The notes under the pieces were generated by a model, which was not told the DNA's origin, did not search any database, and was given only the letters and a program-made list of their open reading frames with translations. The position numbers were made by a program, and so were the translations under genes. Source: a virus. From it: a DNA stretch of 64,000 nt. This document shows, in pieces, positions 1-64,000 of the stretch; positions within the stretch are counted from its first letter, which is position 1, and each line of letters begins with the position of its first letter. Location: positions 32,001-96,000 of IMG/VR virus record IMGVR_UViG_3300042880_000288. One strand, 5' to 3'.

Positions 1-1
1 A

Positions 2-2995
2 ATGGAGACTGTAAAAGATATTATCAATAGAGAGATCTTAAGGTTCCAAGATGGTATAACTAAAACTAGCAACAATAGTAAGTATGTAATTGATGATGAT
101 TTATATACCCGTGTTACCACTGCTATTGAATCACTTAAGAAAGATGCATATAACTATAAGAATATCAATATAGTTTTAGCTGAGTTCAATAAAACAATCG
201 GCCAAGGAAAATCAGTTGATGACTTTATAGCAGCTCTTAAAACAAGATTACCTATAGGTACAGATGGTATGAGTAAGTATGTATATAAAGTACTTGCCAG
301 AAATTTAAAACAAGTTATTGAGCCAGAAGATCCTAAAGCTAAAAAATTATCTGCTGATGAACTAAAAAATTATTTAAAAGAACAGATCTCTGAACTTACA
401 TATGAAGAAAGTAGAATAGGAGGTAACTATTTAGATGCTGAAATAAGAAAATTCCTTGATGAAGGTGAAGCTCAGTTTGATGAAACTAAGATTGATAAAG
501 CTGCTTTTGATGCAATCTTTGGACCTAATTCAGTACTTGCTAAATTAAAAACTAGACAGGACAATGGTGAAATAAAAATCTATGCTAATAACATTAAGTT
601 ATTTGATAAAGATTCTAAAATTGCTGGAGAGATTGACTTATTAATAGTTGATAGAGAAGGTGCTGTGTCTATAGTAGATATTAAATCAGGTAATAAAGAT
701 AAGTGGTCTGGCTTTCATGATGCCGCTAATCCTTATTCTAAAAAGGAAACTTATTTATTACAACAAACAGCATATGCAAACATGTTTTATAACATGACCG
801 GCATTATGCCAAAAGTTTATTTATTACCTATTGAAATTGAATCAGATCCAAATGTTGACTTAGATGAAAAAACAGGTCTACCAATTGGAGGTAAAATACT
901 TACTGCAAAATATGCTACGTCTCCAGTACAGTTAGGTGAAAATTTAATTGTATTAGATCCTAATACTGCATATGGTGATGAAACAATTCAAGAAAAAGTT
1001 GATACATTGATTCCAAGAAAAGAATTTGTTCCTGCTGAACCTGCTACAACTCCATTACAAGAAGTAAGTGATGAAGAATTTCAAGATTTTGTTGATAATA
1101 GAAATGTATCACAAAGTAGACTAGATGATATCACCTATAAAATATCTAGAGGTATTGAACTTACAGAGAGAGAATTAGCAATCAGTCAAGAATTTGTAGC
1201 TGATATAAACTTTAAACTAATTCAATTAGCACAACAAGAACAAGAGAATCAAGTGGGTGATGATGCTGAATCTGCTACAGGAAAAGCTGTCTTAGATGAA
1301 GTAAGTAAAGCTCTTACTGAATCTGAAAAAGAAACCAGACAAAGAAACATTGATATATTAAATAGAAGAATAAGTATTCTAGAAAGTAGAGCTCTTGAAA
1401 ATGACAAAAGTTTAGGAGAACTTCAAGATACTCTTGGTTTTTTACAAAATATGTTAGACTCATCTGTTGAAATAGCTGGTCTTGAATTTGAAGCATTAAT
1501 GAATAGTGCTAATAGTTTGTATGAGTTAGCTAATAAATTAAAATCTGCTAAACAAGTAAAAAGGGGAGAAAAGATTAAAGCCAGAGCTGGTCAGTATGAA
1601 AAGGAAACTAAAGAGAAAGCACGTAAAATTACATTTAAAGAAGCTCAGTTTATTTTAAATACTGTTAGAAAAGTACAAGATGAAATAAGACAACTTGAAG
1701 AGATTAAAAAAGATTTGACTAATCAGATTAATTATTACAATAATCTAAAAACTGATCCATCAATGAGACTTATTAATAAGTCTGAGATTAATCAAAAGAT
1801 TGTTAAGGTTAAACGTAAGATATCTACAATTGAAAAATTAATAAATATCTTAAGAAATGCAATTAGAAAATCATTAGAATATCTTCAAGAGTATTTAAAA
1901 ATCTTTAATAAATATAATACTAAACTTGATAGATTCAGAAAAGATACCGGTTTCCAAGAATTATCAGCTGATGAAATTAGAGCATTGATTGATTCTTTAG
2001 ATCCAAATGATGTATCTACACTAGATAGATATCCTCAACTTAAAAAACAATTTGACACTCTTGTAGATAAAGTTAATAAATCCATGGATGATGTTGAGTT
2101 TACTGATGAAGTCATTCAAGTTGAAAGAGATAGATTAGAAGAATTAGTTGCTGCCCATAAAAAGTATAATGATCAATTAAGATACTTGCAAGAGTTATTA
2201 GAACCAGTTGCTGCTGATGCATTTTATGAAAGTCCTTTGTCTGATAAAAATGCACCTGATGCACCTAAACCAAAAACAGGTGGTACTCCTGCTCAACAAA
2301 GAATTCAAACTAGAATTGAAGAAACTAATAAAGAAATCCAAGATGCTAAAGATGATATGGGTGACACTGTAGGATCATTTAGTCTTAGTGATATAGAAGA
2401 AGCCCCTAGTGGACAACCTGCTGTTAAAACTGAAGGATTTAAAACTCTTTCAGATATGGTAGAAGCTGCTAATGATCTTATTGAATTAAATAAGATCTAT
2501 GATGTAATTACTGACTATACTTTAACAGTAGATGAGTTAGATCAACTATCAGATCTTATTGATCAGAGAACTGAAGCATTACAAACTAATACAGCAACTA
2601 TTACATATAATGAAAATAATATTTCAAAAGGTGATAGATTTATCGTAAAAAATGCTATATTTATTAATAAGGAAATTTTTGCAGAACCAGGAAATTCACT
2701 CTTTATAGAATCTGTTAATGAAAATGGAGTTACAGTATATAAAGTGTTGGGAGGTGAAACAGAAAATCTTACCTTTGAAGAATTAACTAATAATACAACT
2801 CTTGATAACATGTCAAACATCCCACAAGAAGAACCAGTAGTTCTATCTACAGAAGATAAAAATGTAATTAAATCTTCATTAGATGCAGCTAATTCAATTA
2901 CTACAGATGACTTAGATGCAGTTAAAGATTCAATTAAAAATAAATCAATGGATGATTTAGAGAATGATTTATTAGAAACTAATGTTTGTGAATAA
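2..2995 (+). CDS. Giant virion cargo/ejection protein 1 (C-terminal part, probably 5'-truncated by the window) with PD-(D/E)XK nuclease-like domain and long coiled coil
   Basis: 997-aa ORF open at the window edge; GEIDLLIVD...IVDIKSG...QQTAYANM matches PD-(D/E)XK motifs II/III plus the QxxxY helix; heptad-rich middle; stop overlaps the next start (TAATG). Confidence 0.75.
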   Translation: METVKDIINREILRFQDGITKTSNNSKYVIDDDLYTRVTTAIESLKKDAYNYKNINIVLAEFNKTIGQGKSVDDFIAALKTRLPIGTDGMSKYVYKVLARNLKQVIEPEDPKAKKLSADELKNYLKEQISELTYEESRIGGNYLDAEIRKFLDEGEAQFDETKIDKAAFDAIFGPNSVLAKLKTRQDNGEIKIYANNIKLFDKDSKIAGEIDLLIVDREGAVSIVDIKSGNKDKWSGFHDAANPYSKKETYLLQQTAYANMFYNMTGIMPKVYLLPIEIESDPNVDLDEKTGLPIGGKILTAKYATSPVQLGENLIVLDPNTAYGDETIQEKVDTLIPRKEFVPAEPATTPLQEVSDEEFQDFVDNRNVSQSRLDDITYKISRGIELTERELAISQEFVADINFKLIQLAQQEQENQVGDDAESATGKAVLDEVSKALTESEKETRQRNIDILNRRISILESRALENDKSLGELQDTLGFLQNMLDSSVEIAGLEFEALMNSANSLYELANKLKSAKQVKRGEKIKARAGQYEKETKEKARKITFKEAQFILNTVRKVQDEIRQLEEIKKDLTNQINYYNNLKTDPSMRLINKSEINQKIVKVKRKISTIEKLINILRNAIRKSLEYLQEYLKIFNKYNTKLDRFRKDTGFQELSADEIRALIDSLDPNDVSTLDRYPQLKKQFDTLVDKVNKSMDDVEFTDEVIQVERDRLEELVAAHKKYNDQLRYLQELLEPVAADAFYESPLSDKNAPDAPKPKTGGTPAQQRIQTRIEETNKEIQDAKDDMGDTVGSFSLSDIEEAPSGQPAVKTEGFKTLSDMVEAANDLIELNKIYDVITDYTLTVDELDQLSDLIDQRTEALQTNTATITYNENNISKGDRFIVKNAIFINKEIFAEPGNSLFIESVNENGVTVYKVLGGETENLTFEELTNNTTLDNMSNIPQEEPVVLSTEDKNVIKSSLDAANSITTDDLDAVKDSIKNKSMDDLENDLLETNVCE

Positions 2996-5900
2996 TGAAA
3001 ATTACTTGTGCTCTTAGTAAAGAACATTTACTAAAACTTGCTGCTGTTATATATAAAGATATTGAATCATACCAAGCAGAGAATAAAGCCTATGATGCCA
3101 GAGTTTTAATGAATCAGTTATATGATAAATTAAATAAAGCACAAGGTCAAGAAGTTGCCTTATCTTATATGCAACAGATGCCATTTTTAGTTGGTCAAAT
3201 TGCTTTTAAAGAAAGCACTGAGCTCATTGAAGATTTTGCTATTAATGATCTATTTAAGTTAAATAAAGAATTCAGAAATGAAGATTCTGGAGTTCAATCT
3301 TTATTAAATTTTTTTGGTAAGACAATTGATGCATCTACTCTAAAACTACTTGCAGATGCAGAGTTAAATAATCCTGTTGAGAATGATGGGCCACCAATTG
3401 CTGAAGAACCTCCAATAGAAAAATTTACTGATAAGAGATTAAAAGTTTTAGTTGACAATGCTATATCAACTACCTGGGAAGAGTTTTTAGAAATGGATCC
3501 TAATTTAAAAGTTGATGAAACAATAGAGAATGTAGATCCTGCTAAAACTACTGTATATAATACACTAGATAGACTTAGAAAGTTAACTTCTGGTGGAACT
3601 GCCTTAGATACTATAGTAATGGATGATAACAAGGTTAAACTTAGAGTTTGGTCTCTTAATGCATTTCCTCAAGACTTACTATATCAAAAGACAAAAGATC
3701 TTAAACAAAGAATAAATACATTTCAATCTGGTAAAGCTAAAGATCAAGGTGAAGTAAAACCGGTTACTGAACAATTCATGGTTGTTCTTACAAATGAAAA
3801 AGGTCAGATACTTTATTTTAATGAAGCAGGTGTTGTTACTCCTAAAGAAAATGGAGGTAAACCTGTTTATCAAATGCTAAGAGATGTTAGATTAGAGAAA
3901 GGTGGTGAGTATAGAGTTACAGATATATATGGTAGAGAGGATATGATCCTTGGTTCTGCTCAAACTGCTCAAGCAAGAGTAAAACAAATGGGTTATAAAT
4001 CCATTGATATGTTTGAAAAATCTGAAGGTGTTAAGTTCTCAGATTTTGTAAATCAAATTGAAGAAGAAAGACAAGCAAAGTTTAAAGAGTATTATGATTT
4101 TAGACAGTCCTTAATTGGAATGCCAGCTAATAGACAAATATTTTTACCACTTGTTGATGTAAGTAATGGTGTTAGAAATGGTAGAGTTAGACCAGGAACT
4201 ATGAACATCAATAACTTAAGATCCTTTACTCCTGAACAAGCTGAAGCTATACTACAATCAATTACATTATTAGATACTGATTATATTACTGAAGATAGAA
4301 CACTTAAAGCTAATACATCAGCTGTTCAAATTAATGGAGAAGTATTTGAAGTTGACAGACCAGATATATCAACTGATCTGGCTACAAAAATAGCTAAGGT
4401 GCTTACTTCTAAAGATCTAAGTATTACAAGTAAGTTGGACTTTGTTCAACAGTTTTTAGATAACGCATTAGATGAAGATGTTAGAAGACATTTTATAAAG
4501 TATGATGCTGACCAAAAAAAATTAAGATTTTTATATAGAACATATATAAATGCTCAGTTTAAAGAAATTAAAAAAACAAATCCAAAAGCTGCAAATACAT
4601 GGTTGGAAGTTGATTTAACTGGAGGCCCTGCAGCTGAAGCAAAAATTATTGAAGTTCTTTTGAAAGGTAAAGGAACTTTAAAAAAAGAGAATAATAAAAT
4701 TGTATTGGATAAGAACGGTATTCCTGAAGTGGGAAGATATTATCCAGCTAAAATTAAATACGATAAAGGTTTACTGCAAGACGGTACTTATTTTGATTAT
4801 ATAGAAGATCCAAATAAACCTGGAGAATATATGTTCAGTGTAGGTTCCTATAAAACAGGATTACTTCCAACAATGGATGCTAAAATTGTATTAGGAAAAT
4901 CTAAATCAATTCCTTTGTTTAATAGCTACATGATTTTTGCAATTCCAAATGCATTTTCAGAATCTATTGATCAAATTAAAGATGAGAATGAAATAAAAGG
5001 AGAGCCTTCAGAAATACGTAAGAAGTATAATGAGTTAGTAGATATATTAAAAAATTCTCCTGATCAAAATCCAAGTTTAAAAGCAACAGTTACTGAATTA
5101 GGAAAGATAACACAGACACCTACAGGTAATTATAGAAGTATTGATATTACAATTGAAGGTCAAGAAGGAACTTTTAGATTGTATAGAGTTGTAGATACTA
5201 GTGCTAAAGTTGGAGATGAGATAAGTTTAATACTTAGAGATATTGAAGTACAAGATGGTATGGGATATCCTAATACTATTGTAGGTGTAAGAGATTTTGA
5301 AGGTAGAAGATATGACTTTGGATTCTTACAAGACTCATTCCGTAGTAAAGAATATAATGAACCATCAAGACAACCTGTACCATTAAATACTGAAGCAATA
5401 GAGGAAGCTAAAGAAGAAGAAGAACTTGATGATATAACAGATACACAATCTGAAGTAGGTGAGAGTAAAGATATTCCAATAACTCCTATTGAACCTGGTA
5501 AAGGTAGTATAGGTAGAATACTTGATGAGGATCCGGGGTTTGTTCTTGATAGAAAAACATGGCTGAGTCAATCAGGAATTACTCAAGAGCAATTAAATAA
5601 TGCAAAAGATTGGTGGGAGAATTCATCTTCTGGTAAGCTTTTAAATAAATACATTGAACTCAGTGTAGCAGCAGATTTAGTTAACTCTGATGTATATGCA
5701 AAATTTATTGCTAAAGGAGCATGGCTTTTAGGTTATGCTGATTACAAATTACAGCCAGGTAAACTTGGAGTTATTGCTTTAAATCCCCGTAATGGTGGGA
5801 ACTATGTAGATGTTTATCATGAAGCTTGGCACGTATTTTCTCAGTTATTCATGACTAATGAACAAAGAGTTAAATTATATACAGAGTTTAGAAATTCAGA

Positions 5901-8900
5901 TCCTGCATACAAGGATATGTCCTTCTTTGAAATAGAAGAAAGACTAGCAGAAAACTTTAGAGAGTATGCAAGAAATCCTAAACCTGTTAAAAGTCAACCT
6001 GTTAGAAATACATTATTTAGAAAAATATTAAACTTCCTAAAACAATTATTCGGTAAGGTATCTCCAAAAGATATCATTGATCCAAATATAATGGAAATAG
6101 GAATGGTTAATGAATTGTTTGAAGCTCTTTATTTCAATAATGATAATGTATTAAATAAATTTTCTCCATCCGTAGATAATTTAAAATGGGATGAACTTGA
6201 TAGAGGAGTGGTTGTAAAAACAGAAGAAAAGAATTCTAAGGGTAAAAATATAAAAGTTGAAGTACTGAATGAACAAGATGGTAGAGCTCTTGCAAATACC
6301 ATTGATTCTGTACTATCTGAAATCATTGATGAAAGTTCTAAATTTTATAATAAAAAATCAGGAACTGTAAAAATCTTAACTGATTCCTATAATAAAGGTC
6401 TTGCTTATGATAAGGTTAGAAAGAAGTTCATAGAAGATATTAAACAATGGCAAAAAGAACTTCTTATTAAAGATGCTAAGTTTGATACCTATACCACTTT
6501 AGATCAATTAGATTCAAATGCCTTTGCTGTAATAAGAAGTAAAAAAGGTGATCATAAATATATTTTCTTAAGAGGTCAAGTTGAAAGTTTTAAAAATCTA
6601 ACAGCTGATACTAAACTTGGAGAAAGAGAGAAAGGAAAACTATACAAAGACAATATTGAAATTGTAGCAGATTACTTTGAACATGATTTAATTAAAGATA
6701 GAAAAGGAAGAGGAGCAAGTATAATAATTGTTGATAGTAGACAAGAAGCTGAAGATCAATTTAAAAATTATATTGAAATTGATCCTATTACTAACGAACA
6801 AAAGGCACCTTCAATACAATCAATTAAATTTAATGAAGATAGAGTTGCTGCAAGATTATTTACTCCAGAGCAACAACTTAAATTAGATAACATTAGAATC
6901 TATGAAACAGCACTTAAACACTGGGATTCTATTATTGCTCATCATGAAAATAACTCAACCTTTGATATAATTAAACAAAAATATATCTTACTTGAAGAAG
7001 ACCCAAGTACAAACTCATCATTAGATACTACAAGAGCTAATGAAACTAGGACTGGGGATAAACAAATTGGAGAGTTTACATTACAGGAAATGGCTAATAA
7101 AGAGACTGTATATATATTAAAAAGTCTCTTTAAGAAAGAAAAGAAAGGAACTGGTTATGTTAATGTATATGATAGATTTGGTAATAAACAATTAGCTGAT
7201 TTTAGAACAGTATGGAATGCCGTTGTAAGAGCCACCAATAGTGCAAAAGATCCTCAAAAAATATATGATGCACTTGTAAATGCTGCCAAGTTTTCTCCAG
7301 AACTACAACAGTTAATAGATTATAAGTTGCCTTTACCAAATCAAGTAAATCAATCTTCTTCTGAGTTTGATATTACTACTTCATTCTTTACTGATTTTAG
7401 TAGACCAAAAGTACCATATATTCAATTGTTAGCTTTTGATGATGGTGTAGAATTCTCAACTGAAGTAACAGATGCTGGTATAGATGTAAGTAAAACTTTA
7501 AAGATATTTGAGGCTAAGTTCCGGTCAGATAAAAATGATTCATACATTGAAAAAGATAATAATATATCCAGACTTAATTTAAATGCTGTATTGCAAAATT
7601 TTAGAAATAAAAATAGTGCAAATTTAATTCTTGATGAAGATAAAGCATTTAAGTTTCTTACATCCATTGGATTCTATTTTGATGATCTTACTGCTATTAA
7701 AGATGAATTAAAAGATTTCAATAATAGAAAGTATTATTATATACCAAGAATATTTGAAACAATCAAATTAGTACATGAAGCTAGTTTAGATCCTAACTTA
7801 TCTAAAGAAGGAAGAGAATTAATAAATAAGTTTAGAATGAGTCCATTGAGGGTATTAAGAAGTGGTATACCTGAAAATGTATTGGGTCAGAAAGATTCTT
7901 CTTTATACAAAAATGGGCTTTCACAAAAGACTATTGTTGATAGACTGCTTACATTACAAAGTAAATACGGTAAAACCGGATCTAATTTTAGTGTATTAAA
8001 TCCTGAAAGAAACAGAGTTAATTTACATACTGATGATAACACAGCAACAGTAATAGCTGATGCAATAAATCAAGTAAGTAATAAATCTGATATGTGGACA
8101 AAAACACAGTATAGATTATTAAATTCATTTAACCCTGCAGTTAATGCATTTACTAACAGGTCCCAAATAATGAAAGCTTTATTTGAGCCAAGTAATAAAA
8201 GAAGAACTGACAGATTTTTAGAAATTATTATGGTGGCTGGTACACAGCTTACATTAAATGATGTATTTTTATCAGGAACATCAACTACAAGTTTAGATGG
8301 CCAGGGTAAATTCTTACAAGATTTTCATACATTTCTTAAGTCAGGTTATTTAGAGTTTTTAAGACCAGGTTCTAAATCCTCTTCATTTGGATTCATCTTA
8401 CGTGGAGGTTTCCCTATTGATGTAAAAGGTATGGGTAAGAATAAAGAACAACATCTATATGCAGATATAGATGACTTCCTTACTGCAAACAATAAAGAGA
8501 CTGAAGTAATTGAAAGAATTATCCTACCATATCTTGCAGGTGAACTTGAAAGAATAAATAAATTCAAAGAAAACCCAAAAGCAAAAAATTATATAGGGTA
8601 TAATCAAAAAGTCACTGACTCAGGTAAGAGAGCTGGAGAAGAGTATGCAATATTTGAAGGTATACTTGATGATAAAACTAAATCAGACTTATTAGAAAAA
8701 ATAAACAACTCTGGTATAGATTTAATAAACTATCTTAAAAATGATCCTGATTTAAAATCTAGTTTGATTAAACAAATCAAAGGTTATTTTACTACTAGAA
8801 GTACTGATGTTTATAACAGATTAAATGAAGGTAAATATGTAGATCCTAAACTATATAATAAAGTACCTGGTGATTTGACTAAGTCAGAAAAAGAAAAAGT

Positions 8901-11900
8901 TCTTGCAAAGACTTTCATGTATAATTATTGGATTCATAGTGTTGAGACTCAGATATTATTCTTAGGTGACATATCTCAATATAATCATCTTAAAGAAGAA
9001 TTACATAAGAGAACTTCTGGTTTGATTTCAAATGGTCCAAGATTTAGGACTGATACTGCTGCTCAATTATTTATAAATAATAAAGCTTTATGGGCAAAAA
9101 GTACTTATGCATCTACTTTACCTGCTGAGTATCAAAACTTTGAATACAATGGTACATTTAATACCGCCATCATGGAGGATATTACTAGAGATAGTGAATA
9201 CTTAGATATAATTAAAAAAGGTCTTGAAAAAGATTATGCAAAAAGATATGCTTTACTTCCAACAGCAGAAGCTAAAAAACTTATAGAAGAAAGAGTAGCA
9301 AAAGAAATTGCTAAATATACGGCAGATGAAATCAAAGAAGGTGATGGTCAAGGTTATATTACTGTTGATGCATATAGAACATTAAAAAAATTACAAAACC
9401 GTTGGTCAGATCAGCAAGAAGTTCTATATCAAAAAGTAATTAAAGGAAGTGAGATTACACCAGCAGAATATATTGAACTTTTTCCTCCATATAAATTACA
9501 ATACTTTGGTCCATTAGTAGCACAAACAAAAGATTTTGCTAATGGTACAGTTTTACCAGTTACAGCTTTCCATAAGTTTGCCTTGGTACCTTTAATTCCA
9601 TCATGGGTAAAGGGTTCTGATCTTGAAGTATTGCATAAAGAAATGCTAAGGAATAACATTCAATATGCAACATTTGGTAGTGGATCTAAGGTAGGTGCAG
9701 TAACATCTGATGGTGAATTAGATAAAATTTATGAGCCCGGTTCAGATAATAAAAAATTAAAAAGTAAAATAAACTTTACTAAAAATACTATTAATGTTGA
9801 GTACTTAAAAGAAGTAACCAGTGTACCTAGTAAATTAAAAGGTAAAGTTATATTCTCAACTCAGTTAAGAAAATTAATTCTTGAAGGATTATTTATTAAA
9901 GGAGAACTTGTAAATGGTGCTAACAAAGATATAGTAGAAGGATACACTTCATTGGTTGACTCTTATACTAAATTATTAAAAGAAGAATTATTAACTGAAA
10001 TTGGTTATACAAAAGAGAATGGAGTATATGTTGGTAAGCCTGCTAAATTATTAAAATTAATCAAAGACAATTTAGCTAAAAAAGATTACCCAAGTCACCT
10101 TCTTGATGCATTAAAAACAAATCCTGATGGTTCACTTAAGTATGACTTATCAAATTTTATTGATGCTCAAACTATAGAAAGAACTGTATTATCAATTGCT
10201 GAAAATAGATTTGTTAAACAAAAACTAAAAGGAGAAGCTTTAGTTCAAGTAGCAAGTTCCATGACAAATGGTTTATGGACTGCAGGAAATAAATTTAAAG
10301 CAGGATCTAAGGAAGATGTATTAAAGTATATGGGTACTAATAATCTACCTTTCTATTATCCTGGTGAGGATGGTAAAACAAATGCAATGAAAGTTGCTAT
10401 TGCTTTACAAGGAGACTTCTTCAATTTATTAAACTTAAATGACTTAGATGGTCAACCAATTAAGACAAGAGAAAGACTTAATGAACTGATCAAACAAGAT
10501 GAATGGTTAAATAAAGATAACAACCGTAAAGCTATTACCATGACTGCTGTTAGGATTCCTGTACAAGGACTTAACTCTATGGAGTTTATGGAAGTTTGGG
10601 AGTTCTTGGATCCTTCTGCAAGTAATATTATTATTCCTCCTACAGAACTAGTAGCAAAATCAGGGGGTGATTATGACGTTGATAAGCTTACTACATTCAT
10701 GCCTAACATAGATAAAGATGGTAATGTTTATACTTCAGATAAAAATGCAAAAGCTTTACTTGATTCTATTAATGAAGCAGACAGTAAAGATAAAATGGCC
10801 TTAATCAAGCAAGCTAAAAAAGTAATGGAAAATGACTTGATCACTAGTATCAGATCTATTCTTGAATTACCAGAAAATTATGCAACTCTTGTAAGACCAA
10901 ATGATACTTACATGCTTAAAGATATTGCTGATGAATTAGCTGATGTTGTAGTTGATTATGATAAATTCCAAACAGTAAATAGAAAATTCAAAGAATATAG
11001 AATTGTAAAAGGTAAAAAAGCAATTAGTCCTACTACTACATTAGAACCTTTATATAATATTGATAAGTTTAATGGTAACATGATTGGTAAAGCAGTACTT
11101 GGTATTGGTGCCAATGAGAATGCTTTTAGTCCTTTATTAAATTCTATTGGTGCTAAAATGCCATTGACTTATCAGGAAAGTGAATTTGATCCAAAAATCA
11201 ATAAGTATAAAGATATAAAGGATGGTGAAACTTATAGAACAAGATTACTATTACGTCATAATAAAAATGCTGATGGTACAATTTCATTAGCAGATGTAAA
11301 CTCTGTTGATGCTGTAAATAAAATAGCTGACTTGTTTTCACAAGGTATGAATGGATGGGTTGACGTTGAAAAAGATCAGTGGATCTTTTATATTCAAGGT
11401 AACTTAGAAATATCTCCTGTATTACTGTATTTATTAAAAGCTGGTGTACCTGTGAGAGATGCTGTTATGTTTGTGTCTACTCCTCTTATTAGAGAGTATG
11501 CAAATAAACAAAGACTATTGAAAAGTCCATATGCAACTCTAATGGGTATTGCACCTACTGAACCTCAGTTTGCTCAATATAATGCAGCTAATGAAGTATT
11601 AAGTCCTGCTATAGATGCTTACTTGAAAAGAACTATTGATAAAGCTGTATTCTCAGGTTATAGTTTTGATACTGCATCAATAGCTTACTATGGTTTAGGT
11701 CCTAATGGTAGAAAACAATTAATGACTCAAGAGTTCAAAGGAACTGATGATCAAGTGATTAAAGATCAAATTAATGACTTCTTACAATATGTTGATTCAA
11801 ATGATGTCATGAGAATCAATTTTTATCAGCAAGCAGATAGAAGACAAAATAATAAAGTATACAGTAAACCAAGAGTTTCAAATAAAGAAATTTACAATTC

Positions 11901-14900
11901 AGCTGTACAATTAAGTGATAATAATTTAGATAGCTTTGGTAATTTTGATAAAGCTAAAATTGAACAATTAGTTAAGTCTAAAAATGATACTGATAAATAT
12001 TCTGATTTTTCAATGGCTGCATTCTTGCATTTTATTGAGATTGAAAAATATTTAAAGGGTCTAGGTAATGTAAAAAGATTATCTAAACCAGATACTCAAA
12101 CATTTAAAACTATACAAGAGGTTTTATTAAGAGATCTAAATATTGCATACTTAAATGATTACAGTAAAGTTGATAAAACTACTTTTGATAGATTAAGAAA
12201 TGACAGCATTCTTGCTGCTCTTGCAGATAAAGATATAATAACTCAAGTAATAAGTCCATTGTTTTCATTAAGAAATAGCAAGCAAGTATTAGATCAGATT
12301 GTTTCTACTATCAATACTAAAACAGAAGCTCTCAAAGAAAGATATGGTGGTCTTGGAGCAGACAACATTAGTAGGTTTATTGAAGAGTATAAAAATGCCA
12401 TCAATACATTTATACTACAAAACTTCTTAAGTAACAATATAAACTCTAATGGAGAGATTGTTTTAGTGCCGGATACTTACAAAGGTTTTGAAGTTGTTAC
12501 TAATGAAAATCTTGAAACAGATGTTGAAGTAACTGAGAAGGATGGTAAGAAACTTATTAGAGTTAATCCAAAAAGAATTGAAGCTGACTTTAAAAATAAA
12601 AACTACTTAGTAACCAGTAGCTCTAACAACTCTTACAAGTCAAGAGGCCTTGAAGCATTCCAAGTTGGTGATGATGTATTTGAATCTAAGTCAAGTTACT
12701 ATAGATATGTTATAGAAAGAGAGTATTTAAAAAATAAAGGATTTACTAAAGAAGAACTTAACAGTATTGCTTTATTGAATACTTATAATCCATCTGTAAT
12801 ATTGAGAAGAGGTACATATTCTTTTACAGATCAGTTATTAGAATCTATTCAACAGTTTCCAGAACTTTCTAAATATCCTGTAGTAAACCAATTAAGTTTA
12901 TATGCTTTTTCTAATGAATTTAATGTATTAACTTTAAATGATAAAGGTTTACTTGATGGTGCTCAAGCTGATATATATGCTCAGAATATTAGAGAACTAG
13001 CTAATCCAAAAATCCAAAAGATTGCAAACACTAAGGATAATGAAAAAATAAGTAGATTATTTTACATGCTTCAATTAATGGCAACTTACCAACATGGTTC
13101 AGGTCCTTCAATTGATGGCTTTAATGAAATACTACCTCAAGATTCATACTTAAGTGTTATGAATAATGCTAGTCCTTTATTCACTAAATACTATTTTAAT
13201 GAAGATACTCTTGAATATATTGTTGATGTTCTTACAGCAGATAAATTAAGAATTAAGAACTATACAAGCATGCCAACAAGTAATAATACATTTGTTATTG
13301 AGGCTAAAGCTGAAGGTGCTCAACCATCTATTAAACCAACAACTCCTACTTTAACTGTAAATGATCCTAAAGATTTTACAAATCATTCGGGTGGTGCTGC
13401 TTTATCTGATACTGAATGGGATCAAATAGGTAGAGAGTTTGGGGTAACTAATCATAAACATTATAGAGAGCCTTTAGATTATGTAGATACAAAAGGTGAA
13501 GCTGCTAAAGGAAGTAAAACATTAGATTCTAAAAAATTACAAGCAGCTGGTATTGAACCTACTCATATTAGTCAAAAAGACTATAATGAAGGTGCACAAA
13601 AAGCTACAAAAGCTTTTAGAATGATGTATACTGATTCTGAAAATAAATCAGTAAGAAGTGCCTATATTATTCGTAACTGGTTACAAGTTAAAAATGCTGA
13701 TGCCATATTTGCATTAGGTACTATAAAACAACCTGGTGAAAATGCATCTGATAAAGCTGGTGAAACAAGAATAGCTGCTGTCCCTATTGTTAAAGGTGGT
13801 ACAGGATATGCTGTTCAAATGGCTATTAATGAAGGTAAACCTGTTTATGTATTTGATGGTACTAAAGAAGGATGGTATAAGTATGATTATTCAATTAAAA
13901 ATTTTGTAAAAACTGATACACCAACTCTTACTAAAAACTTTGCAGGTATAGGAAGTAGAACACTAAGTACAAAAGAAGTAATAGACAAATCATTACAAGC
14001 CATCAGAGATGTATATACTCAAACATTTGGGGCTAAACAAAAATCAGATGGTACAACAGTTAAATACAAGTACTATGGTGCTATGTATGATATTGTTGTA
14101 GAGAATGGACTTGGTATAGATGTATTAAACTATAAAGGGAAACCGGCTAAAAAAGCAATTTTATTAGCTTACTTTAATCAAAATCCAAATATAGATCCTC
14201 AAAGTACTGGACCTGATCCAATAGTTTTAAGTGATGAAGAAATAAATAATGATGATACAGGTAACTCAGATCCAACAACAGGTAATACATTTACTTTTGC
14301 TGATGGTTATGAGATTGAAACTCCTTTTAAATTAAACAAAGAACAAGAGGCAGCTCTGTTAAAACTTGAAGAATTCTATAATGATCCTAAAAAATTCAAT
14401 AATGAAATTACATTGATTGGATATGCAGGAACTGGTAAAACTTCAATCATGGCTCTCTTTGATAAATGGTTGAATAAAGGATGGTTTGGACCTAATATAG
14501 TATATACTGCACCAACTCATAGAGCAAATGCTGTTACTAAACTTAAGAATCCTAAAATTAAAGTATTAACTCTCCATTCCTTATTTGGATTTGGTCCTGA
14601 AGTAGACTTTGAAGGAATGGATTATGACGTAAGAGATTTACAATTTGCTAATAATAGAAATGGAAAAATTGATAAAGGTCAAATACTTATTGTAGATGAA
14701 TCTTCTATGATTACTGATGAATTATATGATTTCTTAGGTCAGCAAAAAGATAAGTATGATCTTAAAGTTATATACATGGGTGATCCAGGACAGTTAGGTC
14801 CTGTGCAAAATAAAGGAGGCTTGACATCAAAAGTATTTTCTAATCCCACATCTAGTATTACTTTAACTAAAGTAGAAAGAACAGGAGATAATCCTATACT

Positions 14901-17214
14901 AAAAGAATCAACTGCACTAAGATCTGGAGGTTCTTTATCATATCAGTCTGCAGAAATTAATGGAAAAGGTGTTGAATATATAAATAGTACAGCTAGAGAA
15001 AATCAAATACTTGCTGAAAATCTTAATGAAATGAGAGACTCAGAAAACTATTTGTATTTTAGAATGTTAGCTGCAACAAATCCTGAAGTAGCTAGATTAA
15101 ATAAAGTAGCGAGAGAAATATTATATCCTCAAACCTATCAAGAACAATTAGTAGTTGGTGAAATTCTTATGGGGTATGATAATTTTGGTAGAGATTATAA
15201 AACAGGCCAGTCTTTATTATATAACTCTGGAGATTATATGATTACTCAACTTAAGAAAGATAATAAAGAAGTCTATATAACTAATTATGAAAAACAAGGA
15301 GACAAATTTGTAAATATCGGTTTTGAAGAATTGAATTTTACTGGATACAATGTAACTCTTAAAAATCTATTGGATCCAGAAGCAAAACCATTTGAAGTCT
15401 TTATACCAGATATTGTAGGTAATGATGATGCATCTACTAAACTTGCAGATTCTATTCATAAGTTAAACTATATGGGTAAGATTGCTGGTTATGGACAAGA
15501 TAAAGCTAAATATTTTGAAGCAGCTTCTAATTTATCTAAACAAGTATTATTTATGAATGACGTAAAAGGTTTAACTGATAAGTCTAAAATTAAAAAAGCA
15601 ATAGACTATGGTTATGCTCATACAATTCATAAATCTCAAGGTGGTACTTATACTAAAGTATTTATAAATGATCCTAGTATAACAGGATTAGTAGGATATA
15701 TTAAAGATAGAAGAAGACTTACCGATGATCAAGCACAAACTGTTGAAAGACAATTAAAGTATGTTGCTGTATCAAGAGCTACTGACTATGTATATATTTC
15801 AACTAATAGAAGTGCTGCAGGAAAACCTACTAGTTTTGATGATCCGGCCTCTGGAGATTTTGATACTGTAGGAACATTTAATATCAATGATTTAAATCCA
15901 CCATCTAATCCACCAATATCAGGAGAAAGAAAACCTATTGAACCAATAAATGCTCAAGAAATTGAAGATGGTTTAATCTTACAAAAAGGTGTTCTTACTA
16001 AAGAAGAACAAAAACAATTCTTTCAATTTGGTAAAACAGTTCTAGAAAAGAATGGTTATAATCCTTTTGCACAATATGTTATGGCCTCTGCTGGTAAAAT
16101 GGAATGGAGTCCTGAATTTGTAGTTGATAAAAATGGAAAAGGTGTAGATAGACCAGGAAATTATAATACTGGAATCATTCAAATTAAGAAAAACCTAGGA
16201 GGAAGAGACAGTAAAGAAAAAAGATGGAATTATAATTACTACCTCACTAATTTTGATGGTACTACTATAGCTCCAATACCAAATAATATTATAAGTATAC
16301 TAGAAAAAGTTACAGGTCAAGATATGTCTGACTATGATACAGTTCTAATTAACTTATATCCATTAGGTAGAACACTTGGTTGGCATCAAGATATAACTGA
16401 AGATTATAGAAACATGGATAGAGATATTATATCTGTATCTATTGGAGCAGATGCTGATTTTACTTACAATAAAAGAGATAAATTAAGTTATGCTCCTGCA
16501 GCAGATAGTATTCCTGATGGTGTTGTTAATTTAAAGAGTGGGGATGTTATGAGTTTTGGTGGTAAATCTAGACTTGTTCAACATACTGTAACTAATGTAA
16601 CAGGTCAGACAGATTTAGGAACCATAAATCTTGCTAACTCTAATGTAAATAAATATTTTAATGGTGGTTTAAATTTATCTAACTGGAGAATGAACTTTAC
16701 ATTTAGAGTAGCTGATTCTAAAAATAATAATGGTAAAAGAGGATTAGTTTCTACAGTAATTCCAGGTATTAAAAAGTTTGAAGGACAAATGACCTATGCT
16801 TATGGTCAAAATAAAAGAGCTGGTGTAATAGCTAATACAACATTTGATGCCATATTAACGGGTGAAAGAACAGCTACTACAAGATATGAAACTTCAGATA
16901 ATATTGAATACTGGAAAAAAGCCAAAGTTGGAGATATTATTACATGGAAATCTGATGATGGCCGTACTGTAGATGTAGAAGTAACAAGACCACTACATAA
17001 ATTAGTGGGGTCAGGTAAAACACCAACTGATTGGAGCCAACTTGAAGGCTGGTCAATATCTTATTTTAATGAAAAGGTTAGACCTAAACTTGATAAAGCT
17101 TGGCAAATTGAGTTTAAATTACCTGCACCGCCTGCTGCTGAAACAGAAATTAATGATAACTTTATTGATCCTTTTGAAGATGATCAAGAAAATAATTGTG
17201 CATATCCTTTTTAA
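2995..17214 (+). CDS. Giant virion-packaged DNA-dependent RNA polymerase polyprotein (crAss-like two-barrel RNAP) with zincin motif, cpYpsA-like SLOG, RecD/Dda-like SF1B helicase, AlkB 2OG-Fe(II) dioxygenase and ASCH-like domains
   Basis: HEAWH (5818-5832); EGDGQGY, GSKVG, RIPVQG and GGDYDVDKL (DxDxD at 10669-10683); NHSGGA...GGTGYAVQMA..GKPVYVFD...FAGIGSR; GYAGTGKT, DESSM, GDPGQL, HKSQG, YVAVSRA; INLY..LGWHQD...SVSIG...HTV...RMNFTFR; FDAILTGERTATTR. Confidence 0.88.
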   Translation: MKITCALSKEHLLKLAAVIYKDIESYQAENKAYDARVLMNQLYDKLNKAQGQEVALSYMQQMPFLVGQIAFKESTELIEDFAINDLFKLNKEFRNEDSGVQSLLNFFGKTIDASTLKLLADAELNNPVENDGPPIAEEPPIEKFTDKRLKVLVDNAISTTWEEFLEMDPNLKVDETIENVDPAKTTVYNTLDRLRKLTSGGTALDTIVMDDNKVKLRVWSLNAFPQDLLYQKTKDLKQRINTFQSGKAKDQGEVKPVTEQFMVVLTNEKGQILYFNEAGVVTPKENGGKPVYQMLRDVRLEKGGEYRVTDIYGREDMILGSAQTAQARVKQMGYKSIDMFEKSEGVKFSDFVNQIEEERQAKFKEYYDFRQSLIGMPANRQIFLPLVDVSNGVRNGRVRPGTMNINNLRSFTPEQAEAILQSITLLDTDYITEDRTLKANTSAVQINGEVFEVDRPDISTDLATKIAKVLTSKDLSITSKLDFVQQFLDNALDEDVRRHFIKYDADQKKLRFLYRTYINAQFKEIKKTNPKAANTWLEVDLTGGPAAEAKIIEVLLKGKGTLKKENNKIVLDKNGIPEVGRYYPAKIKYDKGLLQDGTYFDYIEDPNKPGEYMFSVGSYKTGLLPTMDAKIVLGKSKSIPLFNSYMIFAIPNAFSESIDQIKDENEIKGEPSEIRKKYNELVDILKNSPDQNPSLKATVTELGKITQTPTGNYRSIDITIEGQEGTFRLYRVVDTSAKVGDEISLILRDIEVQDGMGYPNTIVGVRDFEGRRYDFGFLQDSFRSKEYNEPSRQPVPLNTEAIEEAKEEEELDDITDTQSEVGESKDIPITPIEPGKGSIGRILDEDPGFVLDRKTWLSQSGITQEQLNNAKDWWENSSSGKLLNKYIELSVAADLVNSDVYAKFIAKGAWLLGYADYKLQPGKLGVIALNPRNGGNYVDVYHEAWHVFSQLFMTNEQRVKLYTEFRNSDPAYKDMSFFEIEERLAENFREYARNPKPVKSQPVRNTLFRKILNFLKQLFGKVSPKDIIDPNIMEIGMVNELFEALYFNNDNVLNKFSPSVDNLKWDELDRGVVVKTEEKNSKGKNIKVEVLNEQDGRALANTIDSVLSEIIDESSKFYNKKSGTVKILTDSYNKGLAYDKVRKKFIEDIKQWQKELLIKDAKFDTYTTLDQLDSNAFAVIRSKKGDHKYIFLRGQVESFKNLTADTKLGEREKGKLYKDNIEIVADYFEHDLIKDRKGRGASIIIVDSRQEAEDQFKNYIEIDPITNEQKAPSIQSIKFNEDRVAARLFTPEQQLKLDNIRIYETALKHWDSIIAHHENNSTFDIIKQKYILLEEDPSTNSSLDTTRANETRTGDKQIGEFTLQEMANKETVYILKSLFKKEKKGTGYVNVYDRFGNKQLADFRTVWNAVVRATNSAKDPQKIYDALVNAAKFSPELQQLIDYKLPLPNQVNQSSSEFDITTSFFTDFSRPKVPYIQLLAFDDGVEFSTEVTDAGIDVSKTLKIFEAKFRSDKNDSYIEKDNNISRLNLNAVLQNFRNKNSANLILDEDKAFKFLTSIGFYFDDLTAIKDELKDFNNRKYYYIPRIFETIKLVHEASLDPNLSKEGRELINKFRMSPLRVLRSGIPENVLGQKDSSLYKNGLSQKTIVDRLLTLQSKYGKTGSNFSVLNPERNRVNLHTDDNTATVIADAINQVSNKSDMWTKTQYRLLNSFNPAVNAFTNRSQIMKALFEPSNKRRTDRFLEIIMVAGTQLTLNDVFLSGTSTTSLDGQGKFLQDFHTFLKSGYLEFLRPGSKSSSFGFILRGGFPIDVKGMGKNKEQHLYADIDDFLTANNKETEVIERIILPYLAGELERINKFKENPKAKNYIGYNQKVTDSGKRAGEEYAIFEGILDDKTKSDLLEKINNSGIDLINYLKNDPDLKSSLIKQIKGYFTTRSTDVYNRLNEGKYVDPKLYNKVPGDLTKSEKEKVLAKTFMYNYWIHSVETQILFLGDISQYNHLKEELHKRTSGLISNGPRFRTDTAAQLFINNKALWAKSTYASTLPAEYQNFEYNGTFNTAIMEDITRDSEYLDIIKKGLEKDYAKRYALLPTAEAKKLIEERVAKEIAKYTADEIKEGDGQGYITVDAYRTLKKLQNRWSDQQEVLYQKVIKGSEITPAEYIELFPPYKLQYFGPLVAQTKDFANGTVLPVTAFHKFALVPLIPSWVKGSDLEVLHKEMLRNNIQYATFGSGSKVGAVTSDGELDKIYEPGSDNKKLKSKINFTKNTINVEYLKEVTSVPSKLKGKVIFSTQLRKLILEGLFIKGELVNGANKDIVEGYTSLVDSYTKLLKEELLTEIGYTKENGVYVGKPAKLLKLIKDNLAKKDYPSHLLDALKTNPDGSLKYDLSNFIDAQTIERTVLSIAENRFVKQKLKGEALVQVASSMTNGLWTAGNKFKAGSKEDVLKYMGTNNLPFYYPGEDGKTNAMKVAIALQGDFFNLLNLNDLDGQPIKTRERLNELIKQDEWLNKDNNRKAITMTAVRIPVQGLNSMEFMEVWEFLDPSASNIIIPPTELVAKSGGDYDVDKLTTFMPNIDKDGNVYTSDKNAKALLDSINEADSKDKMALIKQAKKVMENDLITSIRSILELPENYATLVRPNDTYMLKDIADELADVVVDYDKFQTVNRKFKEYRIVKGKKAISPTTTLEPLYNIDKFNGNMIGKAVLGIGANENAFSPLLNSIGAKMPLTYQESEFDPKINKYKDIKDGETYRTRLLLRHNKNADGTISLADVNSVDAVNKIADLFSQGMNGWVDVEKDQWIFYIQGNLEISPVLLYLLKAGVPVRDAVMFVSTPLIREYANKQRLLKSPYATLMGIAPTEPQFAQYNAANEVLSPAIDAYLKRTIDKAVFSGYSFDTASIAYYGLGPNGRKQLMTQEFKGTDDQVIKDQINDFLQYVDSNDVMRINFYQQADRRQNNKVYSKPRVSNKEIYNSAVQLSDNNLDSFGNFDKAKIEQLVKSKNDTDKYSDFSMAAFLHFIEIEKYLKGLGNVKRLSKPDTQTFKTIQEVLLRDLNIAYLNDYSKVDKTTFDRLRNDSILAALADKDIITQVISPLFSLRNSKQVLDQIVSTINTKTEALKERYGGLGADNISRFIEEYKNAINTFILQNFLSNNINSNGEIVLVPDTYKGFEVVTNENLETDVEVTEKDGKKLIRVNPKRIEADFKNKNYLVTSSSNNSYKSRGLEAFQVGDDVFESKSSYYRYVIEREYLKNKGFTKEELNSIALLNTYNPSVILRRGTYSFTDQLLESIQQFPELSKYPVVNQLSLYAFSNEFNVLTLNDKGLLDGAQADIYAQNIRELANPKIQKIANTKDNEKISRLFYMLQLMATYQHGSGPSIDGFNEILPQDSYLSVMNNASPLFTKYYFNEDTLEYIVDVLTADKLRIKNYTSMPTSNNTFVIEAKAEGAQPSIKPTTPTLTVNDPKDFTNHSGGAALSDTEWDQIGREFGVTNHKHYREPLDYVDTKGEAAKGSKTLDSKKLQAAGIEPTHISQKDYNEGAQKATKAFRMMYTDSENKSVRSAYIIRNWLQVKNADAIFALGTIKQPGENASDKAGETRIAAVPIVKGGTGYAVQMAINEGKPVYVFDGTKEGWYKYDYSIKNFVKTDTPTLTKNFAGIGSRTLSTKEVIDKSLQAIRDVYTQTFGAKQKSDGTTVKYKYYGAMYDIVVENGLGIDVLNYKGKPAKKAILLAYFNQNPNIDPQSTGPDPIVLSDEEINNDDTGNSDPTTGNTFTFADGYEIETPFKLNKEQEAALLKLEEFYNDPKKFNNEITLIGYAGTGKTSIMALFDKWLNKGWFGPNIVYTAPTHRANAVTKLKNPKIKVLTLHSLFGFGPEVDFEGMDYDVRDLQFANNRNGKIDKGQILIVDESSMITDELYDFLGQQKDKYDLKVIYMGDPGQLGPVQNKGGLTSKVFSNPTSSITLTKVERTGDNPILKESTALRSGGSLSYQSAEINGKGVEYINSTARENQILAENLNEMRDSENYLYFRMLAATNPEVARLNKVAREILYPQTYQEQLVVGEILMGYDNFGRDYKTGQSLLYNSGDYMITQLKKDNKEVYITNYEKQGDKFVNIGFEELNFTGYNVTLKNLLDPEAKPFEVFIPDIVGNDDASTKLADSIHKLNYMGKIAGYGQDKAKYFEAASNLSKQVLFMNDVKGLTDKSKIKKAIDYGYAHTIHKSQGGTYTKVFINDPSITGLVGYIKDRRRLTDDQAQTVERQLKYVAVSRATDYVYISTNRSAAGKPTSFDDPASGDFDTVGTFNINDLNPPSNPPISGERKPIEPINAQEIEDGLILQKGVLTKEEQKQFFQFGKTVLEKNGYNPFAQYVMASAGKMEWSPEFVVDKNGKGVDRPGNYNTGIIQIKKNLGGRDSKEKRWNYNYYLTNFDGTTIAPIPNNIISILEKVTGQDMSDYDTVLINLYPLGRTLGWHQDITEDYRNMDRDIISVSIGADADFTYNKRDKLSYAPAADSIPDGVVNLKSGDVMSFGGKSRLVQHTVTNVTGQTDLGTINLANSNVNKYFNGGLNLSNWRMNFTFRVADSKNNNGKRGLVSTVIPGIKKFEGQMTYAYGQNKRAGVIANTTFDAILTGERTATTRYETSDNIEYWKKAKVGDIITWKSDDGRTVDVEVTRPLHKLVGSGKTPTDWSQLEGWSISYFNEKVRPKLDKAWQIEFKLPAPPAAETEINDNFIDPFEDDQENNCAYPF

Positions 17215-17223
17215 TTAAATAAA

Positions 17224-20200
17224 ATGGCAAAAAATTGTAGAGATACTGAAAAATTTAAAACAGCTGAGGCATCTACTAAAGCTTGGTTTAAAACAAATGG
17301 TTTATTAGATAGATTTTTAAGAATCCCTGAAGGTAAATTAGTAAAGTTTAGAGAGGCTAATGCAGCTTTATCTAAAAAAGCTAATAATGAAATGAATATT
17401 CCAGGTAGACTCTTTACAGAACTTGAAGGAGGTACAAGAGCTTTACCAAACATAATGATGTTCCATAAGATAGATGCTTTTAAAGGTAAATTCTATCCGG
17501 GAAATAACTATTTAAAACCAGAATATTTACCAAGAGAAACTAGACCACTCTATGAAACTGTTGCCATTGATGAAGAAGCAGTTAGTGCTGAAAGAGCAGA
17601 CAAGTTATTTAATGCATTAGGTCAAAAATATGAGGCAGCCTTTGGTATACCATATGTTATGGTATCAGAATATGAGGCTAATATGATATTACAAAATAGC
17701 AATACTCCTTATAACAATCAACCAGGTTTCTTTTATGGAGACAAGGTTTATTTTGTTAAAGGTAAAGCTACTATGAACACAATGGTTCATGAATTCTCAC
17801 ATCCCCTTATAAAAGCTATTGCATTAAATAACCCTAAACTATTTAACAATCTATATGAAACTTTACTAAAAAGTGATACAGGTCAAGATATAGTGAATCA
17901 ATTAGTAGCTGAAGGTAAATTACAACCTGAGACTTCAAGATTTAAAGAAGAAGCCTTGGTTAGAGCAATGGAAAAAGATGCTGCTGAGAAGTTATCTAAT
18001 GTAGTTAAAAGTGACAGTGCCTTTAAGGAGTTCATAAACATGCTAATGTATGCTATTAAAAAGATACTTGCTGGCATGACTAAGATGGTTAGTCCTAAAA
18101 AATTAACTACTACAACTACACTTTCTGAACTAACTGATATGATGTTATTTGAAGACTTTCAAATGGAATCTATTAAGTTTGATAATACTGATTTTGCAGA
18201 CTTTGCATCTGAGTATGATGCTTTACTTGGTGCTTTACAAAACTCCACTGCTAAACAATTACAAGAAGCTATCAACAGAGCCTATACAGAAAGTACTTTC
18301 CAGTTAACCCAGTTAAGAAATGCTCCTTGGAAACTAAAAGAAGATTTAAGTAGAATTGGTGGAGAAAAAGTATTGAGATCTATCAGAGATCATTTGAAAA
18401 GATATCAAACTGTTTCTGCAGACTTATCTGATATTTCAGTAGATGAAATTTTAGATGCCATGGAATCTCAGCAAGAAGAGTTTAGAATAAGAGGTATTGC
18501 ACTTATTAATTCTATAAATGAAGCTAAGATATTCTCAGAAAAAATAGAACAGATATTGCAAGAAATGCAGACTAATAAGAGACATCTTACTGCTGCTGGT
18601 ATAGCCAAAGTACAATATTTTAGTGAGTATATTCAGAGGCAGAAAGAGTTTCTTACTGATGTAGAAAAAATATTAGGCCGGGGTAGGGACAATGAGTTTG
18701 TAAAAGAACTTAGATCAACTATCAATATTATCAATGATGCTTCTGACTTAATCAAAGAACTGAAGACAGATGTAGTCACAGAAATATTTGTGGATAATAC
18801 TGAGTTCATGCAAGAAGAAATGGATAGAAAGATTTCTGAAAGAATTAGGCAGATAGCTAAGGCAGATAATCTATCAGAAGCCCTGACAGAAGAACTTGTA
18901 AAAGAAATTACCAGTCTACCTAATGTAAAAAAATATGACATTGACTTAAAGAAATATCCTCTTAATCCTAAGAGAGCTCAAGTATTGGCTAATGAATTAA
19001 AAGAATACTTCTTTAAAAGATTAAATAGAGATGCTATTGAAAAATATTTAAGTGGTGAAACTGAAGACCTAACATTCTTTCAGGCTTGGTTAAACCCATA
19101 TCTATCTATGGATGATCCTTTAGGATCTTTTGTAAGATATATGAAGACTAAATTATCTGAGGCTGAGAACAAAAGTTTATCTCAAGCAAATGACATTGCT
19201 AATACTCTAGTTCCTTTATTAGATGCTGTAGGTTATAGTCCAAATAATACAGGCCAACTAGGTAAGATGTTATTACAAACAGATAAGACTGGTTACACTG
19301 ATTCTAATGGTGAGTTTGTTGAGTTTGAATTATATACTTTCTTAGATCAATTTATTAATTGGAGAAGAGATAAAGCTGAATTACAACACAACTTTGATAA
19401 AGCAAGAGAGAGTGGTGATAAAGAAAAGATTAAATCTGCACTACAAGCACTATGGGAGTTTGAAGAAAAGTACATGCACCGTAAGTATAAACAAGAGTAC
19501 TATGACCTTCAAAATATTTGGAAACAAGATAACACAGTTAGAAACCCAATCACAGGATTAGATGTTAGTGTTTCTGCTTCACTATCTACAGAAGCATTCT
19601 TAGAAAGACAATCAGGTTTGGATAAACTCAATCAATACAAACACGAGGCTTATACTGAAATGGATGACCTTTATGAGTTTACTGAATCAGATGCTGCAAA
19701 GGCAGAGTATGAGCAATTATATCAGATAACTAATGCAGATGGTACAAATAAAACCGGTGATGAACTTCTAAAAACTCTTGTAAGAAGAAAGTATAGATAT
19801 GAATCTAAAAGATTTTATGAGTATAGTTTGAATGAAGAAAGAGTTCAAAGAGACTACGACAATTATGTTCAGGAGTTAGCAGTTAGAGGTATAACCAAAG
19901 ATGCTAAACCTGAAGAGTGGAAAGCAGAAATGAAGAAGTTTATTGATAAAAACTTCCGTATTGCATATTCTGAAGATTATTATAGATCTAAGGAAGATCT
20001 TTTTACACGACTTACAGATATAACTAATAAGTATAAATCCCCCCTGGCAGATAAAATGAGAGATCTTTATCTAGAAAGATGGAGACTTACAAATGCTATT
20101 ACAGATAAGAATGGTACAACTAATGCCTTACAATATACTAATGCTGTATTAGAAAAAATTAAAGATCTAGAAGAAGAGATTGTTAAGCTTCAAGATCAGT

Positions 20201-23028
20201 TTGATACAGGAAGTGGTTTGAGTAAAGAGAATCTAGTAAAACTCAAAACCTATGATGAAAGAAGTGCCAATGGTGAAACTCTTACTGATGATGAGATGTT
20301 GGAATATAACTCTCTTATTGCAACTAAGAATAACATTGGTATGCCTCCACTAATACTGAAAGAGTATAAAAAAATACTCAGAGAAATTCAGGGTCTTACA
20401 AGTAAAGTTCCTACTGAATATTACATGGCTGCATTTTATGAAGCACTTGGTGATACTGAAGTATCTGAAAGTATAAATACAGAAAATGCTGATACATGGG
20501 TTAACTCTGCAGATTTGTATGATGCAATGTCAAAAAATGATAAGTTTAGAGAATGGTTCCTTAGAAATCATTACCAAAAAGTAGGTTATAATCCTACTAC
20601 TAAAGCTTGGGAAATGATGTATTATAGAACTAAAGCTTGGACAGATGTAATACCGTCTGATATAAAACATTATAAGACTACTGTTCTTAAAGATGCTGCC
20701 ACAGGAGAACCTATTGTTATAAGAGGAGTTCCTGCAGGTAGATATTATAATCAAAGAATTAAAAAAGAATGGAGAACTGGTTATGATGCATCAACTGGTA
20801 ATATTAATTTAAAAGTTGGTGTTGAAATAGATAATAAAGGTAACTTCTTACCTAGAGCAGATGCAACTGATAAAAAATATATTAATCCTGAGTATGAAGC
20901 TTTAGATAAAAATGGTGCCGAGTTTAAACTACTTGATGCAATTAAGAAAGAATATTTAAAAGTACAAGAAGGTAAGCCGGCAAGTTCTAAATTGTATTTA
21001 GATTTAGCTAGATTTAGACAGTGGACAAATGTTGAACTTGTACAATCTGGTAAAGCAAAAGATGATTTAGGAAGTAAACTATCTGGTATAGGTGATTTTA
21101 TGAAATCATTTGTTACTAAGTCTGCAGATGATCCAGAAACACAACCTGGATTTAATGTTGATTCAGAAGCCATGTTAATTGAAACAGATTTACAAGGTCA
21201 ACCAATTACTAAAATACCTGTGAGAGGTTTATATAGATTGAAAAAAGAATCTGTATCTCAAGATGTATTGAGAGCATTCTATACTTACTTGCATTCACTT
21301 AATGAGCACGATGCATTGATAAAAGAAGAACCACTTGCTAAAGCTATTAGTGATGTAATGAATGATCCAAGTAATGCAATTAAAAAAACAAATACATTTA
21401 GTAAGAATATCCATAAGAGTACAGGTAAGTTAGCTTTATTAAATGCTAATACAAATAGAAGAGCTCAAGCAATGGATTATTTTATTGATAAAACTTTCTA
21501 TGGTCAGGCTTATTCAGGATTTGAACAAGAAAACCCTATTCTTACAAAAGCTGCAAACTTCTTAATGAAGAATGCAAGTAGATCCTTTATTGCAATGGAT
21601 ATGGTTTCTGCTATGAAAAACAGGTTTGGTGCTGTTATACAAAACAGTATTGAAGCTGCTGCAGCTACCTATTATAACCCTATGGCATTTGCTAAAGGTA
21701 GAGCTTGGTCTGCTACTGCTATGATTGAAATGCAAAAAGATATCTATGCAAAGGGCCCTAAAGGATTGAAGATGCAATTAATTGAAAACTTTAGTCCTAT
21801 TCCTGATAAAACTAAACAAGACTTTGGTAAATCAAGTTCTAGAACTTTTATTAAAGATTTCTTTGATGGTTCATGGATGTATGACCCAAGAAGATTCTTG
21901 GATGTTGAAGCATCTCTGCAGATATTTGGTGGTATGATGTACTTCCAAAAGGTAGAACAAAAACAACCAGATGGTTCTCCAAAACAAATAGATTACATTG
22001 ATGCATTTGAGTTAGATGCAGATAGAAAATTAAAACTTAAAGATGGGATAGATCCTGAATGGTCTCCTAATCCTATTGAACATACTTTTGCTGAAGGTGA
22101 AACATTTGAATCTTTAGCTAAAAAGTATAACATGACTGTAGAAGAACTGCAAGCTAAAAATAAAGTAAAAACTCTTGATGGTTTTCAACCGGGAGATACT
22201 ATAATTATTTCTAAAGCCTCTAAGTTCAACAACATGAAATTAAAAATTCAAGGTGTTGTTAAAAGAACTAATGGTGGTATGGAAGAATTAGATTCTCCAC
22301 AAGCAGATCAGTTTTTATTGTTTAGATTATTTACTTTCTATAAGAAGTATGCAACTCAAATGTTCTTGAATAGATTTCAAGCTGATATGTCTAAAGGTAA
22401 TAGATGGGGTCATGTATATAATTGGGATTTAGGAACTACTACCCGTGGATACTATGTAACAGGGGTTATAGGTGCTATGAAATTCTTGAAAACAGGTATG
22501 GCTTATTTACCTATAATGACTGATGAAGAAAAAGCTGCATTTAGGAAGATAGCTACTGAAGGTGTCTTACTTATGATCATGGCTCTTGCAACTATGTTCT
22601 TATATGGATATGATGAAGGTGATGAGGATAGATTTGAAAAAATGAGACAGAGAGAAGAGGAGTTTGGAAAACTTGGTTGGTTATCAAACCATATGTTATA
22701 TCAACTTATAACAGTTCGTAGAGAGAATGCTGCCTTTGTTTCACCTCAAGAATGGTTACAGTATGGAAATGTTACATCTATAGCATTTGGACCTACTGTT
22801 AAACTTTACTTGAAAATATTAGCAGATTTGTACTACATAGCAACTGGTGATGAAAAAGCAGTTTATAAATCTGAAGTAGGACCTTACCCTTGGCAAATGA
22901 AAGATGAAGATGGTACCTTTGATTATAAACTATGGAATCATTTATTTAGTTTGTATGGTATTAAAGGTAAAAACTATGACCCTATTCAGGCAATTAAGAG
23001 TGATGAACAATTCCAAAATCTAAGATAA
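17224..23028 (+). CDS. Giant virion cargo/ejection protein 3 with N-terminal zincin-like motif and a LysM domain
   Basis: 1934 aa, mostly helical; MVHEFSHP (17788-17802); HTFAEGETFESLAKKYNMTVEELQAKNK...FQPGDTIII is LysM-like (about 22081-22215); one hydrophobic segment near the C-terminus. Confidence 0.75.
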   Translation: MAKNCRDTEKFKTAEASTKAWFKTNGLLDRFLRIPEGKLVKFREANAALSKKANNEMNIPGRLFTELEGGTRALPNIMMFHKIDAFKGKFYPGNNYLKPEYLPRETRPLYETVAIDEEAVSAERADKLFNALGQKYEAAFGIPYVMVSEYEANMILQNSNTPYNNQPGFFYGDKVYFVKGKATMNTMVHEFSHPLIKAIALNNPKLFNNLYETLLKSDTGQDIVNQLVAEGKLQPETSRFKEEALVRAMEKDAAEKLSNVVKSDSAFKEFINMLMYAIKKILAGMTKMVSPKKLTTTTTLSELTDMMLFEDFQMESIKFDNTDFADFASEYDALLGALQNSTAKQLQEAINRAYTESTFQLTQLRNAPWKLKEDLSRIGGEKVLRSIRDHLKRYQTVSADLSDISVDEILDAMESQQEEFRIRGIALINSINEAKIFSEKIEQILQEMQTNKRHLTAAGIAKVQYFSEYIQRQKEFLTDVEKILGRGRDNEFVKELRSTINIINDASDLIKELKTDVVTEIFVDNTEFMQEEMDRKISERIRQIAKADNLSEALTEELVKEITSLPNVKKYDIDLKKYPLNPKRAQVLANELKEYFFKRLNRDAIEKYLSGETEDLTFFQAWLNPYLSMDDPLGSFVRYMKTKLSEAENKSLSQANDIANTLVPLLDAVGYSPNNTGQLGKMLLQTDKTGYTDSNGEFVEFELYTFLDQFINWRRDKAELQHNFDKARESGDKEKIKSALQALWEFEEKYMHRKYKQEYYDLQNIWKQDNTVRNPITGLDVSVSASLSTEAFLERQSGLDKLNQYKHEAYTEMDDLYEFTESDAAKAEYEQLYQITNADGTNKTGDELLKTLVRRKYRYESKRFYEYSLNEERVQRDYDNYVQELAVRGITKDAKPEEWKAEMKKFIDKNFRIAYSEDYYRSKEDLFTRLTDITNKYKSPLADKMRDLYLERWRLTNAITDKNGTTNALQYTNAVLEKIKDLEEEIVKLQDQFDTGSGLSKENLVKLKTYDERSANGETLTDDEMLEYNSLIATKNNIGMPPLILKEYKKILREIQGLTSKVPTEYYMAAFYEALGDTEVSESINTENADTWVNSADLYDAMSKNDKFREWFLRNHYQKVGYNPTTKAWEMMYYRTKAWTDVIPSDIKHYKTTVLKDAATGEPIVIRGVPAGRYYNQRIKKEWRTGYDASTGNINLKVGVEIDNKGNFLPRADATDKKYINPEYEALDKNGAEFKLLDAIKKEYLKVQEGKPASSKLYLDLARFRQWTNVELVQSGKAKDDLGSKLSGIGDFMKSFVTKSADDPETQPGFNVDSEAMLIETDLQGQPITKIPVRGLYRLKKESVSQDVLRAFYTYLHSLNEHDALIKEEPLAKAISDVMNDPSNAIKKTNTFSKNIHKSTGKLALLNANTNRRAQAMDYFIDKTFYGQAYSGFEQENPILTKAANFLMKNASRSFIAMDMVSAMKNRFGAVIQNSIEAAAATYYNPMAFAKGRAWSATAMIEMQKDIYAKGPKGLKMQLIENFSPIPDKTKQDFGKSSSRTFIKDFFDGSWMYDPRRFLDVEASLQIFGGMMYFQKVEQKQPDGSPKQIDYIDAFELDADRKLKLKDGIDPEWSPNPIEHTFAEGETFESLAKKYNMTVEELQAKNKVKTLDGFQPGDTIIISKASKFNNMKLKIQGVVKRTNGGMEELDSPQADQFLLFRLFTFYKKYATQMFLNRFQADMSKGNRWGHVYNWDLGTTTRGYYVTGVIGAMKFLKTGMAYLPIMTDEEKAAFRKIATEGVLLMIMALATMFLYGYDEGDEDRFEKMRQREEEFGKLGWLSNHMLYQLITVRRENAAFVSPQEWLQYGNVTSIAFGPTVKLYLKILADLYYIATGDEKAVYKSEVGPYPWQMKDEDGTFDYKLWNHLFSLYGIKGKNYDPIQAIKSDEQFQNLR

Positions 23029-23029
23029 A

Positions 23030-23170
23030 ATGGCAAAAGCAACAACAGGAACAGTAAAAGCATACATTAAACCAAAAGTTTCCCGTCCAGGGGTGCATGC
23101 TAAAACCAAAACTTCTAAGTCAAAGAAGTCTAGGAACTACAAGAAGTCTTATAGGGCCCAAGGTAGGTAA
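23030..23170 (+). CDS. Small highly basic protein (46 aa), not in the ORF track
   Basis: MAKATTGTVKAYIKPKVSRPGVHAKTKTSKSKKSRNYKKSYRAQGR*; ATG 1 nt after the upstream stop; no acidic residues. Confidence 0.7.
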   Translation: MAKATTGTVKAYIKPKVSRPGVHAKTKTSKSKKSRNYKKSYRAQGR

Positions 23171-23171
23171 G

Positions 23172-23213
23172 AAAAAAAAGAAGGGAGAGAGCCTATTACA
23201 GCTCTCCCCCTTC
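23172..23213 (-). terminator. Intrinsic terminator at the convergence of the + and - gene blocks
   Basis: Minus strand GAAGGGGGAGAGC-TGTAATAG-GCTCTCTCCCTTC followed by a T run. Confidence 0.75.
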
Positions 23214-23465
23214 ATTGTTATAGAAGTCTAAGACTTCATATTGGTTTTTAAAGTTTATCACTTTAAAATTCTTTTCTTCAAAATCATATCTAACTACAGA
23301 TAATGTTTTCAATGCTTTATGAAAAGAACATGCTTTACATACAATACATTTACCTTTTGCACTTTTAATCTGATATTTTCTTGTATTATCCTTGAATTTC
23401 TCTAATGGTTTATCAATACCACAGTGAAAACATTTAAGAGTCTCCATCATCTTCACAACAGTCAC
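23196..23465 (-). CDS. Hypothetical Zn-finger protein
   Basis: CFHCGIDKPLEKF...CIVCKAC resembles the Zn ribbon often found N-terminal to phage HNH nucleases. Confidence 0.55.
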   Translation of the reverse strand: MTVVKMMETLKCFHCGIDKPLEKFKDNTRKYQIKSAKGKCIVCKACSFHKALKTLSVVRYDFEEKNFKVINFKNQYEVLDFYNNEGGEL

Positions 23466-23616
23466 ATTTCTCCTCAGTGTCTAAGACACCATACTCATTA
23501 TCATACCAGTCTCTGGCATCTTTTTTATTTGGCTCATCTATATCTCCACTTGCCATAGCTTCAGCTCCTGCCATGTAAGCTTCAATCATCTTTTTTCTAA
23601 ATGTTACTGGATGCAT
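23434..23616 (-). CDS. Hypothetical protein (start moved to MHPVT to minimise overlap)
   Basis: 3' part of track ORF 23434..23715; the upstream extension overlaps the MazG-like gene by 119 bp. Confidence 0.5.
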   Translation of the reverse strand: MHPVTFRKKMIEAYMAGAEAMASGDIDEPNKKDARDWYDNEYGVLDTEEKCDCCEDDGDS

Positions 23617-24004
23617 CTGTGTCAACTTTAATAAACTTACTGATATCTGGACGGTAATATCCAGGGCCCTTAAGAATCTTTCCATCTTCTCTGAGAACAG
23701 GTTTTCCATCTTCACCTAATTTACTCATGTTACTAGACTGTATTTCATTAAATACATCTTCTATAATGTGTTGCATACCATGTTTAAGAATTGTACCACA
23801 TAGAATATATAATTGATCACCAAGAGCATCTGCAATTTCTACTAGAGATTTGTTATAACATGCTTCAAGATATTCATCATTTTCTTCTTTCATAAGAGTA
23901 TGTCTTAAATCATACTCTGCATTAGATAATAATTGTGGCCACTTACCATCTTTTTGACCAAATGCTTTGTGGAACTCTGCCACTGCTTTTAATTGTTTTT
24001 CCAT
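23597..24004 (-). CDS. MazG-like NTP pyrophosphohydrolase (PRA-PH/DR2231-like)
   Basis: VAEFHKAFG, MKEENDEY, EIADALGDQLY, SNMSKLGEDGKPVLREDGKILKG; start moved to MEKQ. Confidence 0.85.
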   Translation of the reverse strand: MEKQLKAVAEFHKAFGQKDGKWPQLLSNAEYDLRHTLMKEENDEYLEACYNKSLVEIADALGDQLYILCGTILKHGMQHIIEDVFNEIQSSNMSKLGEDGKPVLREDGKILKGPGYYRPDISKFIKVDTDASSNI

Positions 24005-24015
24005 ATTGTAAAGAT

Positions 24016-24047
24016 AAAAAAAAGGGAACACATTTCTGCATTCCCTT
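24016..24047 (-). terminator. Intrinsic terminator
   Basis: AAGGGAATGCA-GAAA-TGTGTTCCCTT followed by a T run on the minus strand. Confidence 0.65.
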
Positions 24048-24084
24048 AATTAGTATTAACCCTTGGTGTTATAAGCCAAGGCTC

Positions 24085-25380
24085 CTAGAAATCAAAATCA
24101 AAAGACTGTTTATCTTTTTCTTCTGTTTCAGTTTCATTAAAATCTAAATCAAAACTAAAATCATCATCAACTGAAGTGTTTAATGGTTCTTCAACAACTA
24201 CTACAGACATCTTTGTAGTTTCATTAAGTTCAACTGTATCAACTACAAAATCAATTTGGGGAAAAATGTCCTCTGTTTTTTCAGGACTAACTTCCTCTTC
24301 ATTTTTACTAGCTAAATAATCTTCTATAGTTGCAACAGGCTCCGGTTTTTCTATTGGAACTAGTAATGAATCTAACACAGCATCATCATCCTCATCAATA
24401 TCAAATGGAACTTCTATGTCTTCAACAACATCTGCAACTACTTCTTCAGACTGGTGCAAATCTATATCAAAATCAGACCCATTTGTACCACTTTCTTCTT
24501 CTGCTTTAGCATATCTAATGTCTTCATCTATTTGATCTGCTTCTAAATCTGCCTCAGCTTCTGCTTGAGCAATAGCATCAAGTAAATTAATCTGATTAGG
24601 ATCTACATCTTCTTGAGGTGGTGTACTTAAAACAGGAACTGGTGTACTTATTTGTTGAACTGGTGCACTAAAATCACAAATAGTTCCTATAAAGTAATGT
24701 AGGATTCTTTGATCTTCCATCCAAGTTTTAGGATGTGATGACTGAAGTGCATGAGTTATAAAATTATAGAATGCCCACAAACTATCTGTATTAGCAAATA
24801 CATGTATTGGTTTCTTCATTTGATCTCTTACCAGACTAGCTTGTTCAGTAGTAAGAATTTCATATTCAGCAAACAATACTCCTAATAGCTGAGACTGTTT
24901 TCTTTTATTCAATGTTACAACTTCCATAGCAGCTTTATCAGAAACAAGTTGATTATAATACATATGTGCATTAGCCACATAATCATCAATAGTAGCTTTT
25001 ACTTCTGCATCTGCAGTACCTGTATGTTTTCTAACCCAACTACCAACTTCACCAGAAATCATAGTAGAACCAGTTTTTAAACTATAAGCACCAACTACAC
25101 ATTTAAACTTTACTTGTTTATTATAACTGTTTGTCCATGCAAACATCATAGTTAATTCAGGATCTGAATTATAATTTAATCTATAAATTCCTTGAGCAAT
25201 TTGCCCATCAGCAGTACATCTGTACTCCTCATCTACAATACCAAACCCTGCATTAGCAAGGGCTGTATAGGCATAATCAATAACAAATTGGTGACTTATA
25301 ACAGTATAAGTAGCACCATGATTAGGTAATGGAACACTAACTAAGTGTCCCTTTGTACAATTTGAAATTTTCTTTGGCAT
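24085..25380 (-). CDS. DUF932-like protein with long acidic C-terminal tail
   Basis: TYTVISH, AWTNSYNKQ, VRKHTG pattern typical of DUF932; the last ~190 aa are D/E-rich. Confidence 0.65.
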   Translation of the reverse strand: MPKKISNCTKGHLVSVPLPNHGATYTVISHQFVIDYAYTALANAGFGIVDEEYRCTADGQIAQGIYRLNYNSDPELTMMFAWTNSYNKQVKFKCVVGAYSLKTGSTMISGEVGSWVRKHTGTADAEVKATIDDYVANAHMYYNQLVSDKAAMEVVTLNKRKQSQLLGVLFAEYEILTTEQASLVRDQMKKPIHVFANTDSLWAFYNFITHALQSSHPKTWMEDQRILHYFIGTICDFSAPVQQISTPVPVLSTPPQEDVDPNQINLLDAIAQAEAEADLEADQIDEDIRYAKAEEESGTNGSDFDIDLHQSEEVVADVVEDIEVPFDIDEDDDAVLDSLLVPIEKPEPVATIEDYLASKNEEEVSPEKTEDIFPQIDFVVDTVELNETTKMSVVVVEEPLNTSVDDDFSFDLDFNETETEEKDKQSFDFDF

Positions 25381-25381
25381 T

Positions 25382-27283
25382 TTAAAATAAACTTAATTGA
25401 TTTATAATAGGTTGTAAGCTTTGTATTTCTTTTCTTACTTTTTCAATATAAAAATCATAATTGATTTCATATTCATCTATAGGAAGTTTTACATGTGCAT
25501 TTAGCACCTGTTGCATCCATTTTCCGGCTTCAACCTGAATTTCTCTATTATCAGAATTATTCTTCTTAATAATTTTAGAACCAGACTTACATATATAATA
25601 TCTTATAGTATGCTGCAGTTCTTTTACTGTATACTCTCCATCTTTTACAAAATGTTGGAAAAACTTCCAGTCTCCTCTAATCTTGACACCACCACAAAAA
25701 TCAAATATATCAGTGCAATTCCTAATATATGTTTCAGGTTCAACCCCTTCTACAAAATATGCATGTAATGCTTTAGGTACAACTAAAAAACTTTTGTTTT
25801 TATGAAGTGCAAGGTCTGCAAACTCAAATCTACCTTTACACTTAGACTTACCATCTTCAGTGATAGCTATATAGTTATTGACATCACCAAGTATTAATTT
25901 AGTATACTTATCATGTTCTAACTGTAGATTAGTCATTTCTTCCCACCTCTTGCAGATTTCCATATATTTAGCTTCATACTTTCTAGGTATCATAGTCTCA
26001 AGACCATCTGTATTCTGCATTAAAGGAACAGCATCTGGAATTTCTTCACAAATCATTTCATACAACATTGTAAGACTTAGCTGACCATTAATTGTAATCC
26101 TCATGGTAAACTGTGGATCATATAGAAAACTATTCTCATCATTGCTGAGTCCATAAGTTGAATTAAGAATAATCTTATATACATAATTCTTGGGATCTTT
26201 CTTTGGGATCTTTTTTCTTTCTTCAAAAAACCATTCATACAGTTCACAAAATTCTTGTTTAGGTAAATGTGCAGGAGCCCATTTATTTCTAATAGCTAGA
26301 TTAGGATAAAAACTTACAACATCTGAAGTCATAATTATCATGTCTTCATTAGATTCATAAACTTTAGTTTCTCTAGCACCATGGACACCACCAAGACCAA
26401 AATCTGTTTTTACTCCTTTGTAGTTTACAGAATACTTAAAGCCTCCTTTTGTTTCATTAGGAAATATTACTGCCTCTTTAAATTTTTCTAATAACTTTTG
26501 AAATGGAGCTGTAGTAAATTGAATATAAGGTAGAATTATATGTTTGACTTCAATCTTATCCCGCAAAGTTCTAAGTTTTCTAAGTTGTGCTTTTTTAATC
26601 CCAGTCTTTTTACTGAGAAAATACATAAAAAGTTCTTTAGATATCCTTGGTTCTGATGCAGAATATAAGTCAATTTCATATTCATTAGTAAGATCTCTTC
26701 TCAAATCAATTTGGCTTTTACTTAATTGCATAATAGCTTTAGTTGACTTGACATCATTTATACAATACTTTAAAATATTGTTTATTTGTCCCTCATTTTC
26801 AATCTCAGTAGTATGATGTATTGGCATGTCCACTATATTCTTCCAATCCATACTAAACTGAATCCACTTTAGTGAACTTCTTTTAGCTGGATTATCCCAG
26901 TGGTTAAGTTTAAATACATCTAACTGCTTAATTGTCAAATCTCTAGGTCCAAATTCAGGAAAATTTCCTTGGTTCTGATTAGAGATTGTTTGTTGTGCTA
27001 TTTGATATAGCTTTCTAGCAACTTCATCACCACTCATTATTTTGAGTTGGTCTGCATTTCTAATAACATATTCAGTTATTTGACTGTCAAAAGCCAAACC
27101 ATTAAAACTAACATGCCATTCTCCATGTGTTGCATTTCTATACAGGAAGTTAGCAAAATCTTCAGTATCATTTCTACTTTTATGAATGATAAAAATTTCT
27201 TGATGTTCAGATTTTACATCTTCAAAGACTCCCATGAAACAATTACTAAGAGTTTCATAGTCCATTACCCAATGTGTTCTCAT
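25382..27283 (-). CDS. polB: Family B DNA polymerase
   Basis: Exo I MDYET; motif A SDVVSFYPN; motif B YKIILNSTYG; motif C variant NTDG; KCKGRF. Confidence 0.9.
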   Translation of the reverse strand: MRTHWVMDYETLSNCFMGVFEDVKSEHQEIFIIHKSRNDTEDFANFLYRNATHGEWHVSFNGLAFDSQITEYVIRNADQLKIMSGDEVARKLYQIAQQTISNQNQGNFPEFGPRDLTIKQLDVFKLNHWDNPAKRSSLKWIQFSMDWKNIVDMPIHHTTEIENEGQINNILKYCINDVKSTKAIMQLSKSQIDLRRDLTNEYEIDLYSASEPRISKELFMYFLSKKTGIKKAQLRKLRTLRDKIEVKHIILPYIQFTTAPFQKLLEKFKEAVIFPNETKGGFKYSVNYKGVKTDFGLGGVHGARETKVYESNEDMIIMTSDVVSFYPNLAIRNKWAPAHLPKQEFCELYEWFFEERKKIPKKDPKNYVYKIILNSTYGLSNDENSFLYDPQFTMRITINGQLSLTMLYEMICEEIPDAVPLMQNTDGLETMIPRKYEAKYMEICKRWEEMTNLQLEHDKYTKLILGDVNNYIAITEDGKSKCKGRFEFADLALHKNKSFLVVPKALHAYFVEGVEPETYIRNCTDIFDFCGGVKIRGDWKFFQHFVKDGEYTVKELQHTIRYYICKSGSKIIKKNNSDNREIQVEAGKWMQQVLNAHVKLPIDEYEINYDFYIEKVRKEIQSLQPIINQLSLF

Positions 27284-27510
27284 ATTACTTTTTTAAATAA
27301 ACCATTAGCAATTGGATCAAGTAGTTTATTTGTGGATAGTTCTACTTTTGTTATTTTAGGCATTTTTGGTTCACACTTGCTGCAATGACTAATCATTTCA
27401 TGATGAGTAGATCCACAACACTGACATGCAATTGGAAAATGAAAATAAGTCCTAGTTAAATTATTATTTAACTTACATATGTCACAACGACCATATTCTC
27501 TATCACCCAT
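27280..27510 (-). CDS. Small Cys-rich Zn-binding hypothetical protein
   Basis: CDIC, CQCC, HCSKC; overlaps the polB start by 4 bp. Confidence 0.6.
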   Translation of the reverse strand: MGDREYGRCDICKLNNNLTRTYFHFPIACQCCGSTHHEMISHCSKCEPKMPKITKVELSTNKLLDPIANGLFKKVI

Positions 27511-27552
27511 AAGACTTGTGTTCAGTTAAGCTGTTCCCCCATTTAAGTAAAT

Positions 27553-27585
27553 AAAAAAAGAGGGTGTTTGGTACCCACCCTCTTT
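27553..27585 (-). terminator. Intrinsic terminator
   Basis: AAAGAGGGTG/CACCCTCTTT stem followed by a T run. Confidence 0.7.
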
Positions 27586-27603
27586 CTGGTTTTTTGGTAT
27601 TGT

Positions 27604-27951
27604 TTAAGCTTGCTCAGCCATAAACTTCTTATAATCAAACTTTGCATTAACTGCAAACATTTTGATTAATTCTTCCATAGCCTCAGTATCTTCAATATAA
27701 AATTCTTGAAACACTTCTACTTTGTGTCTCTCCTGTTTCATACCTTTTGTACCAGCTATTGCCTGTCCATACTCATCTAGTTTGGGCAGCATATGCAATG
27801 TAGTTTTTTTAATCTTAGAGATTATTACAAATACTTTTGTTCCTGGATCAAAAATACATTCCACATATGGGCATGTATCATTAATAGGAATCATTCTAAA
27901 AGTTTGTTTTTCTTGCCAAGTTGCTTGGACAAGCATCATTGATTGTGTCAT
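27604..27951 (-). CDS. Hypothetical protein
   Basis: 115-aa ORF collinear with its neighbours. Confidence 0.65.
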   Translation of the reverse strand: MTQSMMLVQATWQEKQTFRMIPINDTCPYVECIFDPGTKVFVIISKIKKTTLHMLPKLDEYGQAIAGTKGMKQERHKVEVFQEFYIEDTEAMEELIKMFAVNAKFDYKKFMAEQA

Positions 27952-27977
27952 TTGTTGGTTTTTTAATTAAATACAAA

Positions 27978-28544
27978 TTAATCTATAATTTCTAAATTCT
28001 GCAAGTCTGCAACTGAAATTTGTAGATTTTCTTTTTCTAAATCAGGCTTGTCACATAACTCACCCACACTACTTAACAAACTTACAGGAACATCTAATAG
28101 TTCTGCATATCTGTCATACCATTTTTCTGGAAATAAATAACTATATACATAGACATAGTTACCTCCATGTTTGTCAAAATAATCAAGAATTTTGCGCTTT
28201 AAATTCATATTAAGTTTACTGTAATTACCACTAACTATATTATCCCAGTCAATCCCCATATCAGAGAAATCAAATGTAAATACACTAGTGTTATCATCAG
28301 CCTTCACATAATCACATAACCTAGTATGTGTTAATAAAACATCTTTTTCAAATTTTAAATATTCAATGTCTTTTCTATTCTCATACACACATATAAACTT
28401 CATATCCTCGGTGCTGTAGTTTTTTCCCCAAGACAAATAAGTCTCTGTTGGAATAGCAGGTGCCCCTCTTTTTATGCCCAAGAGCGGATATATAAATATC
28501 TTGGACTTTTGAAAATATTTGCCATAAAGCGCATTAATAACCAT
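27978..28544 (-). CDS. Hypothetical protein
   Basis: 188-aa ORF in the replication operon. Confidence 0.7.
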   Translation of the reverse strand: MVINALYGKYFQKSKIFIYPLLGIKRGAPAIPTETYLSWGKNYSTEDMKFICVYENRKDIEYLKFEKDVLLTHTRLCDYVKADDNTSVFTFDFSDMGIDWDNIVSGNYSKLNMNLKRKILDYFDKHGGNYVYVYSYLFPEKWYDRYAELLDVPVSLLSSVGELCDKPDLEKENLQISVADLQNLEIID

Positions 28545-28548
28545 AAAC

Positions 28549-29565
28549 TTACAATTTAATATTACCTACTGCTAAGTCATATGGTAGGTCATATCTTTTC
28601 TGTATATAATGCCATTTGGCAATTTCTAATACAGATTTAAAATCACTTTTCCATTGACTCATTGTTTCTACAGAGACTTGGAAAGGATAAACTAAATTGT
28701 ATTTGTCAATTACAATAAAAGTTACTTGAACCTGCCAGTCTCTGGCATCCGGTTTATCTTTCAAGAATTTATCTGAAGCTAGAATAGTATAGATAACTCC
28801 TTGTATCCAATACTTGTAATATTCTACAGCATCAGGAAAATCTTGAATAGACTTACCTGTTGTTTTGAGGTCATTGATAAAAATTATCTTTGCCTCTTTA
28901 TCAACAACAACATTGTCAAGTACTCCGTGTAAACCAAAGGGTAATTTTTCATGGTCAACCTTAATATGCAACTCATTATAGGTCTCAATGTGAGTGTCTT
29001 CCTCAGTTATATCTAGTGCTAATAGTGTTCTCACATCACTATTACTCTTTAGTATTTCAACCTGTGCTTTGCAGCCATCCAAAGTAGGTTCATCAACTAT
29101 TGATTTGTCTAGACTATTTTTAAGGAATTCAAAATACTCTTTGTGTTCATCAGTAAGTATCTTGTCAAGTCTTTGCTGATCAGTTTTAAGATTCTGATAA
29201 AGGTTTGCTGTAAGTAGTTGTGTGAGTATATCTTGTGGGTAGTCCTCCAAAATTAAGGAATTATTTTCATATCCAAGATGTATCCTAAAAATATTATCAA
29301 TAATTTTTCTAGGATTGTCACTAGGTAGTTTTCCCGGTAGGGATATAAATTTATCATTATATTTCTCTTTCTCAAATAAAAGGCAGTGAAGGACACTACC
29401 ACCTACAAGGTGAGCATCCTTACTGTCTTCCCTCTGGTTGAGCACATAATGATTGTAGAATAAAGCAGGTGAAAAAAGTAACTTATTCAACCCACTATAA
29501 CTAAAATAAAACTTTTGTTTGTAAAATCTCTCTAGTTCATCAGAACCATTCAAAGTCTGTATCAT
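28549..29565 (-). CDS. PD-(D/E)XK exonuclease (RecE/DUF3799-like)
   Basis: FSYSGL, GSVLHCLL, GVLDNV...INDLKTT, YWIQGVIY. Confidence 0.8.
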   Translation of the reverse strand: MIQTLNGSDELERFYKQKFYFSYSGLNKLLFSPALFYNHYVLNQREDSKDAHLVGGSVLHCLLFEKEKYNDKFISLPGKLPSDNPRKIIDNIFRIHLGYENNSLILEDYPQDILTQLLTANLYQNLKTDQQRLDKILTDEHKEYFEFLKNSLDKSIVDEPTLDGCKAQVEILKSNSDVRTLLALDITEEDTHIETYNELHIKVDHEKLPFGLHGVLDNVVVDKEAKIIFINDLKTTGKSIQDFPDAVEYYKYWIQGVIYTILASDKFLKDKPDARDWQVQVTFIVIDKYNLVYPFQVSVETMSQWKSDFKSVLEIAKWHYIQKRYDLPYDLAVGNIKL

Positions 29566-30907
29566 TCTTTTCTTCTGTTGGATTAATAGTTAGTTCTTCT
29601 GGGACCCCTGGAATTTCATTTAATTCAGATTCGGAAACAGGATTTGACTGTTCTAACTCTATTAACTCTGACTTGAGGTCATTTCTCTCAATTCTTAGTA
29701 ATGCAGTTTCTATGTCATCATCAGAGATTTCAAGGTCACTTTCAACCCTTTCAACCCCTAAAGCAACCCCCGCAACCCCTGGTATTGAATTTAGGTCCTC
29801 TAAATTAGCATGTAATTCAACAACCTCTTCTTCAACTTGACCCTCTGGTACAAAGTCTTCTATATTTTTATAGACATAGTTTTTATTTAACAAAGCAAGA
29901 GTTGCTTCATCAACAGTAATAGTTTTTACTTTAAAGTAATCAGTACCACCAGTTGATTCAATCTCATGAACATATTTCTTCATAATAATATCAATCTTAT
30001 CTGTATCAACAACACCCTTGTCAATCAAAGACTTCATTATATCATCTATATCTGTATTCATATAACTATCTTTACCTAGATATCCAAGTAAAGATTTAAA
30101 GTTAACATGCTTTTTAGTATGACAGTTGTACATTTGATTATGATACTCTTTAAACAATAACTCTAAATAGAGTAAGCTATCTATATAGTTAGAATTAGCC
30201 ATTATCTCCATTGCCAAGATATGATTGTCATTATCAGAGCTCTTAAACATGTCAGATAATTGATCAAACATTACTGAATCTATGATAACTGCATCTGCAC
30301 CATTAATATGTTTAAGTAATGCAGCCTCTGTTAAAATAGTAGTATTTAATACCTTAGGAAAATATTCAGCATAGCTATTACTTACTTGATAAAAAGTATT
30401 AGAACTTCTCAATTCTATAGTTACTTCTGGATTTTTCATAGCTTCAATAAATACTTTTTCATTTCTAATTTCACTAGAAGAACTATAATCCATATAAACT
30501 CTGTCCTCAGTATAAAATTCAAGTGCTGTATCTACATTCTCTACATAATAATCATCCATTTTGTCTCTAACAGTTTCATAAATCTGTCTAAACATTTCTG
30601 TAGGCATGCTGTATAACCATCTTGTGTCACACATCTTATGAACTGTTGCAGTACCTGCAAATATATGTGTTGCAATATCTATATCTCTGACAGATTTAAT
30701 ACCATATTGTATAGTTAAATCTTTTAGTTTTACCCTAGGAATATTCACTCCTGGTAAAAAATATAATTTGTCTCCTTTTGTAGGGACATAATCTCCATTG
30801 GATACTTGTAAATCAGCCCTTGAATCAGGAGAACCAAAAAGTGGTTCAACAGTTATCTTGACCTCATCTGAAACTACTTCAATGTCAAAAAACAAATAAT
30901 TTTTCAT
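29540..30907 (-). CDS. Hypothetical protein with possible BRCT-like N-terminal domain and acidic tail
   Basis: GDKLYFLPGVNIPRVKLKDL...GIKSVRDIDIATHIF resembles the BRCT beta1-alpha1-beta2-beta3 pattern; inference only. Confidence 0.6.
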   Translation of the reverse strand: MKNYLFFDIEVVSDEVKITVEPLFGSPDSRADLQVSNGDYVPTKGDKLYFLPGVNIPRVKLKDLTIQYGIKSVRDIDIATHIFAGTATVHKMCDTRWLYSMPTEMFRQIYETVRDKMDDYYVENVDTALEFYTEDRVYMDYSSSSEIRNEKVFIEAMKNPEVTIELRSSNTFYQVSNSYAEYFPKVLNTTILTEAALLKHINGADAVIIDSVMFDQLSDMFKSSDNDNHILAMEIMANSNYIDSLLYLELLFKEYHNQMYNCHTKKHVNFKSLLGYLGKDSYMNTDIDDIMKSLIDKGVVDTDKIDIIMKKYVHEIESTGGTDYFKVKTITVDEATLALLNKNYVYKNIEDFVPEGQVEEEVVELHANLEDLNSIPGVAGVALGVERVESDLEISDDDIETALLRIERNDLKSELIELEQSNPVSESELNEIPGVPEELTINPTEEKNDTDFEWF

Positions 30908-30918
30908 TGTCTTAAGTT

Positions 30919-30944
30919 TAAAAAGGGGAGTATTACCTCCCCTT
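30919..30944 (-). terminator. Intrinsic terminator
   Basis: AAGGGGAG/CTCCCCTT stem followed by a T run. Confidence 0.7.
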
Positions 30945-31002
30945 ATGTTTGTTTTAATTTGCTATAGGACTTGTAAAAAAGGGAAAAAGTTTTAACCCTT
31001 AA

Positions 31003-32172
31003 TTATTTTACAGCCATCTTCACCACGTCTTGATTCATCATCAATGAACTAAACTTAACTTTGTTACCATTAACAATTTCCTTAACCATGTAATATCTAA
31101 GGTCATTAGTAAATGCTTCACAGTCAGTAGTAAGTTTAGCTATCCTGTCAATAATAGGTTTACCTATACTTCCTTTGTCAGCCAAAGTCAATGAATAGTT
31201 AATTACCCTTGTTGCAATTACACTAGAAATATCAGCACGGAAATCATCATCTTTACCAACTGCATTAGTAAGAGAGTTCATTACATACTGCTCATCTTTA
31301 GTTAGGATATCTGCAGGACTAATTATTCTATCAAGTTTGTTATTGATGAACATAGTAAACATTGAACTAAAATCTACACCAACAGAACCCTCACCAATCA
31401 TTTGAATCAATGGAAGATCATCCTCAAACTTAGGTACAGAACTAATAGCATTGAAGAAAGTAGTAATAGATCTTGGATTAACTCTTTGAGTTACCAACTC
31501 TGGGTGCATCAACATAAAGTTAATACATCTACCATCTATGTTTGCTTTCTCTGCCCACTTAGCCCATACATCAGCATCATATTTCAACTCAACAGATATA
31601 AATCTAGTCTTCTGAGCAACATCTAAAGAAGTTACATTATAATCACCATTGTCTGGATTAGTAGTCAAGATAACATGCCAATTCTTTGGTAACTTCCAAG
31701 AAACATATTCCTGTCTATCTAGAATCTCCATGGTTGCTTGCATAAATCTTGCATCAGCTCTAGTATAATCATCAAGAATCAAGAAACCACCTTCACCTTT
31801 ACCCTGAATCCATTCAGGAGCAGCATGTGACATTCTCTTGCCCACAACTTTGAATTTATTTGCAGTAGCTGCAGCTATCTGAGATTCATTAATCCAACCT
31901 TCTTTACCTTCTGCATTTCTAATTTGAAATTCTTTTACAGGAAACCCAACCAAGTCACCTAATTCTTCTAACTGAGATAAATTCAGCTTTACAACATCCA
32001 TTTGTAATTCTTTACCCAACTGCATGATAGCAGAAGTTTTACCCAAACCAGCATCACCTTCAATATTAATAGCCACAGGAACTTTTCCTTCAGACTGAAT
32101 GTGTTGGTTATTTTTAACCATGTGCTTAATAAAACTCTTTAACTCTTCAACATTTAATTGTACTTGACTCAT
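31003..32172 (-). CDS. MoxR-like AAA+ ATPase
   Basis: Walker A GDAGLGKT, DLVGFP, Walker B LILDDYTRA, sensor TTNP, Arg finger KTRF. Confidence 0.82.
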   Translation of the reverse strand: MSQVQLNVEELKSFIKHMVKNNQHIQSEGKVPVAINIEGDAGLGKTSAIMQLGKELQMDVVKLNLSQLEELGDLVGFPVKEFQIRNAEGKEGWINESQIAAATANKFKVVGKRMSHAAPEWIQGKGEGGFLILDDYTRADARFMQATMEILDRQEYVSWKLPKNWHVILTTNPDNGDYNVTSLDVAQKTRFISVELKYDADVWAKWAEKANIDGRCINFMLMHPELVTQRVNPRSITTFFNAISSVPKFEDDLPLIQMIGEGSVGVDFSSMFTMFINNKLDRIISPADILTKDEQYVMNSLTNAVGKDDDFRADISSVIATRVINYSLTLADKGSIGKPIIDRIAKLTTDCEAFTNDLRYYMVKEIVNGNKVKFSSLMMNQDVVKMAVK

Positions 32173-32182
32173 ACTCTTTTTT

Positions 32183-33364
32183 TTATAGTTCTAATTTAAT
32201 TACTTTTCCTGGTAAACTGTCATTCATATGGGATCTTTCTGACAAGACCCATAGAACATTTCCTTTAGGTCTTACACTTGTCCAACATTCACCGTCAGTA
32301 AAATACACCAGGCTTGTATATTTCTTTTGGTTTTCATTAAAGTACTCTAGGACAGGATCAAACTCAGTCCCACCTCTTCCAAATGCACTCATCTCAAATT
32401 TACCTTTGTAAGGTTCAATTGATCTGATATTTGTATCACACTGTATTACAGTTACATCAACACCACATTTATAAATATGGTAGATTTCACTCATAAACTC
32501 TTTAAGTTCATCATCACTTACAGAACCTGAAGTATCTATAGCTAACAACATATGTTGTCTCATTTTTACTTTAAGACCCGGATTAGCATCAAACCTTCTA
32601 TTCTCTTTTCTTCTGATCTTCTTAGTAAATACTTTGGTACTAACACCAGTAAATCTCCTAATGAATCCTCTCCAGTCAAATTTAGGTTTAACAATCTCTT
32701 CAATTTTGATCAATCCTTCTATCTCCCCAGGAATATTACCTTTCTTCTTTTCTGTCTGCTCTTTAGCATCAGAAAGAACCTTTTGTAACTGTTTCTCTAT
32801 AAGTTTCTGTTCTGCTTCTGTAAGATCTTCAAAGTCTTCCCAAGTACTGTGATCAGGTATCTCACCATTCTCTATATTCTCAAGAAGTTGATCCATATTA
32901 GAGTCTCCACAAGTACCATTCTTATCTTTTTCATCCTGAAGTTGATTCAGTTTGTCATAATAATATCTAGCACCGGCCTTTCTATCTAGTTCTATATCAG
33001 TATAGTTATCTATATCAATACCACCTTCTGGTAGATACTGTTTACTTATATACTGATTTATCTCCATATCCATTGCTACATTAGCTAGTTTCTTGTTAGA
33101 AAACTTAAAGAATGTAGTAAGATGTCCAAAAGCAATATGTAGTAACTCATGCTTCAATAATCCATATCTGTGGTCTTCACTGAGACTTTCCCAGAACTCT
33201 GTATTAATAGTAAGCTGATAATTAATACCATTCTTGCTCACACCAGCTGTAGGAACTCTTTTACTGTCCCATAGCTTATTCAACATAATGAGAAAGAACC
33301 CATAATAGGGCTCCTTCAACATTAGTTCTTTACCTGTTTTACTTAGACTCTGTTGTTTGTCCAT
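32183..33364 (-). CDS. Metallopeptidase-like + vWA domain protein (DUF2201-like), MoxR partner
   Basis: HELLHIAFGH, NVAMDMEINQ; MIDAS DTSGS, GGTEF, YFTDG. Confidence 0.85.
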   Translation of the reverse strand: MDKQQSLSKTGKELMLKEPYYGFFLIMLNKLWDSKRVPTAGVSKNGINYQLTINTEFWESLSEDHRYGLLKHELLHIAFGHLTTFFKFSNKKLANVAMDMEINQYISKQYLPEGGIDIDNYTDIELDRKAGARYYYDKLNQLQDEKDKNGTCGDSNMDQLLENIENGEIPDHSTWEDFEDLTEAEQKLIEKQLQKVLSDAKEQTEKKKGNIPGEIEGLIKIEEIVKPKFDWRGFIRRFTGVSTKVFTKKIRRKENRRFDANPGLKVKMRQHMLLAIDTSGSVSDDELKEFMSEIYHIYKCGVDVTVIQCDTNIRSIEPYKGKFEMSAFGRGGTEFDPVLEYFNENQKKYTSLVYFTDGECWTSVRPKGNVLWVLSERSHMNDSLPGKVIKLEL

Positions 33365-33758
33365 TGTCTTTTAGTTTAATGTTTATTTCAAAACTATCTG
33401 TTGGGTACCCAATTTGTTCTAACATTTTTGTCATATCTCTTACAAAATATTCCATAAACAACTCTACTGAATTCTTAGAACCTTTATGCCCTGTAATAAG
33501 ACTTAGAGTTCTTGGGCTAGTAAGATTACTTTCTCCAACTATACTTACTAGTTTGCTGTGTAATTTCTTCCCAGCCTCAGACCAGTCAGATCTTTGTACA
33601 CCAGAGAATTTATACATTACAAGTAACTCTCCTATGTATTTATCTACATCAACATTCTTCAATGCCTGAAATGCTACAATATGATTCTCTTTATCAGAGG
33701 ATTGTAACATATTTAATAAATTTCTTGTTTCTTCTTTGTCAAAAATCATTTTACTCAT
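33339..33758 (-). CDS. Hypothetical protein
   Basis: 139-aa ORF, tightly packed. Confidence 0.6.
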   Translation of the reverse strand: MSKMIFDKEETRNLLNMLQSSDKENHIVAFQALKNVDVDKYIGELLVMYKFSGVQRSDWSEAGKKLHSKLVSIVGESNLTSPRTLSLITGHKGSKNSVELFMEYFVRDMTKMLEQIGYPTDSFEINIKLKDNGQTTESK

Positions 33759-34105
33759 TAGTCTTCAATTTTTAAAGTTTTTATTGCCCATTTTTCAGGT
33801 TTACCACTTGCAATCATATCTACCCATTCTTTTGCAGTAGGGATATAGTTGTTGCAATCCTCTTTGACATGTTGTTCTCCTACATATCTTACATATACAT
33901 CTTTACCGTCAGAGTTGGTAATAGTCATACCAAATCTTTGTTCACATTCAAATATACCCTCACTGTGGTGTCTGAATACTCTATGCATACTGTGTCCAAT
34001 CCATCCTTTAGTTTCATCAAACCATTTATGGATTTCCAAATAATCTACAGGAGATCCTCCAAACTTTTTAGCTGAGGATTTTGCATGTTGCCAAGGATGT
34101 GCCAT
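33758..34105 (-). CDS. DUF6915-like protein
   Basis: MAHPWQHAKSSAKKFGG, HRVFRHHSEGIFECEQRFG, GEQHVKED. Confidence 0.7.
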   Translation of the reverse strand: MAHPWQHAKSSAKKFGGSPVDYLEIHKWFDETKGWIGHSMHRVFRHHSEGIFECEQRFGMTITNSDGKDVYVRYVGEQHVKEDCNNYIPTAKEWVDMIASGKPEKWAIKTLKIED

Positions 34106-34106
34106 A

Positions 34107-34364
34107 CTAAAGATTTTTAAATTCTTCCTCTAAATCTGTTATAGCTATAATAACATCATCAAGCTCTTTTTTAATAAGATCTTTTATCCCTTCTTTATCA
34201 TATAAAGGAACTTCACTTTTTCTTCCAAAAGCACCTGCTGAGTATTGTACTGTTACTGATGTAAAACATGATTTAAGAGCTTCTTCAAGTCCTCTTTTTC
34301 TCCTAATAAATTTATCAATGTTTTCTTGTAAATTTTTACCAGTAATAAATTTTTCTTTATCCAT
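34107..34364 (-). CDS. Hypothetical protein
   Basis: 85-aa ORF, tightly packed. Confidence 0.6.
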   Translation of the reverse strand: MDKEKFITGKNLQENIDKFIRRKRGLEEALKSCFTSVTVQYSAGAFGRKSEVPLYDKEGIKDLIKKELDDVIIAITDLEEEFKNL

Positions 34365-34771
34365 TATTCTTCTTCTGTTTTACTTAATAAATCTCCATCA
34401 TGAAAGAAATCTTCAGTCTCAGTAACTCTTACATGATTATTAATAATATACTTTCCTGAAGGAACACATATACATAAATCTCCAAAGCCACCTTCATTAT
34501 TCCACCAGTCTTCTATATCATTAAGAAGTTTTTCATCAGCAAATGATTCAATTTGGTAATAAAGATCTCCATCTAAATTTGTTAAAGTATATTCATTGTC
34601 CCAATCATTTACATTGTCATTTACATCTTCTGGAGTTTCACATGGAACTTTTGTATAACCAATCCATTCTATGGCACCTGAGTCTCCTCCACCATCATAT
34701 TTTACTTTAATACCTGTGATACCTAAATCAGCCAACTTAAATAAGAGGCTTGTTAATTCTAATTCTGTCAT
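34364..34771 (-). CDS. DUF6878-like acidic protein
   Basis: IKVKYDGGGDSGAIE, DWWNNEGGFG. Confidence 0.6.
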   Translation of the reverse strand: MTELELTSLLFKLADLGITGIKVKYDGGGDSGAIEWIGYTKVPCETPEDVNDNVNDWDNEYTLTNLDGDLYYQIESFADEKLLNDIEDWWNNEGGFGDLCICVPSGKYIINNHVRVTETEDFFHDGDLLSKTEEE

Positions 34772-34773
34772 AA

Positions 34774-35199
34774 CTATTTAATTTTGTAAAATCTACCTAA
34801 TATGTTTCCATTTAGGAATTCTTCTTTTTCAAGTACTTCGTGAACAAACTGATGTTTGGTTTCTTGATATGTAAGCTCCATACCTGAGTAACATATCAAT
34901 AAGATTTCTCTTTTGATTACTACTCCTGCTTTGTGAGCTTCCTTTAGAACTTTATTACTACTGTAATAGTTCATGAAGTCTGGTTTTAACTCTCTTTTGT
35001 ACTTCTTAAGTCTCTTGTCCGTGGACATGGCTAGAGCTTTTTTACCAAGAGGTTTCTTTATATTAGCAAAGAAATTCTTCTTACCAACATATGCAACAGA
35101 CTTACCATCAATGATAGCAGTCATAATATAAATAAATCCTACACCTCCTTGAGGTATATCACCTTCATTAAATTCTTTTCCTTGATGGATCCAACTCAT
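34774..35199 (-). CDS. GIY-YIG-like nuclease family protein
   Basis: GFIYIMT...YVGKK...YYSS...REIL..ELTYQE...LNGNI. Confidence 0.6.
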   Translation of the reverse strand: MSWIHQGKEFNEGDIPQGGVGFIYIMTAIIDGKSVAYVGKKNFFANIKKPLGKKALAMSTDKRLKKYKRELKPDFMNYYSSNKVLKEAHKAGVVIKREILLICYSGMELTYQETKHQFVHEVLEKEEFLNGNILGRFYKIK

Positions 35200-36173
35200 A
35201 ATGCTTGTTTTAATAATGGAAATAATTTATTTCTTGTGGCTTCAATACCATGTATTTTAACTGAATCCGCAATATCTTTTTCATTTTCAAACTCAATTGG
35301 TATAAATCCAAATTCCTCTTGATATCTCTGCATGTATTTCTTACCTGTAGGATCATTGTCAAATAAAACCAATACTTTTTTGTATTTCATTTTTATATCT
35401 TCAACAAATTCTTTTGGTAATACAGTACTTTCAGCATCTGGAGCAATTGCTTCAATATTATTTATATCTAATAAATTAAAACATAGTAAATCTTTAAGAG
35501 ATGCTACAAGTATCAAATACTTTTTATCATATTGTAGTTGCTCAAGACCCTGAGTATAATCAGATATCTTCAAAAACTTTTTAGCTGGAACTTTAGGTTG
35601 ATAAATTTTGTATAAACTACCATCTTCTTTAAAATAACCATAGATAAATTCCTTTTCTATTCTTATTCTATCCATAACAAAGTCACCTTTGTCTTTTGTT
35701 AGTTCATAATATTCTAAAGGATATATATTATAATTTTCTAGAATTCTAGAATTAATATTATATGGAGTCCAATAACTTTTATCATTTGTATTCCAGTGTC
35801 TTATTTGATAATCAGATAATTTAAATCTTGTTGCTGCAAGAACAGGAGTAGAAGCACTAAAATCTGTTTTACTTATGTAACTTTCATAGTCAAACATAAT
35901 CTTATCCTTTGCACTATCTCTTGTAAGATTATATAAAAGTTCAACAAGTCTTATTGCATCACCTTGATAACCTGAAGAAAAGTCTTTGAATTTATACTGA
36001 CTAGTTCTTCCATCAAAATAAATAATCATAGATGGTATTTTGTCAGATGGATTAAATATTGATTTAATCTTTATTGACTCACCAGTAAGCTTTTCAGTTA
36101 TATTGAGATAATACTCAAATATCCATTCTCTTGGGACATCCCATAAACTTGTAATTAACCTAGTTGATATCAT
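35196..36173 (-). CDS. DNA primase (TOPRIM)
   Basis: FKDFSSG, SLKD, LFDNDPTG, EKDIAD; sits in the helicase/SSB cluster. Confidence 0.8.
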   Translation of the reverse strand: MISTRLITSLWDVPREWIFEYYLNITEKLTGESIKIKSIFNPSDKIPSMIIYFDGRTSQYKFKDFSSGYQGDAIRLVELLYNLTRDSAKDKIMFDYESYISKTDFSASTPVLAATRFKLSDYQIRHWNTNDKSYWTPYNINSRILENYNIYPLEYYELTKDKGDFVMDRIRIEKEFIYGYFKEDGSLYKIYQPKVPAKKFLKISDYTQGLEQLQYDKKYLILVASLKDLLCFNLLDINNIEAIAPDAESTVLPKEFVEDIKMKYKKVLVLFDNDPTGKKYMQRYQEEFGFIPIEFENEKDIADSVKIHGIEATRNKLFPLLKQAL

Positions 36174-36219
36174 ACTATCAAAATTAAAATAAGGGGACCA
36201 TCTCTGATCCCCCTATCCA

Positions 36220-36915
36220 TTAGTCTAGGTTGAAATCAGAAGATGATTTTCTTGGTGTTTTTATTTCATCATCAGAATCAAATTTGTCTATTTTTTTAGC
36301 TTCTTTTTGTTTGATGATATGAGTTTTGTCATCAAAGTTCATGATGTTTGCTGCATCCAATTCACCAAAAGCATATTGCTTATCTGCTGAATTTGGAAAG
36401 AACAAATTATAATCAATGTAACCCTCTTTATTTGTCCACTCTTTACCACCTATACAGCAGTCAAAGAATTTATTTTTAATTGGAGCTGTTCCATTAAATG
36501 CATCAATAAACTCTTCAATAGTTTTATGCTTGTCATTTTGTTCTTTAAACCAATCACTGATACCCAATGATTTACAAAGATTTTGCAAGAAAATTAATAT
36601 TGCTTTATCTCTTTGAATTGGTGTACCTCTTTTAGTAAAACCATCTGCAAATGCATAAAAACTACCTTTTACTTTACCAATTTGGCCATCATATCTACCT
36701 TTCTCTTGATCATTATCAATATAAAAACCTTCAAAACCTTCTAAAGCTTCAGTTTCTAGATGTAATAATAAATAATAAGCATTTTCAATATAGGTATATT
36801 GCTCTAACTCAAGCTTGTGCAATTTTACTCTATGGTTTCCTGGTTGAATTTTTTTTGGAAGTTTTCTACCTTCACCACTACCTTTACTTTCTAAGTCTAA
36901 TGTACTTAATCCCAT
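36220..36915 (-). CDS. Putative single-stranded DNA-binding protein (DUF669-like)
   Basis: IQPGNHRVKL beta pattern and acidic tail; lies between the Sak4-like ATPase and primase. Confidence 0.55.
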   Translation of the reverse strand: MGLSTLDLESKGSGEGRKLPKKIQPGNHRVKLHKLELEQYTYIENAYYLLLHLETEALEGFEGFYIDNDQEKGRYDGQIGKVKGSFYAFADGFTKRGTPIQRDKAILIFLQNLCKSLGISDWFKEQNDKHKTIEEFIDAFNGTAPIKNKFFDCCIGGKEWTNKEGYIDYNLFFPNSADKQYAFGELDAANIMNFDDKTHIIKQKEAKKIDKFDSDDEIKTPRKSSSDFNLD

Positions 36916-36934
36916 TTTTTTTGATTTTTAATTA

Positions 36935-37654
36935 TTAAATAAACACTTCATCCCATGATGTTTTTAAAACACCTTCTTTCATTTCAGAAATTACTATTTC
37001 TTTGTTTCTTAGATGCTCTGGTCTTGCACCACAAGTAACTTCTTCATTTGTCCTAAAAGACAAAATAGTTTCATTACCTTTTCTGTACATATAACCAATA
37101 GCATCTGCATTTGCACATATTAAAGATTTGATTTTACCAGTTAAATCTATATTAGCAGACATAACCATTTCTCCCTTATCATCAACTACCTTGTCTTTAA
37201 TGTGACCAGATAGAATAATGGTGGGTGCGAATTTATCAATAAATTCTAGAATTTGGAAAAATGCTTTTCTAATATATAAATAACCAGCTCCATTTGCTAA
37301 TGTAAGAACACTATCTCCATCAAAGTTTTTACCCATTGTTGTATCCTGATAAAGATTGACAGCTAATGGCATGATCATATCTTCTAATGCAGTTACAGTA
37401 TCAATAGTAACATATTTGTATGGAAATCCAGCAGCCTTAATTGCCTGACCTACTTCTCTTAGTTCAGATAGATTATTTACTTTAACTTTAAGAGCTTCTA
37501 CATAATCAGAACCATTCTCAAGATCTATAATTAGATTGTCTTCAAGTCCTGCAAATGCAGTGGTTTTACCTGTTTTGGGCTTAGAATAAATCAATATTCT
37601 TTTAGGATTTACTCTGTTAGCCGCAACTTTTTTAGTTGGGAGTACAATACTCAT
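36935..37654 (-). CDS. AAA_24 / Sak4-like recombination ATPase
   Basis: YSKPKTGKTT, IDLENG, VTIDTVT, LSGH, NADAIG. Confidence 0.8.
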   Translation of the reverse strand: MSIVLPTKKVAANRVNPKRILIYSKPKTGKTTAFAGLEDNLIIDLENGSDYVEALKVKVNNLSELREVGQAIKAAGFPYKYVTIDTVTALEDMIMPLAVNLYQDTTMGKNFDGDSVLTLANGAGYLYIRKAFFQILEFIDKFAPTIILSGHIKDKVVDDKGEMVMSANIDLTGKIKSLICANADAIGYMYRKGNETILSFRTNEEVTCGARPEHLRNKEIVISEMKEGVLKTSWDEVFI

Positions 37655-38316
37655 ATTTCACTTTTTGCTTGTTTAATAAGATCATTTAACCATTGTTTAT
37701 CACTTACAGGTTTTACTAGCATGATTGCTGCAAAATCTCTTAAAGAGATATTAGATAAAGTTAAATTCTCTTGATTATCATTATCTGAATCTTCTTTTAA
37801 AGAAGGAAACTCTTCTTCAAAGTTTGGAAAATAATAAAGATCATTAACTCCATTTTGTTCTTTTGCAGGAGGTAAAGCTTGTTCTTTAGCTTTTTCATAT
37901 TCAGCATAAGTCATTGTTTTACCTTTCCACAATACTTTTAACTCAGATAAATTAACAAGATATGAATCATATTCTTTACCAACATCTCCACCTGTTTTAA
38001 TAGGATATTCAGTTTTATAATGTGGATTTGCTTTGTAGATAAATAAAGGTCTGTTGTTATCATACGGAGTATAATCTACAACAACTTCATTATCATCTTT
38101 TACTTTTTCAAAGAGCTCAATATAAAGATCTTTATTTTTCTTAAGTTCTCCATCAAACAATTGAATATTTTTACCTGGCAACGGACTGATATTAGATCTA
38201 AAAGCTGTTTTAATTGTAAACTCACTTTGTGCTATTCCAGCTCTGTCTAATGTTCCTTTGTGATAAAGGTAATACTCATTTTGTTTTTCATTTCTCAAAT
38301 TTGGTGCTTCTCTCAT
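37651..38316 (-). CDS. Hypothetical protein
   Basis: 221-aa ORF. Confidence 0.65.
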   Translation of the reverse strand: MREAPNLRNEKQNEYYLYHKGTLDRAGIAQSEFTIKTAFRSNISPLPGKNIQLFDGELKKNKDLYIELFEKVKDDNEVVVDYTPYDNNRPLFIYKANPHYKTEYPIKTGGDVGKEYDSYLVNLSELKVLWKGKTMTYAEYEKAKEQALPPAKEQNGVNDLYYFPNFEEEFPSLKEDSDNDNQENLTLSNISLRDFAAIMLVKPVSDKQWLNDLIKQAKSEI

Positions 38317-38335
38317 TTGTTTTTAAATTTAAAAA

Positions 38336-39352
38336 TTAATCTTCTTGTCTTCTTCCAGGAGTTGGTGCCTCTTCCAATCTCATAGTATCTCTGTTAAGTC
38401 TATAAAACTGAATACCGGTTAAACCATTTCTGGATTTTAAAAAGTGAAATACTAATGTTTCTTCATCTTCAATAATTAATTTGTCAGGACCATAGGAACT
38501 TAATCTTTTATCATAAGGTCTATTGATTCCAATTACAACATCAGCATGCTGTAAAAGAGCATCCGAACCATAGATATCAGAGTCCAAGATATAATTACCA
38601 TAGGTACCTGGTTTATTTCTTTCTGGAGATTCAATACTTCTGTTAAGCTGACTTAAAATCAAAAAAGAAACAGGAAACCTTTTTTTCATTTCTGTCATTG
38701 CCTCACCTAAGTCACTTAGCATTTCAAATTTGTCTTTTTGTGACTGATCTTTTCTCAATAAATTAGAATGGTCAATACATACAAGTATATTAGTATATAC
38801 TTCTTTCTGATTTCCATTTTCATCTTCTATGATTTTCTTAAAATCTTCACATTCATCTTGTATGGTAACTTTCATTTCATCTACTGTGCATGGATCATAG
38901 ATCATATTAGTTTTACCTTTACCTTCAATACTTTCATATATATCAATCAATTTGTGGATATCCTCTTTGTCAATAGGTTTACCCTTGCTCATAAGTTTTT
39001 CATAGGACATTCCTGATTTTACTGATAACTTCCTTGCACCATCTGTTTCATCAACCATCTCAAGTTGGAATTTTAATATTCTAAAATCTTGATCTTTGTT
39101 GAGTTCAATGATATCTGAAGTCATCTGCTCCATGAAAAAGGTTTTACCTACACCAGGTCTTGCTCCAATGACAGTAATAGTTCGCCATTCTAAGCCATTT
39201 ACAAATGCATTATTAAATTGTGGCCATGCAGTTTTTAATGTTTTTATTTCTCCTTTACTGATTGCAATAATTTTATTTATTGCTTTTTTAATAGATTCTT
39301 TCTCAGATGTTCTCTTTAAAGGAACAACTTGTTTTGTTGGTTTTTGATACAT
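38336..39352 (-). CDS. dnaB: Replicative DnaB-like helicase (C-terminal RecA-fold domain only)
   Basis: GARPGVGKT, FQLEM, IDH, LSQLNR, ADVVI, KSRNG. Confidence 0.88.
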   Translation of the reverse strand: MYQKPTKQVVPLKRTSEKESIKKAINKIIAISKGEIKTLKTAWPQFNNAFVNGLEWRTITVIGARPGVGKTFFMEQMTSDIIELNKDQDFRILKFQLEMVDETDGARKLSVKSGMSYEKLMSKGKPIDKEDIHKLIDIYESIEGKGKTNMIYDPCTVDEMKVTIQDECEDFKKIIEDENGNQKEVYTNILVCIDHSNLLRKDQSQKDKFEMLSDLGEAMTEMKKRFPVSFLILSQLNRSIESPERNKPGTYGNYILDSDIYGSDALLQHADVVIGINRPYDKRLSSYGPDKLIIEDEETLVFHFLKSRNGLTGIQFYRLNRDTMRLEEAPTPGRRQED

Positions 39353-39353
39353 A

Positions 39354-39554
39354 TTACTTATTGTTAAAATAGTTAAGTAATAGTTTCTTCTTTATTATAT
39401 TATAAATAAAGTGACCAGCTGTTATTAAGAATTCAATAATTAGGAATTGCCATATAGTAATATGTACTATACTTGCATCAACAATTAAAAAGGCCAGTGT
39501 TGTATTTATTAGTGCAATTAAGACTAATAAAAACTGAGCTTCCATTTTTCTCAT
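39354..39554 (-). CDS. Small membrane protein
   Basis: Two hydrophobic segments. Confidence 0.55.
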   Translation of the reverse strand: MRKMEAQFLLVLIALINTTLAFLIVDASIVHITIWQFLIIEFLITAGHFIYNIIKKKLLLNYFNNK

Positions 39555-40138
39555 AGGTATCTTTCTTTAAATTTTGGTGTATCATCTACAGGTTTGTTTA
39601 AGATAATCTCACAATAGTTTGCTAATTCTGACATAAACTGTCTTCCATCTTCTTGTTTCCTAATAAAATACTGTGAGGTTCTCATATAATTATATTGATT
39701 ATCAGCATATTCTCTTATATACTTTTTAGATGCACTAAATATTGTATCCCAATCATAATCATAATTATCAAAAAACCATCTAAATGCATTCTCTAAGTTC
39801 TTTACATTAGATCTTGCATATTTACCGCTAGGAAGTTTTATGTTTGGAAATATTAGGTTATATTGTTCAATATTTTTTAAGAAATCAGTTCCCATAATGA
39901 TTTGAGAACTTTTCTTTTTACTTTTCTTAAAAAACCCATTTATTTCTTCTATAAAGATAATACTTTTATCAGTAATTTGCAAATTTTCTGTTAACCATCC
40001 TGCCTGTTTTAATCTTGTAATTTCTAGATTAGAATTGACAAATGTGTGTGGTTTAATATTTTTTGCAATACTAAATAATACATAAAAACTATTAGGTGTT
40101 AGATTTTCCCTAACTAACTTTTGAAATAATTCCTCCAT
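39551..40138 (-). CDS. Hypothetical protein, possible replication initiator or helicase loader
   Basis: N-terminal winged-helix-like pattern; directly upstream of dnaB; function is inference. Confidence 0.6.
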   Translation of the reverse strand: MEELFQKLVRENLTPNSFYVLFSIAKNIKPHTFVNSNLEITRLKQAGWLTENLQITDKSIIFIEEINGFFKKSKKKSSQIIMGTDFLKNIEQYNLIFPNIKLPSGKYARSNVKNLENAFRWFFDNYDYDWDTIFSASKKYIREYADNQYNYMRTSQYFIRKQEDGRQFMSELANYCEIILNKPVDDTPKFKERYL

Positions 40139-40139
40139 A

Positions 40140-40823
40140 TTACCAAGTTATATGTTTATAGTTTTGTATTTTTATAAATACATTGTCTGAATCCCATTTA
40201 GAACCATTATAAGCTGCACTTGCTGGATGTTTTACCATAAACTTAGTGTTATTATCATCATCAGTAAGAGAAGACCATTCTTCAGCTTTCTTACCCATAT
40301 AAACATAAACAAGTCCTGGATTATAATTATTTAACCAGTCTAATAAATATGCAGTAAAAGGTTTCCATATATCATAATGACTACCAATTTTACCTACTTC
40401 AACTGTAAGAGCTGTATTAAACATAAGAACTCCTTGATTTGCCCATCTTTTTAGGTCCACATCTAAAGATCCTGGATGACCTCTGTAAACAGTTCTGTTT
40501 ACTTCATCTAATATAAATCTTAAACTGGGTTGTAATTGACCTGTATTACTACAACTAAATGATATACCATCTGCTACACCCAACTGTGGATAGGGATCTT
40601 GACCAATCATAACTACTTGTAGTTTATCATATGGACATTCCTCAAATGCCCTAAATACTTGTTTTAGTGTTGGAGTAAATCTTTTATCCTCTTGACTTAG
40701 TGTATAAAGCCTTGTTAGAATATCATCAAACTCACTACTAAATATAAAAGATTTAAGAACTCTACCCCAACCACTGGGTTCAAGTTTGTCAAACATTTTT
40801 TGTTTAATTTCTTCTAAATTCAT
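40140..40823 (-). CDS. ung: Uracil-DNA glycosylase (family 1)
   Basis: GQDPYP, ADGISFS, WANQGVLMFNTALTV, HPAS. Confidence 0.93.
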   Translation of the reverse strand: MNLEEIKQKMFDKLEPSGWGRVLKSFIFSSEFDDILTRLYTLSQEDKRFTPTLKQVFRAFEECPYDKLQVVMIGQDPYPQLGVADGISFSCSNTGQLQPSLRFILDEVNRTVYRGHPGSLDVDLKRWANQGVLMFNTALTVEVGKIGSHYDIWKPFTAYLLDWLNNYNPGLVYVYMGKKAEEWSSLTDDDNNTKFMVKHPASAAYNGSKWDSDNVFIKIQNYKHITW

Positions 40824-40855
40824 TTTTTTCTTTATTTTTGTTTAAAAATTATAGT

Positions 40856-41170
40856 ATGCCGGTTAAAATAATGGAAATTAAAGATGATGCTCTTGTAGAG
40901 ATCCAAGTTAACAAGAACTATTATGCAATGTGTAAAGCCTCTCTAGCATATTTGTTCAAAGAGAATATGGACAAAGGTAAAGATGCTGAAAATCTAGAAG
41001 AATTAAAAGACAAAACATATCATGAAATGTCTGATTTTCAAAGATTATTTTACACTCTATCATTATTAGTTGCTGAAATTGAAAGATCATCTAAACTACA
41101 AGGAAAAGTAGAAGAAAAAGAAATATTAGCTCCTGGAGATGAAGGTTATGAATCTCCTATCCAAGATTAA
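40856..41170 (+). CDS. Hypothetical protein, the only + gene inside the - block
   Basis: Start moved to MPVK; upstream TATTTTTG (40833-40840) fits the Bacteroidota -7 box. Confidence 0.65.
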   Translation: MPVKIMEIKDDALVEIQVNKNYYAMCKASLAYLFKENMDKGKDAENLEELKDKTYHEMSDFQRLFYTLSLLVAEIERSSKLQGKVEEKEILAPGDEGYESPIQD

Positions 41171-41534
41171 TATTAAATTGTTCTTTACCTATCTGTATAC
41201 AAGCTTCAATAGCTAACATTAATTCATCTTTACTGCAATCAGCAAAAGATTTGTAAGTTATCATTAAACCTTCTTTATAGGCTAAACCTGATTGATCTTT
41301 TACAAGACATTTCATCTCATCAAAGGTGTAACCAGATTCTTTGGCTAGTTCTCTTATACAAGCATGTACTTTTGCAAGTTGTGCTTTACTGTGGTCTAAG
41401 CCTACCACATCAATATACATGTCTACTATTTGTCCTTCAGGAATTTTTTCAATAAAAATATCATATGCTGTTTTATCTTTAGAATTTCCGTAGACAAGTT
41501 TACCATTTTTCTTTATGAATTTACCACTAAACAT
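41157..41534 (-). CDS. NinB/Orf-like recombination protein (tentative)
   Basis: KAQLAKVHACIRELAKESGYTFDEMK...KSFADCSKDELM pattern. Confidence 0.5.
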   Translation of the reverse strand: MFSGKFIKKNGKLVYGNSKDKTAYDIFIEKIPEGQIVDMYIDVVGLDHSKAQLAKVHACIRELAKESGYTFDEMKCLVKDQSGLAYKEGLMITYKSFADCSKDELMLAIEACIQIGKEQFNINLG

Positions 41535-41535
41535 A

Positions 41536-41787
41536 CTAACAAGTTATATTACCCATAATTTCTAAAAACTGCTCATAATGAATTCTTTCTGTAATATTTA
41601 ATGCTGGTATATCAAATGATTTTAATGACCATTTATTATCTATAACATCAATATTATCCGTACTATGTAAAAGTACTCCTGAACATAGCTCTTTATTATA
41701 ATAGTAATAATCATATCCATTTTGGCTATCAGAATCAAGTATATCTATTTTCTCAAAGCCAAGATCTATTAATTCTTCTTCAGTCAT
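41536..41787 (-). CDS. Hypothetical protein
   Basis: 83-aa ORF. Confidence 0.6.
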   Translation of the reverse strand: MTEEELIDLGFEKIDILDSDSQNGYDYYYYNKELCSGVLLHSTDNIDVIDNKWSLKSFDIPALNITERIHYEQFLEIMGNITC

Positions 41788-41837
41788 CTTAATCTAAATT
41801 TTTATAAATAATACTAATGATGATTACACACATGCAA

Positions 41838-41933
41838 TCAATCATCCCAGTTATGATACCCTTCATCTCTTAAACTATAAATTATTAAACCTACAATTAT
41901 AACTACTATAATTGCTCCAATTACAAATTCCAT
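41838..41933 (-). CDS. 31-aa single-pass membrane peptide, not in the track
   Basis: MEFVIGAIIVVIIVGLIIYSLRDEGYHNWDD*; coupled to the upstream stop by TAATG. Confidence 0.5.
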   Translation of the reverse strand: MEFVIGAIIVVIIVGLIIYSLRDEGYHNWDD

Positions 41934-42115
41934 TATTTATCTTTTTTAGGTAAATATTTTTTCTCAAATTTCTTCCAACCTTTTGGATCAAACTGTGTGA
42001 CAAGCAAATCAAGTTTTATTTCTTCTTCATGTTCATCACACATTCCAATCCCTTTAATATCCAAATCAGGACTATACCTTTTGGTAGCAGGAGCTCCACA
42101 TTTAATACATTCCAT
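41933..42115 (-). CDS. Small Zn-binding hypothetical protein
   Basis: CIKC...CDEH. Confidence 0.6.
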   Translation of the reverse strand: MECIKCGAPATKRYSPDLDIKGIGMCDEHEEEIKLDLLVTQFDPKGWKKFEKKYLPKKDK

Positions 42116-42342
42116 TAGTAATTAAATTGTAATTCATAATCAGATAAAATCTCTCGAATTTTATCTCTTAAACTTTCATAAGATTCATATAACTCAGGAG
42201 AAAGTTTCTCATTATACTTGGTTTCATTTCTTAAATGTTGATCAACATCAAACAAAGCCATTTTCCATTTGTGACCATCTAATGCATTTCTTGCATCATC
42301 TGCTTCTTCTACAGAATCAAACTTTAAAATTATTTCTGCCAT
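42115..42342 (-). CDS. Hypothetical protein
   Basis: 75-aa ORF, coupled to neighbours. Confidence 0.6.
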   Translation of the reverse strand: MAEIILKFDSVEEADDARNALDGHKWKMALFDVDQHLRNETKYNEKLSPELYESYESLRDKIREILSDYELQFNY

Positions 42343-42737
42343 TGCCCAATAAATGTTTCAGTGTTAATAATATCTCTAATATAGTCAATTTCACTATATT
42401 TTTCATTATCAAGAGTCCATAGTCCCATTTCTTTTATTCTTTTGTCTCTTAAAGTAATTATAGAATATCCAGTAAGATAAGAATTATCTTCATCATTACT
42501 GCTTAGCATTCCAATAAGATTTTCTTTTTCTATTTGAGTAATATATCCGGTTTTTACCAATAAATTTACTTCAGATAAAAAGATAAACGGCCTAAATTCT
42601 CCTTTCTTTGTACCATGTGTGTACATATACCACAGATACCCCATATTACTGTCTTCTACTTTACATACCATATGATGTTCATGGCATATATTTTCAATCA
42701 AACTTGTGATCTTCTTGTCTCTAAACACTTTTATCAT
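42330..42737 (-). CDS. Hypothetical protein
   Basis: 135-aa ORF. Confidence 0.6.
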   Translation of the reverse strand: MIKVFRDKKITSLIENICHEHHMVCKVEDSNMGYLWYMYTHGTKKGEFRPFIFLSEVNLLVKTGYITQIEKENLIGMLSSNDEDNSYLTGYSIITLRDKRIKEMGLWTLDNEKYSEIDYIRDIINTETFIGQWQK

Positions 42738-43015
42738 GATACTAAAAATTTAAATATTGCTTTTAGTTTATTGTGTTCATCTATCAACCATTCTGGAGTA
42801 AATACTTCAGTATGCTCTACAAAGTTAACTCTAGTATGATACTCAAGATCATGTGTAAAGTTTACTACCCAGATATAACTGATGTAGAGTTTAAATTCAA
42901 GACTCACATTTACTTCCTTTGAAATAAATGTATAAACATGATGATTAACCTTAGATCTATGAAATCCATACTTTACAAGCTTTTTACCTATTAATTCTGT
43001 TTCTCTAAGTGTCAT
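42734..43015 (-). CDS. Hypothetical protein
   Basis: 93-aa ORF. Confidence 0.55.
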   Translation of the reverse strand: MTLRETELIGKKLVKYGFHRSKVNHHVYTFISKEVNVSLEFKLYISYIWVVNFTHDLEYHTRVNFVEHTEVFTPEWLIDEHNKLKAIFKFLVS

Positions 43016-43016
43016 A

Positions 43017-43037
43017 CATTCTATTCTGATTTAAAGG
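43017..43037 (-). repeat. 21-bp direct repeat, copy 1 (CCTTTAAATCAGAATAGAATG)
   Basis: Exact copy; supplies FKSE* of ORF 43021..43215. Confidence 0.95.
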
Positions 43038-43215
43038 GTGAAATTCCTAATTCTATTTTTCCTTTGTGTTTTGACTTTTCTCCTGTAAAATGTACTGAAG
43101 AAACAGTTCCCCATACTTTTTTGCCGTTTCTTATAAAATACATTTTTGCACCTAAGTCTGGTTGTCCTAACTTGTTGTAAGTTTCGGAGTCAAAATATCT
43201 TTTTGCCATTGCCAT
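43021..43215 (-). CDS. Hypothetical cassette protein
   Basis: Starts at the ATG of repeat copy 2 and ends FKSE* in copy 1. Confidence 0.6.
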   Translation of the reverse strand: MAMAKRYFDSETYNKLGQPDLGAKMYFIRNGKKVWGTVSSVHFTGEKSKHKGKIELGISPFKSE

Positions 43216-43233
43216 TCTATTCTGATTTAAAGG
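43213..43233 (-). repeat. 21-bp direct repeat, copy 2
   Basis: Exact copy, directly after the TAA of ORF 43234..43494. Confidence 0.95.
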
Positions 43234-43494
43234 TTAATTTTTTCTACTCTTTCTTGCTTTAGCCATAACTTCATCAGGATGGAAAAAGTAATCTAAGAAA
43301 CATTTTTTAGAACAAAAATGCTTTAGTCTTGATACAGATGTCATAAGTTTAACTGAAGTATCAGTGTCTTGATTATTATTATAATAATTCAAGTCCATTG
43401 TTATCCAATTATCTGGTACATCATTCTCATTTCTCAAGCACTTTGTTTGTTTTTCATTAAGTATACTACACTGATTACATTTGTAAACTATCAT
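43234..43494 (-). CDS. Hypothetical Zn-binding cassette protein
   Basis: CNQC...HFCSKKC; start is the repeat ATG. Confidence 0.6.
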   Translation of the reverse strand: MIVYKCNQCSILNEKQTKCLRNENDVPDNWITMDLNYYNNNQDTDTSVKLMTSVSRLKHFCSKKCFLDYFFHPDEVMAKARKSRKN

Positions 43495-43512
43495 TCTATT
43501 CTGATTTAAAGG
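43492..43512 (-). repeat. 21-bp direct repeat, copy 3
   Basis: Exact copy; supplies FKSE* of ORF 43496..43705. Confidence 0.95.
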
Positions 43513-43705
43513 TTTCTAATCTGTTTACTATTTTTTCAACAACTTTTTTATCCATTCCAATATATCTAAATGTAATATCTACATCTTGAACATCATTTAA
43601 AAAGTCCTTTTGTTGTTGTTCTGTCATTCTAAAAAACATCCATCCATTTTCTTTGTTTCTAATGACCATCCAAAGCATTTTAATAAATAAAAATTTCTGT
43701 TTCAT
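43496..43705 (-). CDS. Hypothetical cassette protein
   Basis: Starts and ends inside repeats. Confidence 0.6.
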   Translation of the reverse strand: MKQKFLFIKMLWMVIRNKENGWMFFRMTEQQQKDFLNDVQDVDITFRYIGMDKKVVEKIVNRLETFKSE

Positions 43706-43723
43706 TCTATTCTGATTTAAAGG
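43703..43723 (-). repeat. 21-bp direct repeat, copy 4
   Basis: Exact copy, directly after the stop of the radical SAM gene. Confidence 0.95.
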
Positions 43724-44590
43724 TTAAAAAATATAACGGATTGTATTCCAAGGTATTATCTCATCATGCATTTTAACAAACTGTTTGATATAATCAGCTT
43801 TTCTATTGTGCTCATACCTAAGATTCTTTCCACCATACTGTGATACTTTTCCTTCCTGTATTTTAGGTACCCATAATAGTTCTTCTCCTGGAAGTTTATT
43901 AGCTAGATTATACTTATGTTTCTCTTCATTATGAGTTAAGAAAATTACTTCAGCTTTTACATTATCAGTATTCCATTTATTAAAAGTAGAATGTCTGTTG
44001 ATTATATAAAACAAAAACTCATACTCTACAAGCCAATTATCATGAACTATTACTGGACTAAAATTTAAGTGAACTTCATATCCTGCTCTTAAAAACAAGT
44101 ATACAGCATTTAATCTTTCATCAAGAGAACTTGTATTAGGTTCAAGAACTTTTCTCCATATCTCAGGCATAAGACTAAATCTTACTCTAATCTTACCTTC
44201 TGGATTAAACTTCAATAAATCATGATTTACATACTTTGTAGCAAATGAACCCATAGCAAGTGGATGATCTCTAAAGAAAGCAAATATCTTCTCCCATTCA
44301 TGATATTTAGCATGCAGAGCAAAGTCTTCATTACAAGATATATCATAAGTAATATACTCTCCTGTTTGATTAGGTTTTTCTACTGTAGAAAAATAAGCAT
44401 GTGAATTAATCTCTGTCAGGATATCCATAGTATTTGTAGCTACAGATAATCCTTCCGGCTTATGTCTCTTCATATAACAATAAGAACAGTTATACAAACA
44501 ACCATGACCAAAGGAGGGACTGATAAAATCAGTACTCCTCCCACTTGGTCTAATTATCATAGATTTTCTGGTAACTTTCTCAACTATCAT
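43724..44590 (-). CDS. Spore photoproduct lyase-like radical SAM enzyme
   Basis: GCLYNCSYCY (CxxxCxxC), DISCNED, FATK, RVRFSLMP, SSLDERL, GYEVHLNFSPVI; start moved to MIVEK. Confidence 0.85.
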   Translation of the reverse strand: MIVEKVTRKSMIIRPSGRSTDFISPSFGHGCLYNCSYCYMKRHKPEGLSVATNTMDILTEINSHAYFSTVEKPNQTGEYITYDISCNEDFALHAKYHEWEKIFAFFRDHPLAMGSFATKYVNHDLLKFNPEGKIRVRFSLMPEIWRKVLEPNTSSLDERLNAVYLFLRAGYEVHLNFSPVIVHDNWLVEYEFLFYIINRHSTFNKWNTDNVKAEVIFLTHNEEKHKYNLANKLPGEELLWVPKIQEGKVSQYGGKNLRYEHNRKADYIKQFVKMHDEIIPWNTIRYIF

Positions 44591-44591
44591 T

Positions 44592-44993
44592 TTAAATATA
44601 TGAATAGATGACATATAAAATTTCAGGATGAAAATGTGCAAAAAATAAAAATGCAATAGTTGCCATTGATAATGCTGAATCTAATCTTTTAAACTGTACC
44701 ATTGTCTCCCAATATTTTCTTCTTTTTAGATACCTATTTATTGGACTTTGTATGATGGATAAAAGAAATATAATTAAATAAACATACCATAATTCACTAA
44801 TAGCCATTCCTAATATTAGGAATATTACATAAATTAATGAGAAACAGCCTAATCCAAATTTAATTGTTTTGTCATCTTCTTCACTGTGTTTTGTTTTGTA
44901 AAGAACTCTTACATAACCTCTAGCTTTAATAAATATAACTAGTTCATAACAAAATGCTGTGCCCAACATAAGGGCTAAAATTACGTCTTTCAT
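44592..44993 (-). CDS. Membrane protein (3-4 TM segments)
   Basis: Hydrophobic segments. Confidence 0.65.
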   Translation of the reverse strand: MKDVILALMLGTAFCYELVIFIKARGYVRVLYKTKHSEEDDKTIKFGLGCFSLIYVIFLILGMAISELWYVYLIIFLLSIIQSPINRYLKRRKYWETMVQFKRLDSALSMATIAFLFFAHFHPEILYVIYSYI

Positions 44994-45187
44994 GATTTTT
45001 TGTTTTTTTGTTCTAAGTAATCAATAATAAAACCAATAGCAACTAGTATATTCATACCACAGGATGCTATTATTTCATGAATGTCCTCATATACTGAAGA
45101 CATTAAATGTACATGACCCACCATCCAGAATGGTACAGATAAGTTTTGACTTATCCATACCACTAAATATTTTAGAAAGTGTTTCAT
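44990..45187 (-). CDS. Small membrane protein
   Basis: 65 aa, two hydrophobic segments. Confidence 0.6.
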   Translation of the reverse strand: MKHFLKYLVVWISQNLSVPFWMVGHVHLMSSVYEDIHEIIASCGMNILVAIGFIIDYLEQKNKKS

Positions 45188-45203
45188 TTAATCACCTTCT
45201 TCA

Positions 45204-45461
45204 TTATTCAATCTCTTTTTCTTGTCTGGCTTCTCCGTAGTGGGATGAGAATTTTTTCTTAGACTGTTCCACCTTACTAATCTCTCCTGAATTTTCTGAT
45301 TCAACACTGATTGCTCTAATTTCCTTTTGTTTTCTTTCATACTCTTTCCATTCATAGATTTCTAATTCTTTCATTCTAGCAACATCTGCTATAGTCATGC
45401 CTTCAGGTATACCACCATTGGCTTCAATAATTTCTATACAAACTTCTTTCATTCTTCCCAT
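45204..45461 (-). CDS. Hypothetical protein
   Basis: 85-aa ORF. Confidence 0.55.
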   Translation of the reverse strand: MGRMKEVCIEIIEANGGIPEGMTIADVARMKELEIYEWKEYERKQKEIRAISVESENSGEISKVEQSKKKFSSHYGEARQEKEIE

Positions 45462-45886
45462 AACTTCAAACTTTTTTCTAAAAATAATTTGATTGTAACT
45501 CTAACATCTTTATGCCCTAAAATAGATCCTGCTGCTTTTAGTTTATTATATGTTCTTGTTGACATATCCAATTGAACTCTCTTAAGTCTATTTGAAATAG
45601 ATTTAGGTTCAAAAACATCAAAATCATAAGGGAACATCTGAGCATACACATAAACATTTTGTTTGTATGCCTTATCAGTGTGATATTGTAATGCTAACTT
45701 TTTGTTATAATTAATTCTATCCCTTTTAATTTTTATTGTTGCAGCAATACCATGTTCTGTCATCATAAATTTATAAGCCAGAACAGCAATGAGATAACTT
45801 CTTTGATCAACAAGAATTCTTTTTCTACTTTTACTAATTAAAGGCATAAGAGCTTTTAGCACATCCTCTTTAGTGTAATCTTCCAT
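45449..45886 (-). CDS. Hypothetical protein, possibly DNA-binding (HTH-like)
   Basis: QRSYLIAVL...TEHGIAATIKIKRDRINY. Confidence 0.55.
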   Translation of the reverse strand: MEDYTKEDVLKALMPLISKSRKRILVDQRSYLIAVLAYKFMMTEHGIAATIKIKRDRINYNKKLALQYHTDKAYKQNVYVYAQMFPYDFDVFEPKSISNRLKRVQLDMSTRTYNKLKAAGSILGHKDVRVTIKLFLEKSLKLWEE

Positions 45887-45889
45887 AAA

Positions 45890-46057
45890 TTAAATAAAAA
45901 AAGGAAAGAGTAATCCTTTAAATTCTGCTACAAAGGGTCCTATAAATATTGTACTTATAAACCCATGACTTTGAGACCATAAGTACCAAAACCATAACAT
46001 ACAAATATGGGCTATAATCATATATAGCCATATTAAAATTGGTACTATATCTTTCAT
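45890..46057 (-). CDS. 55-aa membrane protein, not in the track
   Basis: MKDIVPILIWLYMIIAHICMLWFWYLW...FPFFI*; ATGA overlap with the upstream gene. Confidence 0.55.
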   Translation of the reverse strand: MKDIVPILIWLYMIIAHICMLWFWYLWSQSHGFISTIFIGPFVAEFKGLLFPFFI

Positions 46058-46329
46058 ATGTTTATTAAATCTGCTTCATCAGCATAAACCATTTGCTCAC
46101 CCTTCATTTCTACTATGCCTTTAACAATAGCAAATCTTTCTGCAGCATATGATTCATATGGAAAAGATTTAGATGAAAGTTGTAGCTCTTCTAATAAATA
46201 ACCATATTTACCTGGCTGTAATCCAAGAGGTATAACCTCTTTTACATTATAAATTTGGCCTTCTTTTACCCATTCTTCAATAGATACTTTGTTAGGTTTA
46301 TTCTTGTCGTTTATACAAATTACCTTCAT
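46054..46329 (-). CDS. Hypothetical protein
   Basis: 91-aa ORF. Confidence 0.6.
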   Translation of the reverse strand: MKVICINDKNKPNKVSIEEWVKEGQIYNVKEVIPLGLQPGKYGYLLEELQLSSKSFPYESYAAERFAIVKGIVEMKGEQMVYADEADLINI

Positions 46330-46564
46330 ATTCTACAATATCTGTTTTAATATCTAATTCTTCTAGGTTGTTTTTAATTTCAAACATTTCCAAGAAGTCT
46401 CCAGATTTAATATCACAATAACCTTTATCATGAGCTATTAAAGCACATTGTTCAGCCTGAAGTGGTTCATGCCTACAATATCTTATTAGACTAGCTACAA
46501 TATATAAAAAGTCATGTATATCATCATTATACAATCTAAGCTTATGTGTTGTAATTGTTTCCAT
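46298..46564 (-). CDS. clpS: ClpS-like N-degron adaptor
   Basis: LYNDDIHDFLYIV..L...QAEQCALIAHDKG..DIKSG. Confidence 0.75.
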   Translation of the reverse strand: METITTHKLRLYNDDIHDFLYIVASLIRYCRHEPLQAEQCALIAHDKGYCDIKSGDFLEMFEIKNNLEELDIKTDIVEYEGNLYKRQE

Positions 46565-46581
46565 ATATTAAATATACAAAA

Positions 46582-47676
46582 TTATGGGAGCTTTACACCA
46601 TAGTCTTTCCAAATAATTTTAGAGTCATCAAAGTTCTCAAGAGCTTCTTTGACCCATTTTTCATCTATTGAATCCATATAACATAGTATGTGGACAATAG
46701 CTTTATCATCTGGATTTAACCGCAGTAACCTACCAATTCTCTGTGCAGCTTTTCTCTCATTACCATATGCATGCATAATAATACCTTGTTTAAGATTAGG
46801 TATATTAACACCCTCATTTAACTGAGCTACACATGATAATTGTAATATTTCACCATTTTTAAATAGATCAAGATTTTCTGCAGAATTTGGATTTGTACTG
46901 TGATAACTATGACTACACAATCTATCAGCTTGTTCTTGAGTATTAGCAAATACAATACACTTACTTGAAATACTTTTTAAAAGTATTTTAGTATATTCTT
47001 CTTTACTTCTATACTCTTGTAAAGCTTTCATTCTCATAACTCTTACAATATGAGAATTAGATTTAGTTGTTTCTATTCTGTGAGACCAATAATTATAATT
47101 TAGTTGTTCAGAACTTAAAAATGTACCACTGTTACTTTTTATAGGAAAATTCTTTCTTGTATCTAGTTTAATCTGGTGCACAACTATTTGGTAATCATTT
47201 AAGATATTGTTCTCTATTGCAGCATCAGTTACAAATGTATATTCAATAGGGCAAAATTCATCTACCATTTTTCCTTTCTCAGAATTTCTATACTTTGGTG
47301 GAGTACCTGTAAGCCCTAGTACAATACCATCAAAATTCTCAAGAAAATCTCTATGACTGTCTAGTAGACTATGACATTCATCTAGATATACAACATCATA
47401 TTCTCTTGGATCATGTTTAGTCAGACTAAGATAAGTTGTGAATGTAACATTACTCAACATATAATCTAAATTAAACTTTACCGCATCATGGGTCCAACTA
47501 CTAAATATTGAGGTTTTAGGTGCAACTACAAGTATATTCTTTAAAGGAGTATAATGTTGTTGCATATGTCTCAATCCTACTAATGTTTTACCTACACCTG
47601 TTGCAAGACCAAGACCACATCTTTTTTTCTTTTCTGAAACTTTTAAAGCTTCATTTTGGATATCTTCTCTTGTCAT
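46582..47676 (-). CDS. Superfamily 2 (ResIII/UvsW-like) helicase
   Basis: ATGVGKT, DECH, GLTGT, LNEGVNIP, QRIGRLLR. Confidence 0.88.
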   Translation of the reverse strand: MTREDIQNEALKVSEKKKRCGLGLATGVGKTLVGLRHMQQHYTPLKNILVVAPKTSIFSSWTHDAVKFNLDYMLSNVTFTTYLSLTKHDPREYDVVYLDECHSLLDSHRDFLENFDGIVLGLTGTPPKYRNSEKGKMVDEFCPIEYTFVTDAAIENNILNDYQIVVHQIKLDTRKNFPIKSNSGTFLSSEQLNYNYWSHRIETTKSNSHIVRVMRMKALQEYRSKEEYTKILLKSISSKCIVFANTQEQADRLCSHSYHSTNPNSAENLDLFKNGEILQLSCVAQLNEGVNIPNLKQGIIMHAYGNERKAAQRIGRLLRLNPDDKAIVHILCYMDSIDEKWVKEALENFDDSKIIWKDYGVKLP

Positions 47677-47692
47677 AAGTTTATTTTAAGTA

Positions 47693-47786
47693 CTATTAGT
47701 TCTTCAGCTTTCTACTCCCAGCTCCGAGGAATTGTATATAACTTAGCCCATCTCACCGCTGTGTGGGAACTGAAGTTTACTAATAG
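47693..47786. ncRNA. Candidate structured RNA (long interrupted hairpin)
   Basis: Nested stems CTATTAGT/ACTAATAG, CTTCAG/CTGAAG, TCCCA/TGGGA fill the intergenic gap. Confidence 0.4.
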
Positions 47787-47802
47787 CATTTTTGTTATAA
47801 GT

Positions 47803-48207
47803 TTATTTTAACCAATTCATAGTTCTAGCTTCTGAAGGATGTGCATGAATCCAATCATGACAATTTCTGCATACAGGCAACCAAGTACTCTGTACTAAAT
47901 AAAAAGCTTCTCTATTACTACCTGCAAATGTGTGGTGTATATCAGTTGCACCATTAGTACAACCTGCTACTTTAACCATACAAAGATGATTTTCTGTTAG
48001 ATACCTTTCTCTGAGTTTAAGATACTCTTGGTCTTTCTTTTTTCTTTTAGAAGAAACCAGAGGGATTTTATAATCAGTTGGTTTCTGTGAACTGTTATTA
48101 TTAATGGCTTTTTGGCAACTCCAGCAATATTTACAGTATTTGAATCCCTCATGGTTTTTCCAGATGACTGTCTCTTTCTGACAGCCATCACAGATTTTAA
48201 GTTTCAT
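47803..48207 (-). CDS. HNH endonuclease with N-terminal Zn finger
   Basis: CDGC..CKYC; C...C..ATDIHH...VCRNCHDWIH. Confidence 0.75.
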   Translation of the reverse strand: MKLKICDGCQKETVIWKNHEGFKYCKYCWSCQKAINNNSSQKPTDYKIPLVSSKRKKKDQEYLKLRERYLTENHLCMVKVAGCTNGATDIHHTFAGSNREAFYLVQSTWLPVCRNCHDWIHAHPSEARTMNWLK

Positions 48208-56970: not shown

Positions 56971-57046
56971 AATATTAAATTTAAAGTTAAGTCAAGTCAT
57001 GTGAGGTTTTTTCTGTAGCAAATATTTTTCAATCACACTATATATA

Positions 57047-57137
57047 TGAGATAAGCTTGCCACAGCTGATAGGGGGTACCACCCTGCAGCCAGCCGGTGG
57101 GGGCCAGCTTATATAGGACCCACCACTAGCTCTTATT
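57047..57137. other. GC-rich structured island at the transcriptional divergence point (candidate genome end, packaging or origin signal)
   Basis: Locally GC-rich; AGGG-GGTACCA-CCCT hairpin, ATAAGCT/AGCTTAT and GGTGGG/CCCACC complementary segments. Confidence 0.45.
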
Positions 57138-57166
57138 TACAACATTTTAAATTCCAAAAAAAATTT

Positions 57167-57174
57167 TATATTTG
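57167..57174 (+). promoter_or_regulatory. Bacteroidota sigma-70-type -7 box (TAnnTTTG)
   Basis: TATATTTG 4 nt before the ATG at 57179; identical boxes at 58265-58272 and 58359-58366. Confidence 0.6.
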
Positions 57175-57178
57175 TCTT

Positions 57179-57622
57179 ATGAAAAAGTATGACATGGGTA
57201 AGTACATACTCTTTGCTGGAGAGAATGCTACTAAGATATTTGACTACTATAAAGTAGATGAAATGCATGGTTTAAACAGAAAGGATGCCCAGGCAGAAGA
57301 AGTAGACAAGACTAAAGGTAATGGGGTTTATATGTATGGGTGGACTAACTATGATCCAGCTGATAAAAAGCTTACTGGTAAGAAGCCATATCTCCCTTTT
57401 CTGTTTATTAACCTAGGTGCATTTAAAAGGTACAGTACTACAGAGAAAGCTACAGCAGTTATGCATGAAACTATGCATATGAGTATTCTCTTGAACAACT
57501 GGAACATCAAAGATAAAGAAGAAGAGGTTATTACTTTTGCTGAAGATGAAGCTAATAAGATTATTGATATACTAGGATTTGAAACAAAAGAACAACCTAA
57601 GAAAGGATTCTTCAAAAAATAA
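57179..57622 (+). CDS. Hypothetical protein with HExxH zincin-like motif
   Basis: VMHETMHM...KEEEVIT. Confidence 0.65.
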   Translation: MKKYDMGKYILFAGENATKIFDYYKVDEMHGLNRKDAQAEEVDKTKGNGVYMYGWTNYDPADKKLTGKKPYLPFLFINLGAFKRYSTTEKATAVMHETMHMSILLNNWNIKDKEEEVITFAEDEANKIIDILGFETKEQPKKGFFKK

Positions 57623-57625
57623 CAT

Positions 57626-58258
57626 ATGGCATATATAGAACATAACTTCTTTCCTCTGAAAGTATTTGTTAGGAATGAGTACATGTATCAACATCAAAAG
57701 GGTCAAGGTGAATTTACACCTGGGGTAGTAATATCTGTTAGATGTATGCCGGGACAGGCTGCATTGTTTCAAGTGCTGTTAGAGAACGGAGTACTTAGGG
57801 ACAAGTTACCCTCCCATGCTCTACTGACAGAACCTGAACTTCCAGATCCAGATTTACCATTTCATTATCTGCAGATATGGAATTGTTTTTCTTATAACTT
57901 TACCTTAATCCATCTATCATATCTTTATGATACTCCCGTACAGGTTTACATGAAGGATAAAAAGTTCTACCCTGGAAAATATTATGCTACAATTAACTGG
58001 GGTTCTAATGATCCTAACACAGATCTATCTCTAGCAGAAGATCCATTGGAGCATAAGTCACATCATATTATTCTTTTAGACAATGGGCAAATAGCTCTGC
58101 AACCTAACAACCGTATTAAATGGTCTGAACCTTCATTTGTAACTAAGCCATTTCCAGAGAAGCCTGATTATCTAGTAAACAAAGACTGGTATAATTGTGA
58201 AGGATTTGAAAAATGGCAGACAGAAGATTCTGATAGAATGTTTTATGATAACGAATAA
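57626..58258 (+). CDS. Hypothetical phage protein
   Basis: 210-aa ORF. Confidence 0.75.
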   Translation: MAYIEHNFFPLKVFVRNEYMYQHQKGQGEFTPGVVISVRCMPGQAALFQVLLENGVLRDKLPSHALLTEPELPDPDLPFHYLQIWNCFSYNFTLIHLSYLYDTPVQVYMKDKKFYPGKYYATINWGSNDPNTDLSLAEDPLEHKSHHIILLDNGQIALQPNNRIKWSEPSFVTKPFPEKPDYLVNKDWYNCEGFEKWQTEDSDRMFYDNE

Positions 58259-58310
58259 TTTTATTATATTTGCATAGTTCATATTATAAGTTTATTTGAT
58301 TAATGCTAGA

Positions 58311-58338
58311 GACCCTGGAAATTTTTCCGGGGTTTTTA
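58311..58338 (+). terminator. Intrinsic terminator
   Basis: GACCCTGGAA-ATTT-TTCCGGGGTT followed by TTT. Confidence 0.65.
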
Positions 58339-58390
58339 GTTTAAACAAAAAAAGTTTTTATATTTGCTATCACTAAGTTTATTATATGAA

Positions 58391-58684
58391 ATGACTGATC
58401 AGCAAAAAAAGTTATGGTTGCATGTTGCAGAAAAAACAGGATCTAACTTAGAAGCTAGAATGGTATATGATGAGCTGATAAAAATACTTGATATGGAAAA
58501 AGATACAGTAATTGTCTCTATCACAGAAACAGACGGAGGATTAGAAGTAAGAGTTAATGAAGGGGCTTATGGTAATGCCCATATCATAGGTATATTAGAA
58601 AGAATTAAATTCACTTTATTAAGTGAAGAACCAGTTAGTATGGAAAAATTGCCAGTGCAAACAGAGCAAAAGTATGATGCGTAA
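58391..58684 (+). CDS. Hypothetical protein (start moved to MTDQ)
   Basis: Downstream of a TATATTTG box. Confidence 0.65.
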   Translation: MTDQQKKLWLHVAEKTGSNLEARMVYDELIKILDMEKDTVIVSITETDGGLEVRVNEGAYGNAHIIGILERIKFTLLSEEPVSMEKLPVQTEQKYDA

Positions 58685-58702
58685 ATTTTAAAAACCAACA
58701 AT

Positions 58703-58999
58703 ATGAGTAAATCATTTAAAAAACTAAGAGGTCGAACAATTTTATTGAGTGTGCCTGAAAGAAAAAAGTCTTCTATTGAACTATCTATTAAAGATGAGGA
58801 AGCATTAATGCAAGAAGCTGCTAAGCTTTGGAGTAAACTTACAGTTTTTGCTATAGGAGATAAAGTAGAAGAAGTAGCCGTAGGTGATCAAGTATATGTA
58901 AGAACTTCTGCTCTTAACATGGAAACTGTAGAAAGAGTAGAGATTGATGGTGAAATCAAGTTAGTTCTTAATGAAGGTGACGTAATTATAGTATGGTAA
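58703..58999 (+). CDS. groES: GroES/Cpn10-like co-chaperonin
   Basis: LRGRTILL..PE...SSIEL; VFAIGDKVEEVAVGDQV; LVLNEGDVI. Confidence 0.7.
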   Translation: MSKSFKKLRGRTILLSVPERKKSSIELSIKDEEALMQEAAKLWSKLTVFAIGDKVEEVAVGDQVYVRTSALNMETVERVEIDGEIKLVLNEGDVIIVW

Positions 59000-59002
59000 G
59001 TT

Positions 59003-59368
59003 ATGAAAAATAATTTATATAAAGCATGTACTCGTAGTGATAAACAATCTCCATATAGAAATATAGCAGATGATATTTATGGAAAGGACACTAACCTTTA
59101 TAAACCATCTTGTCCTACAGCAGAAGAAATAGACTGGAACAAAAGAGTTGTAAACTTAGGTGAAGGACCAAGACCAGATTATTATGGCGGTAAGGATAAT
59201 CCATATGAAGTATTTCAAGTATTAGAAGCTTGGGGACTTGACAAAGACTTTTATCTAGGCAATGTTATAAAATATCTTGCACGATCAGGCAAGAAAAATA
59301 TATTAACACAAAAAGAGGATTTACAAAAAGCTTTAGTATATTTACAAAAAAGAATTGATTCCTTATGA
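59003..59368 (+). CDS. DUF3310 (SaV-like) protein
   Basis: PDYYGG..YEVFQV...FYLGNVIKYLARSGKK..EDLQKALVYL. Confidence 0.85.
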   Translation: MKNNLYKACTRSDKQSPYRNIADDIYGKDTNLYKPSCPTAEEIDWNKRVVNLGEGPRPDYYGGKDNPYEVFQVLEAWGLDKDFYLGNVIKYLARSGKKNILTQKEDLQKALVYLQKRIDSL

Positions 59369-59562
59369 TGATAAAACTTATAGCTTTTGCAATTGGATTA
59401 ATAGTCTTAGGATTTTTATTCTTAGTAAATAATGCTATGAGTAAACCCATATACAACAAAATGTCTAATGTATGGGAAGATGATCCAGAAGGTAGAAAAT
59501 ATGCTAACATAACTATAGTAGCAATGATGTTTATTTCATTTTTTATGGGACTTATGTTTTAA
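59365..59562 (+). CDS. Small two-TM membrane protein
   Basis: Two hydrophobic helices. Confidence 0.6.
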   Translation: MMIKLIAFAIGLIVLGFLFLVNNAMSKPIYNKMSNVWEDDPEGRKYANITIVAMMFISFFMGLMF

Positions 59563-59586
59563 CCCTGCAACTCTCCAAACGAAAAG

Positions 59587-59617
59587 ATCCTCAGAAATTT
59601 ATCTGAGGATTTTTTTT
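59587..59617 (+). terminator. Intrinsic terminator
   Basis: ATCCTCAGA/TCTGAGGAT stem followed by a T run. Confidence 0.75.
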
Positions 59618-59663
59618 ATTCAAATTTTTTTTGTATATTATAGTGTAATTAAAATTTTATATC

Positions 59664-59915
59664 ATGGGAGCTTTACCAGAATTTGAAAATGTAGATAATG
59701 CTAGATCTACGATGCCTGAGTATAAATCAAAACTTACTCAGATGTACCAGTACCTTAACAGGTCGGTAAATAAGTTTTTCTTTGATTGGGGTTACAAACT
59801 TGCACAGACAAGAGTATATGCCAATAATGCTGCTGCTATTACTGCAGGATTAAAAAGAGGAGATTGGTATGTATCAGTATCAGGAACTGACTTAGTAGTA
59901 AAAATTGTTCAATAA
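59664..59915 (+). CDS. Hypothetical (probably virion) protein
   Basis: 83 aa, start of the structural operon. Confidence 0.65.
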   Translation: MGALPEFENVDNARSTMPEYKSKLTQMYQYLNRSVNKFFFDWGYKLAQTRVYANNAAAITAGLKRGDWYVSVSGTDLVVKIVQ

Positions 59916-59930
59916 TTAAAACTAATAGTC

Positions 59931-60287
59931 ATGGCAGATTTAACAAGTGGGTTAACTATAAATAATGCATCCGGTGCAGTGTATAGAACCTCTAGAGTAG
60001 CTTTAAATGATGGAAACATTAAAGCTAAAGAATTAAGTAATTTACTTCAAAAACTAATTAGTGTTGGAATTTATGAATCACTTGAAGAAGCTATTTTAGC
60101 AGAAGTTCCAGCTGGAACATTTGTGGTTATAGATGATCCTAACACTGACATAAGAGAATTTACTGTTGAAATGGTACCTTCTTATGTTATTGAATTAAAA
60201 GAAGATTTCAAAGAACGTGAAGAACTTTTAAAGAGACAAGCTGCAGAAAATGTAGCTAAAATTCAAGAAGATTTAGTTTCTGAATAA
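59931..60287 (+). CDS. Hypothetical (probably virion) protein
   Basis: 118-aa ORF. Confidence 0.65.
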   Translation: MADLTSGLTINNASGAVYRTSRVALNDGNIKAKELSNLLQKLISVGIYESLEEAILAEVPAGTFVVIDDPNTDIREFTVEMVPSYVIELKEDFKEREELLKRQAAENVAKIQEDLVSE

Positions 60288-60299
60288 GTATTAATTTGT

Positions 60300-60324
60300 G
60301 CAGCCCCTAGTGGGCTGTACTTTT
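60300..60324 (+). terminator. Possible intrinsic terminator
   Basis: GCAGCCC-CTAGT-GGGCTGT followed by ACTTTT. Confidence 0.5.
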
Positions 60325-60337
60325 AAAAATTAAAGCT

Positions 60338-61606
60338 ATGTCAAATAGTATAGGTGATTTAAAAAATAGTGGCCTACAAGGTAACAATTGGCCATGGCAA
60401 TATAAAGTCCTACTAGGGCTTGATGGTATTATAAATGCAATTGGAGCCAATGGAACTGAGTATGAAGCTCAGATAATAAAAGCTACTTGTCCAGGACCAA
60501 CTCCTTCATCAGGATATTATCTAGAAATACGTATATATAATACAACTACAGGAACCTTTAATCCACCGGTATATTACTTACCAGGTAGTACAACACCTGT
60601 TAACCTTTCTGCATGTACAAAGGAATATGCAAATGATTCATTAGTACTTACACAGATTTTAACTGAGTTACAAGATCAAGGTCTTACATTAGATGCAATT
60701 GAAACTGCAGTAGAGGGAACTCTTGATATTAGACCATTAACATGTACTGATGTAGTGTCTTTATGTTTTGATAATGCAGGAACTCCTACAACAGTAAGTA
60801 ATACTAATCCATTACCAGTTAATGCAATAGTTACTGTACCAAGTGCATTAGATACAGCTTTGTTTGCATTTGATATTACTTCAGGAGTAAATGAAGCTTT
60901 AACTACAACTGAAACCTCACCTGGAACTCAGGCTTTAGATGTTAATTTAACAACTCGTTTAGATTGTACTACAGATTCAATAGCAATATGTGATGGTACA
61001 GGGAATGCTTTACTTATTGATAGTAATGGTTTTATTGGTTCTAATTTATTTGCTCAAGATGCGACAACTGGTAATCAAGGACCATTAACATTTACAGGTA
61101 CAGGTTTAGCTAATGCATTAGATGTTAATATTACAACTCTTGGTCTAGATATTAGAGCATTAGATTGCGACTCAGATTCTATAAAAATATGTAATGGTAC
61201 TACAGACTTAGGTATTAATCTAGATGGTAGTATTAATACTCAATCCAGTACATTAGATGGTTCTGGTAATGCTATTACAAGTTTACTTAGCGGTTCAAGA
61301 AGAGGTTTAGATGTAAATATTTTAACACCAAATGTTGCTGTTTCAATAGGTAGTCTTGTTGAAACAGGAGTTACAGGAGATTTGTCATCTTTTGGTCAAT
61401 CTATAACTTCAATAGCATTTCAAAATATTGGTACTACTGTAGCTACTATATCTGTTGATGGTGGAGCAAATTTCTTTCCATTAGCTCCAGGAACATCACT
61501 TAATCTAGATCCTAGAATTCCTATGGGTTACTATGATGGTACATCATTCTTTTGGGATGCAACAGCAATTGGTGCATCTTTACTTATTATTTATAACTAT
61601 ATCTAA
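60338..61606 (+). CDS. Putative virion fibre/decoration protein with internal repeats
   Basis: T/G/N/D-rich; repeated LDIRxLxC..DSIxIC.G and LDVN units. Confidence 0.65.
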   Translation: MSNSIGDLKNSGLQGNNWPWQYKVLLGLDGIINAIGANGTEYEAQIIKATCPGPTPSSGYYLEIRIYNTTTGTFNPPVYYLPGSTTPVNLSACTKEYANDSLVLTQILTELQDQGLTLDAIETAVEGTLDIRPLTCTDVVSLCFDNAGTPTTVSNTNPLPVNAIVTVPSALDTALFAFDITSGVNEALTTTETSPGTQALDVNLTTRLDCTTDSIAICDGTGNALLIDSNGFIGSNLFAQDATTGNQGPLTFTGTGLANALDVNITTLGLDIRALDCDSDSIKICNGTTDLGINLDGSINTQSSTLDGSGNAITSLLSGSRRGLDVNILTPNVAVSIGSLVETGVTGDLSSFGQSITSIAFQNIGTTVATISVDGGANFFPLAPGTSLNLDPRIPMGYYDGTSFFWDATAIGASLLIIYNYI

Positions 61607-61617
61607 AATAGTATATT

Positions 61618-64000
61618 ATGTCAATTTATATAAATAGAGATTTGCCAAATGATGAGTACAATGCAGCAGTTGGAGCTAATAATCCTTCAAGTGCAAATGT
61701 ATTTGCTACAATGGCAGATATTGTAGCTGGTACTGGTGATGCAGAAAGATTGATATTTAATGTAAGAATTGATCAAGTTGGTGGTATCAATAAAGGTCAA
61801 GCAGTTTATGTTAGTGGAGCAAATGGTACTAATATACTTGTTACTAAAGCAGATTATACTACTGAAGCAACATCATCTAAAACTTTAGGTCTTCTTGTTG
61901 CTACAGGTGCAAATAATGCATTAGGACAAGTTGTTGCAAATGGTATTTTAAAAGGTACTGGTTCAGCTCCATTAGATACAAGTGCTGCTGTAGCAGGTGA
62001 TCCTGTATGGTTAGGAGATGATGGTAATTTAATTTACGGTCTTATTAATAAACCTTATGCACCAAATCATCTTGTATTTATAGGAATAGTTGTGGAAGCT
62101 AACCCTACTGTAGGTGAGATTTTTGTTAAAGTTCAGAATGGTTTTGAACTTAAAGAGATTCATGATGTAGATCTTATATCAAATCCACCTACTGACGGAG
62201 AGGTTTTAACATATGATAGTAGTTCAGGTTTATGGATAAATGAAGCATTACCAGCTACAATTGGAGAAAACTTAAACATAAATTTAAGTCCTGTTATTGA
62301 TAATACAATTACAGATCCATCTACACTTGCTCCAGATTATGAAGATGCCTACTTAGTACCTATAGGAGCTATTGGAGTATGGGCTGGACAAGATAACAAT
62401 ATTGCAACTTGGGATGGTGAACAATGGTTATTTTATACACCAAGTGCTAGTGATTCAACTACAGTTCTTACTGGTCCAAATGCTGGATATGTATATACTT
62501 TTGATGGAGCAGTTTGGAATATTACCATAACAACATCTCCAGGAGCAACACCTTTTTATATTGCAGGCTCTGGAGTAGATGCTGGGGGTAACAAAACTTC
62601 ACAAATTGCTAGAGTTTCAGGATTAACTTTAGGTTCAAATTCAGGATCTTATGGTTCATCTCCACTTACTGTAAGAGGTACAGGATCTCTAGAGAATGTT
62701 GTATCTAGATGGGGAATGGGAGCAGGAACCGCAACTACCCTTGGTAACTGGTTTAGAATTGCAGGTTTTACTCTTAGTAATAATACTAGCAAAAATTATC
62801 AAATATTAATTAATATTGGAGGAAGAACTCCTAATACCTGGGCCTCTGCAATTTTACATATTAATTTAAGTAAAGTGTCTGGTACGGGACAAGGTGTTTG
62901 TATAGTAGTAAACAACTCTGGACCTGGTTTTAATACAAGTATAGATAATAATTTCAGACTTGATGAATCTAATTTTGAATTTAGAAGATATGCTAATGCT
63001 GCAGGCGGTACTGTTAATTTTAGATTATACTATAAACCAACCGTACTAAACAGTTCTATGTCAGCAACAGTTCTTAATTCAGCTGGTGGAACAACTAGTG
63101 CAATAGGAATACAATGGTTTAATACTTATTTAGGAGCTGTAATTGAAGGTCCTGCTTCAGGAGGTAATACTGCTAATATTGCTACATTTAACTATTCAGG
63201 ACAAAGAACTAATATATCTGCAATTGTAGATCCAACAGTTAATGATGATACAAATCTTCAATATACTATTGGTTCATTATGGTATAATACAGTTACTCAA
63301 AATGTATTTCAATGTTTAGATAATACATTAAATGCAGCAGTATGGAAACAGATTACAAATGATACAGCAGTAACATTGTATAATCAGCAAATACAAAATG
63401 AAGGATCTAATTTAACTCAAAGAAACATTATTAACTTTGTGGGAGCTGGAGTAGATGCTACTGACAATGGTACTAACACTGTTGTGACAGTTCCTGGTGT
63501 TACTACTCAGTCTTTCTTTGATCAGTTTATGGTAAATCAGTATTCTTACTTTTTGCCATCTGATAATTCAGCATTATTTGATACTTTAAGAGCTGGTGGT
63601 ACTTTGACTTCTGTTGGTACAACAAGTTCTCTTACAGAAAATCCAATGGGAGTATTATTTACTACACCCACTGCCATTAGTTCTGTAGCCGCTCTATTTG
63701 GAAATACATTTGGTGGAAGTATTTTAGGAGTAAATTTTCAATTTGAAACATATAGAAGATTTAGAATAAATACGGCCAATCCAGCCCAAAGACTATTTAT
63801 TGGACTATCATCTTTGTACAGTGCTGCTACACCTACTAATATAGATCCTATTTCTCAAATTAATAGTATTGGAGTATGTAAAACATCAACCAATAACAAT
63901 TTATTTTTAATGTGGAATGATGCTACAGGTACAGCATCAAGTTTAGATACTGGATTTACTGGAATCAGTAATGCATTTACATACACTTTGAGAATATTTA
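61618..64000 (+). CDS. Tail-fibre-like protein with DUF2793-like domain (3'-truncated, not in the track)
   Basis: Open frame from ATG 61618 to the window end; AYLVPIGAIGVWAGQDNNIATWDGEQWLFYTP; G/S/T/N-rich beta segments. Confidence 0.8.
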   Translation, partial: MSIYINRDLPNDEYNAAVGANNPSSANVFATMADIVAGTGDAERLIFNVRIDQVGGINKGQAVYVSGANGTNILVTKADYTTEATSSKTLGLLVATGANNALGQVVANGILKGTGSAPLDTSAAVAGDPVWLGDDGNLIYGLINKPYAPNHLVFIGIVVEANPTVGEIFVKVQNGFELKEIHDVDLISNPPTDGEVLTYDSSSGLWINEALPATIGENLNINLSPVIDNTITDPSTLAPDYEDAYLVPIGAIGVWAGQDNNIATWDGEQWLFYTPSASDSTTVLTGPNAGYVYTFDGAVWNITITTSPGATPFYIAGSGVDAGGNKTSQIARVSGLTLGSNSGSYGSSPLTVRGTGSLENVVSRWGMGAGTATTLGNWFRIAGFTLSNNTSKNYQILINIGGRTPNTWASAILHINLSKVSGTGQGVCIVVNNSGPGFNTSIDNNFRLDESNFEFRRYANAAGGTVNFRLYYKPTVLNSSMSATVLNSAGGTTSAIGIQWFNTYLGAVIEGPASGGNTANIATFNYSGQRTNISAIVDPTVNDDTNLQYTIGSLWYNTVTQNVFQCLDNTLNAAVWKQITNDTAVTLYNQQIQNEGSNLTQRNIINFVGAGVDATDNGTNTVVTVPGVTTQSFFDQFMVNQYSYFLPSDNSALFDTLRAGGTLTSVGTTSSLTENPMGVLFTTPTAISSVAALFGNTFGGSILGVNFQFETYRRFRINTANPAQRLFIGLSSLYSAATPTNIDPISQINSIGVCKTSTNNNLFLMWNDATGTASSLDTGFTGISNAFTYTLRIF

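Follow-up and report, generated by a model that had tools for sequence, protein, structure and literature searches.

Lone cysteines at the facing termini of giant RNA polymerase-module proteins in a distant crAss-like phage suggest head-to-tail disulfide joining of ejected cargo

The closest characterised counterparts of the proteins described here are gp67/gp66/gp65 of phage phi14:2 (g067/g066/g065) and gp47/gp50/gp49 of crAss001. In both phages three giant proteins form a module in which the middle protein contains the virion RNA polymerase (RNAP) with a DxDxD motif, and the last protein contains a zincin motif. For crAss-like virion RNAPs, a catalytic motif of the DFDxD type has been described (10.1101/2020.03.07.982082). 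MS/MS proteomics underlies the annotation of the phi14:2 proteins as virion components, and those of crAss001 were found in virions by MS (Bayfield 2023). The crAss001 virion also harbors disulfides, which occur in the tail hubs, the ring proteins and gp57 (PMC10172136). How a megadalton protein cargo leaves the crassvirus capsid through a channel of less than 50 Å is an open question (PMC10172136, PMC13434306); the giant ejected proteins of phages N4 and T7 are thought to traverse the tail unfolded (PMC13434306). A further relevant system is the pre-ejectosome of the cyanopodophage A4 (Anabaena phage A-4L), where, according to cryo-EM, gp27 places its C-terminal helix into a cleft of gp26 and the two proteins are bonded inside the capsid by a disulfide between Cys1715 and Cys5 (PMC12002296).

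The window analysed in this study is a 64,000-nt stretch (positions 32,001-96,000) of the viral record IMGVR_UViG_3300042880_000288. It encodes three giant proteins, designated P1, P2 and P3, of which P1 and P3 adjoin P2 on either side (Table 1). The preliminary description assigned 997 aa to the first of these, but this ORF is cut by the start of the window: the complete ORF (genome positions 27652-34995) begins 4349 nt upstream and encodes 2447 aa. The P1 stop and the P2 start overlap in the sequence TAATG. The locus matches the modules of phi14:2 and crAss001 in its three giant proteins, in the position of the RNAP and its DxDxD motif within the second of them, and in the zincin motif of the third. 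It differs in the length of P2, roughly double that of its counterparts, and in the helicase and AlkB-like modules that P2 contains in addition. The relationship is very distant: alignment is confined to the RNAP core, where identity is 22-24%. The tblastn match of P2 (residues 1974-2309) to phi14:2 g066 had an E value of 8e-7, and the matches of P1 and P3 to g067 and g065 were weak and were reached via family members. Neither megablast of the region nor a tblastn search with P3 matched anything in the phage collection, and no related locus was found with P3 as the sole query. When classified Crassvirales proteins were compared by phmmer with the P1 and P3 families, most were too distant to be informative. 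A PDB sequence search matched only the helicase and AlkB modules of P2, and found no match for P3. PHROG matches in the same genome include the terminase, the portal and the major head protein. Taken by homology, P1, P2 and P3 probably make up the RNAP module that a distant crAss-like phage packages and ejects, and their presence in the virion would follow from that of their relatives.

Table 1. Features of the P1-P2-P3 locus, in window coordinates. A1 and A2 are alignments of the P1 and P2 families, respectively, each made from a small set of sequences.
Feature	Position	Strand	Evidence
P1 (ORF1), C-terminal 997 codons	2..2995	+	ORF translation
P1 PD-(D/E)XK nuclease domain	within P1	+	domain match
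P1 Cys2446, penultimate residue (...ETNVCE), sole P1 Cys	2987..2989	+	invariant in A1
P2 (ORF2), 4739 aa, contains virion RNAP	2995..17214	+	ORF, alignment A2, tblastn
P2 Cys5 (MKITCAL)	3007..3009	+	invariant in A2; found in homologues
P2 HEAWH (HExxH) motif, residues 942-946	5818..5832	+	invariant among relatives
P2 DYDVD motif, residues 2559-2563	10669..10683	+	DFDxD-type match; D-D-D invariant in A2
P2 RecD-like helicase module (AAA_30, UvrD_C_2), residues 3780-4268	14332..15798	+	domain match
P2 AlkB-like 2OG-Fe(II) oxygenase module, residues 4399-4571	16189..16707	+	domain match
P2 Cys4735, fifth residue from end (...ENNCAYPF)	17197..17199	+	invariant in A2
P3 (ORF3), 1934 aa	17224..23028	+	ORF translation
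P3 Cys5 (MAKNC), sole P3 Cys	17236..17238	+	ORF translation
P3 HEFSH zincin-like motif at residue 189; LysM domain, residues 1620-1662	within P3	+	motif/domain match

Translation of the three frames showed that P1, P2 and P3 together contain only four Cys residues in 9120 aa, encoded by the codons listed in Table 1, compared with approximately 144 expected from the Cys content of the other ORFs of the genome (1.57%). The preliminary description, made by eye, had counted the same four, and no internal Cys had been overlooked. All four lie no more than five residues from a facing terminus: as had been noted, each C-terminal Cys faces a Cys in position 5 of the following protein, and P3 has no C-terminal Cys. 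The N-terminus of P1 likewise lacks a Cys. The chance that four random positions would fall one in each facing terminal window is about 1e-11. In addition, His residues are scarce in the three proteins (0.2-0.9%).

Examination of related proteins shows that this pattern is widely conserved. Among the P1 homologues, 86 of 90 contain a single Cys, located in the last one to six residues, and none has an N-terminal Cys. Exactly two terminal Cys residues occur in 106 of the 120 P2 relatives listed, and the C-terminal one is found in 119 of the 120, as well as in 132 of 136 further diverse P2 representatives; P0157 is an example of a P2 relative that lacks it. A single Cys is present in 90 of 104 P3 relatives (in positions 2-7 in 89 cases and in position 10 in the remaining one), and P0086 is an example of a P3 relative without any. 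In a same-genome comparison of 71 non-redundant related IMG/VR loci, both Cys residues were present at the junction of P1 and P2 (57/57) and at that of P2 and the next protein (68/68), and neither was present at the boundary between P1 and the preceding protein, P0 (48/48). Internal Cys residues amounted to 21 in the 495,447 residues of this set. In each pair, the upstream protein has its Cys among its last 1-9 residues and the downstream one in positions 2-7, with no fixed flanking motif; the surrounding residues differ widely among the relatives, and the adjoining C-terminal tail is amphipathic or acidic. The computational count in homologues, proposed earlier as a check, found the terminal Cys residues kept in every related locus examined. 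The same rule is followed by phi14:2 g067/g066/g065 and by crAss001 gp47/gp50/gp49, even with gp47 encoded on the strand opposite to that of gp50/gp49. The terminal cysteines are not mentioned in the crAss001 atlas (PMC10172136) or in the phi14:2 RNAP preprint, and we found no description of the rule for the Crassvirales in the searchable literature.

The number of terminal Cys residues also tracks the architecture of the genes, in that a fused junction loses its pair and an inserted protein gains a Cys at both ends. In one relative (P0385), a fusion of P1 and P2, the protein spans 4470 aa and has no Cys other than its final residue. In Flavobacterium phage Fpv1, gp33 (4401 aa) contains a single Cys at position -2, and gp34 contains Cys3. 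In p-crAssphage (gp45/gp44) and crAss002 (gp32/gp33), where one more subunit is fused to the RNAP, one pair remains and there is no C-terminal Cys. Conversely, three loci (L069, L084 and L086) contain an inserted protein of 583-591 aa with Cys4 and Cys(-3). Totals of two, four and six terminal Cys residues therefore all occur, always two per junction. p-crAssphage gp44 and Fpv1 gp33 contain the same modules as the present locus, in the same order, but connected by peptide bonds and with no Cys at the fused junction, whereas the present proteins would be joined after translation and reversibly. In the fused RNAP polyproteins, the gene itself provides the join that is here proposed to be made by disulfides. 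Some exceptions are evident. In locus L052, two genes that overlap at ATGA encode P1 as separate proteins of 1613 and 789 aa, and the new junction is without a Cys pair; IAS virus and p-crAssphage retain several internal Cys residues; and at IAS gp055/gp056 the N-terminal partner Cys is absent, in a record that has ambiguous bases.

A comparable arrangement is found in cyanophage A4, in which gp27 (1717 aa) has a single Cys in position 1715 and gp26 (1114 aa) a single Cys in position 5. Like the present proteins, the A4 pair is otherwise devoid of Cys and displays lone Cys residues at facing termini; unlike them, it consists of one pair rather than a chain and includes no RNAP. No similarity of P1-P3 to gp27 or gp26 was detectable by blastp (E > 0.1), and the likeness is functional, not familial. 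The A4 report neither generalises the Cys pair nor links it to Cys depletion (PMC12002296).

Depletion of internal Cys extends to other ejected proteins. There are no Cys residues in N4 gp50, gp51 and gp52 (3500 + 644 + 150 aa) or in T7 gp15 and gp16 (2065 aa together), and T7 gp14 contains one, in position 2. N4 gp50-52 and T7 gp15/16, together with upstream virion proteins of the present genome that are likewise free of Cys, indicate that the internal purge noted in the preliminary description is real but not specific to the chain. The N4 virion RNAP differs from the present system: it is one polypeptide, belongs to another RNAP family and lacks terminal Cys residues. To judge from these sequences, ejected proteins seem generally to be purged of internal Cys, with the terminal Cys residues as an addition to this common trait.

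The interpretation that we favor, with a probability of roughly 0.7, is that head-to-tail disulfide tethers join the cargo proteins in the order P1-P2-P3. The cargo chain put forward in the preliminary description is upheld insofar as a facing Cys pair exists at each junction, is kept in relatives and follows fusion and insertion, and insofar as the equivalent pair in A4 is a disulfide; for the present lineage we infer the disulfide itself, the threading as one chain, the order of ejection and the release by reduction. According to this interpretation, the C-terminal tail of the upstream protein would dock on the N-terminal part of the protein that follows, and after the particle has reached an oxidising environment the two thiols would form an inter-protein disulfide. 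The product would be a linear P1-S-S-P2-S-S-P3 concatenate of approximately 9100 residues. Each link would leave a stub of only a few residues, such that the concatenate could pass the narrow tail channel as one thread, and the reducing cytoplasm of the host would then separate the parts of the chain. A point against this reading is that assembly proceeds in the cytoplasm, under reducing conditions, and that gut anaerobes are common among the hosts; the disulfide might therefore arise at a late stage, or not until the particles meet air.

The docking step was addressed by complex prediction, using residues 1-800 of P2 and the last 120 residues of P1 (the window's own sequences, without alignments). 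The score obtained, 0.40, lends the docking weak support (best of three controls, 0.00; P2 part poorly folded, at pLDDT 39-40; no interface). Of 78 solved complexes, 51 reach the mark set for the score, as do 2 of 108 mismatched pairs; with a score of 0.60 or less, the mark is reached by only 5 of the 78 and by all 4 mismatches that passed. At least 51% of the contacts recur between the P1-tail/P2 runs, and the partner pLDDT is at least 61.

Several other explanations of the terminal Cys residues were considered. The facing termini may dock non-covalently or via a bridging metal, in which case the Cys residues would be contact or ligand residues and any disulfide an incidental oxidation. The reducing conditions of cytoplasmic assembly would suit such docking, the conserved amphipathic or acidic tails beside the Cys could bind unaided, and exactly four Cys residues, as in the present locus, would fit one tetrahedral site. 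A single shared Cys4 site is excluded, however, by the two-, four- and six-Cys systems with two Cys residues per junction, and a two-Cys metal site would need extra ligands in proteins that are depleted of His. Moreover, the same signature in A4 is a disulfide in the cryo-EM map. We thus regard docking of this kind as unlikely; the shared metal site named as an alternative in the preliminary description is disfavoured by the relatives with only two terminal Cys residues. An intermolecular Zn(Cys)4 clasp of the zinc-hook type was rejected in view of the two Cys residues in Fpv1, P0385, p-crAssphage and crAss002 and the six in L069, L084 and L086. It is less probable still that the terminal Cys residues connect the cargo to other partners, be they the portal, the tail, the capsid, other cargo or copies of the same protein. 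In crAss001 the tail and portal-vertex proteins do use disulfides, and the upstream cargo-like proteins p-crAssphage gp47 and crAss002 gp30 possess a lone C-terminal Cys with no obvious partner. Such links, however, would not predict that the number and side of the Cys residues track the junctions of the series: an N-terminal Cys is never seen in P1, nor a C-terminal one in the last protein, and a fusion lacks both Cys residues of its junction, whereas an insert carries one at each end.

There is little to recommend the view that the Cys residues serve in processing, as nucleophiles or recognition residues when the cargo is cleaved during maturation or ligated, although processing of the RNAP polyprotein has been proposed previously and HExxH motifs are present in both P2 and P3. 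A domain search of P1-P3 found no intein, Hint or sortase-type domain, the Cys offsets are variable and have no fixed flanking motif, and the fused forms lack Cys at the would-be cleavage site. A signal in the DNA or RNA at the junctions (translational coupling or a promoter), with the Cys codons as a by-product, has a negligible likelihood. All four Cys codons are TGT, three of them within the context TTGTG, but crAss001 gp47 keeps its C-terminal Cys on the opposite strand, the residues flanking the terminal Cys vary among relatives, and some 140 missing internal Cys residues would be left unexplained. The lipobox of bacterial lipoproteins was also rejected, as a Cys in positions 2-7 leaves no room for a signal peptide.

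If the proposed disulfide join holds, it would extend to a broader picture, which we put forward tentatively and at somewhat less than even odds, of a reversible "pseudo-polyprotein" in the Crassvirales (approximately 1 MDa in the present phage) that is concatenated by disulfides within the capsid, threaded unfolded in gene order and reduced in the host, with a redox clasp having arisen independently in unrelated podophages such as A4, among ejection proteins that are otherwise free of Cys. The Cys rule can be read from sequence, where it names the joined proteins, their order and the residues concerned; it explains the free interchange of fused and split versions of the module, and suggests a redox switch for the release of the polymerase in the host. 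Lone terminal Cys pairs can also aid annotation, by marking members of the ejected chain and by correcting gene starts, for example that of crAss002 gp33. Some of the exceptions among the P3 relatives (e.g., P0011 and P0040) are truncated gene calls, as their start coincides with the internal HEFSH motif, and the lone Cys found in position 10 is located behind an early called start.

Translation of the three reading frames bore out the cysteine distribution of the preliminary description: the only Cys codons of P1 (ORF1), P2 (ORF2, the virion RNA polymerase, RNAP) and P3 (ORF3) lie at 2987-2989, 3007-3009, 17197-17199 and 17236-17238. The length given there for ORF1 (997 aa) was too short, since the frame runs past the window start; the whole ORF (genome 27652-34995) encodes 2447 aa, with residue 2446 as its sole Cys and none near the N-terminus. 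The three proteins contain 4 Cys in 9120 residues, compared with ~144 expected at the 1.57% Cys of the remaining ORFs in the genome (source virus record: 120,701 bp, G+C 31%; the window covers its bases 32001-96000). The probability that four randomly placed residues would occupy each of the facing terminal windows once is ~1e-11. His is also scarce in the three giants (0.2, 0.72 and 0.88% vs roughly 2% in many other ORFs), and Trp is very scarce in the window-borne part of P1.

Residues 1974-2861 of P2 align with RNAP-containing proteins of crAss-like phages, among them g066 of phi14:2, a virion RNAP with known structure. Genes for the terminase, portal and major head protein are present in the genome, and the phage may be read as a distant crAss-like phage, on the basis of gene content and matches. 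The modules and motifs of the trio are presented in the table, together with the terminal Cys of two cultured phages. Where P2 carries its helicase and AlkB modules, its relatives hold others (kinase, PF18760, YbiA/PF08719, PF12694, PF25176), and the C-terminal part of P2 looks like a swappable effector bay.

Modules, motifs and terminal cysteines of the cargo proteins (negative positions are counted from the C-terminal end)
Feature	Protein	Position	Basis
PD-(D/E)XK nuclease	P1		Pfam
HEAWH motif, invariant	P2	residues 942-946	
DYDVD motif	P2	residues 2559-2563	
RecD-like helicase and AlkB-like dioxygenase	P2, C-terminal quarter	residues 3780-4571; window 14332-16707 (+)	Pfam
LysM	P3		Pfam
Zincin-like HEFSH motif	P3		
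Inserted protein, putative fourth chain member	between P2 and P3	L069:17764-19512	
phi14:2 P1	g067	Cys as last residue	
phi14:2 P2 (RNAP)	g066	Cys3 and Cys2179 of 2180	
phi14:2 P3	g065	Cys3	
crAss001 P1	gp47	Cys at -3	
crAss001 P2 (RNAP)	gp50	Cys5, Cys at -9, one internal Cys	
crAss001 P3	gp49	Cys5	

The terminal Cys are kept in most homologues across all three families. Exactly one Cys, within the last 1-6 residues, occurs in 86 of 90 P1 relatives (24-100% identity), none of the 90 having an N-terminal Cys. Of the 120 listed P2 relatives, 106 contain exactly two, the first at positions 4-6 and the second within the last 1-9 residues, a pattern that persists despite differing C-terminal enzyme modules. 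In a wider sample of 136 further P2 representatives (clustered at 50% identity), the C-terminal Cys is present in 132 and the pure two-Cys pattern in 85. A lone Cys characterizes 90 of 104 P3 relatives (positions 2-7 in 89 of them; in the remaining one the start was called early and the Cys falls at position 10), and part of the exceptions are truncated gene calls, such as P0011 and P0040, which start at the internal HEFSH motif.

The pairing was then assessed within single genomes, using a profile scan of IMG/VR that yielded 80 loci, 71 of them non-redundant. Among the latter, both Cys are present at every P1|P2 junction (57/57) and at every junction between P2 and the next protein (68/68). 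At the boundary between P1 and the protein upstream (P0, Cys-free and about 1000 aa long), both are absent in all 48 cases. Within 495,447 residues there are 21 internal Cys. In one locus (L052:772-7976) P1 is split into proteins of 1613 and 789 aa whose stop and start codons overlap as ATGA, and the new junction is without a Cys pair; this is the sole exception of its kind seen, and may be an assembly error.

The Cys pairs also follow changes in gene architecture: the junction pair is missing from fused forms, and an inserted protein gains both Cys. In the P1-P2 fusion P0385 (residues 6-1024 match 89 P1-family members and 1185-4470 match P2), the sole Cys is the final residue. In the 4401-aa gp33 of Flavobacterium phage Fpv1, whose RNAP core spans roughly 2458-3753, the single Cys is at -2; gp34, directly after it, has Cys3. 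In p-crAssphage, gp44 is annotated as an RNAP fused to a further subunit; gp45 ends in SCM, and gp44 begins with MSC and lacks a Cys at its C-terminus. The gp32|gp33 junction of crAss002 behaves in the same way if gp33 is taken to begin at an internal MSC (residues 33-35) that corresponds to the start of p-crAssphage gp44; the annotated start (L009:17088) is probably 32 codons too early. Three loci (L069, L084 and L086) encode an extra protein of 583-591 aa between P2 and P3, with no Pfam match, whose only Cys are Cys4 and Cys(-3). Modules cross the P2|P3 junction with the Cys remaining at the ends: a 600-aa module located C-terminally in one P2 (P0327 residues 3416-4030) shares 58% identity with one located N-terminally in a P3 (P0046 residues 96-706). 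IAS virus and p-crAssphage retain several internal Cys, and at IAS gp055|gp056 the N-terminal partner is missing, in a record that contains ambiguous bases. Lone C-terminal Cys also occur in upstream cargo-like proteins, p-crAssphage gp47 (857 aa, at -2) and crAss002 gp30 (557 aa, at -8), neither of which is followed by a protein with an N-terminal Cys.

A DNA signal at the junctions as the cause of the pattern is excluded, because in crAss001 the gene for gp47 and those for gp50 and gp49 lie on different strands. All three were found in crAss001 virions by MS (Bayfield 2023), and phi14:2 g067, g066 and g065 are annotated as virion proteins (MS/MS proteomics). The absence of internal Cys, which the preliminary description had tied to the chain, holds as an observation; the specific tie does not, since upstream proteins of 1498, 1370 and 1067 aa in this genome have 0 Cys each, as do N4 gp50 (vRNAP), gp51 and gp52 (4294 aa) and T7 gp15 and gp16 (2065 aa). 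The internal purge thus looks like a general trait of tail-exiting proteins, to which the terminal pairs are a special addition. T7 gp14 has a lone Cys at position 2. The block of large proteins before P1 (virus record G000:C1:9626-27645), probably further ejected or tail-channel proteins, is almost Cys-free; its 1251-aa member has 2 Cys, a 773-aa protein has 10, clustered at 389-495, and the 1498-aa protein bears a transglycosylase or baseplate-hub-like domain at 150-307.

Virion assembly takes place in the reducing cytoplasm, so any disulfide could form late. Disulfides do form in virions of the crAss-like order, as the crAss001 atlas describes them in tail hubs, ring proteins and gp57. The gp27 protein of cyanopodophage A4 inserts its C-terminal helix into a cleft of gp26, and a gp27 Cys1715-gp26 Cys5 disulfide stabilizes this contact inside the capsid (PMC12002296). 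Our check of that genome revealed that these are the only Cys of gp27 (1717 aa) and gp26 (1114 aa), and that gp29 has 0 Cys. A4 gp27-gp26 thus bear the same lone-terminal-Cys signature as P1-P3, with no detectable homology to them. The terminal Cys pairs of crAss-like cargo probably form disulfides (probability roughly 0.7). The head-to-tail chain originally proposed is partly supported: the pairing logic of the facing Cys is strong, being complete at both junctions in the loci scanned and following fusion and insertion; we infer that ejection is ordered and that reduction releases the proteins.

A single disulfide of this kind is described for A4, and the authors do not generalize it (PMC12002296). 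The crAss001 atlas makes no mention of the terminal cysteines of crAss-like cargo, nor do the phi14:2 RNAP preprint and the 2026 N4 paper, and full-text literature searches found no description of them.

Complex prediction from single sequences, with P2 residues 1-800 and the last 120 residues of P1, scored 0.40, against 0.00 for the best of 3 controls. For calibration, 51 of 78 solved complexes and 2 of 108 mismatched pairs reached the mark; at 0.60 or under, only 5 of the 78 did so, as did all 4 mismatches that passed. Contact agreement between runs was at least 51% and partner pLDDT at least 61, with P2 poorly folded (pLDDT 39-40) and no interface given; the prediction lends weak support, as a minor point, to P1-P2 docking. 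Near its RNAP module, p-crAssphage encodes a thioredoxin and a truncated thioredoxin (gp39, at L007:30978-31256, and gp37), and a link to the redox chemistry of its cargo would be pure speculation.

Follow-up and report, generated by a model that had tools for sequence, protein, structure and literature searches.

The DNA examined here raises the question of how a single phage protein of 4,739 amino acids (aa) is composed, how unusual this composition is and what its long C-terminal tail could contribute to infection. Its source belongs to the crAss-like phages, which are the dominant viruses of the human gut and are often found in water. A sequence-only reading of the locus had described the protein as a crAss-type RNA polymerase joined to a zincin motif and to four accessory enzyme domains, had called this combination unusual and had proposed that an early anti-defence and repair kit is delivered together with the polymerase. 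Here, domain content, genomic context, relatives and exchange of the tail modules were analysed, and the proposed role was weighed against other explanations.

Organization of the locus

The window, i.e. the whole stretch of 64,000 nucleotides (nt) that was analysed, originates from an uncultured 120-kb crAss-like phage. The protein is encoded by one stop-free open reading frame (ORF) of 4,739 codons, the start of which overlaps the stop codon of the upstream gene (TAATG), and it is flanked by two further giant ORFs:

2..2995, plus strand: upstream giant protein at the position of gp67, C-terminal 997 aa of 2,447 aa, with a PD-(D/E)XK-like domain inside
2995..17214, plus strand: the whole 4,739-aa ORF, encoding a putative virion RNA polymerase of the crAss type that ends in an array of enzyme domains
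17224..23028, plus strand: downstream giant protein of 1,934 aa at the position of gp65, containing an HExxH motif (aa 189) and a LysM domain (aa 1620-1662)

Virion structural genes are followed by the co-directional ORFs of 2,447, 4,739 and 1,934 aa and then by a divergent replication block. Three giants close the structural block, and the polymerase gene lies between the other two, as in the gp67-gp66-gp65 arrangement of phage phi14:2. The orthology of the neighbours to gp67 and gp65 is putative and is based on position and on the placement of HExxH; in BLASTP comparisons neither gp67 against the N-terminal 1,799 aa nor gp65 against the downstream 1,934-aa ORF gave significant similarity. 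Since a scan for promoters and terminators inside the ORF yielded nothing exceeding shuffled expectation, there is no sign of a separately expressed tail.

Giant ORFs from metagenome assemblies are suspect in general, and a fusion of separate genes by an assembly or sequencing artefact was therefore considered, although nothing specific at this locus speaks for it. Such an artefact is extremely improbable: the ORF runs stop-free over 14.2 kb at 30% G+C, polymerase core and cassettes are likewise fused in a single frame in more than 100 independent contigs, and four reference genomes show such a fusion as well.

The polymerase core

Two nested segments were delimited, the first from colinearity with relatives whose tails differ and the second from BLASTP, profile search and DxDxD conservation:

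2995..13314, plus strand: clade-conserved core, aa 1-3440
8917..11514, plus strand: RNA polymerase core homologous to gp66, aa ~1975-2840

The giant proteins L004 and L005, for example, can be aligned over aa 1-3450 and diverge thereafter. The diagnostic motifs are located at aa 2117 (DGQGY, nt 9343-9357), at aa 2519-2522 ((V)RIP, with RIP at nt 10552-10560) and at aa 2559 (the catalytic DYDVD, nt 10669-10683). BLASTP against phi14:2 gp66 placed DYDVDK opposite DFDIDK and RIPVQG opposite RIPNQG, and the core profile had 6VR4_A as its sole match (E 2.2e-50), in four colinear stretches including the catalytic motif; 6VR4 was found by the clade profile alone and was missed when the whole protein was compared with the PDB by phmmer. 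The DxDxD motif is kept in 120/120 homologues examined. At the level of the aligned catalytic region, the proposed assignment to the gp66 family of crAss-type virion RNA polymerases is confirmed. The two double-psi beta-barrels expected around DYDVD are predicted from the homology to the solved two-barrel structure 6VR4, with which the catalytic motif is aligned.

The phi14:2 protein gp66 is reported to be carried in the virion and to transcribe early genes, and the templates it accepts are single-stranded or denatured DNA, whereas native duplex DNA is not transcribed; its structural relative QDE-1 requires the helicase QDE-3 (preprint 10.1101/2020.03.07.982082). By analogy, the 4,739-aa protein would be present in the virion and would transcribe early genes.

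The HExxH module and the terminal cysteine

Two further elements lie upstream of the polymerase core and at the very end of the protein, respectively:

5542..6354, plus strand: putative zincin-like module, aa ~850-1120, with HEAWH at aa 942-946 (nt 5818-5832)
17131..17214, plus strand: acidic C-terminal tail and stop codon, with Cys4735 at nt 17197-17199

The HEAWH motif noticed earlier is present and conserved, HExxH being kept in 98/99 aligned homologues, and it is followed about 35 aa further on by an EExLAExF motif; in alignment A3 no variation is seen at H, E and H or in the downstream EE..AE.F. The HExxH segment had no match in Pfam, NCBIfam or the PDB sequences, and its look-alikes found with a protein language model are clusters of polyvalent proteins (LPD1, LPD23, ART-PolyVal).

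The protein contains two cysteines, one of which is Cys4735. A cysteine within the last 10 residues was found in 121/121 giant homologues, regardless of tail content, and likewise in gp66; the array therefore lies inside the unit that is used by gp66-type proteins.

The four cassettes of the C-terminal tail

The tail downstream of the clade-conserved core comprises four cassettes, and for all domains the coordinates given by the sequence-only reading agree with the present ones within about 50 nt:

13321..14079, plus strand: cpYpsA-type SLOG cassette, aa 3443-3695, with the motifs HSGGA (aa 3464) and GGTG (aa 3601)
14272..15927, plus strand: SF1B helicase cassette of the Dda/RecD-like type, aa 3760-4311, from Pfam, PHROG and motifs
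15937..16773, plus strand: AlkB-type Fe(II)/2OG dioxygenase cassette, aa 4315-4593, from PF13532 and motifs
16768..17130, plus strand: YqfB-like ASCH cassette, aa 4592-4712, from GERTATTR at aa 4623 and a structure model

For the SLOG cassette, comparison of the segment with Pfam, NCBIfam and the PDB sequences gave no match, and the assignment made earlier was borne out by structure prediction. The AlphaFold model (pLDDT 92.6) matched 3IMK_A with a Z of 11.7 (148 residues aligned, rmsd 3.6), followed in the ranking by DprA (6.5), MCP (5.9) and YpsA (5.8) and also by LOG-type chains, and the Foldseek probability was 0.98. According to this model, the segment adopts a Rossmann-like SLOG fold, contains nucleotide-binding loops rich in glycine and is nearest to the cpYpsA prototype 3IMK; HSGGA and GGTG hardly vary within the family. 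With PF12694, the Pfam model for the cpYpsA clade, just 3/64 family members get to an E of 0.0065, and this SLOG-fold family is outside Pfam coverage. Stretches of P0071 and P0068 that match PF12694 were tried as a bridge to this SLOG and were rejected, as they have no BLAST similarity to it. The same SLOG family is located inside non-homologous N4-type virion polymerases, namely in Klebsiella phage Pylas gp65 (aa 984-1158, 38% identity, E 5e-32) and in Alteromonas phage PT15-A5. Viral YpsA-like SLOG domains, which are sporadically fused to SF1 helicases, have been predicted to act on host signals derived from ADP-ribose (PMC9503650).

The helicase cassette is intact, as had been claimed. Pfam AAA_30, AAA_19 and UvrD_C_2 cover aa 3780-4268 with scores exceeding their cut-offs (AAA_30 75.5 bits versus 27), PHROG 325 (Dda-like helicase) matches with 245 bits, and similarity to RecD2 and TraA helicases is evident. 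Walker A and B as well as motifs III, V and VI are all present (GTGKT at 3812, DESS at 3901, GDPGQLG at 3929, HKSQG at 4212 and VSRA at 4259).

The AlkB call is likewise well founded, PF13532 reaching 73.9 bits over aa 4399-4571 against a cut-off of 31.2, and the residues for binding of metal and 2OG are intact (HQD at 4464-4466, H4530 and RMNFTFR ending at 4571). The cassette is referred to as AlkB-like and not as an AlkB equivalog because the NCBIfam equivalog cut-offs were not reached. Enzymes of the AlkB family repair alkylated single-stranded DNA and RNA.

The ASCH-like domain scored under the Pfam cut-off (E 0.028, 15.6 bits versus 21.2), and an ASCH profile gave noise only against the PDB sequences. 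Its structure model, by contrast with these searches, matched Escherichia coli YqfB (9KYF) in Foldseek with E 1.7e-4, probability 1.0 and 26-28% identity, and further ASCH structures (1T62, 3S9X, 2Z0T) were matched as well; judged from the model, an ASCH beta-barrel fold is present. In YqfB, an N4-acylcytidine amidohydrolase, a Thr-Lys-Glu triad and an Arg oxyanion hole are formed by Lys21, Thr24, Arg26 and Glu74 (PMC6972931). The GERTATTR motif is nearly invariant, and its x-x-T-x-R arrangement, judged by motif spacing only, has Arg where Lys21 is expected. Because Arg appears to replace this essential base, an amidohydrolase activity of the YqfB type is uncertain.

Distribution among relatives and reference genomes

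At least 737 giant metagenomic proteins carry such tails, and among the best 120 of these at least 737 all but a few also contain the polymerase core. The metagenomic proteins P0002-P0006 and P0008 (4,756-4,915 aa) and P0007 (4,324 aa) have polymerase cores that are 64-74% identical to the one described here. P0002-P0006 and P0008 contain all four module types and likewise end in the NNC..PF tail, but their modules are ordered helicase, SLOG, AlkB and ASCH, whereas the order in the 4,739-aa protein is SLOG, helicase, AlkB and ASCH, and their SLOG modules are merely 28-41% identical to the one found here. In P0007 the helicase precedes a SLOG module of 89% identity, and AlkB and ASCH are absent. 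In some relatives these modules are combined with NADAR and ART-PolyVal domains.

The majority of the nearest polymerase relatives are without any of the four modules and, for this reason, none of the modules is essential to the polymerase. The majority also terminate in a common domain of ~170-220 aa which is absent from the 4,739-aa protein. Of the 145 nearest polymerase representatives whose C-termini were considered complete, 6 have tails of at least 1,000 aa, and one cluster has all four modules, in another order. Single-linkage clustering of the tails of the nearest relatives resulted in one component, and no module count was obtained from it.

Reference genomes of the Suoliviridae also have a single giant ORF with C-terminal add-ons at the position of the polymerase. 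The core of cr118_1 gp14 (4,946 aa) is alignable, with DFDIDKL opposite DYDVDKL at ~23% identity between the cores, and its SF1B helicase is 30% identical. A helicase is carried by cr50_1 gp059 (4,774 aa), a SLOG module by cr109_1 gp53 (4,328 aa) and ASCH-like modules by cr272_1 gp23 (6,386 aa) and cr114_1 gp021 (4,272 aa). Each of these reference proteins matched one module type and not four, and AlkB was matched in none of them. Their annotations ('DNA helicase', 'exonuclease V', 'DprA-like protein', 'hypothetical protein') are misleading. Giant polymerase genes of crAss-like phages are mostly annotated as 'hypothetical' or after one stray domain.

The proposal that the architecture is unusual thus has to be divided. 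Tails as such are widespread, as seen from the metagenomic proteins, the Suoliviridae references and P0002-P0006 with P0008, whereas a four-module tail of ~1,300 aa is rare among the nearest polymerase relatives, and the AlkB module had no match in 50,697 deposited phage records. Since swappable additions occur widely in this family of polymerases, the protein richly illustrates an established design and does not introduce a new one. In the literature text, no description of a helicase, AlkB, SLOG or ASCH on crAss-type polymerases was found; some may be shown in Fig. 3 of PMC7886860.

Exchange of the cassettes and proposed role of the tail

The boundaries of the cassettes are sharp, flexible linkers rich in Pro, Asp and Glu lie between them, and the nearest relatives have the modules in other orders. 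Helicase identity follows core identity (rho 0.64, in a sample that was picked by tail similarity, which may bias the result), and no such relation is seen for SLOG (rho -0.16). SLOG modules are at least 60% identical despite cores of less than 40% identity in 13 cases, and less than 45% identical despite cores of at least 50% identity in 9 cases. Modular shuffling of the cassettes is shown by these data, and the helicase appears to be co-inherited with the polymerase core. The cassettes are probably swapped between phages through recombination at the linker boundaries.

Taken together, the protein is probably best explained as a gp66-type polymerase with an N-terminal extension and a tail of four exchangeable cassettes that is delivered with the virion. 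The cassettes are predicted to be self-contained, have catalytically intact motifs and are closed by the short cysteine-bearing tail. The following steps of packaging and ejection, a possible cleavage and the roles of all four enzymes are inferred. As expected from gp66, the protein would be synthesized late, enter the capsid together with the giants encoded on either side and be ejected alongside the DNA, and the cassettes would thereby be inside the cell ahead of any phage gene expression. There, the helicase would most likely open duplex phage DNA or feed single strands to the polymerase with its preference for single-stranded DNA, SLOG may bind or degrade defence signals derived from nucleotides or ADP-ribose, and AlkB and ASCH may clear nascent RNA or exposed single-stranded DNA of alkyl or acyl groups. 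Co-delivery as an anti-defence or repair kit, as put forward in the sequence-only reading, may reasonably be inferred from the analogy to gp66 as a virion protein.

The same cassettes could also be a housekeeping kit for repair and support of transcription, with AlkB and ASCH mending chemical damage, either to early transcripts or suffered by the genome while outside the cell, and with helicase and SLOG serving the polymerase only. The Pfam and NCBIfam matches to AlkB, whose relatives act on alkylated single strands, the exposure and use of single strands by gp66 and the apparent co-inheritance of the helicase with the core fit this explanation. It is nevertheless unlikely, as SLOG and AlkB are patchy and rapidly exchanged in the manner typical of arms-race genes, NADAR and ART-PolyVal share the tail with these modules in relatives, and viral YpsA-like SLOG has been assigned to countering immune signals (PMC9503650).

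Alternatively, the tail may not be injected but be fused for co-expression only and be removed by cleavage, for which the HExxH module is a candidate, either ahead of packaging or in the course of it, so that the cassettes would act late in the producing cell, e.g. in repair of replicating or packaged DNA. The gene is located in the late structural block, a conserved HExxH module exists, the linkers between the cassettes are flexible, and cleavage of fused giant proteins has been proposed in the literature. This course of events is nonetheless improbable: the universally kept terminal cysteine follows the array and not the core, standalone copies would be enough for a late cytoplasmic role, and N4-type polymerases hold the same SLOG family internally, between their N-terminal and polymerase regions, which makes cleaving and discarding less plausible.

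Beyond virion delivery of an exchangeable tail, it is tentatively suggested that the stretch from the core to the terminal cysteine is a general delivery slot supplied from a common pool of cassettes for two unrelated types of virion polymerase (crAss two-barrel and N4 T7-like). The helicase would in this case not be cargo but a co-evolving covalent template opener, i.e. part of a helicase-coupled initiation machine like QDE-1 with QDE-3. The apparent co-inheritance of helicase and core suggests how a gp66-type enzyme, which transcribes single-stranded DNA in vitro, may start on a duplex genome. If the tail is ejected with the polymerase, a ready-made and exchangeable set of enzymes would enter the cell before gene expression, which would be a counter-defence route and a naturally occurring case of a phage delivering proteins.

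Comparison with known systems

The closest characterized system is phi14:2 gp66 (PDB 6VR4), with which the protein shares the homologous core, including aligned catalytic DxDxD, RIPxQG and trigger-loop regions, the block of three giant genes and the confinement of cysteines to the protein termini; a HExxH near the N-terminus is common to gp65 and the downstream 1,934-aa protein. In contrast, gp66 has 2,180 aa and no Pfam domain, whereas the 4,739-aa protein has ~1,100-1,900 added N-terminal residues with a second, separate conserved HExxH module and an additional four-enzyme tail of ~1,300 aa after the core, which ends near aa 3440.

With polyvalent proteins (PMC5512222) it shares the combination of many disparate enzymatic domains and a HExxH module in one polypeptide of the virion module: polymerase, SLOG, helicase, AlkB, ASCH and the HExxH module are encoded here by one ORF in the structural block. 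The whole words SLOG, ASCH, 2OG and SF1 as well as AlkB were not found in the text of PMC5512222. The N4-type virion RNA polymerases of Pylas and PT15-A5 likewise use a virion polymerase as carrier of the same SLOG family, but the carrier differs, the two-barrel crAss type being unrelated to the T7-like N4 enzyme. The phage SLOG-SF1 helicase fusions of PMC9503650, which have been interpreted as sensors or degraders of immune signals derived from ADP-ribose, are comparable, but here both domains are covalently part of a polymerase. Finally, whereas QDE-3 is a separate helicase beside QDE-1 in Neurospora, the helicase of the 4,739-aa protein is covalently joined to its polymerase.

Genomic setting of the giant gene

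The window (bases 32001-96000) was derived from a single 120,701-bp contig. The giant open reading frame comprises 4,739 codons with no interruption in DNA of about 30% G+C and is flanked on either side by another giant gene of the same orientation.

Giant genes of the trio (window coordinates unless marked)
2-2995: upstream giant gene, last 997 aa of a 2,447-aa protein (complete gene at 7652-14995 of upstream region L013, genome 27652-34995)
2995-17214, + strand: giant protein, 4,739 aa
17224-23028: downstream giant gene, 1,934 aa

Large virion-structural genes precede the trio, and a divergent replication block with genes for a DNA polymerase, a primase, a DnaB-like helicase and an exonuclease comes after it. 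The upstream stop codon and the start of the giant frame overlap in TAATG. A PD-(D/E)XK nuclease-like domain was observed at aa 1553-1686 of the upstream protein (Pfam PDDEXK_1, 23.3 bits, cut-off 22; weak match to PHROG 298). The downstream protein carries an HExxH motif at aa 189, placed similarly to that at aa 245 of gp65 from Cellulophaga phage phi14:2. Residues 1620-1662 form a LysM domain of the peptidoglycan-binding kind, and the two features together fit a role in envelope penetration.

Identification of the polymerase core

Using tblastn with the central part of the giant protein, only crAss-like phages were matched, among them phi14:2 with its virion RNA polymerase gp66. BLASTP against gp66 paired DYDVDK (aa 2559) with the catalytic DFDIDK, RIPVQG with RIPNQG, and aa 2776-2837 with the trigger-loop region. 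A profile built from the core of the giant protein, three relatives from viral contigs and crAss-like phage cr118_1 matched a single PDB entry, the gp66 structure 6VR4_A (E 2.2e-50), in four colinear stretches, and DxDxD was kept in 120/120 homologues examined. From this homology a two-barrel fold around DYDVD is predicted, so that the refuting condition of the sequence-only reading, lack of such a fold, was not triggered; every motif named there was found in its place.

Accessory domains

Homology to relatives ends sharply at the cassette boundaries.

Segments of the giant protein
Core: ends at about aa 3440
SLOG cassette: aa 3443-3695
Helicase cassette: aa 3760-4311
AlkB cassette: aa 4315-4593
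ASCH cassette: aa 4592-4712

All four domain calls held, those of the helicase and AlkB by Pfam and those of SLOG and ASCH by structural matches of models. The helicase is spanned by Pfam AAA_30, AAA_19 and UvrD_C_2 (aa 3780-4268), matches PHROG 325 (Dda-like helicase, 245 bits) and has the complete set of motifs I, II, III, V and VI. The AlkB cassette matches PF13532 (73.9 bits, cut-off 31.2) with both the HxD...H triad and the RxNxTFR motif, and it scores below the NCBIfam equivalog cut-offs; it is therefore AlkB-like, not an AlkB equivalog. As a query it gave no match among 50,697 deposited phage records.

For the SLOG segment, whose family consists of standalone proteins of about 190 aa and fused modules, the Pfam search gave no match. 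An AlphaFold model built on the family alignment (pLDDT 92.6) had as its top structural match the cpYpsA-family prototype 3IMK (Z 11.7; Foldseek probability 0.98), whereas DprA, Mo-cofactor carrier, YpsA, ShosA and LOG chains scored far lower (Z 4.5-6.5). The ASCH segment reached a Pfam E of 0.028 at best; its model (pLDDT 85.6) matched E. coli YqfB (probability 1.0, 26-28% identity) and then other ASCH structures. In its nearly invariant GERTATTR an Arg occupies the site at which, by spacing, the essential Lys21 of YqfB is expected, and YqfB-type chemistry of this cassette is therefore uncertain.

The proposed zincin motif, YHEA[WFY]H, is retained by 98/99 homologues, with an invariant EE..AE.F about 35 residues C-terminal of HExxH, a pattern that would be expected of a gluzincin. 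Pfam, NCBIfam and PDB sequences gave no recognition of this module, and its language-model look-alikes are clusters of polyvalent proteins. It is separate from the gp65-type HExxH, which in this phage lies in the downstream gene.

Exchange of cassettes and the retained C-terminus

Six metagenomic relatives (P0002-P0006 and P0008) have cores 64-72% identical to that of the giant protein and the order helicase, SLOG, AlkB, ASCH, but their SLOG is just 28-41% identical. In relative P0007 (core 74%; order helicase, SLOG) the SLOG is 89% identical with flanks of about 60%, and in proteins with merely 22-26% core identity SLOG identity reaches 73-85%. These comparisons show independent movement of the cassettes. 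In a sample chosen by tail similarity and not by core, helicase and core identities were correlated (Spearman 0.64, n=100) and SLOG and core identities were not (Spearman -0.16, n=56). Differences in rate alone cannot explain the non-monotonic SLOG pattern, which points to cassette exchange.

The giant protein has two cysteines only, Cys5 (nt 3007-3009) and Cys4735 (nt 17197-17199). In all three giants cysteines are confined to the termini, including Cys996 of the last 997 residues of the upstream protein (window 2984-2989) and Cys5 of the downstream protein (window 17236-17238), and gp67, gp66 and gp65 of phi14:2 share this pattern. Regardless of tail content, a Cys was present within the last 10 residues of 121/121 giant homologues; the array thus follows the core and precedes a terminal element that has been retained.

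Distribution of the architecture

When the tail was used as query among proteins of 2,606-8,294 aa, 737 significant matches were obtained, with precomputed Pfam sets that mix helicase, AlkB, NADAR, cpYpsA, ART-PolyVal and others. Among the best 120 of these 737, nearly all have the polymerase core, and the four module types are arranged in many orders. Reference Suoliviridae genomes likewise carry this theme under other names.

Giant proteins of reference genomes
cr118_1 gp14 (locus L001:4012-18852): 4,946 aa, named 'exonuclease V'; DFDIDKL aligned, C-terminal helicase
cr50_1 gp059 (locus L006:1302-15626): 4,774 aa, named 'DNA helicase'
cr109_1 gp53 (locus L009:1-9831): 4,328 aa, named 'DprA-like DNA recombination-mediator protein'
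cr272_1 gp23 and cr114_1 gp021: ASCH-like modules

RefSeq names several Suoliviridae giants at the polymerase position after one accessory domain, which hides the polymerase.

The core alone, a query unbiased as to the tail, retrieved 1,906 cluster representatives at E <= 1e-3. Among the 150 nearest, tail lengths refer to the 145 with an apparently complete C-terminus.

Tail beyond the core in 145 representatives
Under 200 aa: 28
200-500 aa: 80
500-1,000 aa: 31
At least 1,000 aa: 6

At least one of the giant protein's four module types is present in only about one quarter of the nearest-relative tails analysed, and the P0002 cluster alone carries the full set. A shared C-terminal domain of about 170-220 aa ends most of the nearest relatives (P0295, P0304-P0309, P0351 and about 60 others); it is absent from the giant protein and the P0002 group and may have filled the tail slot ancestrally. 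Two relatives (L004:4127-17344 and L005:4109-16339; 4,405 and 4,076 aa) extend 600-960 aa past the core with zero Pfam matches, and these extensions are further tail modules.

Taken together, the tail-selected, reference and core-selected samples indicate that such a design is widespread in the order and that, within its own clade, the giant protein has one of the richer tails. The description as unusual thus applies to the four-module tail among the nearest polymerase relatives, not to the design.

Proposed function and comparison with known systems

The virion protein gp66 transcribes early genes and is active on single-stranded or denatured DNA and barely on duplex, and its structural relative QDE-1 requires the helicase QDE-3 (preprint 10.1101/2020.03.07.982082). 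Viral YpsA-like SLOG domains, some fused to SF1 helicases, are predicted sensors or degraders of ADP-ribose-derived immune signals (PMC9503650). By analogy, the giant protein would be an ejected polymerase whose helicase most likely provides single-stranded template or handles incoming DNA, and the SLOG, AlkB and ASCH cassettes would be exchangeable enzymes that act early, countering nucleotide signals of the host or base modification. The main alternative is that the cassettes serve lesion repair instead of counter-defence. Packaging, ejection, any cleavage and cassette activity are inferred for this protein. The domain observation of the sequence-only reading was confirmed, and its interpretation was supported in part; co-delivery of an anti-defence or repair kit is a reasonable proposal by analogy with gp66.

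The same SLOG family occurs within virion polymerases of the N4 type, enzymes with no relationship to the crAss polymerase: in gp65 of Klebsiella phage Pylas (aa 984-1158, L007:9001-9525; 38% identity, E 5e-32) and in Alteromonas phage PT15-A5 (L008:9001-9321). In the searched text of the 2017 polyvalent-protein paper (PMC5512222), SLOG was not found among N4-polymerase fusion partners. Common to crAss and N4-type carriers is ejection with the DNA, reported or expected. The giant protein belongs to two known kinds, the giant virion polymerases of the crAss type and the polyvalent proteins.
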